Shown: positions 1 to 64,000, counted from the stretch's first letter. The stretch: 64,000 bases of DNA from Clostridiales bacterium GWF2_38_85 (GCA_001797275.1 MGOY01000025.1:30964-94963), one strand, 5' to 3'. Notes: generated from the sequence alone by a model not told the origin. Numbers and translations are program-made.

Positions 1-180
1 AAGGTTCATACTTGTTGTTGTTTTACCTTCAGACGGAAGCGAGCTTGTGATTACTATTCTTTTGCAGCCTTCTTTAATTACTGATAAAAATATATTTGTT
101 CTAATTGTTTTATATGATTCCTGAACCGCAAAAAGATTTATACTTTGTAGCTCTGCAGTATCTTTTATGTTATCTGCCAT
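1..180 (-). CDS. CpsD/CapB-family tyrosine-protein kinase, 5' part (runs off window)
   Basis: Manual translation from ATG at 180: MADNIKDTAELQSINLFAVQESYKTIRTNIFLSVIKEGCKRIVITSSLPSEGKTTTSMNL. It has the ESYKxIRTN motif and Walker A (SEGKT), and lies downstream of a Wzz-type gene. Confidence 0.88.
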   Translation of the reverse strand, partial: MADNIKDTAELQSINLFAVQESYKTIRTNIFLSVIKEGCKRIVITSSLPSEGKTTTSMNL

Positions 181-916
181 TTGCTGTGCTTCCCTTTCCT
201 GATTTAACATCATTATAGAATAACGGTACTCCACCTAATACCGGGAGGTGATATTTTGCAGTAATATCATCAGCACCTTTAATTCTGACATCAAATATTT
301 CCTTAAGGAATACAAGTCCAAATGAGAATATTATTCCCAGAAGTGCACCTATTATAGTATTGTTTCTGACATTCGGTGAAATAGGACGGTTAACTCTTTC
401 CTGGATTGCTGTTTCAACGATTCCAACATTTGATTCTTTATCAAACTCTGAGATACGCTGAGGTGCATTTGTTGTTATTGCGTTTGCTAATATATATAAA
501 TCTGACGGTTCCTTGCCTGTAATGGTTATTTCAAAAACCTCGGTATTGTTTATGATCAAATAACTGATCATAGATTTCAACTGTGACGGTTTATACTTAT
601 CGGAAATAGAAGCATCAACATTATTTAATACTTGTTCACAAAAAGCTTGGGTATCGAGAAAGTATATATAGGTCTGCGTTACTTTCCGTAATTGATCTAT
701 TGTAACAGTAGTATTTACCGGTGTATCGACATATAATATGACCTGTGCTTGATATGTTGGCGTTATGAAAAAGTTTGTTATTATAAATGCCAGTGCAGAA
801 AACAGAACTGCAACGATCAATATAAATATTATATTTTTCTTTAAAATTTCATAAAGCTTTTCGACAGTAATTTCCATTTCATAACCTCGCTTTTTAAAAT
901 CAATTAAGTTTAGCAC
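170..916 (-). CDS. Capsular polysaccharide chain-length regulator (Wzz/CpsC/YveK family)
   Basis: Two terminal TM helices, TPTYQA motif, PISPN before TM2, C-terminal LPVLGGVP; adjacent to the CpsD-type kinase. Confidence 0.88.
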   Translation of the reverse strand: MLNLIDFKKRGYEMEITVEKLYEILKKNIIFILIVAVLFSALAFIITNFFITPTYQAQVILYVDTPVNTTVTIDQLRKVTQTYIYFLDTQAFCEQVLNNVDASISDKYKPSQLKSMISYLIINNTEVFEITITGKEPSDLYILANAITTNAPQRISEFDKESNVGIVETAIQERVNRPISPNVRNNTIIGALLGIIFSFGLVFLKEIFDVRIKGADDITAKYHLPVLGGVPLFYNDVKSGKGSTANGR

Positions 917-950
917 ATCTTACTGATTATGTCAATACAAAATAATCAAA

Positions 951-1058
951 CTATATTAAACAAACAAATGAATTACATCAGCCATTCGTTGAAAATTCTT
1001 TGATTTTTGAGTTTTTATCGAATGATCAAGTCAATATTCATTTGTTTGTTTAATATAG
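951..1058. repeat. Family B MITE-like long-hairpin repeat, copy 1
   Basis: 23-bp perfect inverted repeat CTATATTAAACAAACAAATGAAT (951-973) / ATTCATTTGTTTGTTTAATATAG (1036-1058). Homologous to 52941-53045 and 61518-61622. Confidence 0.85.
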
Positions 1059-2969
1059 CACCTCAGCTATAACTTTTTCTGAAGCTTCCGAATTTGTGAG
1101 CTTTGATTTACCATTATTATGATTAAAGGTATCAACGGCTTTTTCAAGAACTGCAACAACATTATCGCTATTGTTTGATTCAGCCATACCAATCAGCTCG
1201 TTGAATTGAAGTAAAAACCTATCAGTATTAATTATTTCCTGACATTCAACAAAAATTTTGCCGTTACAGGTTTTTTCAAGCTTTTTGTTTGATATCAACA
1301 ATTCTTCATACAACTTTTCACCCGGTCTGAGCCCAATAAATTTAATATCAATATCCTTATATGGCTCAAGTCCGTTCAAGTGTATCAGGTTATATGCAAG
1401 GTCGACTATCTTTACCGGTTCACCCATGTCAAGTACATATATTTCACCACCGTCTGCTATTGCTGCAGCTTCCAGAACGAGTGACACAGCTTCGGGTATT
1501 GTCATAAAATATCTTATTATATCGGGATGTGTTATTGTTACAGGCCCGTTATTTTCGATCTGCTTTGTAAACAGCGGTATAACCGAGCCGTTTGAACCGA
1601 GTACATTCCCAAACCTGACTGCTGCATATTTGGTATACTCTGAAACCTGAGTAAAGTATTGAAGAATTATCTCACAGAATCTTTTTGTCGCACCCATAAC
1701 ATTGGTCGGATTAACTGCTTTATCACTCGAAATCAAAACAAATTTTTCACATCTGTATTTATTCGCAAGATATGCGGTGTTATATGTCCCAATAATATTA
1801 TTTTTAACCGCTTCTTCCGGATCGGTTTCCATCAGTGGGACATGCTTATGAGCTGCTGCATGGAAAACAACATCGGGTTTATACTGGATAAATATCGAAT
1901 CAAGTTTCTTGACATCTCTGACCGAAGCAATACGAACAACTAAAGTCTCAATGTTACCATATTTCCTGATTAATTCCTGCTGAATATCATAAGCATTGTT
2001 TTCATATATATCAACAATAATCAGCTTTTTCGGATTGAATATCATAATTTGACGACACAGCTCGCTTCCGATAGAACCACCCCCACCTGTTACCAGACAA
2101 ACCTTATCACTGATAAAACTCTTGCAGCATTCGCATTCAATTTTTGTAACTTCTCTACCGAGTAGATCTTCGATTCTTATATTTCTGATCTGCTGAGTTA
2201 CTGGACGATCATCAAGTAGTTTTTGGACGTTCGGGATTATTTTTACCTTACAGCCAGAGTGTGAAGCCAACTGCATAATTTCTTGGATTCTGTCCTTTGT
2301 TGCCGAAGGCATTGCAATAATTATTGTCTTTGCATTCAACTTTTCGCATATTTCCTTTATATTTGCAATAGGACCATAAACATTGATTCCCCTGATTTTT
2401 CTCGATATTTTATTAATATCGTCATCAACGACACCGACAATCCTGTATTCGCTTTTTGGAGAAATCAGCTCCTGCAGTATGATATTACATGCCTGCCCGG
2501 CACCGATAATGACTGTGGGAGTAACCTCGTATGCTTTATCCATACTCAGATGAAGATTAATAGCATCAAAAATTATGCGATATGCCATTCTTATGCCGAC
2601 AGCATATACAATATAAAAGAAAAACATCATAAAATAGAAAGGCTGATACCTAAATAAATTAACAAAGGTGTTAATAATGTTAATAACTAAAAGTCCAATT
2701 GTTATTGATATCATCATTGGCAGATAATCGACTATCCGCGCATATCTCCATATACTACGGTATATTCCGAATATAAGCATGATCAACGGAATTATAACTA
2801 TTACCTCAAGTAGAACCCAGTTGAATTCGTTATGCGAAAAATTTTTCATTGAAGTTCTCAAAAAATATGCTACGATATATGCACATATTGCAGCAGCCGC
2901 TGCGTCTAATAAAAACAATATAGCTTTTCTTAGCCTGAAAAGCCCAAGTGTTTTTGTTATTTCCTTCAT
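1050..2969 (-). CDS. capD: CapD/PglF-type membrane-bound nucleotide-sugar 4,6-dehydratase (polysaccharide biosynthesis protein)
   Basis: N-terminal TM helices; motifs TGGGGSIGSEL, HAAAHKHVP, SSDKAVNPTNVMGATKR, RFGNVLGSNGSV and GLRPGEKLYEEL. Confidence 0.93.
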   Translation of the reverse strand: MKEITKTLGLFRLRKAILFLLDAAAAAICAYIVAYFLRTSMKNFSHNEFNWVLLEVIVIIPLIMLIFGIYRSIWRYARIVDYLPMMISITIGLLVINIINTFVNLFRYQPFYFMMFFFYIVYAVGIRMAYRIIFDAINLHLSMDKAYEVTPTVIIGAGQACNIILQELISPKSEYRIVGVVDDDINKISRKIRGINVYGPIANIKEICEKLNAKTIIIAMPSATKDRIQEIMQLASHSGCKVKIIPNVQKLLDDRPVTQQIRNIRIEDLLGREVTKIECECCKSFISDKVCLVTGGGGSIGSELCRQIMIFNPKKLIIVDIYENNAYDIQQELIRKYGNIETLVVRIASVRDVKKLDSIFIQYKPDVVFHAAAHKHVPLMETDPEEAVKNNIIGTYNTAYLANKYRCEKFVLISSDKAVNPTNVMGATKRFCEIILQYFTQVSEYTKYAAVRFGNVLGSNGSVIPLFTKQIENNGPVTITHPDIIRYFMTIPEAVSLVLEAAAIADGGEIYVLDMGEPVKIVDLAYNLIHLNGLEPYKDIDIKFIGLRPGEKLYEELLISNKKLEKTCNGKIFVECQEIINTDRFLLQFNELIGMAESNNSDNVVAVLEKAVDTFNHNNGKSKLTNSEASEKVIAEVLY

Positions 2970-3026
2970 GCCCGAACCCCCACTGTGTGTTTGTGAAATT
3001 TTTATATCCGTTAATGACCATTGTTA

Positions 3027-4067
3027 TTATTTAGATATGTAAACAACCTTTTTCTCTTCGGCAGATCTATATATTGCAAGAATAATATCGACACATTTTC
3101 TGCCTTCGGCACAGTCAATCATCGGTTTTCTGTCTTCTTTTATTGCGTTAACCATATCTTCAATCTGCAGCATATGTCCATCGGGTGAAATTGCTGTTGG
3201 AGTATGTGCGGCAGAAAATCTGATAGGAGTTATAACCAAATCCTCTTCGTTGGCACTGGTTTCTATATCCCATCTGACAATCAAATTTTCTTCAAGCGAT
3301 ATTGTGCCTTTGTCACCGTGTATGTTCAAAAGTCTCGGATATCCGGGATAAACCGAAGTTGTTGCTTCAATAACTCCTGTTGCGCCGCTTTCAAACTCAA
3401 GGACACATACAAGTGTATCTTCAACCTCGATATTGCGGGCAAGTGTTTTTGAATAAGCAAATACCGATTTTACATCACCTGCCATGTACATAAGCAGATC
3501 AACACCGTGAATACCCTGGTTCATCAAGGCGCCACCGCCATCTATTGCCTTGGTTCCGCGCCATTTAGAGCTGTCATAATACTGTTGTGTACGGCTGTAT
3601 TTCATGTAAACATCTGCGCAAACAATTCTGCCCAGTATGCCTTCATTTATTGCAGTCTTGACTTTTCTGATTGAACGATAAAAGCGGGATTGAAGAATAC
3701 AGGCTGCTTTAATATTTTTCTCCTCACATGCCTGTTCGACAGCATCTAATTGTTCCTTTGTAATCCCGAGAGGTTTTTCAATAACAAGGTGCTTGCCTGC
3801 TTTTGCTGCAGCAATTGCAGCTTCGGCATGAAGACCACTGGGTGTACAGATACATACAACATTAACCTCAGGGCATTTTAATACCTCATCGAAATCCTTA
3901 AATGCGTAAGTTTCATGTTCATCGGCAAATGCCTTTGCTCTCTCATATTTATTATCAGCAACACCGACAAGTGTTGCGCTGTCTGAAAGCTCGAATATTG
4001 CTGCTGAATGGTAATTTGCAACGACACCGCAGCCTAAAATCGCAAAACCTATCTTTTTATCCTTCAT
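3027..4067 (-). CDS. Gfo/Idh/MocA-family oxidoreductase
   Basis: GCGxxA Rossmann start, CTPSGLH, EKP and GGGALMNQGIH motifs. Start refined to ATG 4067 after the RBS GAAAGGA. Confidence 0.9.
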   Translation of the reverse strand: MKDKKIGFAILGCGVVANYHSAAIFELSDSATLVGVADNKYERAKAFADEHETYAFKDFDEVLKCPEVNVVCICTPSGLHAEAAIAAAKAGKHLVIEKPLGITKEQLDAVEQACEEKNIKAACILQSRFYRSIRKVKTAINEGILGRIVCADVYMKYSRTQQYYDSSKWRGTKAIDGGGALMNQGIHGVDLLMYMAGDVKSVFAYSKTLARNIEVEDTLVCVLEFESGATGVIEATTSVYPGYPRLLNIHGDKGTISLEENLIVRWDIETSANEEDLVITPIRFSAAHTPTAISPDGHMLQIEDMVNAIKEDRKPMIDCAEGRKCVDIILAIYRSAEEKKVVYISK

Positions 4068-4208
4068 ATTTATAACCATTCCTTTCGTCATTGCGCGGAG
4101 TTCTGAGCTGGTTTTGCGAAGCAAAATTTACGTCATACTGTCCACCGCATAACTTGTAATGCGGGCGTAAAAGGCACAAAACTCTTTGTCTGAAAGTTTA
4201 CTTTCAAA
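4068..4208 (-). repeat. Family A structured intercistronic element, copy A1 (includes the RBS of the Gfo gene)
   Basis: mRNA sense: hairpin TTTGAAAG-TAAA-CTTTCAGA; outer stem GAGTTTTGTGC/GCTCAGAACTC enclosing TTTACG..CGTAAA and TTTTGC-TTC-GCAAAA; then GAAAGGAATGGTTATAAATATG. Closely similar to 41173-41292. Confidence 0.85.
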
Positions 4209-4219
4209 TTTAACCTACC

Positions 4220-5449
4220 TTACTGTCCTCTTATTATATCTCCAACTTTTGCACTTTCAATTTTTGTGTAAAACATCATTTGAGGATGTGGAGTGTTTTC
4301 AATCGGGTTCATTTCGTTATCATAGAGTTCGTTTATCTTTATTTCTCTTGCTGTTTTTGAGGGTGAAAGCAGGCATACTGTGTCACCCAAACAAAGCTTA
4401 TTCCGCTGAAAGCAAAGTGCCATTCCGGTTTTGGGATTATATTCCTCAATTGTTGAGAGGAATGCTTTTTCCTTTATATATTCATTTACAGTGCAAATTT
4501 GTGCTTTATCGAGCGGTGAGGTGTAGAAATACCCGGTGTCGTATTCTCTATGGCTGACACTTGCAATTTCTTTAAAATATGCTGTGTTCACCGGAGCATC
4601 GGGGTTGTTCACGTAATCGGTCAATGCCATTCTGTAGGCATTTGTTACCGCTGCAGTATAATATGCGCTCTTTACCCTGCCCTCGATCTTAAGTGAATTT
4701 ACACCTGATTTAACAAGAACACCAATATGTTCAATCATACATAAATCCCTTGACGACAGTATATGCGTACCTTCGTCATTTTGTTCAATCGGAATCGGAA
4801 ATTCAGACCTTTTTTCTTCAACAAGTTGATATTTCCAACGGCAGGGTTGAGTACATTGACCGTTGTTTGCATTTCTTCCTGTAAAGTAATTGGACAGCAA
4901 GCATCTACCTGAGTATGATACACACATTGCACCGTGTACAAAAACCTCAAGCTCAAGACTTTCGGGCGTGTTCTTTCTTATATATGTTATTTCCTCAAGC
5001 GAAAGCTCTCTCGCCAGGACTATTCTTTTGATTCCGTATTTATGCCAGAACAGACAAGTTTCGGTGTTTATTGTACTTGCCTGGGTTGACAGGTGCAGAA
5101 CTGCATCGGGATTTATGTTTTTCAACAGCTCCATAACCCCAATATCCGCAACTATATATGCATCAACCGCAAGTTCTTTCAACTGTGTTATCAACTCACG
5201 CAGCTCGCCAAATTCTCTGTCCCGTGGCATTACATTCAGTGTAACATACAGCTTTGCTCCGCTGGTGTGGGCATATTCAATTCCCTCTCTCAGTTCTTCG
5301 GTAGTAAAGTTGTCTGCAGCAGCACGCATACCGAAGCGTTTTAACCCGACATACACCGCATTGCAACCATAGTTGACAGCATATCTGAGCTTTTCAAGAT
5401 TCCCGGCGGGAGATAATAATTCAGGTAATACTATTTTACTGTTGCCCAT
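4220..5449 (-). CDS. U32-family peptidase-like protein (TrhP/YrrO-type tRNA hydroxylation protein)
   Basis: PELLSPAG, HLSTQA, FVHGAMCVSYSGRC, GQCTQPCR and KIEGR motifs; usual position downstream of mltG. Start refined to ATG 5449. Confidence 0.9.
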   Translation of the reverse strand: MGNSKIVLPELLSPAGNLEKLRYAVNYGCNAVYVGLKRFGMRAAADNFTTEELREGIEYAHTSGAKLYVTLNVMPRDREFGELRELITQLKELAVDAYIVADIGVMELLKNINPDAVLHLSTQASTINTETCLFWHKYGIKRIVLARELSLEEITYIRKNTPESLELEVFVHGAMCVSYSGRCLLSNYFTGRNANNGQCTQPCRWKYQLVEEKRSEFPIPIEQNDEGTHILSSRDLCMIEHIGVLVKSGVNSLKIEGRVKSAYYTAAVTNAYRMALTDYVNNPDAPVNTAYFKEIASVSHREYDTGYFYTSPLDKAQICTVNEYIKEKAFLSTIEEYNPKTGMALCFQRNKLCLGDTVCLLSPSKTAREIKINELYDNEMNPIENTPHPQMMFYTKIESAKVGDIIRGQ

Positions 5450-5450
5450 C

Positions 5451-6956
5451 TTAATCTGTTGTGCTTTCTGTCTGGTGTATGGCATCGTACTCTGCGTTGT
5501 CCTTTTCGACCTGCTTTTTATTTACATCATGTCCGGCATCGGTCATAGCATAATAAGTCTTGCCATATTTGTTTGATACGAAGAAATATGCTGTAAAGGA
5601 TTTTCCGTTCGCATCAAGCGGATCATCCGGCCAGAGTGCTGCCGTTATCGCGTCAATACCCGGATTACAGATTGCTCCGGGCGGCAGACCTTTATAAACA
5701 TATGTGTTATAGGGATTATTAAGGTCCTTATCAGCCTGTGATAAATCTTCTTTGTGTTCGGGCAGTACATACTGTATTGTTGCATCTGATTGAAGAAACT
5801 TCTTATCCTCTGCCCAATTGTTAAGTCTGTTATGGAAGACCGAAGACACGCATTCAAGGTCGATCGCAAACTTCGATTCTGCTTCAACCATTGACGCAAG
5901 TGTAATGACTTCATCAAGTGTCATTCCAAGCTCATCGCATCTGTCATAAAAAGAAATGTCAAATTTGTCTTCGAAGGCATTGAGCATTTTATTTATAACA
6001 TCAACTTCATCATCATCCTGATAGAAGAAATAGGTGTCAGGGAACAAATAACCCTCGAGTCTGTATATACGGTCCTCAGAAAGATCAAGCGTATTTAATT
6101 TTACCATAAACTCATGCTTGAAGGGATGGTTGTTTATTACATTGATGTAATCTTCTCTCTGCCCAACGCCGTTTGAAGTCAGAAGGTCAATAATCTGGTC
6201 AACAGTGAAGCCTTCGGGGATTGTGATTTTAACAACCTCTCTCGCAACTTCAACAACAGTAAATTTTGTTACAATTTCATCGTAATTTGAATTGCAGGAT
6301 ATTGTATACTCACCCGGAATATATGAATCGACATCTGAACGATATTTTGCATACAGCTTGAAAACCCAATCAAACTCGATGACACCCTTTTCCTCGAGTA
6401 GTTCGGCGACCTGAGCGGTTGTCATGTTCTCGGTTATGGTTATATTTACTTCGGTTTCGGGTTTAACAAAAGCGAATACTTCGTTACCGATTTTAATTAC
6501 ATTATATGAAACATATGCAGCAACACCGATAACAAAAATAAGGTACATTATTGTTTTGAAAACACCGGAAAAAATCCCGAATAAGCCGAGATTTTCTTTA
6601 TCTTTTTTTCTTTTTTTCTTTTTTCTGGGAAGACTTTCAAGTTCGACTTCGTCCTCAACAGCTTCTTTTTCCTCTTCTTCGCTCTCGTCTTCATTTTGTA
6701 CAGGAGCAAAATGCATTGTCATATCGTTTTTACCCTGCCTGACAGCGGTAGCATCAATTATCTCTGTGAAGTGTGCTGTTGCAGAGTCGTTGATTTTTAT
6801 TGTTTGTTGGGTTGATTCAATGGAATCGGGCTCTGTTTTTTCTTTAACTGCTGTTTTCTGTTCTGGCAATTTGTATTTATCCAATATCTCAAGAATTTCG
6901 TCTATATTTTCACCAATTTCATTTTCTGAATTATTATTCTTTGGATTATCGCTCAT
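5451..6956 (-). CDS. mltG: Endolytic transglycosylase MltG with a long acidic N-terminal cytoplasmic region
   Basis: TIPEG, LEGYLFPDTY, LASMVEAE, LQSDAT and NPYNTY..GLPPGAICNPG motifs; single TM helix. Confidence 0.93.
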   Translation of the reverse strand: MSDNPKNNNSENEIGENIDEILEILDKYKLPEQKTAVKEKTEPDSIESTQQTIKINDSATAHFTEIIDATAVRQGKNDMTMHFAPVQNEDESEEEEKEAVEDEVELESLPRKKKKRKKDKENLGLFGIFSGVFKTIMYLIFVIGVAAYVSYNVIKIGNEVFAFVKPETEVNITITENMTTAQVAELLEEKGVIEFDWVFKLYAKYRSDVDSYIPGEYTISCNSNYDEIVTKFTVVEVAREVVKITIPEGFTVDQIIDLLTSNGVGQREDYINVINNHPFKHEFMVKLNTLDLSEDRIYRLEGYLFPDTYFFYQDDDEVDVINKMLNAFEDKFDISFYDRCDELGMTLDEVITLASMVEAESKFAIDLECVSSVFHNRLNNWAEDKKFLQSDATIQYVLPEHKEDLSQADKDLNNPYNTYVYKGLPPGAICNPGIDAITAALWPDDPLDANGKSFTAYFFVSNKYGKTYYAMTDAGHDVNKKQVEKDNAEYDAIHQTESTTD

Positions 6957-7043
6957 GAAATGGCTCCTTTCAATAATAAAATAAAATTAAAAACATTTAT
7001 TTTTATAGGGAGATTTATGTTTATAGTTATATTTAATAATAAA

Positions 7044-7952
7044 TCAGCTTAATCCGGTAATTACAATGAATATACCTAAAAGCACAAGAAATGCCGGCGA
7101 AAAAAACACCTTAATAATATTGCTTTTACTGCTTGGCGGCAAATCACCGGTCGGAGGTTTTTCTGCATAAACACAGTAAATACTCTCGGTACGTGCAAGA
7201 ACAATAAGCAGACTGACAGAAAACAGTACGACAAGCACAAATGCAACAAAGAAGGTTCCCGATTCCTGCATCATAAGCTTAAGAAATGATCCGTCTACAT
7301 ATAAATTCAATGCATTATTTATCAAGTGTAAAATTATCGGTGTGAAAATGGATCGTGTAACAACCGCTGAAAATCCGAATATTATTCCCGCAAAGAAATA
7401 GACGAAAAAGTTTTCGTATGAAAAATGCACCATCGCAAAACACAGTGCTGAAATTACAATCGCATTTACGCTGCCATAACCCCTGTATTCGCTTAGAATA
7501 ACACCTCTGAAAAAAAGCTCCTCACAAATCGCAGGAATCAGCGCGAAGGTTAAAAATATATACAGCCCATTATTTTCGCCTTCAGGTAAAGCGAATTGCG
7601 ATAACATCCCCGAATCACCGGCAAGACTGCCATCGGTTATATAATACATAAAAAACTTAATCAGCATATTTCCGGTGATAAACATCAATATAACAAAGAA
7701 AACGAAAATCAAATGCGACGGATGAATAACTTTTATAAACATGGGGGTCGTTAGTTTTCTGCCAATACTGTAATAATACAAAATACAGGGCAGAATAAAT
7801 ACTATTATTTGAATAACTATTATAACGAGAAAAATATTATTACCCTGCTGCACTGCTTGTGGAAGTATTATTTCGGTTATACCCAGAAGCAGCAATACCG
7901 CTGCAACAAGAAGCGGTGCTGTAACGGGAACACGGTTATCGTTTAGCTTCAT
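7044..7952 (-). CDS. CPBP/Abi (CAAX-protease-like) intramembrane metalloprotease
   Basis: EELFFRG, FAMVH and HLINN motifs; multiple TM helices. Confidence 0.88.
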   Translation of the reverse strand: MKLNDNRVPVTAPLLVAAVLLLLGITEIILPQAVQQGNNIFLVIIVIQIIVFILPCILYYYSIGRKLTTPMFIKVIHPSHLIFVFFVILMFITGNMLIKFFMYYITDGSLAGDSGMLSQFALPEGENNGLYIFLTFALIPAICEELFFRGVILSEYRGYGSVNAIVISALCFAMVHFSYENFFVYFFAGIIFGFSAVVTRSIFTPIILHLINNALNLYVDGSFLKLMMQESGTFFVAFVLVVLFSVSLLIVLARTESIYCVYAEKPPTGDLPPSSKSNIIKVFFSPAFLVLLGIFIVITGLS

Positions 7953-8020
7953 AATTATAACCATTCCTTTTATAGTGAGTGAGAGTTATGCTGTTCTTCC
8001 GGGCAGAATATTAACAACTT
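7953..8020 (-). repeat. Family A element, truncated copy A2
   Basis: mRNA sense ..GCATAACTCTCACTCACTATAAAAGGAATGGTTATAATTATG matches the 3' half of copy A6 (GGCACAATTCCCACTCACTAAATAAGAAATGGTCATAA) and the shared RBS cassette. Confidence 0.65.
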
Positions 8021-8021
8021 A

Positions 8022-8573
8022 TCAGTTTGATTTATAATACATTCCCTTTCTTAGCTTTTCTGCTTCATCATTGCCGAACAGCACTCTAATAAGCTCAAAT
8101 CCGAACTCAAAGGAGGCACCTACTGCTTTTGCAGTAATAAATATATCATCATGCTCAACCGAATTTCCGGTTATTATACTGCCATCAAGAAATTTTTCAT
8201 AAGATGGGAAGCAGACTGCTCTTCTGCCGGTTAACAATCCCATAGAGCCGAGTATTGATGGTGCTGCACAGATTGCTCCGATGTATTTACCGTTTGCAAC
8301 GCATTGATTGATTGATTGTCTGACAAAGTCGGACGATGCGAGTGCAGCCGTTCCCTTTCCTCCACCCGGCAGAACCAGGGCTTCGAGTTCGGAAAGATCC
8401 ATTTTGTCCTTCATAATGTCTGCATTTACAGATACTCCATGTGATCCGGTTACAACAAGCGATTCGCCTATTGCGGTCAGGTAAACCTTAATCCCGGCTC
8501 TGATCAGAATATCCGCCGGAACTAATGCTTCGGCTTCTTCAAAACCATCCGCCAATAATATGTAAACAGCCAC
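8022..8573 (-). CDS. DJ-1/PfpI (YajL/ThiJ) family glyoxalase/deglycase
   Basis: GFEEAEA, LPGG and AICAAP nucleophile elbow. Confidence 0.9.
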   Translation of the reverse strand: MAVYILLADGFEEAEALVPADILIRAGIKVYLTAIGESLVVTGSHGVSVNADIMKDKMDLSELEALVLPGGGKGTAALASSDFVRQSINQCVANGKYIGAICAAPSILGSMGLLTGRRAVCFPSYEKFLDGSIITGNSVEHDDIFITAKAVGASFEFGFELIRVLFGNDEAEKLRKGMYYKSN

Positions 8574-8692
8574 TTGAATACCTCCTAATTATATTTTTGC
8601 AATCGATTTGTTAAATTTAAAACATAAACCAACACATTATATTATCACAATAACTCTAATATTTCAAGCAATATTTGTATTATGTTATTTAT

Positions 8693-9541
8693 TTACATCT
8701 CATTGTATAAAACATTAACATATAACCCGGTAATGTTCAAAAAAGATTTTAATTTTTTTTCAACAGCAATAATTTTATTTGCATTCGATATAAAATCGTC
8801 TTTAACATTGATTGGTAAAGTAATATCTGCTTTCCCGAAAGGCGAAAAGCTTTTCACCGCATCGGTTATCGAAGCTGATGTTTCCGTATCTGTTATAATA
8901 TCAGCAACAACAGCCTTTTTATCCTCAAGTCTATACAATGCTGTAAAGTTGCTGCCAACCACTGCTTTTCCGCCATACAGTAAAAATGACTTTATCGTCG
9001 ATTCGGCAAGGCTATGATTCTTCTTTATATAGCATCTTCCGTTTTTTGTGTACAACTCATCGGTTTTTGCGATGTATTCCGAAATATCGTCGTTGAACCC
9101 AAGCCGTATTATTTCTTTTGGCTCAGGTTGAAATATAATTTCAACTTTTTTTATTGGGATATCTTCATCCATTCCAACATCACGATATAACGAAAAAAGC
9201 GATTTCGTTGCAGGAATACAGAAAACAAAATCATATCCCTGCGATATACTCAATAAATATTCAAAGCAACGATGAAACAACCCTTGTTTGCGATGCTGCG
9301 GAGATGTTGCAACTCCTGCCATATAAAGAGCGTTGCCATCACCGTCTGATGTTACAGCGGTACATTTGAATGCTGTCAGCATTGAACACAGCGTATCACC
9401 TTTGTATGCGCCGATTACTATTTTTTCATCAGGCTCAAAGAACAGTTCAGCTTCTCTGCTGTCACTGTCAAAGCAAACAGCGAACAAGGCTATTGCTTTA
9501 TGTATATCGGTTTTGGGAACGGTCTTTATAATATAGTTCAT
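8693..9541 (-). CDS. GNAT-family N-acetyltransferase (Eis-like N-terminal domain)
   Basis: Acetyl-CoA motif VATSPQHRKQG and CIPA..LFSLY; 1 nt from the DUF2156 gene. Confidence 0.75.
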   Translation of the reverse strand: MNYIIKTVPKTDIHKAIALFAVCFDSDSREAELFFEPDEKIVIGAYKGDTLCSMLTAFKCTAVTSDGDGNALYMAGVATSPQHRKQGLFHRCFEYLLSISQGYDFVFCIPATKSLFSLYRDVGMDEDIPIKKVEIIFQPEPKEIIRLGFNDDISEYIAKTDELYTKNGRCYIKKNHSLAESTIKSFLLYGGKAVVGSNFTALYRLEDKKAVVADIITDTETSASITDAVKSFSPFGKADITLPINVKDDFISNANKIIAVEKKLKSFLNITGLYVNVLYNEM

Positions 9542-9542
9542 A

Positions 9543-10493
9543 TTAAAAAATCTTATTTCTGTTCAGTATAGTTGAATATTTATGCAATTGGAGCAGCGGA
9601 CTGAAAGACCGTTTTGACTGACGCAGACCATCATCACCGACATCATCCTCACGGTTTATATATTTGAATTGAGGATACTGTAATGCAAAAAAGTGAGCAA
9701 GTGCCGGATATACACCTTCATAATCATATGATGCTTTTTCGCAATGAACAACCAGAGTTGAATTTTCGGTGTTTTCAAACAGCGGCTCACCAATAGTAAA
9801 TCCAATCGGCTTCCCACCGACATACAGACAGCAGCCATACAACTGAAGCTGCCCGTAATGTACCAGCAGCTGCTCGGCGGCAACAATCTCCCTGCGTTTG
9901 TACTTTTCAAGCTCGCCATTGTCGTTTTTCCACTCGTCAAGAAGATAAAAACAGTCGTCTATAACCGCATTTGTAATCGGCTTGATCTCATAGTTATCGC
10001 CGTACAATGCAAGAAATTTGTTCAATTTGTTTTTCTTGTTGTGAAGCTTCTTACCCGAATAGGTGCGGAAGCTGTCGGCATCGTAGATATAATCGCTATA
10101 ATTTATATCAAAGGTACACTCAACGCCGTATTTATCACTCAGAAATTTTGATTTCGATTCGGTCAGATTAATAACCGTAATATAATCCTTGTCGCAATTA
10201 TCCATCAGTGTTCTGATGCAGTTGTCGAAAGCTTGCATATCGGGTTGTTTTATCATGAACAGACATCTGTCCTGCCATTTGTATCCGAAAACAACACCTT
10301 CACCACATTCAGCGAACTGAACCGGATGAGCAAACCGCCAGCTGAAAATTGTTGCAAACTGCTTTTCACAGCTGATATCCTCAAGCGAACCGGAGCTGTT
10401 CTGACCAATCAGACCGGTTATAAGATCCTTATCTTCAATTTTAATCTCTTTGAAGTTCAATTCCAAAAATATATCCATACCTTCCTTCGACAT
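9543..10493 (-). CDS. DUF2156-domain protein (aminoacyl-phosphatidylglycerol synthase C-terminal-like, soluble)
   Basis: DYIY....SGKKLHNKKN, HCEKA and YINREDDVGDDGLRQSK motifs. Confidence 0.85.
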   Translation of the reverse strand: MSKEGMDIFLELNFKEIKIEDKDLITGLIGQNSSGSLEDISCEKQFATIFSWRFAHPVQFAECGEGVVFGYKWQDRCLFMIKQPDMQAFDNCIRTLMDNCDKDYITVINLTESKSKFLSDKYGVECTFDINYSDYIYDADSFRTYSGKKLHNKKNKLNKFLALYGDNYEIKPITNAVIDDCFYLLDEWKNDNGELEKYKRREIVAAEQLLVHYGQLQLYGCCLYVGGKPIGFTIGEPLFENTENSTLVVHCEKASYDYEGVYPALAHFFALQYPQFKYINREDDVGDDGLRQSKRSFSPLLQLHKYSTILNRNKIF

Positions 10494-10516
10494 TAACGCC
10501 GTCAGATTCCCTTCAA

Positions 10517-11197
10517 TTATTCCAGAAGCTCACCACAGCTTTTAATTATATCCTGGCTGATATCGTTCATTGTTCTTAACTTACCGTCAATGCTGCAGTC
10601 AATTTTTGTCCATCCCAAATATTCAGCTGCGTAAAGTGCTGCTATATAGCTTTTTTGGATATGCTCAACGCTCTTTTCGTGTATATCCTTTTTTATACCG
10701 GTTTCGCGACATCTCTTTTCGAGCAGTTTCAGCGAAAGCTCAGGCGGCATACACAAATACAAAACCTTCTGCGGTCTCGGAAGTCCCAGAAGCTCAAATT
10801 CGTAGTTATCCAGCCAATCAAGGTAATACTCCCACTCGGATTTTTTGAGCTTTGAAAGCTGATGTACTGCATTTGCGGTCGTATAACGGTTGGCAATCAA
10901 CAGCCTTCCGCTTTCGTATTCCTTCTGCCATTTCAATTTATATGAAGCATATCTGTCAACAGCAAAAAAACTGGAGGCTGCATATGGGTTGACATCGTTC
11001 GGATCATTACCGAAATCGCCTCTCAGATACATTCTGACAAGCGCTGATGATTCCATATCATATTCGGGGAAGGATAACTTTGTGTATTCCTTTCCCTTGC
11101 CGGCGAGGTATTGGCAAAGCAATTCTGTCTGGGTTCCTTTTCCTGAAGCATCAAGTCCGTCTATTGCAATCAGGCGGTATTGAATTAATTTCTCCAT
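10517..11197 (-). CDS. tmk: Thymidylate kinase
   Basis: P-loop DGLDASGKGTQ, SFP, NRYTTAN and DIHE; overlaps thyX. Confidence 0.85.
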   Translation of the reverse strand: MEKLIQYRLIAIDGLDASGKGTQTELLCQYLAGKGKEYTKLSFPEYDMESSALVRMYLRGDFGNDPNDVNPYAASSFFAVDRYASYKLKWQKEYESGRLLIANRYTTANAVHQLSKLKKSEWEYYLDWLDNYEFELLGLPRPQKVLYLCMPPELSLKLLEKRCRETGIKKDIHEKSVEHIQKSYIAALYAAEYLGWTKIDCSIDGKLRTMNDISQDIIKSCGELLE

Positions 11198-11961
11198 CTT
11201 TTACGAACCTCCTCTATTTTCCCGCAGGTCATTTTCCCTTCGGGGCAACCATTTTTCACACAAGGAGGTCCCGCTTTGATAAACAAAGCCGGTGCAATCT
11301 GCTTGACCTGTGTCAGCATCTCGTTTGCCAGCTCGCGTATCTCCCACTGTGCTCTGTTACAGCAGCGAAGCTCGAAGAAGTTCCACAGCGAACGCACATT
11401 CATCGTCATGATTATCTTTGTATCGCAGGCATTGGGCAGCACACTGCGTGCATCCTCAAACGCCATTTTTTCAGCAGCCTTTTCGGCGTCAACTTGGATT
11501 TTACCTTCATCCATAAGTGCTTTTGTGTGATATTTCATTAGCTTATCTGCCAGTGATATGTAATGCTGTCTGTCCTCGTCCATCGCACGAAGAAATTCCT
11601 CCCTTGCCTCGGGAATAGCTGTTATGGCAGGAGGTATAATATATTCGAAGTTTTCTTTATTGACATATCTCTGGCTCTGGACGCTGAATGAGGCTATTCT
11701 GTGCCTTGTTATCTGGGCAAGAACAGCTCTTGATACACCTTCAATTCCGAAGGTAAAGCTGACATGCTCAAACGGGCTCTCATGTCCGAGGTTTGAAAGC
11801 ATTGTGATAAATTTTCCTGTTTTCTCGTCATCAAGTCCGTCAAAGATCGTGTCGATGTCGCTTGAAGCATAACATAGCTTCGCTGCTGCCGCAATCATTT
11901 TTTCACAATCGGGTGTGTGCGCAAGAATTTTAACTTTCATCCCTATAACTTCCCTTCTCAT
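11185..11961 (-). CDS. thyX: FAD-dependent thymidylate synthase
   Basis: GHESPFEH, ThyX motif RHRIASFSVQSQRY, EDARSVLP and RAQWEIR. Confidence 0.96.
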   Translation of the reverse strand: MRREVIGMKVKILAHTPDCEKMIAAAAKLCYASSDIDTIFDGLDDEKTGKFITMLSNLGHESPFEHVSFTFGIEGVSRAVLAQITRHRIASFSVQSQRYVNKENFEYIIPPAITAIPEAREEFLRAMDEDRQHYISLADKLMKYHTKALMDEGKIQVDAEKAAEKMAFEDARSVLPNACDTKIIMTMNVRSLWNFFELRCCNRAQWEIRELANEMLTQVKQIAPALFIKAGPPCVKNGCPEGKMTCGKIEEVRKRWRN

Positions 11962-11965
11962 TTTT

Positions 11966-12703
11966 TCAACTGTTATGTTTATCTTTTTCGATTATAGTAT
12001 TATATATAAATTTGGGTAATTTAATCAATTTTCGAAACCTCTTCGGTTCAATCACAGCGCGCCACAGCCACTCAAGCGACAAATCAATCATTATCTTCGG
12101 TGCCCGCTTCTTCTCACCTGACAGTATGTCCACTGTACCGCCAAGTCCGACGAACAACCCACGCTTGAAATACTGTTTATTATTACAGATAAAATATTCC
12201 TGTTTGGGTGAGCCGAGACAAACAAAGATAACATCGGGTGTGATAGAATTTATTTTGTCGATAACCATCTTTTCATCTGTGTAATAACCGTCGCAACCAT
12301 CGCATAATATATTTTTGTACTGCTGTCGTATATTATTAAACGCATTTTCAAGGCTATTTTTCTCGCCGCCCAGAATGAACAGACTTCCATTCTTGTTATT
12401 GAGACTTTCAAGCATTTTTTTTGCAAAGTCAACACCTGCAATTTTCTGCTGCAAAGGGCTACCCAGCCTTTTTGCTGCCCAGATTATACCCTGACCATCA
12501 GGCAGGTTCATATCCGAGCTGTTTATTATATCAAGAAAGCTTTTATTCTTCAGGCAATCCAATACCATTAATGAGTTGGGTGTGAAAACTGCCGAAGGTC
12601 TGTCTGAATGATACAGAATTTCAGCATATTCGACAGCCTTTTCCATAGTAATATCAATAAATTTTATCTGATGTACAGTTTTTGTTTTTATCATATTTAT
12701 CAC
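11966..12703 (-). CDS. WecB/TagA/CpsF-family glycosyltransferase
   Basis: TPN, PDGQG, LGSPKQE, GLGGTVD, RAP and LEWLWR motifs. Confidence 0.92.
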   Translation of the reverse strand: MINMIKTKTVHQIKFIDITMEKAVEYAEILYHSDRPSAVFTPNSLMVLDCLKNKSFLDIINSSDMNLPDGQGIIWAAKRLGSPLQQKIAGVDFAKKMLESLNNKNGSLFILGGEKNSLENAFNNIRQQYKNILCDGCDGYYTDEKMVIDKINSITPDVIFVCLGSPKQEYFICNNKQYFKRGLFVGLGGTVDILSGEKKRAPKIMIDLSLEWLWRAVIEPKRFRKLIKLPKFIYNTIIEKDKHNS

Positions 12704-12772
12704 TGACTTGATTTTATATTATCATTATTATATTTTAGCATACCCGGATTAATAAATCAACATAAAAAAATT

Positions 12773-12801
12773 GAATATAAATTATCTTTTGGGAGAAACT
12801 A
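12773..12801 (+). promoter_or_regulatory. Putative forespore sigma-F/sigma-G-type promoter
   Basis: GAATA (12773-77) ... GGAGAAACTA (12792-801) resembles the sigma-F/G consensus and precedes a spore-coat-like gene pair. Confidence 0.4.
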
Positions 12802-12819
12802 AATCAAGACCAAGGTTCA

Positions 12820-12921
12820 ATACTGATTTCTCATAAAACATTACGTTAAAACTCTGCGAAAGAAACCATATGATAAAGGTTTTTCTTGAATTTTATCTAT
12901 GTTTTTAATCGAAATTAGTAT
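12820..12921 (+). repeat. Family C long-hairpin element, copy 1
   Basis: ATACTGATTTCTCATAAAACA...AAAGAAACCATATGATAAAGGTTTTTCTTGAATTTTATC..GTTTTTAATCGAAATTAGTAT; homologous to the reverse complement of 37098-37203. Confidence 0.8.
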
Positions 12922-12948
12922 AAATAACAAAACAGAAAGGATATCGAC

Positions 12949-13128
12949 ATGACTCCAAAAGAATTGTTATATATTGAAGATGCACTAAGCCACGAATCAT
13001 TTGTACGCACACAGTGCGATGACTGCGCAGGACAGCTTCAGGATTCAACCCTGAAAAGCTTCGTTTCACAGCTATCAACCAAGCACAAAAAGATGTTTGA
13101 TCAATTCTTCACTACAGTCAAAGGTTAA
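12949..13128 (+). CDS. Small 59-aa protein, probable spore-coat partner (not in the ORF track)
   Basis: RBS GAAAGGA, then MTPKELLYIEDALSHESFVRTQCDDCAGQLQDSTLKSFVSQLSTKHKKMFDQFFTTVKG*; upstream of the Coat F-like gene. Confidence 0.8.
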   Translation: MTPKELLYIEDALSHESFVRTQCDDCAGQLQDSTLKSFVSQLSTKHKKMFDQFFTTVKG

Positions 13129-13153
13129 ATAATTTCAAAGTAAAGGAAATAAA

Positions 13154-13275
13154 AAGTTTGAAAATAAATTTTCAAACTCAGGTTTTGTGCCTTTGTGCCA
13201 TATATCAAGGCACAAATTTGATTACATCAAATACGGCACAATTCCCACACCATAAAGAAAGGAATGGTCATAATT
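13154..13275 (+). repeat. Family A structured intercistronic element, copy A3
   Basis: AGTTTGAAAA-TAAA-TTTTCAAACT; outer stem GGTTTTGTGCC/GGCACAATTCC; inner TTTGTGCC-ATATATCAA-GGCACAAA and TTTGAT-TAC-ATCAAA; then GAAAGGAATGGTCATAATTATG. Confidence 0.87.
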
Positions 13276-13524
13276 ATGGATGACAGAATGTTAATGGAAA
13301 GCCTGCTTGTGTCAACAAAAAATGCATGTGAGCTGTTTATGCACGGAACAATTGAGGCATCGACAAGCAATATAAAATCCACATTTGATCAGGCATTGCA
13401 AGATGTAATACAGATACAAAATGATATCTACTGCCATATGGCTGATAAAGGCTGGTATCCCCAGACCGCAGTCGAACAACAGAAGATACAACAGGTAGCC
13501 CAGAAATATCAGGCAAACGCATAA
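13276..13524 (+). CDS. Spore coat protein (Coat F domain-like)
   Basis: MDDR..MESLL...K, HGTIEAST and M..KGWY pattern typical of Coat F-type proteins. Confidence 0.75.
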   Translation: MDDRMLMESLLVSTKNACELFMHGTIEASTSNIKSTFDQALQDVIQIQNDIYCHMADKGWYPQTAVEQQKIQQVAQKYQANA

Positions 13525-13543
13525 ATTGCAACTGATAAAGCAA

Positions 13544-13577
13544 AACCGACGGTCAGCATCGACTGTCGGTTGTTTTT
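13544..13577 (+). terminator. Intrinsic terminator
   Basis: Stem AACCGACGGTC/GACTGTCGGTT followed by GTTTTT. Confidence 0.75.
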
Positions 13578-13684
13578 GTTATAATACATTTAAAACGTTG
13601 TTTATAATTACTCTCTTGTAATAATATGAACATACAGTTACTTCGTTATTTTTAATATTATGTTTTTACATTTCAAAAAGCGAC

Positions 13685-14311
13685 TTAATCAAATATTACC
13701 TCCCAGTTTTCATTATTGAATGCATCAAAGCACATTTCAATTTGATTATAGATATTCTTATTCTCATCTAAAATAGGTAAATTGTTAAGTGCAAAATATC
13801 CACTTTCTGTAGTTTCATTATTCGGTTGGAAACTACCCCTTATAATAGAGCATAGGACAAACACCTTACAAATTCCATATGCATATTTGGGTGAATTATG
13901 CTTGTTCCTATCTTGTATAGCAATAATCCTTGAAGGTTTAATATCCAAACCAACTTCCTCTTTAACTTCTTTAATAGTATTTGAAGCAATTGATTTATTA
14001 TAATCAACCCAACCACCTGGTAGAGACCATTTATTTTTTTCTTTTACCAGTAAAATTTTGTTTTCGTTGAATATTGCAGCTCGTGTATCGATTTTAGGTG
14101 TTTGATAACCTGTTTCGTTGCAAAACACATCTTTAACTTTTTCGATTGAGAGACCCGTTTTCATAGCCATGATTTCAGCGAATATTTCTCTAACTCTTTT
14201 AAAACGTTCTTTGTCAAATTGATCTTTCGTATATGTTAAGCCGTTTTGAGCAATAGATTGTAATTCCATTGATAATTTTATCAACATATCCAAATCATTC
14301 ATTAGTTCCAT
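13685..14311 (-). CDS. NUDIX hydrolase with N-terminal Nudix_N domain (ADP-ribose pyrophosphatase-like)
   Basis: LQSIAQNGLTY, GYQTPKID and WSLPGGW..KEVKEEVG motifs. Confidence 0.88.
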   Translation of the reverse strand: MELMNDLDMLIKLSMELQSIAQNGLTYTKDQFDKERFKRVREIFAEIMAMKTGLSIEKVKDVFCNETGYQTPKIDTRAAIFNENKILLVKEKNKWSLPGGWVDYNKSIASNTIKEVKEEVGLDIKPSRIIAIQDRNKHNSPKYAYGICKVFVLCSIIRGSFQPNNETTESGYFALNNLPILDENKNIYNQIEMCFDAFNNENWEVIFD

Positions 14312-14339
14312 AATTTCCTCCGATCATACTACTTTACTA

Positions 14340-14813
14340 TTATTCTTTTGTTACAATATAAACGATTTTATTCATATCGCCTACATCAATTTCCTTCAAA
14401 AAATCAGGTACAATATTCTGTTGTTTTATTGTATTCAAAGGCAACCAATGCAACGTTTCAGCTTCAATTTGATCTGAATATAAATTATCAGAAATTGTAT
14501 ATACCTTATTGTATTTCATTAAATAAAAGAACACGACTTCATGATGATTTTTACTGCAATAGGTGAAAAACCGTTCTTGAATAAAAACCAATCTGTCAAT
14601 TTCAAACTTATGTCCTGTTTCCTCATATACTTCACGAACAACAGCATCTTCTGATGTTTCATTCATCTTGACTTTTCCGCCGACAGTATAGTAGCATTCA
14701 TGGTTTTTATGCTTTGCAACAAGCATTCTATCATTTTCTATTATCAAAGCGGCGACTCTGTATGTAAACATACTTTGTTCTGAGTCTATTAAAATATCTA
14801 TATTATTCATCAC
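14340..14813 (-). CDS. NUDIX hydrolase
   Basis: Nudix box GGKVKMNETSEDAVVREVYEETG. Confidence 0.88.
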   Translation of the reverse strand: MMNNIDILIDSEQSMFTYRVAALIIENDRMLVAKHKNHECYYTVGGKVKMNETSEDAVVREVYEETGHKFEIDRLVFIQERFFTYCSKNHHEVVFFYLMKYNKVYTISDNLYSDQIEAETLHWLPLNTIKQQNIVPDFLKEIDVGDMNKIVYIVTKE

Positions 14814-15020
14814 TTTTTCCTATTTTTTATTACGATAACAATAACTATAACTGCAATGATAACAGTCAATATTATTGGTACAAGAGGAAATATTAGCTCT
14901 TGTACAACAAGAACAGCAGTTGGGCCATCCGCACCACCGATTATTCCAATTTCATCTATTTTATTGCACCCTGTCAATAACAACGCAAGCATACTACAAT
15001 ACTATCAGTAATTTTTTCAT
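14810..15020 (-). pseudogene. Small lipoprotein carrying the decarboxylase beta-subunit motif GIIGGADGPT, frameshifted in its signal peptide
   Basis: GAGGA RBS and ATG at 15020 give MKKLLIVL then TAG. The LTGC lipobox and IGIIGGADGPTAV continue in another frame (ATG 14992, 28-nt offset). Confidence 0.55.
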
Positions 15021-15060
15021 TATGCTTTCCTCTCAATATAAATTTTGCGTGTATGCATAT

Positions 15061-15510
15061 TTATAATCCGATATTCTCTTTTAACCTCATATAATTACCC
15101 GTATCCGGAATGCCTCTATTAAGAATATCAACAAATTTTTGATTAAATCCTAAGTTAATTAATTCGAAAAATTGGAAAAACCCAACATCACTTATTGGGT
15201 TTGTTTCAAATTCATTTGATGGTAGTGTTATATTACCATCAATCCTTTCAAGAAAAAATGTAATATGTATAATTGGAGGAACACAGTCTGTTTTATCACA
15301 TAAATATAGCAATCTTTTAACTTTTGTATTTAAACCTGTTTCTTCATACATTTCGCGAATTATTGCTTCATCTAATTTTTCTCCGACTTCAACTCTACCA
15401 CCCGGAAGCGACCATCCTCTTTATGATGTAACTTTTTGTTTTACTAAAAGAATTTTATTATCTTCTATCAATATTCCTGTTATTCGAATTTGAAAACTAT
15501 TCTTGTCCAC
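15061..15510 (-). pseudogene. NUDIX hydrolase with an in-frame premature stop
   Basis: GGAG RBS and GTG at 15510: VDKNSFQIRITGILIEDNKILLVKQKVTS*RGWSLPGGRVEVGEKLDEAIIREMYEETG... The TAA at 15421-15423 is in frame with ORF 15061-15351. Confidence 0.8.
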
Positions 15511-15570
15511 ATGACCACTCCTAAATATCGAAGAAGGAACATCCCATATTGAAATGCTCCTTTTGCTTCT

Positions 15571-16224
15571 TCAGAATTTAAATCCTATTGTACTGAGTAT
15601 ACATCTTGCGATTGCATAATGCGTATGTGGGAACGGATGAACTCTGTCGAGTGAGTATGCTGTCGTATTCAGCTTTGTCAGCAGCAGGTCAAGAGCAGCT
15701 TGAACATCGCAGAAAAGTGAGTCTGTTTCGTATGCTATCTTTCTGAGGATTACATTCAACTCATCGACATCTTTTCTCATCGCATCGTTCTTGTTCAAGT
15801 CAAGGAAGAAGGGAGAAATAATCATAAATCCTTTTGTTTTTCTCTTTGCATCCGCAACTATATATCTGAGGTTTTCCTCATATTGTTTAACGCTGACCTG
15901 TCTTTCGGGAAACATATACGAATCGTACTTACGCCAGACATCATTTACACCAATCATTATGGCTGCATAATCGGGCTTTATTGCCGTCATGTCAGATTCC
16001 CAGTGTGTACGAACATCAGAACTTGTTTCGCCGCTGATGCCGGTATTGACAATTTTTATATGCTTTTCAGGATAGGTTCCTGTTAGTATGTTATGAATGA
16101 AGAAGGGGTAACCGCTTCCCAGTCCGGTCTGGCAGTTTCCGTAAGGTCTTCCTCTTCCGCAATCGGTGACCGAGTCGCCGGAGAACATTATTGTTGTATC
16201 ATTTTCAATATAATCGAACAACAT
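15571..16224 (-). CDS. SGNH/GDSL-family esterase
   Basis: GDSVTD, GISG, GVND and DRVHP catalytic blocks. Confidence 0.92.
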   Translation of the reverse strand: MLFDYIENDTTIMFSGDSVTDCGRGRPYGNCQTGLGSGYPFFIHNILTGTYPEKHIKIVNTGISGETSSDVRTHWESDMTAIKPDYAAIMIGVNDVWRKYDSYMFPERQVSVKQYEENLRYIVADAKRKTKGFMIISPFFLDLNKNDAMRKDVDELNVILRKIAYETDSLFCDVQAALDLLLTKLNTTAYSLDRVHPFPHTHYAIARCILSTIGFKF

Positions 16225-16226
16225 AA

Positions 16227-17729
16227 TTATTCCTCACTTACTGTGCTTTCAACAGCGCTTTCTGTTGTGCTTGTGTCAGCTGTTGATTCAACTGTTGAGG
16301 TATCTGAGGTTACATCGGATGTATCGGAAGCTGTTCCCGAGGTATCAGCTAAGGTATCACCGGAGGTTTCGCTTTCTTCGGGTTCATCATACATAATATA
16401 TGCTTTAGTATATTTTTCTTTGAGTGTAGCACCGTTTGTAACCGGGTTGCCGGTAAGGTATGCGACAATCAATGTGCCATCCTGGAAATTCGTCAAGGAT
16501 GAAACATCTTCAATTGCGTTGTTTGACAAGTACAGATAAGCCATTTTTGTCATATCTTTAATCGGTGAAACATCAACTATCTTATTATCTGTCAGGTAAA
16601 GATATTCAATCTCAACCGATTTTTCAATTGCGCTGATATCTTCGATTTCATTGTTGGTAAGTGAAAGCTGAGTTAACTTCACAAGGTCAGCCATTGCTGA
16701 AATATCTGATATTTTATTTTTGCTTAAGTCGAGTGTTTCAAGCTTTGTCAGCTTTTCAAGCGCGGATACATCAACGATTTCATTAGAGGGAGCATAAAAA
16801 CCTTCGAGGTTGACAAGCTCTGAAACTGCAGAGATATCTGTAAGTCCCATGCTGCCAAGGCTGAGAGTTTTAAGTGCTGTCAATCCTTTGATCGGATCAA
16901 GTGAGATTGGTACTATTTTCTCAGTTACTGTACTTGTATCATCGCTTGTGTCCGCGACACTGGTGTCACTTGTTTCAATAGCAACAGTTGAATAATTGTT
17001 GTCAAGAACAAGGGTTTCAAGATTTACAAGTCCGGAAATTGCAGATATATCGGTAATGTTATTTTCTGACATGTAAAGTGATTTAAGCTTTGTAAGATTT
17101 TCAAGTACAGATATATCATCAATACCGAGTGATTGGATATTTAAATATTCGATATTCGTAAGCTCAGCGATTGCGGATATATCTTTGACGCTTGTTCCGC
17201 CGATTGAAAGGTGTTTTAGATTTGTCATTGTTTTAATTGCTTTGAGGTTTTTGAGAAGCTTCTGCTCCTGAACATCAATAAGAGTAAGGTTGGGGAACAG
17301 TGCAAGATCATCGAGTGTTGTAAGCTCGAATGTCAGGTCAGCAGATTTTACACTTTTGTTATAGTTTTCGCTATAGGTTGAAGTGTCAAAGTCTTCGACA
17401 GTTGTGTCTGTTTCAAGCAGTGTTGCAAGTTCGTCATAACCGATTGTTACTGTAGTTTTAGTATCTTCTGTATCGGAAGTTTCGGTATCCTCTGCAGTGA
17501 TAATTCCGAGAACCTTAATTGCCTCGAGGTCTTCTTTTGTTATCTCGCTCGGTTTCTTATCAAGTGCTTCAGCAACAACTCTTGCAAAGCTCTGATCCTT
17601 GAATAAGCTTGAACGGTTCTGAATAAATGAAAAAAGTGTTATACAAATAGCTGCCGCAAGAAGAACGCATAATACAATACTTATAATAAACTTCTTCTTT
17701 CTCTCGGCTCTTGATGCAATAGTTGCCAT
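16227..17729 (-). CDS. Membrane-anchored internalin-type leucine-rich-repeat protein
   Basis: N-terminal basic stretch and TM helix; many 22-aa LxxLxxLxLxxNxIxDIsxL repeats; S/T/D-rich segments. Start refined to MATIASR. Confidence 0.85.
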   Translation of the reverse strand: MATIASRAERKKKFIISIVLCVLLAAAICITLFSFIQNRSSLFKDQSFARVVAEALDKKPSEITKEDLEAIKVLGIITAEDTETSDTEDTKTTVTIGYDELATLLETDTTVEDFDTSTYSENYNKSVKSADLTFELTTLDDLALFPNLTLIDVQEQKLLKNLKAIKTMTNLKHLSIGGTSVKDISAIAELTNIEYLNIQSLGIDDISVLENLTKLKSLYMSENNITDISAISGLVNLETLVLDNNYSTVAIETSDTSVADTSDDTSTVTEKIVPISLDPIKGLTALKTLSLGSMGLTDISAVSELVNLEGFYAPSNEIVDVSALEKLTKLETLDLSKNKISDISAMADLVKLTQLSLTNNEIEDISAIEKSVEIEYLYLTDNKIVDVSPIKDMTKMAYLYLSNNAIEDVSSLTNFQDGTLIVAYLTGNPVTNGATLKEKYTKAYIMYDEPEESETSGDTLADTSGTASDTSDVTSDTSTVESTADTSTTESAVESTVSEE

Positions 17730-17864
17730 AACTTTTATTTCCTTTCGTATATAGCTGAATGAATATTTGTTTAGCATGTACTTTTGATATAATACCACTT
17801 GTCACAAAAAAATGCAAGCGTTAATTATGAAATACAGTAATATTGAAAAACCTGTGTTTATAGC

Positions 17865-18788
17865 TTATAGTTTTTCCTCTTCTAACAGTTCTCTGACGCT
17901 GACAACACTGCAGCCAAAAGACTTCAGTAAATTCAATTGCCTTGGCAGCGCTTCGTATATCGGCATTTCGCCCGACATATTCAATCCATCCTTCTGATAG
18001 ATTATACTGCCGCAGAACGAATCCGCATTTGATTCGAGCTGTCTTTTCAGCCTTGCAACCATCTCATCCGCATTGCTGTTCTTCTCCCAACCGCCACCGT
18101 CAAAGGAGGCTGACAGGTAATTGTACCCCAGCTTTTCGTAAACATCGAACACGGTTTTATTGGACGGGCGACTGTATGAGGATAGGCGACCGCAAGGGTC
18201 GCCCCTACCGATACTTTCAACATAATGGGGTGGCCTTGCGTTTGTCATCGGGTACCTAAAGCTTTCAAGTATATAGTTATGCAGCCGTAGATAGTCAGCA
18301 TACACTTCGTTCTCATTTTTGAAATACACACGCTTCGAATAGGGAAAATGCTGTTTCCCACAGACAATATGTCTATATCCGTGGTTAGCCAACTCGCAGC
18401 CGCTGTCTATTATTTTGCGTATCAGGTCAGGGTTGTTCACAGCACTTGCCAGTATATCATCACCGAACCGTGGGTAGTGGTCATATCTGGTACCGCTCCA
18501 GTAAAAGCTACCCGACCTGCCCGGATTGTCGGGGTAGTTCTCAGCGGTTGAGCCGATGATGTTGAAGGTTGCGGTAAAGCTGTATTCGTTGAGCGTGTCA
18601 ACTATAAACTCTGTCAGTTTTCTGCCATCCGGGCATACAACAGCACACGGCCCGTCATCAAAGGTCATTGCAACTATTCGCTTGCCGCCGGTGTTGACTT
18701 TTTCAATTTTCCGGACTGATGTTGTGTTTATATCTTTCTTTGAGAAAATAAACCTTTTTATTTTTTGCAGAGTATTGTATAAAATCAT
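17865..18788 (-). CDS. Polysaccharide deacetylase (CE4/NodB domain)
   Basis: TFDDGP, NHGYRH and RPPH motifs. Confidence 0.82.
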   Translation of the reverse strand: MILYNTLQKIKRFIFSKKDINTTSVRKIEKVNTGGKRIVAMTFDDGPCAVVCPDGRKLTEFIVDTLNEYSFTATFNIIGSTAENYPDNPGRSGSFYWSGTRYDHYPRFGDDILASAVNNPDLIRKIIDSGCELANHGYRHIVCGKQHFPYSKRVYFKNENEVYADYLRLHNYILESFRYPMTNARPPHYVESIGRGDPCGRLSSYSRPSNKTVFDVYEKLGYNYLSASFDGGGWEKNSNADEMVARLKRQLESNADSFCGSIIYQKDGLNMSGEMPIYEALPRQLNLLKSFGCSVVSVRELLEEEKL

Positions 18789-18823
18789 AGTATATCCTTT
18801 AATAACGCTGAAAACGATGTTTT

Positions 18824-19621
18824 TCAGGTTTTGGATATGTTCATTAAAAGCGACATGGGAAGTAGTTTCGCCAGTACTCTGTAAAGCTTAAAGAAAAACA
18901 GCTCAGTGTACACTCCCTTGCCCTTTTTCGCTTTCACGACAGATTTTCCTGCGACCTTCTTCGGGTTGCATCTGGGAAGCATATCAAATGTCTTGGAGTT
19001 ACCGCTGATGCCTGCTACGTCTAAAAATTCTGTATCCATAGGTCCGGGACAGACAGCGAGTGCATTAATGCCGCGTTTCTTCAGCTCATACCTGAGCGAG
19101 CGGGTGAAGGCTGTTACATAGTACTTTGTCGCGCTGTAAACTGTCATCCTTGGTGTGGGAACAAAGGAAGCAATTGAGCTGATGTTGATTATATAGCTTC
19201 CCTCTTTCATATACTGCAGTGCAAGAGTGCAAATTGAGGTCAGCGTAACACAGTTGAGCCTTACCATGTCGGCTTGTCCCTTCTCGGAAAGGTCAGCAAC
19301 ATCACCCAGAAGTCCGAAGCCTGCGTTGTTGATCAGCACCCTGATGTCGGGGTTTTCAGACTTCAACATTTCTGTAAATCTGTTCAGTTCTTCTTCCTTT
19401 ATCAGATCAAGCGACACAAGCCGGCACTTCACATCAGGTCTTTCTTTTGCCAGTGCTTCAAGTCTGTCAACTCTTCTTGCGATTAACCATATTTCATCAA
19501 CTGTTTTTTCACCTGCAAGAGTGTAAAAATACTCTTTCCCGAGCCCGGAGGATGCTCCTGTTATAATTCCAACTGTCATATTTGTGTTTCCTTCTTTATA
19601 CAAAATTTTATAATTCAACAT
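18824..19621 (-). CDS. Short-chain dehydrogenase/reductase
   Basis: TGASSGLG, NNAG and YSATK motifs (true start probably MTVGII). Confidence 0.92.
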   Translation of the reverse strand: MLNYKILYKEGNTNMTVGIITGASSGLGKEYFYTLAGEKTVDEIWLIARRVDRLEALAKERPDVKCRLVSLDLIKEEELNRFTEMLKSENPDIRVLINNAGFGLLGDVADLSEKGQADMVRLNCVTLTSICTLALQYMKEGSYIINISSIASFVPTPRMTVYSATKYYVTAFTRSLRYELKKRGINALAVCPGPMDTEFLDVAGISGNSKTFDMLPRCNPKKVAGKSVVKAKKGKGVYTELFFFKLYRVLAKLLPMSLLMNISKT

Positions 19622-19689
19622 TAACTATTTTATTATATGATACATAGAAACAAAAATCAAGCATTTATAATCAAATATGTTTATTTGTA

Positions 19690-19718
19690 TTGACAATACC
19701 TTTTTACGGTTTTATAAT
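19690..19718 (+). promoter_or_regulatory. Consensus sigma-A promoter of the sugar-utilisation operon
   Basis: TTGACA-17 bp-TATAAT. Confidence 0.8.
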
Positions 19719-19727
19719 ATCTAAATA

Positions 19728-19790
19728 GTGAGTTTTATGCTTTCCGGTATACAGTACTGCCGGAGTTTGAAAATCGCATAAAACATTACG
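19728..19790 (+). repeat. Family A-like element A8 in the 5' UTR (outer stem only)
   Basis: GAGTTTTATGC...GCATAAAACAT outer stem as in copy A7, with an inner TCCGGTA..TGCCGGA hairpin. Confidence 0.55.
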
Positions 19791-19833
19791 TTATTATTTT
19801 GCGTAATTTTTTATTTGGAAGGGAAATAAAATT

Positions 19834-20655
19834 ATGAAAAAACCGGTTGCAATACAGCTTTATTCGGTACGCGAGCAGTGCGAGAAAGATTTTCCCGGCA
19901 CACTTACAGAACTGAAAAGAATGGGATATAACGGTGTTGAGTTTGCAGGCCTTTACGGCTACACCGCAAAAGAAGTCAAGGTACTGCTCAAGGATATCGG
20001 ACTTACTCCCATTTCCGCACACGTTTCCTACGAGGACATGACAACAAAAACCGAACAGATGATATCTGACTACTCTGAAATCGGTGTAAAATACATCGGC
20101 ATACCTTACCTTGTTGAAGAGCATAGACCGGGCGGTGCAAAATACGCTGAAACAATCGCAAGCATGAAGGAGTTGTCAACATTGCTTAAAGCAAAGGGTA
20201 TCCAGCTTCTCTACCACAACCACGACTTCGAGTTCACAAAAATTGATGGCAAATATATGCTTGACATACTCTACACTGACCTTTCAAAGGACGAACTTCA
20301 GACAGAGCTTGACCTCTGTTGGGTTGCTGTCGGCGGTGAGAATCCTGCAAATTATCTCAGAAAATACAGTGGTCGCGCTCCGGTTGTCCACTTCAAGGAT
20401 TTTTACATAGAAGGTCAAACCGGTGCTAAGCTCTATGATTTGATAGGCATTGACGACAATAAACCAGCTGATAAAAGCACCTTCGAATATAGACCAATCG
20501 GTACGGGACTTCAGGACATCGGCGCAATGCTGAAGGCTGTCGATGATGCTGGTTGCGAATGGATCATCATTGAACAGGATGAACCGACAGCATCAAAACC
20601 CTACTCACGTTTGGAATGTGCAGAGATAAGCATAATAAATCTGAAAAAATATTAA
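19834..20655 (+). CDS. Sugar phosphate isomerase/epimerase (IolE/AP-endonuclease-2 TIM barrel)
   Basis: QLYSVR, GVEFAG, YHNHDFEF, ELD..W, HFKD and EQD motifs. Confidence 0.88.
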   Translation: MKKPVAIQLYSVREQCEKDFPGTLTELKRMGYNGVEFAGLYGYTAKEVKVLLKDIGLTPISAHVSYEDMTTKTEQMISDYSEIGVKYIGIPYLVEEHRPGGAKYAETIASMKELSTLLKAKGIQLLYHNHDFEFTKIDGKYMLDILYTDLSKDELQTELDLCWVAVGGENPANYLRKYSGRAPVVHFKDFYIEGQTGAKLYDLIGIDDNKPADKSTFEYRPIGTGLQDIGAMLKAVDDAGCEWIIIEQDEPTASKPYSRLECAEISIINLKKY

Positions 20656-20755
20656 TTTTTTCAGATATTCGAGTTTTATGCTTCATGGCATCCAGCATAT
20701 CCATGAAGCATAAAACATCGGCATTCTGTTATTTATGAAAGGATTTATAATATAT
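20641..20755 (+). repeat. Family A element, copy A7 (two-way variant)
   Basis: CTGAAAAAA-TATTAA-TTTTTTCAG with the upstream stop codon in the loop, then CGAGTTTTATGCTTCATGG...CCATGAAGCATAAAACATCG, then the GAAAGGA RBS. Confidence 0.7.
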
Positions 20756-21781
20756 ATGCTTAGCGAAAACCTATACCTGAAAAGACCTCTCGTATTCAGA
20801 GCAGACGGCAGCTTTAAAATAATGCTGTTCTCAGACCTTCACGGTGTACCAAATCATGATCCCCGCCTTAAAAGAGGCATAACTGAAATGGTTAAAGCTC
20901 AAAAACCCGACTTAGTATTCCTGAACGGCGACCAGATGTATGGGCTTGAGACTGTTGAGCAGGTTAAAAACTATCTGACTGATATTACGGAAGTGCTTGA
21001 GAAAAATCAAATTCCGTGGGCGCATGTCTATGGCAACCATGATTCCGAAGCCGGACTCTGCAAGGAAGAACAACAGAAAATCTATGAAAGCTTCGATTAT
21101 TGTATCTCGAAAAGAGGGCCGGTTGATATACACGGTGTCGGAAATTTTGTTCTTCCAATCAAATCAAGCAAAGATGGCACGATAAAATTCAACATTTGGG
21201 GCATTGATTCGCTCCAGTACATAAACGCATATGATGAGGAATTCAATGTCTCTGCCACAAACGGTTATAGGTCTGTGCTGCCAAAGCATTTTTCAAACGG
21301 CACCTACTACGATACAATCCGTTTCGACCAGATAATGTGGTATTATAACAGCTCTAAGGAGTTTGAAGTCTATAACAAAGCGAAAATACCTGCGCTTATG
21401 TTCTTTCACATAGCAATCCCGGAGCATATGCTGATTTACATGAACCCTGTCGAAACGGCAATGAACGGAGCATTCAACGAGAATGTTTGCTGTCCTGAGC
21501 TTAACAGCGGCTTGTTCAGCGCGGCCGTTCAGAGAGGCGATGTCAGGGGTATTTATGTCGGTCACGATCACAACAACACCTACGACGGCATCTACTGTGG
21601 TGTGCATCTCGGCTTCGACAGCGCAATGGGCTTCAACAGCTACGGTATGTCGGGTGAAACACAGACAGAACAGTCAAGCTGCCGCGGCTGCAGGGTTTTT
21701 GAGCTGAACGAACAAAATCCGGCGGACTATAAAACCTATATGTTAAGAGTAGTCGATTTTATTGATGTTGAAAGGATTTAA
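20756..21781 (+). CDS. Calcineurin-like metallophosphoesterase (Dcr2/PAP-like)
   Basis: SDLH, NGD, GNHD, FFH and GHDH metal-binding motifs. Confidence 0.88.
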   Translation: MLSENLYLKRPLVFRADGSFKIMLFSDLHGVPNHDPRLKRGITEMVKAQKPDLVFLNGDQMYGLETVEQVKNYLTDITEVLEKNQIPWAHVYGNHDSEAGLCKEEQQKIYESFDYCISKRGPVDIHGVGNFVLPIKSSKDGTIKFNIWGIDSLQYINAYDEEFNVSATNGYRSVLPKHFSNGTYYDTIRFDQIMWYYNSSKEFEVYNKAKIPALMFFHIAIPEHMLIYMNPVETAMNGAFNENVCCPELNSGLFSAAVQRGDVRGIYVGHDHNNTYDGIYCGVHLGFDSAMGFNSYGMSGETQTEQSSCRGCRVFELNEQNPADYKTYMLRVVDFIDVERI

Positions 21782-21782
21782 T

Positions 21783-23867
21783 ATGAGAGTAGCCAACGGA
21801 GTATACAGATGCACCTTCGGAAAACCCGAAGCATTGACTGCCGAAAAATTCATCAAGGCGGAAGCAAAGCTTGACAAGATAAATAAATTGTCTGACCTAC
21901 CCTCACCATTTGGTGTGAATGCAGAAAAAATTGAATATGAGCAGAATAAAGAAGGAACAATCCTGACACTGCCTATGCTTGATACTGAGAATATATACGG
22001 CTTCGGACTGCAAATGAAAAGCGTCATCCATACCGCACGCAAGAAATTTTTGCGTACCAACGCCGATCCGAAATCCGACGCAGGTGACAGCCATGCACCT
22101 GTTCCCTTCTATGTTTCAACCTTTGACGACAAAACCGCATACGGACTGTTAATTGAAACAGCAAGATACACAACCTTCTACTGCGGCAGCAGTAAAAAGC
22201 TGAACAAAGGTAAAACCGAAGTCGAAGCGAGCGGCTTCGAACAGGAAAGCGCAACCGAAACCTTTTATATCGGTCAGAAAAAGAAAAATATGCAGATGGT
22301 TATCAGTATTGAGAAGGTTGAAGGCTGCGACATCATCCTGTTCACCGGCGAAACGCCCGACGAAGTCTGCCGCAAGTACATCCTGTACTCCGGTGGTGGC
22401 TGTATGCCTCCTCTCTACGGTATGGGTGTCTGGTATAGAATGGACATGTACTTTAAACAGGAGGAAATCCTGAAGAGTGCAAAAAAGATGAAGGAAGACA
22501 ATATGCCTGTGTCTATCATCGGACTTGAACCCGGCTGGCAAACAATGGCTTATTCCTGCTCGTTCAAGTTCAATACCGACCGCTACCCCGATCCCGACAG
22601 GATGCTTGAAGAAATGACCGAAATGGGCTACAAGATGAACCTCTGGGAGCATGCATTCACGCATCCGGCCAGCCCGATTTACAAGGCTCTTCTGCCATAT
22701 GCGGGCGATTACGAGGTATGGGGCGGTCTTGTACCTGATTTTGCAACTAAAGAAGCAAGAGGAATTTTTGGCAAATATCATAAAGAAACACTGATTGACA
22801 AAGGCTTTTCAGGCTTCAAGCTCGACGAGTGCGACGGCTCTGACCTGACCGGTGGCTGGACATACCCAAATATGGCACAGTTCCCATCCGGACTGAACGG
22901 TGAACAGATGCACAGCATACTGCCACAGCTTTATCAACAGACAATGATTGAGCAGTTCCGTGAAAAAGGTATAAGAACACTCGGTGAGGTTCGTGCGCAG
23001 TTCAGCTATGCAGCACCCTATCCGTTCGTGCTGTACAGCGACCTTTACGGGCATGATGATTTCATTCGTGCGCTCATCAATATGGGATTTACCGGACTTC
23101 TGTTCTCTCCCGAAATCAGGGAAGCGGCAAGCAAGGACGATCTGTACAGACGAATCCTGTCGGGTGTGTTCTCTATAAAGCTTGAGTTCAACATCTTCTA
23201 TATGAAAAATCCACCCTGGTTTAACCATGTTATAAAAGAAAATAATAACGGTGTTGCTGACAAGGATGTTTCCGAAATCACAGACAAATGCAGAGAGCTG
23301 CTCAACATCAAAATGAAGCTGGTGCCATACCTTTACACTGCATTCCACAGATATTACACCGACGGAATACATCCGTTCCGCTCGCTTCGCAGCATATACC
23401 CCGAGATTGCAGCTCAGGAAACAGTCGAGGGTTGCGCTTTGGGCAACGACATCATCGTCTATCCGTTGACTGTCGCACAGAACAAGGTGAAAATCTACCT
23501 GCCCAAAGGGCAATGGTATGAATTTTTCACCAATGAGCTATTTGAAGGCGGAAAACAGTATGAGCTTGAGTATGCGTCAAACAGAATACCTGTGTTCGTG
23601 AAGGCAGGAACAATCCTGCCGATGCTCGAAAACACAATGCTTGACCTGAACAAGGATATGATGGAGATCACACCGTATATCTATCCGAATAAATCGGGTA
23701 ACGCAAAATGTGAGCTGTACGAGGACGACGGTATCAGCTACGGCTACGAGAACGGTGAGTACAACATCTATAAACTCACCTACAAGGACGGCGGTCTCAG
23801 GATTGACAAAAAAGGCAAATACAACGGCAAAAAAGCAGTGTTCTCAACGTATAAGGTTGTAAAGTAA
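21783..23867 (+). CDS. Glycoside hydrolase family 31
   Basis: IYGFG, PVPFY, ERYPDP-like (DRYPDP), PDF, GFKLDE nucleophile region, LVPYLY, YLPKGQW, IPVFVKAG and YEDDG motifs. Confidence 0.88.
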   Translation: MRVANGVYRCTFGKPEALTAEKFIKAEAKLDKINKLSDLPSPFGVNAEKIEYEQNKEGTILTLPMLDTENIYGFGLQMKSVIHTARKKFLRTNADPKSDAGDSHAPVPFYVSTFDDKTAYGLLIETARYTTFYCGSSKKLNKGKTEVEASGFEQESATETFYIGQKKKNMQMVISIEKVEGCDIILFTGETPDEVCRKYILYSGGGCMPPLYGMGVWYRMDMYFKQEEILKSAKKMKEDNMPVSIIGLEPGWQTMAYSCSFKFNTDRYPDPDRMLEEMTEMGYKMNLWEHAFTHPASPIYKALLPYAGDYEVWGGLVPDFATKEARGIFGKYHKETLIDKGFSGFKLDECDGSDLTGGWTYPNMAQFPSGLNGEQMHSILPQLYQQTMIEQFREKGIRTLGEVRAQFSYAAPYPFVLYSDLYGHDDFIRALINMGFTGLLFSPEIREAASKDDLYRRILSGVFSIKLEFNIFYMKNPPWFNHVIKENNNGVADKDVSEITDKCRELLNIKMKLVPYLYTAFHRYYTDGIHPFRSLRSIYPEIAAQETVEGCALGNDIIVYPLTVAQNKVKIYLPKGQWYEFFTNELFEGGKQYELEYASNRIPVFVKAGTILPMLENTMLDLNKDMMEITPYIYPNKSGNAKCELYEDDGISYGYENGEYNIYKLTYKDGGLRIDKKGKYNGKKAVFSTYKVVK

Positions 23868-23901
23868 ATAATTATATAACATATTCCGAATTTTGTCAAA
23901 T

Positions 23902-23928
23902 AAAAAAGGCGGATATATGTCCGCCCTT
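23902..23928 (-). terminator. Intrinsic terminator between convergent GH31 and asd
   Basis: Stem GGCGGA/TCCGCC with an A6 run on the left. Confidence 0.65.
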
Positions 23929-23993
23929 ATAACATGTTATGTTTACGCTGAGAGCAAGCCCCGGCCCAACATTAATTATTCATTATTTGCTAT

Positions 23994-25061
23994 TTAATAC
24001 AAATATCCTTCTTTGTATAACAGCTCTGCAATCAGGACTGCGCCGCCGGCAGCTCCCCTGAGTGTATTATGCGACAGACCGATGAATTTGCAGTCGAATA
24101 AGTTGTCTTCTCTCAGACGGCCAACACTGATTGCCATTCCGCCTTCAAGCTCACGGTCAAGCTTTGTCTGAGGACGGTTATCCTCTTCAAAGTAATGGAT
24201 AAACTGTTTCGGAGCCGATGGGAGGTCAACACCCTTGAAATCTACCCAGCATGCTTTGATTTCGTCCATGCTTGGCTTTTTGTCTACAAATTTAACGAAC
24301 ACTGCCGCAAGGTGACCGTCGGAAACAGGAACACGAATGCATTGTGCTGTGATTACAGGTGTTGTTGCAGCCTTTATCTCGCCGTCTTTTATTTCGCCCC
24401 AAATCTTCAGCGGTTCTTTTTCACTCTTCTCTTCCTCGCCACCGATGTATGGGATTACATTGTCGATCATCTCAGGAAATTCCTTGAAGGTCTTGCCTGC
24501 GCCTGAAATAGCCTGATATGTGCAGACAGCAACTTCCTTGACACCAAACTTGAGTAGAACTTGGAGAGCAGGAACATAGCTCTGAATTGAGCAGTTTGGT
24601 TTTACAGCGATGAAGCCTTTTTTTGTTCCAAGTCGTTTCTTTTGTGAATCGATTATAGCAAGGTGTTGAGGATTAATTTCGGGGATAACCATTGGGACAT
24701 CGGAAGTCCAGCGGTTAGCTGAGTTGTTTGAAACAACAGGGATTTCCGCTTTTGCATAGGTTTCCTCAAGCTTTTTGATCTCGTACTTCTTCATATCAAC
24801 TGCACAGAAAACAAAGTCGCAGTTCGCTTTTACTGTTTCGAGATCTGCCGCATCATATACCATCATAGCTTTGACAGCTTCGGGTATTTCTGTTGTCAGC
24901 TTCCATCTGCCCTCGATAGCTTCCGCATAGGGTTTACCTGCACTGCGGCTGCTTGCTGCAAGGAATGAAAGTTCAAAATACGGATGGTTCTGTAACAGCA
25001 ATATAAAACGCTGCCCGACCATACCTGTTGCTCCGACTACGCCGGCACGGATTTTTTTCAT
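23994..25061 (-). CDS. asd: Aspartate-semialdehyde dehydrogenase
   Basis: GATGMVGQ, PNCS (catalytic Cys), QAISGAG, RVPVSDGH and HNTLRGAAG motifs. Confidence 0.96.
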   Translation of the reverse strand: MKKIRAGVVGATGMVGQRFILLLQNHPYFELSFLAASSRSAGKPYAEAIEGRWKLTTEIPEAVKAMMVYDAADLETVKANCDFVFCAVDMKKYEIKKLEETYAKAEIPVVSNNSANRWTSDVPMVIPEINPQHLAIIDSQKKRLGTKKGFIAVKPNCSIQSYVPALQVLLKFGVKEVAVCTYQAISGAGKTFKEFPEMIDNVIPYIGGEEEKSEKEPLKIWGEIKDGEIKAATTPVITAQCIRVPVSDGHLAAVFVKFVDKKPSMDEIKACWVDFKGVDLPSAPKQFIHYFEEDNRPQTKLDRELEGGMAISVGRLREDNLFDCKFIGLSHNTLRGAAGGAVLIAELLYKEGYLY

Positions 25062-25080
25062 ATATATGTTTCTCCTATTA

Positions 25081-25554
25081 TCAAATTAATTCTTTATATA
25101 TACCCGGTGAACTATCCTCAATGACAGTCGCACCGCAACACTTCTTGTAGTACTCAACAGGACCTGCTGAACCGATGATTGCATAACCGTAGCCCTCGTC
25201 ACGCATTGCCTCAAAACAACGCATCAGAAGCGCACTGCCGATGCCTTTATTGCGATAAGTGGGATCAACGCCGGTCGGCCCGAAGAAGTCCCTGTATGTA
25301 CAATCATAGCCGGCAAACCCGATTATCTTCTTTTCTTTTACATCATATGCAATGAAGCAGGAAACGGGGAATCTGGTGAAGGCGGTTTCGATTTCATTTG
25401 CCCAACCATCCGAGAAGGTTGCTCTTGCGAAAGCACTGACTTTCGCTTTGTTGGGTGTCATCGGGCGTATAATCCTGATTCCTTCATCCTCAACCTTTTT
25501 ATACAACTCACTGTTGTCTCCGATATTGTACAGCTTAACTAACATATCAGGCAT
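25081..25554 (-). CDS. GNAT-family N-acetyltransferase
   Basis: FGPTGVDPTYRNKGIG motif. Confidence 0.88.
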   Translation of the reverse strand: MPDMLVKLYNIGDNSELYKKVEDEGIRIIRPMTPNKAKVSAFARATFSDGWANEIETAFTRFPVSCFIAYDVKEKKIIGFAGYDCTYRDFFGPTGVDPTYRNKGIGSALLMRCFEAMRDEGYGYAIIGSAGPVEYYKKCCGATVIEDSSPGIYKELI

Positions 25555-25664
25555 GATTGTGCCTCCTAAAATATCGTTTTTTGTCGGGACAGAAGTGTTA
25601 CCATCCCCTAAATTGTTTTACGGAACGAGTTAACACAGTCTGTCTGTATTGCAAATTATTATAT

Positions 25665-25695
25665 TTGCGGGGACAGCATTATGCTATCCCCGCAA
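25665..25695. terminator. Strong hairpin downstream of ftsZ (probable terminator/stabiliser)
   Basis: TTGCGGGGACAGCA-TTA-TGCTATCCCCGCAA; no long U-tract. Confidence 0.55.
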
Positions 25696-25762
25696 CTTAT
25701 TTGAAAAATATAAAACTAATAATTGAATTATCTTATTAATTTGTTAGTTTAATATTGTAATA

Positions 25763-26893
25763 TTAGCGAGTTGTGCTTTCTGTTCTGCGATTTTTATTAA
25801 GCATTTCAATAATTGCGTTGATATCCTCTTCGCCTTGTTCTGTTGCAGGAGCCTGTTCGCTCTTCTTTTCGTCTGTCTTTGCAGCTGCCGGAGCTTGTCT
25901 CTTAATTTCTGTATTGCGTTTGTCAATATCAAAGCCAGTAGCAATAACAGTGATGTGCATCTCGTCTTCGAGTGTGTTGTCAAAGGTTGCACCGAAGATG
26001 AAGGTTGCATCCGGATGAGCTTCGTTGGAGATCATGTTTGCAGCTGTATCGATTTCTTCAAGTCCGACATCAGGAGAAGCGGTAATGCTTACAACAATAC
26101 CCTTAGCGCCTGTGATGTTGGTTTCGAGAAGCGGGCTGGACATAGCAAGCTTAGCAGCCATTTCAGCCTTATCCTTGCCTTTTGCGGTACCAACACCCAT
26201 GTGAGCAAGCCCTGCGTTGTTCATCACAGCAGTTATATCTGCAAAGTCAAGGTTGATGTATCCGTCAACGGTGATAAGCTCACAGATGCTCTGGACACCG
26301 CGTCTGAGAACATCATCTGCTTCGAGGAACGCGTTGAGAAAGGTAATCTTTTTATCTGTAAGCAGTTTTAATCTTTCGTTCGGGATAACAAGCAGAGAGT
26401 CAACATACTCACGAAGCTTCTTTATACCTTCGTCAGCTTGTGCTGCACGTCTTTTCCCTTCGAACGAGAACGGCTTTGTAACAACAGCAACTGTAAGGAT
26501 TCCGAGTTCCTTCGCAATCTTAGCTATAATAGGAGCTGCACCTGTTCCGGTACCGCCACCCATACCTGCGGTTAGAAATACCATATCTGCGCCTTTTAGC
26601 GCTGCGGTTATGTCTTCTTCAGACTCCATAGCAGCTCTTTCGCCAAGCTCAGGGTTGCTTCCTGCACCGTGACCTTTTGTTATTCTTTCGCCGATTTGTA
26701 TTTTCAAAGGTGCATTTGATTTAACTAATATAGCTTTATCGGTGTTTATGTTGATAAATTCGACACCCTGTACATTAGCGTCAAGCATTCTGTTAACAGC
26801 ATTTCCACCACCGCCACCAATGCCCACTACTTTAATATTAACAGCAATATCTGATACGTTTGTAAATTCCATTGGCATTATATTTCCTCCCAC
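25763..26893 (-). CDS. ftsZ: Cell division protein FtsZ
   Basis: [10 protein letters not shown], tubulin signature GMGGGTGTG and INLDFAD. Confidence 0.98.
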
Positions 26894-27001
26894 ATAAAAT
26901 AAATACTTCTTCTTATATAATAATAAATTTTTTTGTTAAATGCAAGTGTTTTTCGAATTATTTTCGATATTTTTAGAAATATCACAACATTTCTCCCAAA
27001 T

Positions 27002-27811
27002 CTATGTTGTTTTCTCAAGAACACCTTCTTTAAAGGAACCTCGTGCAATATTGGAAACGTCAATTCGACCGCTTTGGTCTTCGTACAACTCGTCTATTAT
27101 TTTGCCTAAAAATCTGATTTTTAAATCGCAATTTTGAATATCTCCGAGGTATATTATAAATCTGTTCTCATATCTCAGCCAAATATCGAAACGCGACGAA
27201 ACGTCGACTTCAGTTATTCTGCCGCTTTCGAAGTTGCTAATGATAGTTTTATTCAGTATTTTAAGGACGTCCAAGGTTGCTTCATCCCTGAATACAATAT
27301 ATTTGCCGACAACACATTTCTTTATGTTTGTTGATACAAGCTCGGGAAGTTGATTGACCATTTCTCTGTTGCCTGTCATCTCAAGTACAAGAAGGTCTTC
27401 GGACAACAGGAAGTATTCGCTGTTCAGTTCGATATACATTGATGCGTTCTTCTCAACAACCGAAAGCTCAAGCGTTGAAGGTAGTTTGCGTGTTATTTCA
27501 AGCGATGTTATATAGGGTAGCTCGCTTTTCACCGTATTTTCGACATCTGCAGTGAAGAAATTATACATGTTGTCGCCCTTCTCAACCGGAAGTGCTTCAA
27601 TAATCTGTTCAGCCGAGTATCGTTGATTTCCTTCGGTAGTTATATTTCTGATTTTAAGCAGCACAAGGAAGACAAGAGAAAAGAACACAACATTGACAAA
27701 AACAACCAAAGAAACATAAAAAACTCTTCGTCTTAGCTTTTTATGATCTCTTTGCCGTCTGATAATCTCGTTGGACACAAGCTTACGTTTATATTTTAAT
27801 CGATCAGCCAT
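27002..27811 (-). CDS. ftsQ: Cell division protein FtsQ/DivIB
   Basis: TM helix then POTRA domain (I..EGNQRYS..I; LPSTL..V.E); position between murG and ftsZ. Confidence 0.85.
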   Translation of the reverse strand: MADRLKYKRKLVSNEIIRRQRDHKKLRRRVFYVSLVVFVNVVFFSLVFLVLLKIRNITTEGNQRYSAEQIIEALPVEKGDNMYNFFTADVENTVKSELPYITSLEITRKLPSTLELSVVEKNASMYIELNSEYFLLSEDLLVLEMTGNREMVNQLPELVSTNIKKCVVGKYIVFRDEATLDVLKILNKTIISNFESGRITEVDVSSRFDIWLRYENRFIIYLGDIQNCDLKIRFLGKIIDELYEDQSGRIDVSNIARGSFKEGVLEKTT

Positions 27812-27853
27812 TTATATGTCATCCCTTCCGAAGATTGAGTAATATCTGCTTGT

Positions 27854-28972
27854 CTATTTCAATGCCTGTTTAATTTCCTGATATATTTTTGTATCAGCAT
27901 CGGATGCTGAGAACTTTCTGATATTTTTGCTGAACAGCATCCTCTTTTCGCTGTCATTGATCAGCTGCTTAACTGTTTCGGCAAGTTTTTCTGCATCGCA
28001 TTCACTTTCACGGTATACGATTGCAGCCTTCGCATCTGCAAGTACTGCTGCATTCTTGTATTGGTGATCCTCAGCAACATATGGTGAGGGGATCAGAATG
28101 GCAGGTTTGCCCAGATAAGCAAGCTCGGCAAGAGTTATCGCACCTGCCCTGCCTATAACAAGGTCGGCTGCTGCCATTCTGATCGGCATATCGTAAATAT
28201 ATTCGCAGATTTCGACTCTCGGATTGTTCATCAGCTTTTTTTCTTCTGCGAATGCTTTGAACTTCTCCCAACCGATTGAACCGGTTGCATGGATATGATA
28301 CACATTGTCTGTTTTCGAAGTGGTTTCCATCATACCGATGCAGTATTTGTTAATTGCATCTGCACCCATGCTGCCGCCGTATGAGAGTATATAGAATGAA
28401 TCAAGAGGAATACCGAGCATTCTTCTGGCTTCTTCACTGCTGTAAATAAATTTATCTGTTTTAACAGGGTTGCCTGTAAAAACTATTCTGTCCTGAAGTT
28501 CGGGTGCGAAGTATTTTCTGCTCTCCTCAAAGCTGATACATATACGCGAAGCATATTTTGAAAGCATCTTTGTTGTTACGCCGGGGAACGCATTCTGCTC
28601 ATGTATAACAACGGGTATACCTGCTTTCCCTGCTGCTTTTATCGCTGCCCAGCTGACAAATCCGCCTGTACCGAAAGCAATATCGGGTTTGAATTCTTTT
28701 ATGTACTTTTTTGCAGTCATAACCGAAGTGACGGCTTTTATTGCCGCATCAATATTTTTCATTGACAGATTTCTTTGAAAGCCTCTGACCTTTACAAATT
28801 TTATATTATACCCTTCGTTCGGTACTAATTTTGCTTCAATTCTATCTTCGGTTCCGATGAAGAGGATTTCTGAATTTTTATTAAGTGATTTTATTTTATT
28901 TGCAACCGCAAGCGCAGGATTGACATGACCACCGGTTCCGCCGCCGCTGATTATTATTCTCAAAGGATTCAC
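27854..28972 (-). CDS. murG: MurG lipid I GlcNAc transferase
   Basis: GGGTGGHV, HEQNA, TGNPV, GGSMGA, RAGA and HQYKNA motifs. Confidence 0.97.
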   Translation of the reverse strand: MNPLRIIISGGGTGGHVNPALAVANKIKSLNKNSEILFIGTEDRIEAKLVPNEGYNIKFVKVRGFQRNLSMKNIDAAIKAVTSVMTAKKYIKEFKPDIAFGTGGFVSWAAIKAAGKAGIPVVIHEQNAFPGVTTKMLSKYASRICISFEESRKYFAPELQDRIVFTGNPVKTDKFIYSSEEARRMLGIPLDSFYILSYGGSMGADAINKYCIGMMETTSKTDNVYHIHATGSIGWEKFKAFAEEKKLMNNPRVEICEYIYDMPIRMAAADLVIGRAGAITLAELAYLGKPAILIPSPYVAEDHQYKNAAVLADAKAAIVYRESECDAEKLAETVKQLINDSEKRMLFSKNIRKFSASDADTKIYQEIKQALK

Positions 28973-28978
28973 CCTTTC

Positions 28979-30196
28979 CTATTTACTTAGATACGAATAT
29001 CGTGATACCGATAATATCAGTCCCATTTCAAATAACAGAATCCAGAGAGATGTACCTCCATAGCTGAAGAAGGGCAGTGTTATACCTGTACTTGGTATTG
29101 TATTAGTAACGACAGCGATATTCAATATTACATGAATCGCAACATTTATTGTCAGTCCCATAACCATCAGTGAAGCAAAACGTGACGGTGCTTTTTTTGC
29201 GATAACAAATCCGCGCCATATAAGCAGTGCAAACAAAATTATTATTATTACTGCTCCAATAAACCCAAGCTCTTCGCATATTATCGCAAATATATAATCG
29301 TTTTGCGGTTCGGGAAGGAAGTTGTGTTTTTGATTGCTGCGTCCAAGACCTACGCCCCAGAATCCTCCCGATGTTATCGCATACAACGACTGCGCAGGCT
29401 GCCAGCCCTTTCCGCCCTCAGTGAACATATACGCAAACGGATCCTGCCAAACCATAAGCCGTATCTTTGCATGTTCAAAAACATTCGCGAGTATTGTTGC
29501 TCCTCCGGCACCGACAACTAAGGTAACAATCAGCCAGAATTTATTTGTACCGCCGATAAACATCATGACAAAAATCAAAATACAGATAATTATCATGCCC
29601 GAAAGGTGTTTCTGCATTGTCATGATGCCGACAATCATTATTACAAGTATGCCAAAAGGCAGAACACCGTATTTAAAGGTCTTCATTCTCGCTTGATTTA
29701 CGGTAACATACCACGAGATGAGAAGAATGACTCCGAGCTTTAAAAGCTCCGAAGGTTGGAAGTTAATCGGTCCCAATACCAGTTGCCTTTCAGCGCCACC
29801 GGCTTCAAGTGAAAATTTTGAGGTGAAAATAAGCAGTAAATTAAAAAATATTGCGACAATGAAAAACGGAATTGTAAATTTTCTGACTAATCGATAATCG
29901 CCAACTTTTGCTGTTATTGCAAGAATAAGCATACCACCGATAATCCAACCAAGCTGTTTTCTTGCAAAATAATAGCTGTCTTTGAACCAAGTCATCGCAT
30001 ATGCATAGCTTGCGGAAAAAATCATAACCGAACCAAAACAGACAAGTATTATTAGCAGAATCAGGAACGGACGGTCTACTTCACCAATGAAACGAATTAT
30101 ATCGCGCGGAGACTGAGTTTTTTCTCTGCGTTTTTTATTAATCCGGGTTTTCGGTTTTGTTTGCCCGGATGTTATTTGTGTGTTGCGGTTTGTCAT
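28979..30196 (-). CDS. ftsW: SEDS glycosyltransferase (FtsW/SpoVE)
   Basis: FQPSE, LPEPQNDYIF..EELG and GITLPFFSYGGTS motifs. Confidence 0.92.
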   Translation of the reverse strand: MTNRNTQITSGQTKPKTRINKKRREKTQSPRDIIRFIGEVDRPFLILLIILVCFGSVMIFSASYAYAMTWFKDSYYFARKQLGWIIGGMLILAITAKVGDYRLVRKFTIPFFIVAIFFNLLLIFTSKFSLEAGGAERQLVLGPINFQPSELLKLGVILLISWYVTVNQARMKTFKYGVLPFGILVIMIVGIMTMQKHLSGMIIICILIFVMMFIGGTNKFWLIVTLVVGAGGATILANVFEHAKIRLMVWQDPFAYMFTEGGKGWQPAQSLYAITSGGFWGVGLGRSNQKHNFLPEPQNDYIFAIICEELGFIGAVIIIILFALLIWRGFVIAKKAPSRFASLMVMGLTINVAIHVILNIAVVTNTIPSTGITLPFFSYGGTSLWILLFEMGLILSVSRYSYLSK

Positions 30197-30273
30197 AAAT
30201 TGATTCCGTCCCTAAACAACTGTTTTTATATATTGCTTAAACGGATGAATTTTTATCCAAAATAAAAGCAACA

Positions 30274-31287
30274 TCAATATGATCTTATATAAATAAAATA
30301 GGACAAAGCACAGAAAAGTGCTGTTATAAATGTGAATACACCGACAATTTTAACCTCGCTCCAACCGCATTTCTCAAAATGGTGATGAATCGGTGCCATT
30401 TTAAATATACGCTTACCGGTCAGCTTATATGATAAAACCTGAAGAACATCAGATATTCCTTCGATAATATAGATAAACGCCAATGGTATTATCAGAAGCG
30501 GCATGTCAAACATAAATGTCATTCCGACTACCATCGCACCGAGAAAAAATGAGCCGGTGTCACCCATAATAATTTTTGCCGGATGAAAGTTAAAGATCAA
30601 AAATCCGATGAGTGCACCTATTATACTTCCGGCAAGAATTAATGTTCCTTCATTTGTAGCAATGACAGATTCGCTGATAGTCTTGATACTATCAATATTA
30701 AGTCCGAGAAGCATGAACATAACCATGATAATCAGCGAAATACTGCCTGCAAGTCCGTCAATACCATCGGTAAGGTTTGCACAGTTGACAATATAAACGA
30801 TAATAAGCATCATGAAAATATAATACATAATACCCAAATCAACAAAAATATCTATTACGGGGATATAAAGCTCGGTTGTTATGAATCCATAAAGGTTCAT
30901 CGCCAGTAAAAAGCCTGCTGTTACAAGGAACTGCAGAAGTAATTTCCCGATAACACTCAGACCTTTATTGCGTTTTTTGAACATCTTGATGTAGTCGTCA
31001 ATAAATCCGATTGATGCATGCGCAAGTGCCAGAAGCATACATATTATAAGCTTTGTCTGTGTTCCTGACAGTATATCTTTGAGTAAAACCAAAGCGGTTG
31101 CCAACAGAATAGAAAATCCGAAGAATACTCCGCCCATCATCGGGGTTCCTTCCTTGCATTTATGCCAGGAGGGGCCGATATCAAGAATCTTCTGTCCCAG
31201 CTTTGCTTTCACGAGTATGGGTCTGAATACGCAAATTAAAAATATTGTTAGTAAAAACGCAATTCCACCTGCTGTTATAATTTTCAT
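30274..31287 (-). CDS. mraY: Phospho-MurNAc-pentapeptide translocase
   Basis: KEGTPMMGG, GFIDD, NLTDGIDG, MGDTGS and MAPIHHHFE motifs. Confidence 0.97.
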   Translation of the reverse strand: MKIITAGGIAFLLTIFLICVFRPILVKAKLGQKILDIGPSWHKCKEGTPMMGGVFFGFSILLATALVLLKDILSGTQTKLIICMLLALAHASIGFIDDYIKMFKKRNKGLSVIGKLLLQFLVTAGFLLAMNLYGFITTELYIPVIDIFVDLGIMYYIFMMLIIVYIVNCANLTDGIDGLAGSISLIIMVMFMLLGLNIDSIKTISESVIATNEGTLILAGSIIGALIGFLIFNFHPAKIIMGDTGSFFLGAMVVGMTFMFDMPLLIIPLAFIYIIEGISDVLQVLSYKLTGKRIFKMAPIHHHFEKCGWSEVKIVGVFTFITALFCALSYFIYIRSY

Positions 31288-31344
31288 TTATATCTTTACT
31301 TCCTTTCGAAATGCGTTATAATCTAAGATATATAATAAATAAAT

Positions 31345-32742
31345 TTAATAAATTTTATTAATAGTTTTTATAAGACTTCCGAAATCAATAAGGTTGCTTG
31401 CCTTGAAAAGAACCGTATCTCCAGGTTCGAGAAGCTCGTTTATATAGTCGGCTGCAATGTTTTTTTCGTTAAGTCCGAAGGTCTTGCAATCCTTGCCGAA
31501 GCCTGCTTTGATGTGTTTTGCAAAGTCACCGATTGCAATCAATATGTCAACATTGTTTTTTGCAGCATATTCGCCAACTCTGGCATGCAATTCCTTCGAC
31601 TGTTCGCCAAGCTCAAGCATATCGCCGAGTACAGCAACTTTCCTGCCATCGCCGAGTGAAAGAACTGCGAGCGCTGCAGCCATTGATTCAGGTGAGGCAT
31701 TATAACAGTCAGCAATAACAATGATGTCGTTCTGCCTATAAATCCGCTGTCTGTTACCCGACGAAATAAATGATTTAAGCCCATCGACAATAGCCTTGCT
31801 GTCGAGTCCTGCTTCTGTTGCCGCTGCATATGCGGCAAGTGCATTAAGAACATTATGCTCACCGATGGTTGGTATTTGAATTTGAACCGACTTTTCTTTA
31901 TTGTGTAGAGTGAACACAGTTGAACAATCCTTATATCCTATGTTGTCAGCCCAATAATCCGCATTTGTGTTTTTGCAGGCAAAATAAATAATATCGTTGC
32001 TTACTGTCTGTTTTCCAGACAATATAACATCATCACCGTTAAGTATAAGCTTTCCGTTGTTTCGCAATCCGGTTATAATAGAAATTTTTTCCTTTAATAT
32101 ATTCTCAATATTACCCATGTTTTCAATATGCGCAGTACCTATGTTTGTGATTATGGCAATATCAGGTTTTGCAATTTCAGAGAGTATCGCAATTTCACCT
32201 TTTTGATTCATCCCTGCCTCGAGTATCAATATCTCGGTATCAAGCGGTGCTTCAAGGATTGTCAACGGCAAGCCGATCAAACTGTTTTTGTTACCTGCAG
32301 TTTTATGTATCTTCTTTGAGGCGAATGCAACCGCAACCATTTCCTTTGTCGTGGTCTTGCCGACACTGCCGGTTATTCCAATGCAATAAGCATTATTAAG
32401 GTAGTTCTCTCTGTAATATCTACCGAGTTTACCTAATGCATTTTTAACATCATCGACCATTATTGTGCCATCGGCAATGTATTCAGGATTATCAATAATA
32501 GCTGAATTACCGTTTTCAAGTATCTCTTTAACAAAAATATGCCCGTCGATACGCTCACCACGCAGTGCAGCAAAAAGTAATGTACTGTAATCTATAACAG
32601 TGTTATTACCGGCGGCAAGTATTCCGTCGACATTCCTGCCGTTTACATCCCTGCTATCGGTAACAACCATCATTATTATTTTATCTTTCCCTTGCAATTT
32701 TCCGCCAACGGCTCTTGCAATTTCCGATAGCAATAATTTCAT
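31345..32742 (-). CDS. murF: UDP-MurNAc-tripeptide--D-Ala-D-Ala ligase
   Basis: DSR, TGSVGKTTTKE, DCYNASPESM and LGDMLELG motifs. Confidence 0.95.
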   Translation of the reverse strand: MKLLLSEIARAVGGKLQGKDKIIMMVVTDSRDVNGRNVDGILAAGNNTVIDYSTLLFAALRGERIDGHIFVKEILENGNSAIIDNPEYIADGTIMVDDVKNALGKLGRYYRENYLNNAYCIGITGSVGKTTTKEMVAVAFASKKIHKTAGNKNSLIGLPLTILEAPLDTEILILEAGMNQKGEIAILSEIAKPDIAIITNIGTAHIENMGNIENILKEKISIITGLRNNGKLILNGDDVILSGKQTVSNDIIYFACKNTNADYWADNIGYKDCSTVFTLHNKEKSVQIQIPTIGEHNVLNALAAYAAATEAGLDSKAIVDGLKSFISSGNRQRIYRQNDIIVIADCYNASPESMAAALAVLSLGDGRKVAVLGDMLELGEQSKELHARVGEYAAKNNVDILIAIGDFAKHIKAGFGKDCKTFGLNEKNIAADYINELLEPGDTVLFKASNLIDFGSLIKTINKIY

Positions 32743-34994
32743 CAGTCGATTCCTTCATAGTATTTAAATTCTACTTCTATAACAGTTCCCTCAGTTACCA
32801 TACTTCCTGACTCGATGCTTTGGGATGATGCTTTTGAACCTGACCCGCTTTGATATGCTCCTGTTATTTTTATGTTCAATCCGGCAGCAATCAGTTTATT
32901 TGCTGCTGCACTCGGGCTGAGTCCGGACAGATTCGGAACAGAAATTGTGCGCTCAAGCCTTTGATCATCAGTATATAGTATGACCTTACCACCCTCGGAT
33001 ATTGTTTCACCAAATCTCGGCAGCTGATCAACGATTTTACTGCCTTCTCCGACAATTTTGCAATTTAACTTCAGCCCTGTTAATGCTGACTTTGCTTCTT
33101 CCGGAGTCATTCCTCTGTAATCATCAATATTAACTGAATATGTGTTGTCAGCATCGGTATTATTCTTAGGAATCTTCATATACGGAAGTACCTCAGTCAG
33201 CACCTTCGAAATAACAGGTGCTGCGATAAGACCACCGTAGTAATCTGTCCCGGTAGGCTCATCAATTGCTATATAAATAATTATCTGAGGGTCTTCTGCC
33301 GGAGCATATGCTATGCATGAGCTAACATAAGGAGTAAAACCATCTTCTCCAGCAACATCTTTCTTTTCCGATGTTCCTGTTTTTGCCGCTATATTGTAGC
33401 CTTCGACATAAGCATTTTTTGTAGAACCTACTTTAATGCCATCTTTCAATATTCCAATTATTGTATCACATACAGATTGAGAAACAACCTGTCTTGAATT
33501 ATCGTATTCAAAGGTTTTTATAACATTCATATCATCATCAATCAATGCTTTTGCGAAGTGAGGGGTTACCAGATATCCACCGTTTGCAACAGCTGCCAAT
33601 GCTCTTATATGAGCAATCGGAGTAACTTTAAATGTCTGCCCGAATGCAGAAACCGCAAGCTCGACTTCATTAAAGTTTTTATGCCAGATTGTTGATGCTT
33701 CATCACCAATATCTATGCCAGTCTTCTCAAAATAACCGAACTGATCAACATATTTATAAAATAAATCATTCCCTATTTTTAACCCTATCTGAACAAACGA
33801 AGGATTGCATGAGTTCTGGAGAGCTTCTACAAAGGTTTGTATTCCGTGACCGCCGGCTTTATGACAGTGTATCGGAATCCCACCGACAACAATACCGCTG
33901 CTCGGACATACGAATGTATCATCAAGATCGACAACCTTCTCCTCAAGTGCCATTGCTGCTGTAACAACCTTGAAAGTAGAGCCGGTTTCATAAGGTTCGG
34001 ATACAACTTTGTTGTTCCACATCTGGTAAAGCAGAGTGCTTTTATATGTGGTAACCTGCTCCTGTGTTCCTGCGAAGGAATCAAGCAGAGCCTGACTTTT
34101 GGCATCAAGCGTATACGGGTTGTTTAGGTCATAACCCGGCACAATAGACATCGCAAGGATCTCACCCGTATTGACATCCATTATAACACCCATCGCACGG
34201 TTACGTGGGTTATTTTCATCATATGCTTCCTGAAGATACTTTTCAAGAATGCTCTGTATGGTCCAGTCGATTGTCAGCACCATATTTGAACCGTCAATCG
34301 CATCTATATAGCTTTCGTATTTATAATCAAGATCATTACCGATGCCGTCCTGACCTTTTATGACTCTGCCGTCAACGCCTTTGAGTATGTCGTCGTAATA
34401 TCTTTCAATACCGTAAATTCCCTGATTGTCAACGCCGGTAAAGCCTATTACATGTGACGCAAGGCTTCCGTAATAATAATATCTTTTTGAACCTTCCTCA
34501 AGATGCACACAATGGCTCAGATCATTATCGAGTATGAATTGACGGACCAGGTCTGCTGTCGCCAAATCAACATTCTTTTTTATTATTTGATACTGACTCT
34601 GGGTTTTTGAAGCCTTGTCAAGTATTGTCGCTCTATCAACTCCAAGTATTTCAGCAAGTCCATCTGCGATAACGCTCGTTTCGGAAGTGCTTTTTATATG
34701 TTTAGGCGAAATGAAAACAGTCTCGACCGAAATGCTTTTCGCAAGTACTGTCATGTTACGGTCATATAATGTTCCGCGGTGTGCAGCAATGGTGTATTCG
34801 GTTGTGTATTGTTCCAATGCATCATTACGGTATTGTTCATAATTTATAAGCTGAAGGTAAGCAAGTCTTCCGACTAAACCGGCAAGCATAACAATTACAA
34901 TCGCAACTGCAGCGGTACTACGCCAGTTTATCGATTTCATTGTTACCTTTTCATTCTTTTTCAACAATCTGTTATTAGCTCTGATAATTTTCAA
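32742..34994 (-). CDS. Class B penicillin-binding protein with two PASTA domains (SpoVD/FtsI-type)
   Basis: RG..YDRN, STFK (SxxK), SCN (SxN), KTG and C-terminal PASTA repeats. Confidence 0.93.
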   Translation of the reverse strand: MKIIRANNRLLKKNEKVTMKSINWRSTAAVAIVIVMLAGLVGRLAYLQLINYEQYRNDALEQYTTEYTIAAHRGTLYDRNMTVLAKSISVETVFISPKHIKSTSETSVIADGLAEILGVDRATILDKASKTQSQYQIIKKNVDLATADLVRQFILDNDLSHCVHLEEGSKRYYYYGSLASHVIGFTGVDNQGIYGIERYYDDILKGVDGRVIKGQDGIGNDLDYKYESYIDAIDGSNMVLTIDWTIQSILEKYLQEAYDENNPRNRAMGVIMDVNTGEILAMSIVPGYDLNNPYTLDAKSQALLDSFAGTQEQVTTYKSTLLYQMWNNKVVSEPYETGSTFKVVTAAMALEEKVVDLDDTFVCPSSGIVVGGIPIHCHKAGGHGIQTFVEALQNSCNPSFVQIGLKIGNDLFYKYVDQFGYFEKTGIDIGDEASTIWHKNFNEVELAVSAFGQTFKVTPIAHIRALAAVANGGYLVTPHFAKALIDDDMNVIKTFEYDNSRQVVSQSVCDTIIGILKDGIKVGSTKNAYVEGYNIAAKTGTSEKKDVAGEDGFTPYVSSCIAYAPAEDPQIIIYIAIDEPTGTDYYGGLIAAPVISKVLTEVLPYMKIPKNNTDADNTYSVNIDDYRGMTPEEAKSALTGLKLNCKIVGEGSKIVDQLPRFGETISEGGKVILYTDDQRLERTISVPNLSGLSPSAAANKLIAAGLNIKITGAYQSGSGSKASSQSIESGSMVTEGTVIEVEFKYYEGID

Positions 34995-35113
34995 GATATG
35001 ACCCCGATCTATACATTATAATTAATATTATACTTGAACAGGCTATTATATTCTATTTGTATTATTTAATATTATGTATCGGGAAATGAAATTCTTTGTT
35101 AACTGAATTATTT

Positions 35114-35701
35114 TTATTCGCCAAAGAAATCCTTCAGTAGTTTTCCAATACCCGAAAGCATAAAACCAAAGCCTGATTTTTCGTCGTCTATCTCAACTAT
35201 CTCAGTTTTATCGGTATTGGTCATATTCACATATATAGGATTCTTCAATTGAGAATCTATCATTCCCAACTCCTTAGCGCGTGTTTGTATCATCCCAATA
35301 TCATCACGCTCGTCCAGCTTGGTTGCAAGCTTTTCCTTTTCCTCATTCAGATCGGTTACCTGAGATCTTAACTGAGTTAAATCATTGCTGAATGAATTTA
35401 ATTCTGCAAAGTAGACCATTATCACGAGAAGCAGCGAAGTTATAATTAAACATGAAAAGACTATTCCAATCGGGAAGGGAGTTTTTTTCTGTTGTTTAAC
35501 AGTGACTATTCTCGGCTTACGGGAAGGAGTTCTTCCGTTCGGATTCCTTTTTATATTCCTGCTTCTGTAGGCATTGTCTTCTGATGCCCTGACTGCAGGC
35601 AGCCTGTGTTCAGGCACTGATGATTTGCGGACACCCTGTGCCGCATTTGTACAACTGACTTGTTTTCTTCTATTATCATATGAGTTAATTTCTCTGCTCA
35701 T
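35114..35701 (-). CDS. FtsL-like cell division protein
   Basis: TM helix and leucine-zipper coiled coil, A.ELGM motif; located between rsmH and the PBP. Confidence 0.75.
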   Translation of the reverse strand: MSREINSYDNRRKQVSCTNAAQGVRKSSVPEHRLPAVRASEDNAYRSRNIKRNPNGRTPSRKPRIVTVKQQKKTPFPIGIVFSCLIITSLLLVIMVYFAELNSFSNDLTQLRSQVTDLNEEKEKLATKLDERDDIGMIQTRAKELGMIDSQLKNPIYVNMTNTDKTEIVEIDDEKSGFGFMLSGIGKLLKDFFGE

Positions 35702-35723
35702 AAATCATCATCCTTTTCAAATT

Positions 35724-36650
35724 TTAAATCCTTGTCGCCGCTCTCAGCTTTGCGCTGTGAGAACGGGTATTTTCGTTATTTTCTTCTTCAGAAGGGATAA
35801 CCGGCTTTTTGGTCAACAGCTTTATTTTAGGTTTATTTCCGCATACACATACAGGAAAATCCTTAGGACATATACAACCTACCCCCAACCCAGCAAATAC
35901 TTTTTTCACAATAGTATCTTCAAGCGAATGGAAACTGATAACCGAAATATTGCCTCCCGATTTCAATCTGTCAACTATGCTTCTCAGTGTCGGTCCTATC
36001 TGACCGAGTTCATTATTTACTTCGATTCTTATTGCCTGGAAGGTACGCTTTGCCGGATGCCCGCTTTTATCGAACTTCGGAACGCACCCGCTGATTATAC
36101 CGACCAGCTCAGCTGTTGTCTCAACCGGTTTTTTCGCCCGTTCTGAAACAATTGCTGCTGCTATTCGTCTTGCAAACTTCTCTTCTCCGTATTCGAAAAA
36201 AATTTTGACCAGTTCATTTTCGCTGTATTCGTTAACAATATTGTATGCAGTGAATATTTCGCTACTGTCCATTCTCATGTCAAGTGGTGCGTTTTGCATA
36301 TATGAGAATCCACGTTCGGGTGTGTCTATCTGATAAGAAGAAATACCGAGATCAATTATTGCTCCGTCAATCAAATCAATCTTCAGTTCATCTAAAATTT
36401 CATCGAACCTGTCAAAGCTGCTGTGTACAACCGTAAGATTGTCAACACCGGCAAAGCGTATTTCTGCATTTTTAATAGCAGCCGGATCACGGTCGATTGC
36501 AATAATTCTGCCCGTTCCGTTCAGGCGTAACAGGATTTCGTTTGTATGACCGCCACCGCCGAGGGTGCAATCAACATATATGCCGCCATCTTTAACATCA
36601 AGGAAGTCGACCGATTCCTTCAGCATGACCGAATAATGTTTATATTCCAT
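35724..36650 (-). CDS. rsmH: 16S rRNA m4C1402 methyltransferase
   Basis: DCTLGGGGH, DLGISSYQ, RGFSY, LDMRM, FQAIRIEVN, SFHSLED and SAKLR motifs. Confidence 0.97.
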   Translation of the reverse strand: MEYKHYSVMLKESVDFLDVKDGGIYVDCTLGGGGHTNEILLRLNGTGRIIAIDRDPAAIKNAEIRFAGVDNLTVVHSSFDRFDEILDELKIDLIDGAIIDLGISSYQIDTPERGFSYMQNAPLDMRMDSSEIFTAYNIVNEYSENELVKIFFEYGEEKFARRIAAAIVSERAKKPVETTAELVGIISGCVPKFDKSGHPAKRTFQAIRIEVNNELGQIGPTLRSIVDRLKSGGNISVISFHSLEDTIVKKVFAGLGVGCICPKDFPVCVCGNKPKIKLLTKKPVIPSEEENNENTRSHSAKLRAATRI

Positions 36651-36652
36651 AA

Positions 36653-37072
36653 TTAAAATCCCATTTTAATAAGTGTGCCTACTAACTCATCATTGTTGAC
36701 AGCTTCCTGTTCCTTACGCCATTCATCCGGGTTCCAGACTTCAATTCTGTTAGAATTGCCGATGAGCGTTGCTTCGTCATCAAGCCTTGCAAACTCACGG
36801 TAGGTGTTTGTCAAAACGATTCTTCCTTGTGAATCCGGAACAAGCTCGGTTGCGCTTGCATAAAAGAAGCGGCGTACGCGTCTTGCTTCAATTTCGGAAA
36901 GTGAGTCCAGCTTCTGGTTGAAGCTTGTCCATGAGTCCTTCGGATAGATCCAGAGGCAGCTGTCGATGCCCTTGCAAAGAATGAAGCTTTCGCCGAGATC
37001 AATTCTCAGTTTGGAAGGAATAAAAATTCTTCCCTTGCTGTCAATTGTGTGCGTATATTCGCCTACAAGCAT
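36653..37072 (-). CDS. mraZ: Division/cell wall cluster transcriptional repressor MraZ
   Basis: Two DxxGR motifs (DSKGRI, DSQGRI); first gene of the dcw cluster. Confidence 0.96.
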   Translation of the reverse strand: MLVGEYTHTIDSKGRIFIPSKLRIDLGESFILCKGIDSCLWIYPKDSWTSFNQKLDSLSEIEARRVRRFFYASATELVPDSQGRIVLTNTYREFARLDDEATLIGNSNRIEVWNPDEWRKEQEAVNNDELVGTLIKMGF

Positions 37073-37097
37073 TTCCGGATCCTCCTTTCGTCTGTTT

Positions 37098-37203
37098 TAT
37101 ACTAATTCGATTTAGAAACAGTGATGAAATTCGAGAAAAAGTCCTTGATATATGGACTTTCTAGAAGAATTTTTTCTACAGTTTCTTATGAGAAATAGTA
37201 TTG
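37098..37203 (-). repeat. Family C long-hairpin element, copy 2 (immediately 5' of the mraZ RBS)
   Basis: mRNA sense CAATACTATTTCTCATAAGAAAC...AAAGTCCATATATCAAGGACTTTTTCTCGAATTTCATC..GTTTCTAAATCGAATTAGTATA; homologous to 12820-12921. Confidence 0.8.
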
Positions 37204-37210
37204 CACTAAT

Positions 37211-37238
37211 CGATTGTGAAACTATAGTTTCACAATCG
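37211..37238. repeat. 28-bp perfect palindrome (family D), with a second copy at 57571-57597
   Basis: CGATTGTGAAACTATAGTTTCACAATCG versus CGATTGCGAAACTAATTTTTCACAATC; both preceded by TAAT. Confidence 0.7.
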
Positions 37239-37440
37239 GAATCGCCCACTGGGTGGGGTTTTCATTCGATTCCAAAACCTAATGAGGTTTACGAACCGAA
37301 TGGACTCCTATTTAGTCGCTTTGAAGGTGTCTTTTCGGTCGGGAAACCCGCCCGAGCGACGCAATTTATTATTTTTAACTTTTTTATTTAAACTTGAGTT
37401 CCGCAATTATCTATCTGTTTTACACTATAGAGTAGCATTT

Positions 37441-37490
37441 TTGTGGTCATTTGAGCCATTTCGCTCCACTTTGCACCACCTTGTGTCCAT
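37441..37490 (-). promoter_or_regulatory. MraZ-binding direct repeats (10-bp period)
   Basis: Minus strand ATGGACACAA GGTGGTGCAA AGTGGAGCGA AATGGCTCAA ATGACC. These are GTGG(A/T)G-type boxes just downstream of the -10. Confidence 0.75.
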
Positions 37491-37517
37491 TATATAAAAT
37501 TAAAGTTAAGATTGCAA
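37489..37517 (-). promoter_or_regulatory. sigma-A promoter of the dcw cluster
   Basis: TTGCAA-17 bp-TATAAT on the minus strand. Confidence 0.75.
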
Positions 37518-37801
37518 TACCTTTTGCAAAAAAAAATTAAAAAATTTTTATTATTTTATTGCATTATGTATACTTAACGGTTTTTGAAAAGATGATGTAA
37601 ATCAAGGGCAATTCGTTATTTGCTATTTTTTGGCAAATTATATTATGTAAACAAACATAAGTTCGTGATATGCCATTTTATAACATTATTAATACATGAA
37701 TTATATGAACAAGCACAACATATTGTACCGATTTGCAGTAATATATAAGATTGTGCACTACAAATTGTGCCAAAAGGCTCAATATTTATACGATTTCAGA
37801 C

Positions 37802-37844
37802 AAAAAAATAACTGCAAAGGTTGTTGTCAAATAACCTTTGCAGT
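37802..37844 (-). terminator. Intrinsic terminator
   Basis: Stem ACTGCAAAGGTTGTT/AATAACCTTTGCAGT with an A7 run on the left. Confidence 0.75.
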
Positions 37845-37873
37845 AAAACTTCATTTTTGTGAAGTTATATATT

Positions 37874-38152
37874 TTATTTATTAAGCTCTCTTTCAAGCCA
37901 TATTGTACCGATATCGAATGCCTGATATAGACTGTTTTTTTCGGTTTGCTTAACCAATCTTTCAGAAATACTCAGCTCGTCATCCGTTTTTATAATCTGT
38001 ACCGATACTTTTGTTGCAATCTCAATTCCGTCTTTAGCCGGAACAGCCTCCAAAATATTCATAAACAACATTACTCTATCGGTTGGATTTCCGTAATAAA
38101 TCTGTCTTCCCTCTCTGGCGAGGGGCTTCCCTTTATACATTAATGTTTTCAT
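37874..38152 (-). CDS. Hypothetical protein (92 aa)
   Basis: RBS GAAAGGA; YKGKPL.R.G..IYYG and L..A.DIG..WL pattern; downstream of ireB. Confidence 0.75.
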   Translation of the reverse strand: MKTLMYKGKPLAREGRQIYYGNPTDRVMLFMNILEAVPAKDGIEIATKVSVQIIKTDDELSISERLVKQTEKNSLYQAFDIGTIWLERELNK

Positions 38153-38283
38153 CTTCTATTGCATCCTTTCCCAATCTGAATTTCCGTTTTTCGCTGCCAA
38201 AACATATTTTCAGATTCCTAATTTATATGTTTAATGTCTAATGTAACACCAGCCTTTACTAACAAAATAATAAAAAAGATATT

Positions 38284-38538
38284 TTAAAGAGTCAGATAAT
38301 TCTGAACCAAAACCTTTAAAAGCTCATCTCTGTCGATTTTTCTGATAATAACACGCGCATTGTTATGATTGGTGATATAAGTCGGATCTTCGGAAAGTAT
38401 GTAGCCGACTATCTGGTTGATAGGATTGTAGCCTTTTTCTTTGAGAGAATTATACACACTTTGCAGTGCCTCTCTCATCTCTCTTTCCTTCTCAGTTTTT
38501 ATTGAGAACATCAGAGTTTTGTCTTCATTTTTTTGCAT
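38284..38538 (-). CDS. ireB: IreB/ReoM (DUF965) regulatory phosphoprotein
   Basis: [42 protein letters not shown]. Start refined to ATG 38538 after GAAAGGA. Confidence 0.93.
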
Positions 38539-38745
38539 CTGGCAAACCATCCTTTCCAAACTGATAATAATAAGGGACTTAAAATATCCGATAAGTTGAT
38601 ATTTCGGCACAGTTTATTGTAATTCCCATACGAAACTGCACCGAATATAGCTTTATAAATTATATTATACACATTTTAACGGTATTTTCAATACTTCAAA
38701 TAAAAATATTTGGTTAAAATATAGAAAAATTTGTTTCACATAAGC

Positions 38746-41172
38746 TTAAGATCTTAATTTCGCTCCGAATTTGTCTTTGACTCTCTTCAATACCTTTTTT
38801 ACAACTGCATCGGCATCCTCGTCGCTCATGGTCTTTTCTATGCTGAGCAGTACCATACTGTATGCAACGCTCTTTTTTCCTTCAGGAACACCCTTTCCCT
38901 GATAAACATCAAAGATCTCAACCGAGATCAACTGTTTTCCGCCGCTTTCTTTGATAACCTTAGCAATATCACCGGCAGGTGTATCTACATCGCAGACAAT
39001 CGCAATATCACGGCTTATGGATGGATATACAGGCAGAGATGTGTACTGCTTGCGTTCGGGCATATTCGTATAAATAGACTCGCAGTCAAGCTCAATCATG
39101 TATGTGTTTAGCGGAAGTCCGATTTCCTTCGCACATTCGGGATGAACCTGGCCAATCATACCAAGCTTGGTTGTATTGCTGCGTGTGACAGAATATATGC
39201 CGGCACTTCTGCCGGGCTGAAGATAGCTTTCGTTTTCAGCCATTACCTCAACATTGTTTATATTGAATTGAGCAAGAAGCTCTTCGCATACACCTTTCAT
39301 CTCAAAAAAGTCACAATCACCATAACCGACTGCAACCAGCACCTTATTTTCGCTGTGACTGCCATCCTCGTTGGGTATATAAACAAGCGAATGTTCGAAC
39401 AGCTTGACATCCTCCGCACGGTGGCTGTAATTGTAGGCAACAGTTTTGAGAAGCGAAGCAACTGCGGTTGTACGCATTATACTTGTATCCTCGCCCAGCG
39501 GATTTATCAGTTTTATGCTGTTTCTGCGTTTATCGTCAGCTGTAAGCCTTAACAAATCGTAGTATTTTGGGCTGATAAACGAGTATGTGTATGCCTCGGT
39601 ATAGCCGAGTGAAACCATTGTATTATTAATTTTTGTATCGAATTTCTGCCTGTCTGTCAGACCGCCGGGAATAGCTTCACCGTAGAATTTTGAGGTTTTA
39701 ATTTTATCATATCCGTAAAGTCTTGCTACTTCCTCAGCTATATCAGCGGTTTTCTCGATGTCGCCTCTGAAGGGCGGAACAACAAGCAAAAGTTTATCTC
39801 CGTCTTTTTCGACTGTCATTTCAAGCGGCAGCATAAGCGTTGCCATTTCTTCTGCGGTCAGCTCTGTACCAAGCAATGCATTTACGCGTTTGTAATCGAA
39901 TGCAATCTTTCTTTTTCCGATATCCGCATTATTTATATCGATTAGACCCTCACAGGCTTCGCCGGCACCAAGCATTTCAACAAGCTCAACAGCACGAAGC
40001 AATGCAGGCATTGTATTTACCGCAGGCAGTCCCTTTTCAAATCTCCCCGAGCTTTCTGTCCTGACACCAAGTGCATTTGCAGTATGACGGACATTTGAGC
40101 GATTGAAATTTGCGCTCTCGAACACAACAGTTGCGGTTGTATCAAGAATTTCGCTGTTCTCTCCACCCATAATACCTGCAAGTGCAATAGGTTTCTCGCC
40201 ATCTGCAATAACAAGCATATCAGCTGTTAGCTCATGCGGAACACTGTCAAGGGTTGTGATGCTTTCGCCCTGTCTTGCACGTCTGACAACTATACGCTTT
40301 GATCCAATGTATGAGTAATCGAATGCATGCATCGGCTGACCGTACTCAAGCATGACATAGTTTGTTATATCGACAATATTGTTTATTGAACGTACACCCA
40401 TTGCACGAAGTCTGGCACGCAGCCAGAGCGGTGATGGTGCAATCTTAACATTCTTCACCATTGCGGCGCTGTATCTCGGGCAAAGATCTTCATCCTGAAC
40501 CTCAACGCTGAGAATTTCGGGTGCAATTATTTTGCCAGTAACCTGATCAGGAACCGCGGGAGTATGCAGTCTGAGCGATTCGCCAAGTGTTGCAGCTGTT
40601 TCTCTTGCAATACCGATTACCGAAAGGCAATCGGGGCGGTTGAAGGTCAGCTCAAACTCAATTACTGTATCATCAAGCATACAGACATCTTTTATATTAT
40701 CACCGAGTTTGCAATCCTCCTGAAGCAGGAAGATACCGTCTTCTTCGGCATATGAAAAATCGTTTATTGTAAGTCCAAGCTCTTCAAGTGAGCATAACAT
40801 GCCTTCGGAAACCTCACCTCTGAGTTTACCGGATTTTATTTTCTTGCCAACGGTTTTACCGTTGGCAATGCCTCCCGCAACAACTGCACCGTCAATAGCA
40901 ACAGGAACAAGACTGCCCGGGACAACATTCTGTGCTCCGGTAACAATCTGCAACACCCTGTCTCCCATATCAACCTTGCATATGTTAAGATGGTCGGAAT
41001 CCTTATGTTTTTCTATTTCAAGTACTCTGCCGACAAAAATATTCTGAAGCACATCTCCAAGAAAGGTATATCCCTCAACCTTTGTTCCGGTGTGAGTCAT
41101 CTGTTCGGAATATTCTCTTGCTGTGCAGTTTACATCAACATAATCCTTGAGCCAATTTATCGAAACTTTCAT
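38746..41172 (-). CDS. pheT: Phenylalanine--tRNA ligase beta subunit
   Basis: MKVSINWLKDY, SEGMLCS, NRPDCLS, GQPMHAFD, EEVARLYGYD and a C-terminal FDX-ACB domain. Confidence 0.97.
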   Translation of the reverse strand: MKVSINWLKDYVDVNCTAREYSEQMTHTGTKVEGYTFLGDVLQNIFVGRVLEIEKHKDSDHLNICKVDMGDRVLQIVTGAQNVVPGSLVPVAIDGAVVAGGIANGKTVGKKIKSGKLRGEVSEGMLCSLEELGLTINDFSYAEEDGIFLLQEDCKLGDNIKDVCMLDDTVIEFELTFNRPDCLSVIGIARETAATLGESLRLHTPAVPDQVTGKIIAPEILSVEVQDEDLCPRYSAAMVKNVKIAPSPLWLRARLRAMGVRSINNIVDITNYVMLEYGQPMHAFDYSYIGSKRIVVRRARQGESITTLDSVPHELTADMLVIADGEKPIALAGIMGGENSEILDTTATVVFESANFNRSNVRHTANALGVRTESSGRFEKGLPAVNTMPALLRAVELVEMLGAGEACEGLIDINNADIGKRKIAFDYKRVNALLGTELTAEEMATLMLPLEMTVEKDGDKLLLVVPPFRGDIEKTADIAEEVARLYGYDKIKTSKFYGEAIPGGLTDRQKFDTKINNTMVSLGYTEAYTYSFISPKYYDLLRLTADDKRRNSIKLINPLGEDTSIMRTTAVASLLKTVAYNYSHRAEDVKLFEHSLVYIPNEDGSHSENKVLVAVGYGDCDFFEMKGVCEELLAQFNINNVEVMAENESYLQPGRSAGIYSVTRSNTTKLGMIGQVHPECAKEIGLPLNTYMIELDCESIYTNMPERKQYTSLPVYPSISRDIAIVCDVDTPAGDIAKVIKESGGKQLISVEIFDVYQGKGVPEGKKSVAYSMVLLSIEKTMSDEDADAVVKKVLKRVKDKFGAKLRS

Positions 41173-41292
41173 AAATTATATTTTCCTTTCTCCATATTGC
41201 GGAGTTTTGTGTCGGTTTTGCGAAGCAAAATTTACTCTATACTTTTTGATGTAAAAGATACAAAACTCTGTATCTGAAAGTTTACTTTCAGA
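41173..41292 (-). repeat. Family A structured intercistronic element, copy A4 (fills the pheS-pheT gap)
   Basis: Starts directly after the pheS TAA: TCTGAAAG-TAAA-CTTTCAGA; outer stem GAGTTTTGTATC/GACACAAAACTC; inner TTTAC..GTAAA and TTTTGC-TTC-GCAAAA; then GAAAGGAA RBS. Confidence 0.87.
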
Positions 41293-42312
41293 TTAGAATT
41301 GTGATAAAAATCTCAGGTCATTCTCAAACAACAGACGCATATCGTCTATGCTGTTTTTAAGAATTGTTACACGATCCATTCCGACACCGAATGCAAAGCC
41401 GCTGTAAACCGATGAGTCGATTCCACAGCCGTCAAGCACATTCGGGTGAACCATGCCTGCCCCTAAGATTTCTATCCAGCCTTCGCCCTTACAGAGTCTG
41501 CACCCGCTGCCGCCGCAGGCAAAGCAGGAAACATCGACTTCTGCGGAAGGCTCTGTAAACGGGAAGTTATGAGGTCTGAAACGAGTTTTAGTGCCTGCAC
41601 CGAACATTTTCTGTGCAACCATATCAAGAGTACCCTTGAGGTCGCCCATAGTAATATTTTTGTCAACAACAAGTCCCTCAAGCTGATGGAACATTGGTGA
41701 ATGGGTTGCATCAACACCATCACAGCGGTAAACACGACCCGGAGATATTATTCTGATAGGCGACTGTTTACCTCTCATTGCACGAATCTGTACCGGCGAG
41801 GTCTGGGTGCGTAATAGCAACTCGGGGTTGATATAAAAGGTGTCAGTCATATCCCTTGACGGGTGATCCTTAGGTGCGTTTAGTGCATCAAAGTTATTGT
41901 ATGCAAGTTCGATTTCGGGACCTTCAACAACTGTAAAGCCCATATCAAGAAATATCTGTCTTGCTTCGTATATTGTCTGTGTAATCGGATGCAGTTTGCC
42001 CAGCTTATGACGTTTTGAGGGCAGCGTAACATCGATTTTATCCCTCTCAAACGCTCTCTCCTGTTCAATTTTTCCGATATATTCACGCCTTTCGGCAATT
42101 TTTGCTTCAATTTCTTCTCTGACACTGTTCGCAAGCTGACCGATTACAGGTCTTTCTTCTGCTGTCAATGCGCCCATACCTCTCAGGATTGCTGTAAGCT
42201 CTCCTTTTTTACCGAGATATTTGACTCTGCTCTGTTCAAGCTCATCGGCAGAATTTGTTTTTACGATTTCATCGACAGCGATTTTCAATATCTCTTCTAA
42301 TTTATCCCTCAT
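41293..42312 (-). CDS. pheS: Phenylalanine--tRNA ligase alpha subunit
   Basis: HPSRDMTDTF, LRTQTSPVQ, FPFTEPS and GFAFGVG motifs. Confidence 0.98.
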   Translation of the reverse strand: MRDKLEEILKIAVDEIVKTNSADELEQSRVKYLGKKGELTAILRGMGALTAEERPVIGQLANSVREEIEAKIAERREYIGKIEQERAFERDKIDVTLPSKRHKLGKLHPITQTIYEARQIFLDMGFTVVEGPEIELAYNNFDALNAPKDHPSRDMTDTFYINPELLLRTQTSPVQIRAMRGKQSPIRIISPGRVYRCDGVDATHSPMFHQLEGLVVDKNITMGDLKGTLDMVAQKMFGAGTKTRFRPHNFPFTEPSAEVDVSCFACGGSGCRLCKGEGWIEILGAGMVHPNVLDGCGIDSSVYSGFAFGVGMDRVTILKNSIDDMRLLFENDLRFLSQF

Positions 42313-42348
42313 TGGTCGATCCGTTCCTTTCGTATGTGTATAGCACTA

Positions 42349-43029
42349 TTATATGCTTTTACAAATGTATTCGGTTATCATTGCAGCACGGTCTGCTGTA
42401 GTTTTTTCAAAATCGTTGTGTATCTCTGCCGTATCGTCTGCAAAATCCGACACAGAACGTATAGCAACAAAACGTACGCCGTTCAACAGACAGACATGCG
42501 CAATCGCTGCACCTTCCATTTCAACACAATCAGCACCGAAGCTGTCGATTATATTCTTTTTATCGCTGTCGCTTGCAACGAATCTGTCGCCGCTTGCGAC
42601 TGTTCCGACTATGTAGACGATACCCGCGCTCTTACATGCTTTCTCAGACAGCTTTATAAGCTCCTCGTCAGCCTTGAATATCTTATTGTACGGCGGATAG
42701 CTGTCAAGTAAATCAAGCGGATTGAAGTCATGATAAACCGCAGTTTTTGAGATAACAATATCACCGATTTCAAGATTTCTATTAAGCCCGCCGGCGATAC
42801 CCGAGTTGATGATTATTTCAACACCAGTAAGATCGATCAATCTTTGTGCAGCTGCCGCAGCATTCACCTTGCCGATACCGCAAAGGCAGATATATACTTC
42901 TATATCGTTATCAAGTTTTGTTGTCAGTATATCTTTTTTGAATTTCTTTGCGTCAAGTGCTTCCGCTAAAGTCAGCATTTCGACTTTCATCGCACATATA
43001 ACTCCGATTTTTTTCATATATAGCTCCAA
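42349..43029 (-). CDS. mtnN: 5'-methylthioadenosine/S-adenosylhomocysteine nucleosidase
   Basis: GIGKVNAA, SGIAGG, SGDRF, VEMEGAA and IRSVSD motifs. Confidence 0.93.
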   Translation of the reverse strand: MELYMKKIGVICAMKVEMLTLAEALDAKKFKKDILTTKLDNDIEVYICLCGIGKVNAAAAAQRLIDLTGVEIIINSGIAGGLNRNLEIGDIVISKTAVYHDFNPLDLLDSYPPYNKIFKADEELIKLSEKACKSAGIVYIVGTVASGDRFVASDSDKKNIIDSFGADCVEMEGAAIAHVCLLNGVRFVAIRSVSDFADDTAEIHNDFEKTTADRAAMITEYICKSI

Positions 43030-43057
43030 TTATTTTTATTTTAACTTGATTAAAATT

Positions 43058-44155
43058 TTATTCAAGATAATCCTTTAGTCTCTTTGAACGGCTGGGGTGT
43101 CTAAGCTTTCTGAGTGCTTTCGCCTCAATTTGACGGATACGCTCTCTGGTGATGTCAAATATCTTACCAACCTCTTCAAGGGTTCTCTGTCTGCCGTCTT
43201 CAAGTCCGAATCTCAGCTTCAAAACGCTTTCTTCTCTGGGTGTGAGTGTGTGAAGCACCTCAAGTAATTGTTCGTGCAGCATAGTTGATGCCGCTTTGTC
43301 TGATGGTGACGGAGTATGGTCGTCGGCAATAAAGTCACCGAGGTGGCTGTCTTCTTCTTCACCGATGGGCATTTCGAGTGATACAGGCTCTTGCGCAATC
43401 TTTAGAATATCCCTGACCTTGTCGACAGGCATTCCCATGACTTCGGAAATTTCTTCCGCAGATGCTTCTCTGCCGAATTCCTGCAAGAGCTGACGGGATG
43501 TACGAAGCACCTTATTTATTGTTTCAACCATATGAACAGGGATACGGATTGTTCTTGCCTGATCGGCAATTGCTCTGGTTATTGCCTGGCGGATCCACCA
43601 TGTTGCATAGGTTGAGAATTTATATCCCTTGCAGTAGTCAAACTTTTCAACTGCTTTCATAAGTCCGAGGTTTCCCTCCTGTATAAGATCAAGGAAGAAC
43701 ATGCCCCGGTTAACATATCTTTTTGCGATGCTGACAACAAGTCTCAGATTGGATTCAACAAGCTGTTTCTTTGCATCATCATCACCCTGTGCCATCCTGT
43801 AAGCAAGCTCAAGTTCTTTATCGGCCGAAAGAAGTGAAACCTTGCCGATCTCCTTCAGGTACATACGTACCGGATCATCCATCGGAAGTCCTTCCTGCGC
43901 AAGCAGTTCGTCTACTTCCTCAGGATTGTCATCGATTATCAGATCTTCGTCAACATCATCAAGCATCAGCAGCAGTTCATTATCTGAGTCTGTGTTGATT
44001 TCGATGCCCTGCTCATCGAGTGTGTCGTTTATCAGCTCAAATTGTTCAAGCTCACAGTCAAACCCATCACAGGCTTCAAGGACTTCAATGCTGTTGAGTG
44101 AGCCGCGTTGTTTTCCGCGTTCAAACAAATCGTCCATAACACTGTTGTTTTTCAT
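43058..44155 (-). CDS. sigA: Primary RNA polymerase sigma factor
   Basis: [31 protein letters not shown] and TRERIRQIE motifs. Confidence 0.98.
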
Positions 44156-44197
44156 ATCAGACCTACCTTATTATATATTAATATTTTATTATCCTGT

Positions 44198-45958
44198 TTA
44201 TTTTGATTTTTTCTTTTTGAGCATTTCAAAATAATCACCAAGCTTTTCATAATCATCTTCGGCAGCTTTATTTAGTTCTTTTTCTTTGCGTTTTTCCTTT
44301 AACAATTTTATATCTGCCTCCAGAACCTCGGAATCGTTCTTAATCAGCTTCAGCCGGCTCGCCATAATTCTCGATATACTTCCCTGCTCCTTCGCATTAA
44401 ACAGGCTGTCCGCAGAAATATTTAATTCTCTGCCTTCTTCAAGATAAGGTTTCATTGCCGAAAACAACTTTTTTGAAAATGCGGTTACAAAATCCTCATC
44501 CTGTAATACTGTTAATACTTTTTTGCCCAGATCGGGGCGTATTAGAAGTATGCCCAATATACGCTCCTCTATTGTAGAAACATCCGAGAATTTTACTCTC
44601 TCAGGATTGGTATTATCACCGTACCCCAACTTTTTGCGAATTTCGCTGTCGAAAAAGTCGCTTTTTACTTTTTTAAAATGTCTTTTTGTTTTAATCTCAA
44701 TAGCTTTTGCAATTCCGTCGGTTGATAAACCTAAAATTTCAGCTGCTCTGTGGGAATATATTTCCCTTGTCGGTTTATCGCCAATTGTTGATATGTAATC
44801 TGTCAGTTCATTCATCGCATTCTGCTTGTCGTCGGCAAGAGTCAGATCGTATTTTTTCAAAATTTCATTTATCGAATAATCGATTCTTCCTGATGAGCCG
44901 TCAAGCTTTTTCTTAAATGCTGCCGCTCCGTATTTCTTTATATAGTCGTCGGGGTCTTTAACATCTCCCAACTCGATAACCCTTACATTGATTCCAAGCT
45001 CAGTCATAGCTGCAATTGCCTTGTCGGTTGCATTTCTGCCTGCGTTATCCGAGTCATATGCCAGTAGCACATTTTTTGTAAACCGTGCGATTATCCTTGC
45101 ATGCTCAGCGTTTACCGCAGTTCCGAGTGTCGCAACCGCATTGCAGAAGCCTGCCTGATGCAGTGAAATAACATCCATATAACCTTCGCATAAAATTAAT
45201 GAGTCGGTTGCATATACCTTGGCAAAATTCAAGGCGAACAGGTTCCGGTTTTTCTTAAACGCCGGAGTGTCTGAGGTGTTTATATACTTTGGTTTATCGT
45301 CACCCATTGTTCTGCCACCAAAGGCGACAACATTACCCAGAAGGTCAATAATGGGAAAAATAACTCTGTTTCTGTAATAGTCAAAAAGTCTGTCGTTCTT
45401 TGCACCGGCAAGAAAGCCTGCTGTCAGTTCATACGGCTTGAAACCTGATTTTGTCAAGTAGTCTGATAATGCAGTCCAGCTGTTGGGTGAGGCGCCGAGT
45501 CCGAAATGCTTGATTGTTGTTTCCTTCATCTCTCTGTTGCGCAGATAATCGAGAGCCGGTTTCCCTTCGTCTGAGTAAAGGAAGCTATGAAAGAATTTTG
45601 CAGCTTCCTTGTTCATTTCAAGAATCCGCTGACGGTTGACTTGAAATTTATCCTGCCTTTTTTCATCCTGTTCCATAGGGATGCCGCAGCGTCTTGCAAG
45701 GAATTCAATCGCTCCGGGATAATCGAGATTTTCGATGTTCATGATAAAGCTGACGACATCGCCGCCCACTCCGCAGCCGAAGCAATAAAAGCTGCCATTT
45801 GTCGGAAACACAACAAAGGACGGTGTTTTTTCGCTGTGAAAGGGGCAAAGTCCGACCATATTCGAGCCTGCACGATGAAGCTGTACATACTGCCCGATAA
45901 CATCCGAAAGCTCATTTCTGAATTTGATTTCATCAAGAAACGATGGTGTGAATGACAT
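44198..45958 (-). CDS. dnaG: DNA primase
   Basis: CPFH..KTPSF zinc finger, KYIN, EGYMDV and YDSD TOPRIM motifs. Confidence 0.98.
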   Translation of the reverse strand: MSFTPSFLDEIKFRNELSDVIGQYVQLHRAGSNMVGLCPFHSEKTPSFVVFPTNGSFYCFGCGVGGDVVSFIMNIENLDYPGAIEFLARRCGIPMEQDEKRQDKFQVNRQRILEMNKEAAKFFHSFLYSDEGKPALDYLRNREMKETTIKHFGLGASPNSWTALSDYLTKSGFKPYELTAGFLAGAKNDRLFDYYRNRVIFPIIDLLGNVVAFGGRTMGDDKPKYINTSDTPAFKKNRNLFALNFAKVYATDSLILCEGYMDVISLHQAGFCNAVATLGTAVNAEHARIIARFTKNVLLAYDSDNAGRNATDKAIAAMTELGINVRVIELGDVKDPDDYIKKYGAAAFKKKLDGSSGRIDYSINEILKKYDLTLADDKQNAMNELTDYISTIGDKPTREIYSHRAAEILGLSTDGIAKAIEIKTKRHFKKVKSDFFDSEIRKKLGYGDNTNPERVKFSDVSTIEERILGILLIRPDLGKKVLTVLQDEDFVTAFSKKLFSAMKPYLEEGRELNISADSLFNAKEQGSISRIMASRLKLIKNDSEVLEADIKLLKEKRKEKELNKAAEDDYEKLGDYFEMLKKKKSK

Positions 45959-46114
45959 TTCTGCTCCTTTCAGACATAAAACCTCTATGCTTGTTTTGGG
46001 GTATTGCGTGTAGATAAAAGCTTACTTATAATTTTGCTTTTTGTTTATTTTTAGTTTCCCACCCTTTATAAAATAATGATTGGTTTTTATCATATGTTCG
46101 TATATAGTCATAGG

Positions 46115-46678
46115 TTAATCCTCGATAATTTCGTATATAAATTCGCATGGTTTTTCACCAACACTGTTTAATGCTGAAGAAACAATTTCTTTTATTTTCA
46201 ATTTAACTCCAAGTGCATTTTGATAATGATAGCGAAAATGCCCTGCACAGCAAGCACAATAGGTAAGCGACATTGGCTCGTTCGGTAACTTTCCTTTAAG
46301 GCACCAGCAAGGACATTTATAAATATCATTTTCTTTCCCATAGATACCAGTGTAAATTGTGCCATCTGTATATAAAACAGGATTTCCCATCCACTTAACA
46401 GTTGATAAAAGATTGACTTTTTCGCTAAGTGCTTTATCTTTATTAACTTTTGCAAATTGTCTACAGTCTTTATTTCTTTGTCCACCAATGCAACAAGCAC
46501 AATTACTTAAAATATCAACAGTTTCATCATGAGTAAAAGCTTTTTCCAATCGTCTTATTGAATCAGCGATGGCATTAATGTCTTTTGTATTCATGTCATC
46601 GCCTAAGAGTTGATTTATTTTATCTGAATCGATATTATTTCCTAATAAAGCTTTTCGAATTTTTTCAATACTTGGCAT
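46115..46678 (-). CDS. Cys-rich hypothetical protein (DUF6144-like, possible metal-binding effector domain)
   Basis: CACC, CPCWC, TYCACCAGH and CEF motifs; visibly AT-rich, inserted between dgt and dnaG. Confidence 0.6.
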   Translation of the reverse strand: MPSIEKIRKALLGNNIDSDKINQLLGDDMNTKDINAIADSIRRLEKAFTHDETVDILSNCACCIGGQRNKDCRQFAKVNKDKALSEKVNLLSTVKWMGNPVLYTDGTIYTGIYGKENDIYKCPCWCLKGKLPNEPMSLTYCACCAGHFRYHYQNALGVKLKIKEIVSSALNSVGEKPCEFIYEIIED

Positions 46679-46803
46679 AAATTTTCCCCTTAAAATATAA
46701 GTTATTTATTTAGCTTTCATAGGTGGGTCAAATTCTTTATATAATTTTACATGCTCAGGTAACTTATAAATTTATGTTAATTATTATTTCTTTTATTTTT
46801 ATA

Positions 46804-47834
46804 TTATTGCTTATTTACCGCCCATGCACGCGGTACGAAAAGTGAATCGAACACAGCGAGTGCGTAGCGATCTGTCATGCCGGCTATATAGTCACACACA
46901 GCTACATCTATTCCGTCAGAATCTATGAATTTTCGATATTCGGGCGACAATGATTCGGGCTTGCTTTTAAAATAACCGTATAAAAGCTCAAGCATTTTTG
47001 TTACTCTGCCATCCTCGCTTTTCGCCTTCTCGTTTCGGTATACCTTCTCAAACATGAATTCACGCAGCCTGTAGGTTGCAGTTCCGATGGGTTCTGTAAA
47101 TCCCACTCCAAAACTGGTATTGCTGCCGTTATTTACTCCGTATTCGATAACAGAGCGAACCATTGTGTTTATCCTGTCACCATGTGAATAGCCGAGTATA
47201 TCCGACAGCTCAGTCGGTATATCTGAATAGCTGATAATACTTGCACGTACAGCGTCGTCGATGTCATGGTTTATATATGCAATTCTGTCGGCATATTTAA
47301 TTAACTGTCCTTCGAGTGTGAATGCCAGGTCTTCACCGGTATGGTTTGCAATACCATCCCTTACTTCAAACGTCAGGTTCAATCCCTGACCGTCATTTTC
47401 AAGCTTGTCCACAACCCTCAGGCTTTGGCTGCTGTGTGAAAATCCGGCTGGGTTGAGTTGATTCAACGCATACTCACCCGAATGGCCGAAAGGTGTATGC
47501 CCAGGTCATGACCGAGTGCAATCGCTTCGGTAAGGTCCTCGTTCAACCTGAGCGAGCGGGCAATTGTACGGGCAATCCGTGAAACCTCAAGTGTATGTGT
47601 GAGTCTGGTGCGGAAATGATCGCCTTCGGGTGCGATGAACACCTGCATCTTATGCATAAGGCGGCGGAAGGATTTACTGTGGATGATACGGTCGCAGTCA
47701 CGCTGAAAGGGAGTGCGGAATTCACACTCTTCTATCGGCCTTAACCTGCCTTTTGTGAATTGACTTCTGGCAGCTTTATCACAAAGTGCCTGCCGTTCAT
47801 ACTCAAAAATCAAATCCTTCATTTCCATCACCAT
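46804..47834 (-). pseudogene. dgt: dGTP triphosphohydrolase (HD family), split by a 1-nt deletion
   Basis: RTPFQRD..RIIHS.SFRRL..K and RTRLTH motifs. At ~47499-47502 the sequence reads CAT GAC CTG GG CAT ACA CCT TTC GGC CAT; one extra base restores [21 protein letters not shown] and DYIAGMTD lie in the downstream ORF. Confidence 0.85.
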
Positions 47835-47846
47835 AATTTCTGAATT

Positions 47847-49484
47847 CTATTTTATATCTCTCTTGACAAAGGTCCAGAGTGAAGCAACAAACATTGCTAA
47901 AGCTGTTGCCCCCAACATAATAGCACCAAGTGTTGGATTTAGCTGAACAGAAGATAAGTTATACATATTTCCGTCACCCACGAACTGTGATAGATCAAGA
48001 TAAGGTATGATAGTATATTTGAGCCAGTTGACTGAATTTTTCACAGTGTAAGATATTATCTGGTATATCAATGGGAATACAATATTTAATCCTATACCCG
48101 AGACAACCGCCAGTGCTGTGTTCTTTGTTAGGGTTGACATCATAAATGCAACAGAGATAAGGAATATCATTGATATCGAACAGAACATCGCCTGCACAGC
48201 AAGATACAGGAAGAAGCTGACCGACTGGACTGTTTCGCCGGTTACAAACATATATGGATATATAAAATCGGTAAATCCGTAGTTTATACCGAGAGAAATG
48301 ATACATACTGCCATGCCTGCAAACATTGTTATATACCCCGTTATTAAAACCGCTATATATTTCGCAGTTATTATCTTCCAGCGCTTAACAGGTCTGATAA
48401 CAAGCATATTAATTGTCTTAGTTGAGAACTCACCCGACACCATGCTTGAAGCAAGAAATACTGCTATTATAGCCACAAACATGGTCAGCGAAAGAAAGCT
48501 TAGTGATTGTTGACGGGTAGATTGAGTTATTGTGTAATCGGGAGTGTTATTATCAAGGCTTTCCCACAGTATAAGGTTCTTATCCTCGTATTTTTTAAGA
48601 TTGTTCTGTGTCAGTTTTATAAAATCTTCATAACTCTGTTGATTATAACTGTATCGTTCATTATATTCCTGTTCGTTCAATCTTAATTCATTTTTAGAAG
48701 AGATTATATTCTGAGCATTACTGTATATTGAATCCAGGGTGTTATTTTCCCAGCTACCTGAAGGCTCAATATCATTTTCTATACGAAATTCAAGTGTTTT
48801 TATAAATATTTCGTTATATGCTTTACTGTCTTTTAATGAATTAAGTGTATTTTTATATTCTTTATTATTTGGATATTGTTCTAATTTTAACTCAGCGGCA
48901 GTAATTTGGCTGTCGAATTGTTTATCCTGCCCCTCCGCATATTTAAGTTGTTCTTTATAATAGCTCATATAGTCATTGTTTTCAACTGTAAGCCAATATT
49001 GTTCTATTGCATTATTTGTATCTTCAACCAGTGATTCAAGAACATCATCGCTGACTTCAGTTCCAAGATATCCTGAATAATTATACAAATAACTCATTTC
49101 CTCTTCGCTGATATCATTATCAAGTACCAATTCTGCTTCAAAAACAATAATAGCATTTTGTTTTATTTGTTCAACAGTATTAAAGCGCCAGTCATTAATT
49201 TTAGTTACATTATATTCAAGTGCTTTCTCATAGACCGCCTTTTCTACTTTATATTGTTCCTTCACTACTTCCGGTTGATAATCACCTTTAGCTTCAATCT
49301 GCCATTCAAGATCCTGGATCATCTGCGATATATCTCGATCATATCCGTAATCATAATTATTTATATTGCTCAGAAAAGGAAGAGCAAAGCAAAACACAAT
49401 AAAGATTGCGATGACAATTGTTGTGCTGGGAGCTTTGAACTTTTTGATAAGCTCATTTTTTATAAGCCTGCCTAATTTATTCAT
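47847..49484 (-). CDS. ABC-2 type transporter permease with a large extracellular loop
   Basis: LIKNELIK start, GEFSTKTI..LVIRP.KRWKI..AK motif, six TM helices, FVKRDI end. Start refined to ATG 49484. Confidence 0.88.
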   Translation of the reverse strand: MNKLGRLIKNELIKKFKAPSTTIVIAIFIVFCFALPFLSNINNYDYGYDRDISQMIQDLEWQIEAKGDYQPEVVKEQYKVEKAVYEKALEYNVTKINDWRFNTVEQIKQNAIIVFEAELVLDNDISEEEMSYLYNYSGYLGTEVSDDVLESLVEDTNNAIEQYWLTVENNDYMSYYKEQLKYAEGQDKQFDSQITAAELKLEQYPNNKEYKNTLNSLKDSKAYNEIFIKTLEFRIENDIEPSGSWENNTLDSIYSNAQNIISSKNELRLNEQEYNERYSYNQQSYEDFIKLTQNNLKKYEDKNLILWESLDNNTPDYTITQSTRQQSLSFLSLTMFVAIIAVFLASSMVSGEFSTKTINMLVIRPVKRWKIITAKYIAVLITGYITMFAGMAVCIISLGINYGFTDFIYPYMFVTGETVQSVSFFLYLAVQAMFCSISMIFLISVAFMMSTLTKNTALAVVSGIGLNIVFPLIYQIISYTVKNSVNWLKYTIIPYLDLSQFVGDGNMYNLSSVQLNPTLGAIMLGATALAMFVASLWTFVKRDIK

Positions 49485-49612
49485 ATTTATAACCATTCCT
49501 TTTTATCATGTACGATGTTTCGTGCGGTTCCGGCTTGCCGGAATTGCCGCCCCTCTGGCGGCAAAGTCGCAAAACTCGCCGTTTGAAAGAAAACTTGTTT
49601 TTCTTTCAGACT
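49485..49612 (-). repeat. Family A element, copy A5
   Basis: TCTGAAAGAAAA-ACAAG-TTTTCTTTCAAA; outer stem CGAGTTTTGCG/CGCACGAAACATCG; inner TTGCCGCC-AGAGG-GGCGGCAA and TTCCGGC-AA-GCCGGAA; then AAAGGAATGGTTATAAATATG. Confidence 0.82.
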
Positions 49613-49730
49613 TATGACCATTTCTTATTTAGTGAGTGGGAATTGTGCCGTGTTTTGCAAAGCAGAACTTTTGCCATTCCGGACGGCGAAAAGGCACAAA
49701 ACCCAAGTTTGAAAATTTATTTTCGAACTT
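49613..49730 (-). repeat. Family A element, copy A6 (tandem, upstream of A5)
   Basis: AGTTCGAAAA-TAAA-TTTTCAAACT; outer stem GGGTTTTGTGCC/GGCACAATTCCC; inner TTTTCGCCGT/ATGGCAAAA and GTTCTGC/GCAAAAC; degenerate cassette AAGAAATGGTCATAA. Confidence 0.85.
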
Positions 49731-49734
49731 CCTC

Positions 49735-50661
49735 CTACTGTATGCTTTCAGCATGAGTGGCTTCAAGGAAAGCCTGCTCAAGCGTCTTCTGGTCGTATAA
49801 CATCGAGTAGAGAGCGATACCGTTTTGAATAAACATTTCGGCAAGCTCTGAAGCTGTCTGTTTGTTTGCATTCAACGAAATATAATTATCCTTCAATTCA
49901 AACACAATTTCTTTATTCTTAAGAAGTTCTGCTGCTGCCTCGTATTTATCTGTTTCAAAATAATAGTGCAGAAGCTGTTCTGACGAAACCTCACCGATTG
50001 CATCCATTGACATTGTTGTTGTAACCTTGCCGTTTTCAATTATAACAACTCTGTCACACATAAGCTCCATTTCTGCAAGCAGATGTGAGGAGACAAGCAC
50101 TCCAACGCCGTTTTTAGCATACTCCCTGAGGTTATCACGAAGCTCCTTGATACCGACCGGATCAAGTCCGTTCGTCGGCTCGTCAAGAATGAGCAGGTTC
50201 GGGTTGTGCAGTATTGCCTGCGCAACACCCAGTCTCTGACGCATACCAAGCGAATACTTTTTTACTTTATCGTTGATACGGTTTTCAAGCTTGACAACAC
50301 GAACAGCTTTATCTATCTGTTCCTGGGTTATCCCGTTGTACATTCTTGAAAAAAGCTTTAAATTTGTCATACCTGTCAGATAGATATACATTTCGGGGCT
50401 TTCTATAATGCCCCCGACCTTTTCAAGCGCTTTTTCGCAGTCGGTTTTTACATCGAATCCATTAATATGAACATCACCTGAGTCGATTGAAAGCAATCCG
50501 AGTATCATCTTTATAGCTGTGGTTTTCCCCGCACCGTTTGGACCGAGAAAACCGACGACCTCTCCGGGATTAACTTCAAAGCTGACATTTTTTAAAACAT
50601 GCTTGTTTCCGAATTTTTTATTAATGCTTTTGACTTCTAATATCGGCATGTCTACCTCCAT
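49735..50661 (-). CDS. ABC transporter ATP-binding protein (BcrA-like exporter)
   Basis: GPNGAGKTT, YSLGMRQRL, ILDEPTNGLD and SSH motifs. Confidence 0.95.
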   Translation of the reverse strand: MEVDMPILEVKSINKKFGNKHVLKNVSFEVNPGEVVGFLGPNGAGKTTAIKMILGLLSIDSGDVHINGFDVKTDCEKALEKVGGIIESPEMYIYLTGMTNLKLFSRMYNGITQEQIDKAVRVVKLENRINDKVKKYSLGMRQRLGVAQAILHNPNLLILDEPTNGLDPVGIKELRDNLREYAKNGVGVLVSSHLLAEMELMCDRVVIIENGKVTTTMSMDAIGEVSSEQLLHYYFETDKYEAAAELLKNKEIVFELKDNYISLNANKQTASELAEMFIQNGIALYSMLYDQKTLEQAFLEATHAESIQ

Positions 50662-50760
50662 AATTAATATTACTGTACATATAGTTATACAGCGAAATTT
50701 TGAATAATACTTTTTATTTAACTATATTTTTTTCAACTCGTATATTTTTCTCGCTTTTGT

Positions 50761-51234
50761 CTATTTTTCAATGATTTTTTTTGATTTTTTTGTGCGTTTT
50801 GACATTAAATAAATTATTAAAACAGCAACAATTGCTCCCAATGTATCAATCAACACATCACTAACCTGCGCACTCCTGCCGAGTGAACCCAGCTGTATCA
50901 GCTCATCACCGATTGCAACTGCCATCGGATAGAAAAGCGATATAAGTATTTTTTTTCTGTTTGTAATGCTGTTTACCGTAATATATGTTAATAAACCCAG
51001 TACCGAAAACTCAAAGGCATGAGCCAGCTCTCGTATAATACCTGCAATTGTGTCTTCTTGCGCTTCGTTAATATCGATGCCAAGCAAATTCGCTGCTTTT
51101 TCGACGAAAACAACCACTCTATCGCTGTCAGCTGATGACTCGTCGGCATTCTTGAGTGAGTTCGAAAATATAAATGCTGTCCATAACAACGACAGCAATA
51201 TAAATAAAATAAAATGCTTTTTGGATTTACTCAT
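50761..51234 (-). CDS. VanZ-family membrane protein
   Basis: IFSNS, IRELAHAFEF, DELIQ..GRSA..DVLID motifs. Confidence 0.85.
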   Translation of the reverse strand: MSKSKKHFILFILLSLLWTAFIFSNSLKNADESSADSDRVVVFVEKAANLLGIDINEAQEDTIAGIIRELAHAFEFSVLGLLTYITVNSITNRKKILISLFYPMAVAIGDELIQLGSLGRSAQVSDVLIDTLGAIVAVLIIYLMSKRTKKSKKIIEK

Positions 51235-51248
51235 TTGCGTAGCTCCCG

Positions 51249-52925
51249 TCAGTCGGTTTGTTCCAATAACTCTTCTGCAGCAGCGCGGATGCGCTCCGAT
51301 ACATTCAAACCGCCGATGATTCTCGACAGCTCCTCAATGCGTGCTTCCTTATCAAGCTCATTGACATAGGTGTAGGTTCTGCCGTCTTTTTCTTCCTTTG
51401 TTATCCTCAGGTGGCAGTCTGCAAGTGCCGCAATCTGTGCCGAGTGGGTAACGCAGATAATCTGCAAGGGTGTTGCGGACATAGTGAGTCCTTTAAGCTT
51501 GATACCGATTTTACGGCTGGTCTTGCCCGAAATTCCGGTATCTATTTCATCAAATATGATTGTTCCCGCACTGTCCGATTGCGAAAGTACGCTCATTATT
51601 GACAGCATAATTCGGGACAGCTCGCCGCCTGATGCAATCTTCTCAATTGGCTTTGGAGGTTCACCAATGTTCGTTGATACCAAAAATCTGACTGTGTCAA
51701 AACCGTCGGGTGCCGGTTGTTTTTCACTGACCTCAACAACAAACTGCAGCTTGCCCATGTCAAGAAATTCAAGCTCGTATTTTATTCTTGCAGCAAGTGA
51801 AACTGCACCTTCCTTGCGGATTGCGGTTAATACCACTGCTTTTTCAATCATAATTTTCTCAGCTTCAGTTAACTGTGATTTCAGCTTCGCCAGATATTCA
51901 TCAGCGTTTTCGATCTGCTGCAGCTCGGTTTTCATCTTCTCACAGTTTTCAAGAGTTACTTCGATGCTGCCGCCGTATTTGCGTTTTATGTCCTGGATAA
52001 CATAAAGCCGTTCTTCGATTTTATCCAATCTTGCGCCGATTGTTCCGGTATCTTCATCAATATATTTCACAACCGTTTCGGATATGTCTTCTATCTCATA
52101 TTTTATACTTTTAAGCTTTTGGGCAAGCTCGTTGAGTTCCGGCAAAACGGTCAGAAGTGATGATACTTCTCTGTAAGCTGTATCAACAAGGATAGAAGCT
52201 GATTTGTTTTCAGCACCATAAAGCGCATTGTATGCAGAAGAACAACCCGTAACAATCTTCTTTGCGTTCAGAAGTCGGGTTTTCTGCTCGTTTAACTTCT
52301 CTTCTTCTTCGACTTTTAGTCTCGCATTCTCGATTTCACTTATTCTGTATGATAGATAATCTGCACGACGAACTTTTTCATCCTCATCAACCTTCACAGA
52401 ATTCAACTCATGTTTAATATCTGTATATTGCTTGTATGCTTTGTAATATTCGTCGGTTGCTTCACGGTTGTCAATAAATCTGTCGAGTAGTTTAATGAAT
52501 GAATCAGCATCGCTGAGCATTCTGGTGTCTTGTTGACCGTGTATGCAGATAAGCCGTTCCGCAGCTCCACGAAGTCTTGAAGCCGGCACTGTTCTTCCAT
52601 TAATTTTTGAAATTGCTCTGCCGTCAAGTGACAGCTTGCGTGATAGAAAAATTATTCCGTCCTCATCGGGCTCAAGCTCAAGCTCTGTCATTGTCTTCAA
52701 TGTATCATCCGAAAATCCGCCGAAAGCACCTTCGACTAGCGCATACTGTTCACCAGTCCTGATAAGCTCTCTGTCGCTTCTTGCGCCGCAGAGCATATTT
52801 ATTGCATCAATAATAATGCTTTTTCCTGCTCCGGTTTCACCTGTGAATACACAAAATCCGCTGTCATGTTCGAGTGACAGCGTCTTTATTAATGCGATAT
52901 TTTCAATATGTAACGATGACAGCAT
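51249..52925 (-). CDS. recN: DNA repair protein RecN
   Basis: TGETGAGKS, IHGQ, ASGGELSR and FDEIDTGISG motifs. Confidence 0.97.
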   Translation of the reverse strand: MLSSLHIENIALIKTLSLEHDSGFCVFTGETGAGKSIIIDAINMLCGARSDRELIRTGEQYALVEGAFGGFSDDTLKTMTELELEPDEDGIIFLSRKLSLDGRAISKINGRTVPASRLRGAAERLICIHGQQDTRMLSDADSFIKLLDRFIDNREATDEYYKAYKQYTDIKHELNSVKVDEDEKVRRADYLSYRISEIENARLKVEEEEKLNEQKTRLLNAKKIVTGCSSAYNALYGAENKSASILVDTAYREVSSLLTVLPELNELAQKLKSIKYEIEDISETVVKYIDEDTGTIGARLDKIEERLYVIQDIKRKYGGSIEVTLENCEKMKTELQQIENADEYLAKLKSQLTEAEKIMIEKAVVLTAIRKEGAVSLAARIKYELEFLDMGKLQFVVEVSEKQPAPDGFDTVRFLVSTNIGEPPKPIEKIASGGELSRIMLSIMSVLSQSDSAGTIIFDEIDTGISGKTSRKIGIKLKGLTMSATPLQIICVTHSAQIAALADCHLRITKEEKDGRTYTYVNELDKEARIEELSRIIGGLNVSERIRAAAEELLEQTD

Positions 52926-52940
52926 ACCGGTATCCTCTCA

Positions 52941-53045
52941 TATATGAAACTAACAAATGAATTGTGATTTTATTAATTTTGAAAGATTCATTCAGAATAG
53001 ACTTTTTCAAAATTGCTGAGGTAATTCATTTGTTAGTTTCATATA
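52941..53045. repeat. Family B MITE-like long-hairpin repeat, copy 2
   Basis: 23-bp perfect IR TATATGAAACTAACAAATGAATT / AATTCATTTGTTAGTTTCATATA, with an internal IR AATTTTGAAA/TTTCAAAATT. Confidence 0.87.
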
Positions 53046-53068
53046 GGGTAACTTTATAATGATCAACT

Positions 53069-53530
53069 CTATTTTATAAGCTGTTCGATTCTATGACAGA
53101 TTTCCATCGATTTTGATTCATTTTTTGTGATTATAAGGAAAGTATCATCGCCTGCGATGCTACCGACGATATCATCCCAACCCATTGCATCAATTGCTGC
53201 TCCTGTTGCATTCCCCATACCGACAAGCGCTTTTACAACGACCAGATTTCCTGCAAAATCTACGCCCTGTATTGTTTCGGCAAGAATTTTTGCAAGCTTG
53301 AAGCTCGAACCTGTCTGTGTTCTCGGAACAACTCCATACCGGGTTATACCCGAACGGTCAACAACCTTCTCAATGTCAAGCTCCTTCAGATCGCGTGAAA
53401 TTGTTGCCTGAGTTGTTTCAATTCCTGACTTCTTTATCAGAAGTGCAAGCTCTTCCTGGGTATCGATAGGGTGTTCTTTAATCAGCTTTAAAATCAATTC
53501 TTGTCTTCGAGTTTTCATTCGTAAATCCAC
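53069..53530 (-). CDS. argR: Arginine repressor
   Basis: TQEEL, TQATISRDLKEL and GSIAGDDT motifs. Confidence 0.96.
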   Translation of the reverse strand: MDLRMKTRRQELILKLIKEHPIDTQEELALLIKKSGIETTQATISRDLKELDIEKVVDRSGITRYGVVPRTQTGSSFKLAKILAETIQGVDFAGNLVVVKALVGMGNATGAAIDAMGWDDIVGSIAGDDTFLIITKNESKSMEICHRIEQLIK

Positions 53531-53543
53531 TTTCGATTTTATC

Positions 53544-54326
53544 TTATTTTGACAATTTTCTATACAGAGTATCGCAGAATGTATGCCCTTTGATGCGTAT
53601 TAATTTTGTTGTCTTTTCGGAGCGTATAATTTTTACTCCGGTATTCTCGTCTATTTCAACTGTTTTCCGTCCATCAGCTGACAGGAATGCCTTTTTGCCT
53701 CTTGTCGGTAAAAATCTCAGTTCGATTTCTTCATCGGGCGGGAAAATAAGCGGTCTTGAGCTAAGCAAAGAATGTGAGCATACCGGAGTGATACAAATGA
53801 CCTCAAGTCTTGGATCAATAATCGGTCCGCCGGCTGCCATTGAATATGCGCTTGAACCGGTTGGTGTCGCGACAATAAGCCCGTCTGCACTGTAGACTGA
53901 AACCGACTTGCCGCAGCTGGTCAACTCAATGTCAATCATATGCGATACCGCACCTTTTGAGAGAACCGCTTCATTAAGCACAGATTCAAAATATTTTTCA
54001 TTACCTGATTTTATAAGGTATATATCAAGCATCATCCGTTTCTCAATGATGAACTCATTGCTTACAAGTGCATTCAGCGAATCCAGCTCGTCCTTTTCAA
54101 GCTCCGCCATATATCCTGTATGTCCGAGATTTATTCCGAGCAATGGTTTTTCACTGCCTGCAAGCGGCAGAATGGTACCGTCACCGCCAAGAACAATGAT
54201 TGCTTCAGCTTGTTCTTTTCCGCAATCATGTATTATACCCAGTGAATTTAACTTTTTTTTAACCTCTGCTTCAAAGGCATCAATATTCGGTTTGTTGGTG
54301 TTCCTGACAATCTGAACTGCTTTCAT
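53544..54326 (-). CDS. nadK: NAD kinase
   Basis: GGDGT, NE and DGLIVATPTGSSAYSMAAGGP motifs. Confidence 0.95.
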   Translation of the reverse strand: MKAVQIVRNTNKPNIDAFEAEVKKKLNSLGIIHDCGKEQAEAIIVLGGDGTILPLAGSEKPLLGINLGHTGYMAELEKDELDSLNALVSNEFIIEKRMMLDIYLIKSGNEKYFESVLNEAVLSKGAVSHMIDIELTSCGKSVSVYSADGLIVATPTGSSAYSMAAGGPIIDPRLEVICITPVCSHSLLSSRPLIFPPDEEIELRFLPTRGKKAFLSADGRKTVEIDENTGVKIIRSEKTTKLIRIKGHTFCDTLYRKLSK

Positions 54327-54338
54327 CCCGTTGCTTCC

Positions 54339-55085
54339 TTATTTTTTAAAAAATGCAAGAAACTCTATGTTTCCGTCGCTGCCCTTTATAGGAGAATCAA
54401 TATATTTTTGTAAAGCTAAACCGTTCCGGTCAGCTGTATTTTTTATGTTTTCGAACATTGTGCCGTAAAGCTTTTTACTTCCTCTGACAATACCGCGTTT
54501 GCCGATGTTCTCCCTGCCCACCTCAAATTGAGGCTTGATAAGGCTAACAAAAACACCGCCTTCGGTTAGAATATCGCTCACCGCAGGATATATCAATGTT
54601 TGCGATATGAACGAAACATCCATTGTTACAATATCAATTTGCTTGTTAAAATTCTTTTTAGTCAGTGTTCTTGCATTTATACCCGGCATATCGAGAACAT
54701 GGCTGTTCTCCTTTATTTTAGGATGCAGTTGATCTTTCCCGACATCAACCGCATAAACAAAGTCAATGTCTCTCTGTATAAGACAGTCACAGAAACCACC
54801 CGTCGATGCACCGATATCAACCGCTGTTTTCCCAGTTACATCTATTTCAAAGCTGTCAAGAGCGGCTTCAAGCTTTATCCCTGCTCTTGAAACATATTTT
54901 ATATCATCGATTATTTGTATATCCCACCCATCAATAAAAATTGATGGGTTACAGTCAATCTGCCTTGACGGCTTGCTCTCCACCTGTCCGTCGACAAGCA
55001 CAGAACCTGATTTGATAAGCATCGAAGCTCTGTTTCTGCTTTCGCAAAGTCCAAGCTCTACCATCAGAACATCAAGCCTTGTCAT
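54339..55085 (-). CDS. tlyA: TlyA-family rRNA 2'-O-methyltransferase
   Basis: S4 domain, YVSRAG.KL, DIGASTGGF, DVSFIS and KPQFE motifs. Confidence 0.95.
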   Translation of the reverse strand: MTRLDVLMVELGLCESRNRASMLIKSGSVLVDGQVESKPSRQIDCNPSIFIDGWDIQIIDDIKYVSRAGIKLEAALDSFEIDVTGKTAVDIGASTGGFCDCLIQRDIDFVYAVDVGKDQLHPKIKENSHVLDMPGINARTLTKKNFNKQIDIVTMDVSFISQTLIYPAVSDILTEGGVFVSLIKPQFEVGRENIGKRGIVRGSKKLYGTMFENIKNTADRNGLALQKYIDSPIKGSDGNIEFLAFFKK

Positions 55086-56919
55086 AGTTTTTAGTTATCT
55101 CGGCTGCAATTTGTTCGGGCATGAATCCACATTCGCGGTGCAGCTGTTCGAGTTTTCCGAAGGTGATAAATTTATCATCAATTGCGCGGACTATGGTTCT
55201 TGTATTCAAATTTGCCTTCAGATATTCTCCTATGCCACCGCTGAGTATTCCCTCTTCAAGCACATAAACCAGTTTTGCTGTTGCAATCAGTGTCTGAAGC
55301 TTATCTATATCAATCGGTTTAACTCTCTTGAGCTTAATAACCCGTGCGGAAATACCCTGCTGCTTGAGTATCTGAGCAGCATCGTATGCGTTTTTGGTAA
55401 TTATACCATATGAAATTATCGCAACATCAACCTTGTCGGAAATATCAACAAACTCAAGGTCACTGCCGGTGCCGATGTAATCGGTATATTTAGTATTGCA
55501 TTTGCCTTTGGGATATCTTACAGCAACGGGATGAATAGATTTGAACGCTTCGGTGAATGCTTCATCAAGATCGGCGTAATTTTCAGGCGAATATACAACA
55601 ACATCGGGTATATTTCTGAACATTGCAACATCGAAAACACCATGATGTGTCGGACCGTCGCTATTGACGAACCCTGCTCTGTCTATCGCAAAAATAACCG
55701 GTAATCCCTGAAGTGCGACATCGTGGAGTATCTGATCATATGAGCGTTGTAAGAAGGTTGAATATATAGCAACAACAGGCTTTTTACCTCCGACGCAAAG
55801 TCCTCCGGCGAAGGTAACAGCATGCCCCTCGGCGATACCGACATCGAAAAATCTTTCGGTGAACATCTCCGCAAAATCGTCGAGTCCGGTTCCGTCGGTC
55901 ATTGCCGCAGTGATTGCGCAGATGCTTTTATCTCTTTTTGCATGTTTAATAATAATTTTACCGAATTCGGCTGAAAACGAATCCTTGCCGTTTGTGACAA
56001 AACCCTTTTCAATATCAAAGCTACCGACAGAATGGTATTTTGACGGGTTCTGTTCAGCAAACTCATAGCCTTTTCCTTTTTTTGTCTGTACATGAACGAG
56101 GCAGCATTTTTCGCTTGTTTTCGCTTCATTGAGTGCAATCTCAAGCTTTTTAATATCATTACCATTGACAGGGCCGAGGTATTCAATACCCATATGCTCA
56201 AAAAGATTTTCACTCCAAACAAGTCTTTTCCCAAAATCTTTAATTCCCTTTGCAGCTTTAACAAGACCGCTCCCGACTACGGGAATGCTGTCGAAAAGTT
56301 TATGTGTATTATGCTTCATGCTGAAGTATCTTTCACTGGTTCTGAATCTTGCAAGATGCTCCGATAATGCTCCGACATTGGTCGAAATCGACATATCGTT
56401 GTCGTTGAGTATTATAATAAGACGCATATGCTGTTTGGAGCAGTTGTTGAGCGCTTCGTAAATCATGCCATTAGTGCATGCACCATCACCTGCAACGGCA
56501 ATCGTATAATCCTTGCTGCCAGTAATAGCGTTCGCACTTGCGATACCGATTGCGGCAGAAATTGATGTGCTGCTGTGTCCTGCGCCGAAGGGATCATGTT
56601 CGCTCTCACTTCTTAGTGTAAATCCGGACAGCCCGCCATATTGCCTGAGCTGTGAGAACCTGTCTTTGCGACCGGTCAACAGCTTATGAACATAGCTTTG
56701 ATGCCCGACATCCCAGATAATTTTATCCTTCGGAGAGTTAAATATACGATGTAAAGCAATGCTAAGCTCGACAACGCCAAGATTTGATGCAAGATGACCT
56801 CCTGTTGAAGAAACCGTTTTAATGATTTCAGTCCGAAGCTCATCTGCAAGTATTTCAAGCTGTTTATCCGAAAGATGTTTAACGTCAGCCGGTGAATTTA
56901 TTTTATCAAGTATTCCCAA
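55072..56919 (-). CDS. dxs: 1-deoxy-D-xylulose-5-phosphate synthase
   Basis: GGHLASNLG, DVGHQ, GHSSTS, GDG..NDN and DRAG..DGPTH motifs. Confidence 0.97.
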   Translation of the reverse strand: MGILDKINSPADVKHLSDKQLEILADELRTEIIKTVSSTGGHLASNLGVVELSIALHRIFNSPKDKIIWDVGHQSYVHKLLTGRKDRFSQLRQYGGLSGFTLRSESEHDPFGAGHSSTSISAAIGIASANAITGSKDYTIAVAGDGACTNGMIYEALNNCSKQHMRLIIILNDNDMSISTNVGALSEHLARFRTSERYFSMKHNTHKLFDSIPVVGSGLVKAAKGIKDFGKRLVWSENLFEHMGIEYLGPVNGNDIKKLEIALNEAKTSEKCCLVHVQTKKGKGYEFAEQNPSKYHSVGSFDIEKGFVTNGKDSFSAEFGKIIIKHAKRDKSICAITAAMTDGTGLDDFAEMFTERFFDVGIAEGHAVTFAGGLCVGGKKPVVAIYSTFLQRSYDQILHDVALQGLPVIFAIDRAGFVNSDGPTHHGVFDVAMFRNIPDVVVYSPENYADLDEAFTEAFKSIHPVAVRYPKGKCNTKYTDYIGTGSDLEFVDISDKVDVAIISYGIITKNAYDAAQILKQQGISARVIKLKRVKPIDIDKLQTLIATAKLVYVLEEGILSGGIGEYLKANLNTRTIVRAIDDKFITFGKLEQLHRECGFMPEQIAAEITKNYDKA

Positions 56920-56933
56920 ACCGCTCGTAACTC

Positions 56934-57533
56934 CTATTTTCTGTTTTGTTTTTTCTTTGAATCTCTCCCGGTGAAGAGACAGATAACCTTTGCAAAGCCC
57001 ATAACTATTTCCACGCTTTTTGTCATCGCTATCCTTTTACCGAGAGCCTTTCCTCCGACTGTCAATGCTGCAATACATGAGGTCAGAAGTAGTGTTATCC
57101 AAAACCCATAATCTTCGTTGATAAATATTTTTGCTGCTATCGCAGCACCTGTTGCACCCGAAACGACACCGGCAATATCACCGATGACATCGTTACAGAC
57201 TGATGCGACCTTGTCTGCGTTTTTAAGAAGCATAACCGCTGTTTTACCGATTTTACTCTTGCGGGAAGCCATAGAATGAAAAGGACTTTCCGCCGCAGTA
57301 GCAACGGCAAGTCCGATAATGTCAAATAAAATGCCTATAAAAATAAATATGAAAAGTAGGATAAATGCAATTATGACAGGCAGGCTGTTCATCGATTCAC
57401 CCGAAATCAGCGATAAAACAGCAGTGATAACGAAGGATATTAAAAATACCTTAATCGCCCATCTGTATTGGTTTTGTCTTTCCTTCTTTTTGTCTTTTTT
57501 TCGTCGAGGAGCTTCTTCTTGTTGGCGTTCCAT
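56934..57533 (-). CDS. oapA: OLE-associated protein A (membrane protein, CNNM/DUF21-related)
   Basis: ~200 aa with four TM helices; FDIIG.A..A...PFHSMA, A.KV.S.CNDVIGDIAGVVSG and LTVGGKALGK motifs; directly downstream of the OLE RNA. Confidence 0.9.
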   Translation of the reverse strand: MERQQEEAPRRKKDKKKERQNQYRWAIKVFLISFVITAVLSLISGESMNSLPVIIAFILLFIFIFIGILFDIIGLAVATAAESPFHSMASRKSKIGKTAVMLLKNADKVASVCNDVIGDIAGVVSGATGAAIAAKIFINEDYGFWITLLLTSCIAALTVGGKALGKRIAMTKSVEIVMGFAKVICLFTGRDSKKKQNRK

Positions 57534-57570
57534 ATGGAAACATTGATCCTTTCAAAATACGTAATTTAAT

Positions 57571-57597
57571 CGATTGCGAAACTAATTTTTCACAATC
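57571..57597. repeat. Family D palindrome, copy 2 (ole-oapA spacer)
   Basis: CGATTGCGAAACTAATTTTTCACAATC, similar to 37211-37238. Confidence 0.6.
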
Positions 57598-57645
57598 ATC
57601 TAAAATATGTGAATTAATATAATTTGTTATTTAGAATAAATTAAT

Positions 57646-58236
57646 AGATGGCGGCACAAAACGTAAACTTTGTGACATTCGGTCAAGTAGGTTTTCCCCA
57701 ATCGGTACTTTTTGTCGCCAATAAAGCGGTTTCCCTTTAAACCGACAGCCGGTCCGTCACCGGAGCCGGGACTTGATTGCCTGTTAGTTCACACTGCAAT
57801 CCGTTCTGTGCCTGTTATTCTCAGCCTAGGAGATTTCCTCAATAAATCGTTCTCGTTCCTTAGACTCTTTTGCAATAATGGTTTCAAAGAGCAATAACCG
57901 GTATCGTCGTCGACTCACTCCACCGATGTGAACTCCCATCCGCCACAACCACTCAAGTCAGGCTACATCTATCCACAGCATCTTAACGTACCGCGTGATA
58001 GGTTTAATCTTTAATCTGTACCGGTTATAACATTGTACTCCGCCACAGAAGAAAGCCTCAAAGGAAAACGGGTCAGGTCTCGTATGCCATTACAAGTTGC
58101 CCGCAGACCAATCTCCCAGCACCCACCCTATACTGGGCGTATAAAGCAAGCACAAGGAGCTTCATCGATATGCCCTTTTGCGGATTTTTAGGCCCGCTTT
58201 CAGAAACGACGATTTAACTAGGATACTGCGCCATCC
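57646..58236 (-). ncRNA. ole: OLE (ornate, large, extremophilic) RNA
   Basis: ~590-nt GC-richer non-coding stretch between ispA and oapA, the canonical ole position. The ends pair (GATGGCG 5' with CGCCATC 3'). Recognisable blocks: CAGTATCCTAGT, GCGGGCCTAAAAATCCG, GGGCATATCGATGAAG, GTAGCCTG.CTTGAGT, AAAGGGAAACCG, GGCGAC and GGGAAAACCT. Confidence 0.93.
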
Positions 58237-58324
58237 GCTATTTGTTAAAATAGCGTTATCGCTGTTTTATAATATCTTATTAAAAATAAGAGATATGATC
58301 ATAAATTACTCAGAATATCATTGT

Positions 58325-58353
58325 ATTATAGCATAAATATTTAAATATTTCAA
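58325..58353 (-). promoter_or_regulatory. Internal sigma-A promoter upstream of ole
   Basis: TTGAAA-17 bp-TATAAT with an extended TG, in the ispA-ole spacer. Confidence 0.72.
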
Positions 58354-58356
58354 GTG

Positions 58357-59271
58357 TTATTTTTTTCTATCAAGTAAATAATCTGCTAATAACAGAAGTC
58401 TTTGCTTTACTTTGCTGCCCGGAAACACATCAAGACACTTTTTTGCATTCTCTGTCAGCTCAATTGCAAACTGTTTTGCACCATCCAACCCAAGCAGCGA
58501 AACATAGGTTGATTTATTGTTGTTCAAATCCGAACCGGTGTTTTTGCCAAGCTCTGCGCTGTTGCCTTCTATGTCAAGTATGTCGTCAACAACCTGGAAT
58601 GCACGGCCGATATAATATCCATAACCCTTTGCCGCGATCTTTTTCGCTTCGTTTGCTTTGCCTGCAATACATCCAAGCTCACAGGCTGCCGCAATCAATG
58701 CGCCTGTTTTCAGGCTGTTCATCAGGTCAAGCTTTTCTCTTGTAAGTTGATTCTTTTCACCGTCAAGGTCAAGCTGTTGACCGCCGATCATGCCTTCCTT
58801 GCCAGCGTAATATGACAGACATTCGACAGCATCGCAGTTCTGGAGCGGTGACAGCTGACGGTTTGACGCACATGCATACATTGCAAGCAATGATAGTGCA
58901 TCACCCGCAAGTATTGCTGTTGCTTCGCCGAAAACGATGTGATTCGAAGGCTTGCCACGCCTCATGTCGTCATCATCCATTGCCGGGAGATCGTCGTGGA
59001 TCAGCGAGAATGTATGGATAAGCTCAACTGCTGCGGCATAACTCTCGCAGCCTTCTATATAAGAATCACATTCGTCGGAAGCGGCGGAAAACTCATAAAC
59101 TAAGTATGGCCTGATCGCTTTTCCGCCTGCGAAAACCGAATATTTCATTGAATCAATAAGTGATTTAAAATAGTCCTCGCCAAGCTTTGAAGAACAAAGC
59201 CGTTCAAGCTCTTTTTTAGTTACCATCGAAAGTGTGTCCATCATTCCGGTCAATTCGTCGTAATTTTTCAT
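58357..59271 (-). CDS. ispA: Geranyltranstransferase / polyprenyl diphosphate synthase
   Basis: GGK.IRP, SLIHDDLPAMDDDDMRRG, KT and FQVVDDILD motifs. Confidence 0.95.
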   Translation of the reverse strand: MKNYDELTGMMDTLSMVTKKELERLCSSKLGEDYFKSLIDSMKYSVFAGGKAIRPYLVYEFSAASDECDSYIEGCESYAAAVELIHTFSLIHDDLPAMDDDDMRRGKPSNHIVFGEATAILAGDALSLLAMYACASNRQLSPLQNCDAVECLSYYAGKEGMIGGQQLDLDGEKNQLTREKLDLMNSLKTGALIAAACELGCIAGKANEAKKIAAKGYGYYIGRAFQVVDDILDIEGNSAELGKNTGSDLNNNKSTYVSLLGLDGAKQFAIELTENAKKCLDVFPGSKVKQRLLLLADYLLDRKK

Positions 59272-59519
59272 TGCTGTTCAGTCTCAAATTCTGTTTCTGT
59301 TATTTCTCCGTCTTTGTTTAAAAGTATCTTGACCTTGCTTTCGGCACCGTCAAGCATTGTGTTGCAGAGCTTGACCAGTTCGGTACCCTCTTCAAACATC
59401 TTCAGCAGTTCATCGAGCGGGGCGCTGCCGTCATCAAGCGCCTGGACAATGTCCTCAAGCCTTTTCATTGCTGTTTCAAAGGTGTATTTTTCTTTTTTCG
59501 CTGTCTTCATTTCGCTCAT
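59268..59519 (-). CDS. xseB: Exodeoxyribonuclease VII small subunit
   Basis: FE.AM.RLE.IV..L, L.....FEEG..L...C...L..AE pattern. Confidence 0.95.
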   Translation of the reverse strand: MSEMKTAKKEKYTFETAMKRLEDIVQALDDGSAPLDELLKMFEEGTELVKLCNTMLDGAESKVKILLNKDGEITETEFETEQQ

Positions 59520-59526
59520 TTTTTAT

Positions 59527-60750
59527 TTATCCTTCCTTTAGAAAGCTCAAGTCTATCCGTTTGACCGTTGTCTCTGCTTCGCCGTCGTTGAATTTCAGCT
59601 TTAATTTATCTCCGATGTTAATATCTTTGGCACTGTAGACAGCACCTTTTTCACTGAATGCGATTGCGTACCCTCTCTTGAGGGGTGAATATGGGTTGAG
59701 CAGTGTTATTTTCTCGCCGATATGCTGCGTCTTTGTTCGTTTAAGTTCAAACAATCTTTGCATTTCAATGCCGAGAGTATTTTCAAGCTCAACCAGAGCC
59801 ATCCGCCTGTCGCTTATTGTATTCAACGGCGATATCATCGCCTTGCTTTTTTGCAACAGCATCAGCTGGTTTCTTCTATCTGCTATGTTTGCCAGCTGCA
59901 GGTCGCAGAGCCGCTTGACTACATTGGTCAGCCTTGTTTTGCATGTCTCGATCTCGGGCAGACAAAGCTGTGCGGCTTCAGAGGGTGTTGCTGCTCTTGT
60001 ATCAGCGACAAAATCAGCGATTGTGAAGTCTGTTTCATGTCCGACCGCTGACACAACCGGTATCTGTGAGCGGAATATCGCACGCGCCAGCTTTTCGTCA
60101 TTGAACGCCCATAAATCCTCGATTGAGCCGCCGCCCCTGCCGATAATCAACACATCTGCAGCATTGTATTTGTTGAAGTATTCTATTCCTTTGATAACAT
60201 CAGCCGCAGCACCGTCTCCCTGCACCAGCGCCGGGTAGAGAATCAGCTTTGCCGGTGGAAATCTGTTTTTGCTTATTTTTATAATATCCCTGATTGCCGC
60301 TCCGGTCGGCGAGGTAACAATGCCGACACGGTAGGGTGTTTTGGGAAGCGGTTTTTTATGCCTGGGATCAAACAGTCCTTCTGCATTCAAACGCTTTTTC
60401 AGCTGTTCAAATGCAACATACAGCTCACCGACACCGTCGGGCTTCATGTTTTCAGCTGTAAGCTGATAGACACCGCCCTGCTCGTAGACAGCAATCCGTC
60501 CTCTGCAAACAACATTCAATCCGTTTTCGGGAGCAAATATCAACTTTGTCGCTGATGTTCTGAACATGATACACTTCAACACAGAACCGGAGTCCTTAAG
60601 CGAAAAATAAAAGTGACCGCTTGAATGCATTGTCAGATTTGAGATTTCTCCCCTGACATAAACAGATTTGAAGGTGTTCGATCCTTCGATATATTTTTTT
60701 ATAAGACTGTTTATCTGCGATACGCTTAGTATTGCGGCTTCACTATTCAT
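59527..60750 (-). CDS. xseA: Exodeoxyribonuclease VII large subunit
   Basis: GEISN, SGHFYFSLKD, TSPTGAAIRD, RGGGSIEDLWAFN, VGHETD and TPS motifs. Confidence 0.97.
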   Translation of the reverse strand: MNSEAAILSVSQINSLIKKYIEGSNTFKSVYVRGEISNLTMHSSGHFYFSLKDSGSVLKCIMFRTSATKLIFAPENGLNVVCRGRIAVYEQGGVYQLTAENMKPDGVGELYVAFEQLKKRLNAEGLFDPRHKKPLPKTPYRVGIVTSPTGAAIRDIIKISKNRFPPAKLILYPALVQGDGAAADVIKGIEYFNKYNAADVLIIGRGGGSIEDLWAFNDEKLARAIFRSQIPVVSAVGHETDFTIADFVADTRAATPSEAAQLCLPEIETCKTRLTNVVKRLCDLQLANIADRRNQLMLLQKSKAMISPLNTISDRRMALVELENTLGIEMQRLFELKRTKTQHIGEKITLLNPYSPLKRGYAIAFSEKGAVYSAKDINIGDKLKLKFNDGEAETTVKRIDLSFLKEG

Positions 60751-61231
60751 CAGTATCTTCCTTTATATCTTCAGTTATCTCATTTTCTGCTTCGCCGTCG
60801 TCGTCCTCAAAAACCTCCACCTGTCTCGACTGGTAGTTCGGCAATGCTCTTACAACACCGCCCAAGACGCCGTTGATAAAGGAAACCCCTTTTTCGTCAT
60901 CGTAATCCTTTGCAAGCTCGACAGCTTCGTTGATTGCAACGCTGTCAGGTGTGCCAGTATAAACTATCTCAGCTATGCAAAGACGCATTATAGCTTTTGC
61001 AAGTCTACTCATTCTGTCGAATCGCCAATTTGCAGCCTTCTCGCTGATCATTGTATCAATTTCCTGCATATGTTCTGCAGCAAGGCCGAATATATATTTT
61101 GCGAATTGATTTACCTTAATTTCACGCCATTCAATAGCGTCGACAATTATTTGCTCGGGCTTTTTATCCCTGTTAAAATCATATTCAAATAACAGCTCCA
61201 ATGCTATTCCACGCGCTTCTCTTCTGTTCAT
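60743..61231 (-). CDS. nusB: Transcription antitermination factor NusB
   Basis: N-terminal RREAR arginine-rich motif, INEAVELAK and FINGVLG. Confidence 0.96.
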   Translation of the reverse strand: MNRREARGIALELLFEYDFNRDKKPEQIIVDAIEWREIKVNQFAKYIFGLAAEHMQEIDTMISEKAANWRFDRMSRLAKAIMRLCIAEIVYTGTPDSVAINEAVELAKDYDDEKGVSFINGVLGGVVRALPNYQSRQVEVFEDDDGEAENEITEDIKEDTDE

Positions 61232-61236
61232 AAACT

Positions 61237-61313
61237 ACCGCTTCCCCGACGAAATTTCAAATCTAAATTAACATTAAAACATAACCTGACCACCGCTCAC
61301 GTCGGAAAGCGGT
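61237..61313 (-). promoter_or_regulatory. nusB leader with alternative RBS-sequestering pairing
   Basis: ACCGCTTTCCGACG (61300-61313) is complementary to the RBS segment CGTCGGGGAAGCGGT (61237-61251), or alternatively to the local AGCGGT (61292-61297). Confidence 0.5.
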
Positions 61314-61348
61314 TTATCTTAACTATAATCACATACTAATACAGATTA

Positions 61349-61377
61349 ATTATACTACAAAAGTATAAAAAAATCAA
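61349..61377 (-). promoter_or_regulatory. sigma-A promoter of the nusB-ole operon
   Basis: TTGATT-17 bp-TATAAT. Confidence 0.65.
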
Positions 61378-61449
61378 TACCTCAGTATTAACTTATTTCC
61401 TGTATCGTTTTCATCGTTCTAAAATCATGAAAAATTATCCAAATCAATC

Positions 61450-61478
61450 TTGCATTTTTTACTAACATGAAATATAAT
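61450..61478 (+). promoter_or_regulatory. Divergent sigma-A promoter
   Basis: TTGCAT-17 bp-TATAAT. Confidence 0.55.
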
Positions 61479-61517
61479 ATTTTTACAAGAATAATTGTGC
61501 AAAACGCGGTTTTGTTC

Positions 61518-61622
61518 TATATTAAACTAACAAATGAATTGTGATTTTATTAATCATGAAAAAGCCATGGAGTATAGGCTTTTTCATGATTGTTGGGGTA
61601 ATTCATTTATTAGTTTTATATA
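61518..61622. repeat. Family B MITE-like long-hairpin repeat, copy 3
   Basis: TATATTAAACTAACAAATGAATTGTGATTTTATTAAT matches copy 2 at all but one position; internal IR AATCATGAAAAAGCC/GGCTTTTTCATGATT. Confidence 0.87.
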
Positions 61623-62002
61623 ATTATAATTTAGAGCATAAAATTTATCTGTATTTGTGCTACAATAATTGGTTTTATGCTGCCATCAATGGCTTATTAT
61701 CTTGTCGATACAGTAAAAGTTACTATCGACGGTAAAGATGCATAAATTATAAAAAATATATTCTCCCGGCTGCAGTTTATAGCTACAACCAGGTTTTAAA
61801 TTTTAAGTTTAACATAGCAATTTGAGAAAGTTATTTTATTTAATCATTTATATATATTATATTCATTTAATGATGTTCTCATTATATATCAAATTGTATA
61901 AAATGTAAATTATAACGTGAATACAAAATAATATCGAATTAATGCTTTACAAATCTAATTGATAATATATACTAATTATGAATAATAAAAGGAGAGATTG
62001 CC

Positions 62003-63523
62003 ATGAGGAAAACCGCAGTTATTATATTAGCGCTCATTTTACTGCTATCAGTTATAACGAGTTGCGATGTCGACAAGGACAACGAAAGCAAGACAACCCA
62101 AAGCAATGCTTCGGATACCTCAGCCACATCAGGGAGCAACGAATCAGCGGGATATGTTGCTGATATACCCGATGTAAACTACGACGGACTTGAATTCAAA
62201 ATAATGACACGACTGAAGCCTGATGCAAAATACACCGAGTTTGGGTACGATATAGAAACCGAAGCTGGTGTTATCAGCGAAGCTGTCGATAAACGAAACA
62301 ATACTGTTGAAGAGCAGCTTGGAATAGATATAGTTGAATATGCGGTTATTGACGGGCAGGGCGATTCCGTAGGTACACAGCTCAGAATGATAGAGCAGGC
62401 AAATACCGATATATACTACATAGTTCAGCCACAGCTTTACGAGGTTGCGCAGATGGCGGCCGAAGGCAGACTTTATGATATGAAAAAGCTAAGCAATCTG
62501 CATGAGTTGTCAGAACCGTGGTGGGACAGCTTCTTTATCGACGCAACCTCGATAAACAACAAGGTGTTTTTTGTAACCGGAGATATGGGCTTTAACACAA
62601 GAGACGCGATTAATGTATGCTTCTTCAACAAAAAATACATCGAAGAATATTCTCTCGAAAACCCATATGAGCTGGTAAACAACAATGAATGGACGATCGA
62701 TGTTTTAATTGAATGGTCAAAAAAGATCAGCACCGACTTTGATAATGACCAGAAGATAACCTACAAGGATAAATACGGCTTAGGCGGACAGAACGACCTT
62801 TTGATGGCTTTATTTAACGGCAGCGGCGAAAGACTTGGCGAAAAGGACGAAACCGGAAAGCCTGTTGTCAATGTATACAATAACAGAAGCGTAGATGTCA
62901 TAAATAAAATCCTGGAGCTTATGCAGGACAAGAGCCATTTTGTAACTGCGAACGATTATTTCGGCGATCCCGGTTACACTGTATCACCGACAGAATTAGT
63001 ACTTAACGCTTTTATGGAAGGCAGATCGCTTTTCTATTTTGAAATACTGCAAAAAGCTGAGTACTTGAGAGGCGCCGGCGAAGAACTTGATCTCGGCATA
63101 CTGCCGATTCCGATGTATTCGAGCAATCAAGACGGATACGAGCATGTGATAAACCCGTACAACGGCAGCGCATTTGCGATTCCGCTGTATATCGGCAGCG
63201 AAAACGCCGAAATTGCTTCGATTGTACTTGAAGCGCTCAGCGCGGAAAGTAAGAATACCGTAACACCAGCATATTATGATACCGCTCTTCTGAAACAGAA
63301 AACACGCGATATTGAAAGCCAGCAGATGCTCGACATGATTTTTTCAACCGTAAGCGTTGACCTGGGGCATGTTTATAAATGGGGTAATATGGGTTCAGCC
63401 TTAATGGCTGAAATGCTTAATTCGGGCGGCGGTAATTTTGCTTCATTGTGGGACGGAATTAAAGTCAGTGTGCAGGAAGCTGTCGATGCAACCATCGAAG
63501 CATATGATAGTATAGAAAACTGA
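62003..63523 (+). CDS. Extracellular solute-binding lipoprotein (sugar-binding family 1-like)
   Basis: RBS AAAGGAG, signal peptide with lipobox ITSC, S/T linker, PWWD, FFNK, WTID and GILPIPMY motifs. Confidence 0.85.
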   Translation: MRKTAVIILALILLLSVITSCDVDKDNESKTTQSNASDTSATSGSNESAGYVADIPDVNYDGLEFKIMTRLKPDAKYTEFGYDIETEAGVISEAVDKRNNTVEEQLGIDIVEYAVIDGQGDSVGTQLRMIEQANTDIYYIVQPQLYEVAQMAAEGRLYDMKKLSNLHELSEPWWDSFFIDATSINNKVFFVTGDMGFNTRDAINVCFFNKKYIEEYSLENPYELVNNNEWTIDVLIEWSKKISTDFDNDQKITYKDKYGLGGQNDLLMALFNGSGERLGEKDETGKPVVNVYNNRSVDVINKILELMQDKSHFVTANDYFGDPGYTVSPTELVLNAFMEGRSLFYFEILQKAEYLRGAGEELDLGILPIPMYSSNQDGYEHVINPYNGSAFAIPLYIGSENAEIASIVLEALSAESKNTVTPAYYDTALLKQKTRDIESQQMLDMIFSTVSVDLGHVYKWGNMGSALMAEMLNSGGGNFASLWDGIKVSVQEAVDATIEAYDSIEN

Positions 63524-63602
63524 TACGCAGTTTTCATTATTCAACTGTATACTTTTAAACCGTATGATCCACTTTAAACTGCAACTATATAATTGAAAAC
63601 GA

Positions 63603-63628
63603 TATCCCGCATAAATTCATGCGGGGTA
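63603..63628 (+). terminator. Probable terminator
   Basis: Stem TATCCCGCAT/ATGCGGGGTA followed by an AT-rich tract. Confidence 0.55.
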
Positions 63629-63702
63629 TTATATTATTGTAAATGTATTAATAAGAATTATTTTAACATTAAATATTTTGTCGAAAATAGTATAAAAACA
63701 AA

Positions 63703-63915
63703 ATGAGTTCTGTGTTTGAATTTGATGGAGCAAATACAACACAGTGGCAGACCCCCGAAAGACAAGACAGCGATAGCTTTAGCTCTGAAAGATGCACAGA
63801 AAGCAATACAGTTTCTCATGAGAAACTGTATATAAACTATTCGCTGTCTGAAATAAAAAAAGCTACTGGTGTTAGTAAAAGTACGATTTATTGGTATAGG
63901 TATACAAGAAAGTAA
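63703..63915 (+). other. Short ORF ending in a resolvase-type HTH (possible gene remnant)
   Basis: YSLSEIKKATGVSKSTIYWY resembles the HTH of serine resolvases; no clear RBS. Confidence 0.3.
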
Positions 63916-64000
63916 ACCCCTATATTAATGACTTTCATTAGAAAACATATTCTTTATAATTACCCGTTGCAACCGAAAACACAAAAATCCGGAGTTGCTT

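Follow-up and report, generated by a model that had tools for sequence, protein, structure and literature searches.

The stretch of DNA analysed here (the window, 64,000 nucleotides) comes from Clostridiales bacterium GWF2_38_85 and carries, between its genes, several copies of a structured repeat that we refer to as family A. By Pfam assignment, the genes lying 3' of these copies encode an oxidoreductase, an Rce1-like protease, a CotF protein, a phosphoesterase, PheT and an ABC permease. Coordinates, strands and scores are collected in Table 1.

Copies of family A in the window and the genome

The best copy, which folds with a z-score of -5.95, is followed by a gene for a CotF-domain protein (13276-13524; Pfam Coat_F) whose ATG occupies 13276-13278. 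The full copy with an extra hairpin is flanked by genes for a U32 peptidase (4220-5485) and a GFO/IDH/MocA oxidoreductase (3027-4067; both Pfam). At the pheS-pheT junction, where a single copy is the sole covariance-model match, the pheS stop codon TAA provides the first bases of the element and the pheT ATG comes directly after its tail. The other two full copies form a tandem pair. The distal one lies directly after an ABC ATPase gene (49735-50661), with GGAGG, which resembles a Shine-Dalgarno (SD) sequence, adjoining its 5' end; its tail leads into the next copy, with no start codon, and the junction reads GGTCAT and then AAGTCTGAAAG. The gene-proximal one precedes an ABC-2 permease gene (Pfam; ATG 49484-49482).

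Three further matches are less complete. The partial copy, which nhmmer finds with an E-value of 1.9e-6 over profile positions 72-139, precedes the Rce1-like gene (ATG 7952-7950). A diverged copy, with a fold z-score of -6.38 and a metallophosphoesterase gene (Pfam) on its 3' side, consists of a P0 hairpin, one long hairpin that replaces the junction, and the SD tail. The weakest match amounts to no more than an outer-stem-like hairpin (GAGTTTTATGC...GCATAAAAC) plus a single inner hairpin; it lacks an SD tail adjoining a start.

Table 1. Positions of family A copies and of associated features in the window
Feature	Position	Position in sequence-only reading	Strand	Score or remark
Full copy with extra hairpin in P2	4065-4211	4068-4208	-	79.3 bits, E 6e-10
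Partial copy: 3' half of junction and SD tail	7947-8042 (model 7950-8042)	7953-8020	-	32.8 bits, E 0.0056
Resident SD-like AAGGA	13143-13147		+	6 nt 5' of copy 13154-13278
Best full copy	13154-13278	13154-13275	+	127.2 bits, E 4e-17
P0 hairpin of copy 13154-13278	13155-13165/13168-13178		+	inverted repeats
Outer stem P1 of copy 13154-13278	13185-13191/13235-13241		+	inverted repeats
P2 of copy 13154-13278	13192-13199/13209-13216		+	inverted repeats
P3 of copy 13154-13278	13216-13222/13226-13232		+	inverted repeats
SD tail of copy 13154-13278, AAAGAAAGGAATGGTCATA	13254-13272		+	
Weak relative, not significant	19717-19817	19728-19790	+	21.3 bits, E 0.3; nhmmer E 0.0076
Diverged copy	20637-20758	20641-20755	+	36.7 bits, E 0.0015
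Full copy in pheS-pheT gap	41170-41295	41173-41292	-	78.7 bits, E 7e-10
Gene-proximal copy of tandem pair	49482-49613 (model 49482-49596)	49485-49612	-	61-82 bits, E 3e-7
Distal copy of tandem pair	49607-49730	49613-49730	-	104 bits, E 1e-13

The sequence-only reading had listed five full and three partial copies. The sequences at those positions match their description, and all five full copies were confirmed; two of the three partial ones are supported, and the third, at 19728-19790, is only weakly related. A rescan of the 64-kb window with covariance model R1, filters off, gave no further significant copy. Scanning the whole 2.8-Mb genome with the covariance model, as had been proposed, returned 58 copies at E<=0.01, and iterated nhmmer gave 66 matches at E<1e-3 (65 once overlaps were dropped). 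The 58 copies are ~118-180 nt long, typically ~120-130 nt, and about 50 mutually unrelated genes of this genome have one directly 5' of their start codon. With 48 of the 58 in sense register with a start codon, and with varied Pfam families downstream, family A is confirmed as a real, strand-oriented family of structured repeats between unrelated genes. It matches nothing in Rfam 15: at the gathering threshold the window matched OLE only, and at E<=1 the 20 loci with copies gave no match, the Clostridiales and gut motifs included.

Fold, Shine-Dalgarno tail and start-codon register

In mRNA sense, family A has a 5' hairpin, AAGT(T/C)TGAAAG-loop-CTTTCA(A/G)AC, followed by a three-way junction in which an outer stem encloses two covarying hairpins. 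Automatic folding with MAFFT and RNAalifold on 50 copies yielded no more than 11 pairs, as indels throw the stems out of alignment; the structure was therefore supplied to the covariance model by hand. In an alignment of 70 copies fitted to that model, 84.7% of cells are paired, against 71.2% when shuffled and 27-51% with partners slid; both partners vary in 30 of the 36 pairs, and the covariation score of 0.395 (versus 0.173) was reached by none of 500 shuffles. Across genera, the helices are kept with compensatory changes, as is ATGGTYAT in the tail.

The 3' tail, AGAAAGGAATGGTYATA, is conserved, and AGAAAGGA within it is a strong SD sequence; we take it to be complementary to the 16S rRNA 3' end, as for Firmicutes rRNA in general. 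Conservation of the element sets in sharply at AAGT and fades at -3 from the ATG. The conserved part of the tail ends 3-4 nt before the start codon, and in 48/58 copies the model's ATG abuts, within 3 nt, an ORF of 60 aa or more. On the sense strand of four window copies, neither a promoter (by a scan for a sigma-70-like consensus only) nor an intrinsic terminator was found.

A second SD-like sequence lies outside the element. In 39 of the 58 copies an SD-like tetramer is present within 14 nt of the 5' end, 2-5 nt away, compared with 4/58 in a control window and 6% of random 14-mers. Since it differs among copies that are 88-95% identical inside, it belongs to the flank and not to the element. 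It lies most often 3-4 nt from the element, compared with a normal peak of 7-8 nt for SD-ATG spacing in this genome, which fits insertion 3-4 nt before a start codon. Without the element, the resident AAGGA at the best copy would have normal spacing to its ATG.

Because the SD of the downstream gene lies in the element, family A is necessarily part of an mRNA. Its invariable sense orientation had been read as a sign that it acts as RNA rather than as inserted DNA. However, this orientation is forced by the tail: translation would be lost if a copy stood antisense in the SD-ATG spacer. The helices hold no excess of G-U pairs (108, versus 118 A-C), and the sense strand is the better-folding one in just 26 of 70 copies (p=0.23); the orientation therefore stems from the tail and is no proof of RNA function. 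Within the 64-kb window it tracks the gene, on both strands, and not the direction of replication. Other parts of the earlier description fared better: the hairpin and three-way junction with retained pairing agree with the strong covariation in the model-fitted alignment, and an RBS does follow the junction. Its placement close after an upstream stop codon holds for 34/58 copies only, the other 24 having no same-strand ORF end within 60 nt upstream, and the element is better defined by its 3' end, the conserved SD tail.

Two readings of these leaders were rejected. As a leader peptide, ORFs starting at TTG or CTG in P0 run from 2 to more than 50 codons with scattered ends; of 49, just 5 end close to the start codon. 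A gene-specific leader or riboswitch does not suit the downstream genes of the window, which share no family or pathway.

Occupied and empty sites in related genomes

We compared the sites in this genome (G000) with those in a congener (a genome of the same genus, G001) and in other members of the family, that is, at the level of genus and family. All three window sites checked in the congener are empty: the counterpart of the best copy has 20 nt, including its own SD, between TAA and ATG; the junction orthologous to site 4065-4211 has 24 nt with its own SD; and that orthologous to 7947-8042 is TAA-A-ATG. The pheS-pheT gap is 120 nt here versus 12-42 nt, with its own SD, in 29 of 29 other family genomes, the end of PheS and the start of PheT being conserved across the 30 compared. 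In the opposite direction, the G000 counterparts of seven congener copies, inspected by eye and not with the model, contained no full element and one decayed hairpin-plus-tail remnant. A metagenome scan yielded no conspecific, but 4 loci at 28-60% protein identity.

Seven of 41 relatives carry the element; within the family it occurs in 8 of 15 genera and 20 of 151 genomes. For every one of 62 copies from the two congeneric genomes, the nearest neighbour comes from the same genome; mean identity is 0.756 within G001 versus 0.544 between G000 and G001, and the closest pairs are ~93-95% identical. Tandem copies occur in three genomes, and short, tail-only and junction-only derivatives exist. Family A has thus been inserted and has amplified within lineages, and the claim that it is not an inserted DNA repeat is not supported, as copies vary among related genomes and cluster by genome.

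The pheT copy has TGAAAGT on either side, which prompted a test of flank homology. Copy-specific homology between 5' end and 3' flank was rejected (own 7.57/14 versus cross 7.68, permutation p=0.84). ATGAA follows 28 of 48 copies, compared with 437 of 1465 background starts (p=4e-5), a resemblance at the level of the family only.

Candidate explanations and known systems

We consider it probable that family A is a non-coding repeat that has come to lie, by insertion or copying, in the translation-initiation regions of genes unrelated to one another. Insertion would shift a gene's own SD ~120 nt upstream, and the downstream gene would then be translated via the SD brought by the element; such dependence would account both for the invariable sense orientation and for the persistence of copies. 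The helices may be kept because the copies that propagate rely on them, whether in DNA-level copying or for tolerance within mRNAs, and spread might proceed by recombination aimed at start-codon regions that look like the 5' end of the element, A-W-W-T-N-T-G-A-A. Several points stand against this account. Neither terminal inverted repeats nor a target duplication was found, and Y1 and IS110 transposases show no association. The start-codon register is unexplained by any known transposition mechanism, and selection for spacing alone would permit wider scatter. The compensatory conservation of helices and ATGGTYAT across genera could equally mean RNA function, and two window sites lie between genes for subunits of one complex (pheS/pheT; ABC ATPase/permease), as a stoichiometry module predicts.

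A possible though less favoured account joins both aspects: a structured, RBS-bearing DNA cassette that integrates in one orientation 3-4 nt before start codons, perhaps via a form with joined ends that is directed to start-codon regions similar to the cassette's 5' end, and that, once in the mRNA, also uncouples neighbouring cistrons by insulating or stabilising.

Rather unlikely, in our judgement, is that family A is first of all a selected cis-acting mRNA module that sets cistron stoichiometry by selective processing or stabilisation, with spread by insertion being secondary. After endonucleolytic cleavage, the upstream cistron would have its 3' end guarded by the 5' hairpin. The downstream cistron would have its 5' end shielded or insulated by the three-way junction, which would also leave the SD of that cistron exposed. 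A sense orientation in fixed register, covarying helices, a tail kept across genera, the intercistronic position of 34/58 copies and the two sites between subunit genes would all suit such a module, and stem-loop control of the cip-cel operon of Ruminiclostridium cellulolyticum has been published (PMC4423207, PMC10311766), likewise in intercistronic gaps of a Clostridia operon; those stem-loops, however, are locus-specific, not one dispersed family, and do not bear the SD of the downstream gene. Against it stand the lack of a G-U excess and of strand asymmetry in folding energy, the related genomes without the element at the same junctions (including the short pheS-pheT gaps), the 24 copies with no ORF end close upstream, the existence of decayed, truncated and tandem copies, and the unrelated functions of the downstream genes.

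It seems improbable that family A marks a regulon, in which one trans-acting factor (a small RNA, or an RNA-binding protein for GGA motifs or hairpins) would co-regulate translation of the tagged genes. The tail and hairpin loops are kept across genera, each copy offers two GGA-containing motifs (resident SD and element SD), and contact-regulated genes with REP2 in Neisseria are reportedly co-regulated (PMC3184786); yet the tagged set includes housekeeping genes, has no common theme, and is wholly different in two species of one genus.

Least likely, and disfavoured, is a relic of a single-strand DNA transposon whose enzyme recognises the hairpins, be it REP/BIME, IS200/IS605-derived via Y1 (HUH), or IS110-type. 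Absence of terminal inverted repeats and of target duplication, typical of those families, is shared by family A, and orientation-specific insertion and a structure equally good on both strands also speak for this reading, but neither mobiliser shows an association: PF01797 (Y1, IS200/IS605, RAYT-like) has no match in G000 or G001 and occurs in 6/20 carriers versus 43/131 non-carriers, and PF01548 (IS110-type) in 2/20 versus 8/131, all counts coming from draft genomes, where mobile genes often stay unassembled; in addition, orientation is set by the gene on both strands, and no fixed tetra- or pentanucleotide target lies 5' of the element.

MITEs carry terminal inverted repeats and target-site duplications, and insert in either orientation with no fixed start-codon register. 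None of these distinguishing features fits family A, and an IS-derived MITE was rejected, as no inverted repeat joins the ends and the flanks hold no duplicated target. The likeness to MITEs (Correia/NEMIS, ERIC/IRU, RUP, BOX; PMC3184786) lies in small size, non-coding and folded sequence, dispersed intergenic position, variability between strains or species, and presence in mRNAs.

In the literature searched, no equivalent has been described in Clostridia or Firmicutes. The closest published analogue, by description, is Neisseria REP2 (CREN); homology in sequence is not expected across phyla, and the host of family A is a Clostridia-like spore former. PMC3184786 describes REP2 as a dispersed repeat of ~120-150 bp in tens of copies (58 here), lying directly 5' of ORFs, carrying an RBS and reaching the ATG, with internal stem-loops but no terminal inverted repeats (the inverted repeats of family A are likewise all internal, P0-P3). 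REP2 is reported there to have two stem-loops and a promoter, whereas family A has a hairpin plus three-way junction (four helices) and no promoter-like site on the sense strand of the four copies scanned; its intercistronic position in 34/58 copies also sets it apart from a promoter-bearing repeat. The same source, compared by description, gives IR-A and IR-B of Borrelia plasmids as adjoining genes upstream with two internal inverted repeats, an RBS and ATG, but these are plasmid-borne, of low copy number and equipped with a promoter.

RBS-bearing repeats in start-codon register are scarcely documented, only REP2 and the Borrelia repeats having appeared in the literature searched. Family A offers ~58 copies here and copies in at least 19 other family genomes, clear boundaries, a covarying fold and element-free sites elsewhere. 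Were its targeting explained, a mechanism able to recognise translation-initiation regions would come to light. A fold that matters in RNA would make family A a natural operon insulator; if the cassette reading is true, it would be a natural portable translation-initiation region rewiring operon expression in uncultured Clostridia. In practice, its copies mislead annotation and can be mistaken for riboswitch-like leaders, and an in-frame upstream ATG in the tail leads to extended ORF calls, for example at 47847-49496 and 3027-4124.

Copies of the element and their fold

At all eight stretches where the sequence-only reading had placed copies of the element, the sequence is as described. From the five full copies a profile was made, and iterative nhmmer searches of the genome (2.83 Mb in 47 contigs, 37.9% G+C) with it gave 66 matches at E<1e-3, or 65 once overlaps were removed. 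Fifty full-length copies were aligned, and the 28 of them without large insertions formed the seed of a covariance model, R1, with a hand-written structure comprising a 5' hairpin (P0) and an outer stem (P1) that closes two inner hairpins (P2 and P3). At E<=0.01, R1 identifies 58 genomic copies. Run on the window with filters off, it recovered all five full copies (E 4e-17 to 3e-7) and two of the three proposed partial ones, the third match not being significant (see table).

The structure was measured on 70 copies aligned to R1 (48 from this genome, 14 from a congener and 8 from four other genomes), an alignment that is biased toward the structure because it was fitted to the model. Standard pairs occupied 84.7% of cells compared with 71.2% in shuffles, and dropped to 27-51% when partners were slid by 1-3 columns. 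Both sides had changed in 30 of the 36 pairs, with all four helices contributing (P0 8/10, P1 9/12, P2 7/8, P3 6/6); the covariation score was 0.395 versus 0.173, and none of 500 shuffles attained 0.395. The compensatory stem changes cited by the sequence-only reading are plain in a MAFFT alignment too, and most copies, when folded singly, were more stable than their shuffles (z-scores -1.1 to -6.4). In some copies in this genome, P2 encloses an additional 20-nt palindrome (TCCGTATAGCNNGCTATACGG), and a P3-like hairpin is duplicated.

Coordinates of features (window positions, or contig:position where a C-number is given)
Feature	Position	Strand	Detail
Partial copy	20637-20758		R1 E 0.0015
Partial copy	7950-8042		R1 E 0.0056
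Third partial copy	19717-19817		R1 E 0.3, not significant
Element tail with second in-frame ATG, example	49496-49482	(-)	
Element tail with second in-frame ATG, example	4079-4065	(-)	
Copies with extra palindrome in P2	C8:8435, C36:141095, C41:49506, C19:13671		loci L002, L018, L026, L028
HD-domain phosphohydrolase, HD part	47463-47834	(-)	
HD-domain phosphohydrolase, HD_assoc part	46804-47466	(-)	

The 3' tail and the insertion site

The most important part of the element's anatomy is its 3' end, where a conserved tail, AGAAAGGAATGGTYATA, closes it and conservation tapers off at position -3 from the downstream ATG. At the ATG given by R1, within 3 nt, 48 of the 58 copies adjoin an ORF of at least 60 aa. 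Among the other ten, two are upstream tandem members, in three an ORF begins 4-8 nt away and five have no long ORF at that ATG. A second ATG lies in the tail, in frame and 12 nt 5' of the gene's own (ATGGTYATAWWTATG), in about 37 of the 48 copies, so that mechanical ORF calls begin four codons early. In one of the five copies without a long ORF (C14:299998), ATA stands in place of the proper ATG, and the in-frame tail ATG opens a 420-aa ORF. Cotranscription of the element with the downstream gene is certain, and the gene receives its Shine-Dalgarno sequence (SD) from the element.

At the 5' end, conservation sets in sharply at AAGT. Just upstream, GGAG, GAGG or AGGA is present in 39 of the 58 copies, compared with 4 of 58 in a control window and 6% of random 14-mers (1201/20000). 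This motif varies in sequence and spacing among copies that are 88-95% identical internally, and therefore belongs to the flank and not to the element. Its distance from the element is most often 3-4 nt; SDs in this genome most often stand 7-8 nt from the ATG. The simplest reading is that the element inserted between SD and ATG, 3-4 nt 5' of the start codon, and supplies a replacement for the resident SD. Since a same-strand ORF ends within 60 nt upstream of 34 of the 58 copies, these are intercistronic, and in several copies the TGA inside P0 is the stop of the upstream ORF.

The strand orientation of the copies had been taken by the sequence-only reading as a sign that the element acts as RNA. 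Copies do lie on both strands of the 64-kb window, each matching its gene, and orientation tracks the gene rather than the direction of replication. Sense orientation does not by itself count as evidence for an RNA function, since a copy that holds the only SD the gene can use would be lost if reversed. Nor do the helices bear any mark of selection at the level of the mRNA strand: G-U cells number 108 and A-C cells 118, alongside 1941 Watson-Crick and 252 other cells, and folding is better on the sense strand in 26 of 70 copies (mean difference +0.49 kcal/mol; Wilcoxon p=0.23). Four window copies contain no promoter-like or terminator-like site on the sense strand. A leader peptide was also considered and rejected, there being no conserved short ORF from TTG or CTG in P0. 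An RNA-level role for the fold is possible, but is not supported by the sequence evidence.

Insertion differences between genomes and spread

Copies of the element are insertions whose presence varies from one genome to another, and they cluster by genome. Syntenic genes of this genome and its congener share about 66-70% DNA identity. The congener's junction 5' of the oxidoreductase gene is 24 nt long, with its own SD and no element; that 5' of the Rce1-like gene reads TAA-A-ATG, and that 5' of the CotF gene consists of TAA, 20 nt with an SD, then ATG. None of the seven counterparts here of congener copies, inspected by eye and without R1, has a full element, and one (C25:14820) carries a decayed hairpin-plus-tail remnant. 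This degenerate short form (C25:14763-14820, outside the window) lies 5' of a gene whose congener counterpart (52% identity) bears a full element, and the two may represent a shared old insertion.

The pheS-pheT gap measures 120 nt in this genome versus 12-42 nt, with its own SD, in 29 other family genomes. The PheS C-terminus and PheT N-terminus are conserved across the family genomes compared, and this genome alone gives an R1 match at the junction. Tail-like remnants (GAAAGGAAT...), to which R1 gives no match, occur there in two genomes of another genus (L094 of G062 and L092 of G008), accompanied in G062 by half of a P0 arm; this suggests a site used repeatedly, or an old insertion since decayed. 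All 62 copies from this genome and the congener have their nearest neighbour within the same genome, mean identity being 0.756 within the congener, 0.639 within this genome and 0.544 between them.

The element is present in 7 of 41 relatives, one of them from another family of the same order, and in 20 of 151 family genomes, patchily distributed over 8 of 15 genera; copy numbers per genome in the 151-genome survey are to be read as "at least", since no more than 23 candidates were scored. The same architecture, tail included, recurs in nine more genomes that were inspected (the congener G001, G004, G008, G018, G023, G033, G083, G099 and G106). Tandem copies are joined as GGTYAT|AAGT in this genome, with similar joins in G062 and G157. 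Derivatives include seven hairpin-plus-tail short forms and junction-only copies, and 12 tail motifs lie outside R1 matches, part of them within truncated copies.

There are no terminal inverted repeats and no target duplication. Y1 transposases were not found in this genome or the congener and are not commoner in carriers (6/20) than in non-carriers (43/131), and IS110-type genes occur in 2/20 and 8/131, respectively; absence from such draft genomes is weak evidence. The 5' end, AAGTYTGAAAG, resembles the sequence following the 3' end, AWWT-ATG-AA. ATGAA follows 28 of 48 copies versus 437 of 1465 background starts (p=4e-5), and positions -4, -3, -1, +3 and +4 are all enriched. The resemblance holds at family level only, and a copy-specific match between a 5' end and its own 3' flank was rejected. 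A joined-ends or tandem form may recombine with start-codon regions resembling the element's 5' end, which would fit both this resemblance and the tandem junctions.

Published relatives and other window features

Comparison with Rfam gave no match, and literature searches turned up no relevant equivalent in Clostridia among the matches listed. Of the published kinds, Neisseria REP2 repeats come closest, along with Borrelia IR-A/IR-B. In the review PMC3184786 these are described as 120-150 bp long, without terminal inverted repeats and with internal stem-loops, lying immediately 5' of ORFs and carrying a promoter, RBS and ATG; their mechanism of proliferation is called unknown (PMC3184786). The element has every feature in that list except the promoter, but it folds differently and most of its copies are intercistronic. 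It is classed as working like REP2, not as a REP2 homologue. It is a real, well-defined repeat family, with no description in print found within the literature searched; the best reading is a portable translation-initiation cassette of the REP2 kind that has been inserted.

Elsewhere in the window, a full-length OLE RNA (RF01071, 433.8 bits, model positions 1-616) occupies 57632-58250 (-), with a polyprenyl synthetase gene (58357-59271) on one side and, on the other, a 199-aa ORF (56934-57533) that has no Pfam match; dxs is next. At 46804-47834 (-), an HD-domain phosphohydrolase apparently lies in two ORFs overlapping by 4 nt, explicable either by a frameshift or by a true split.
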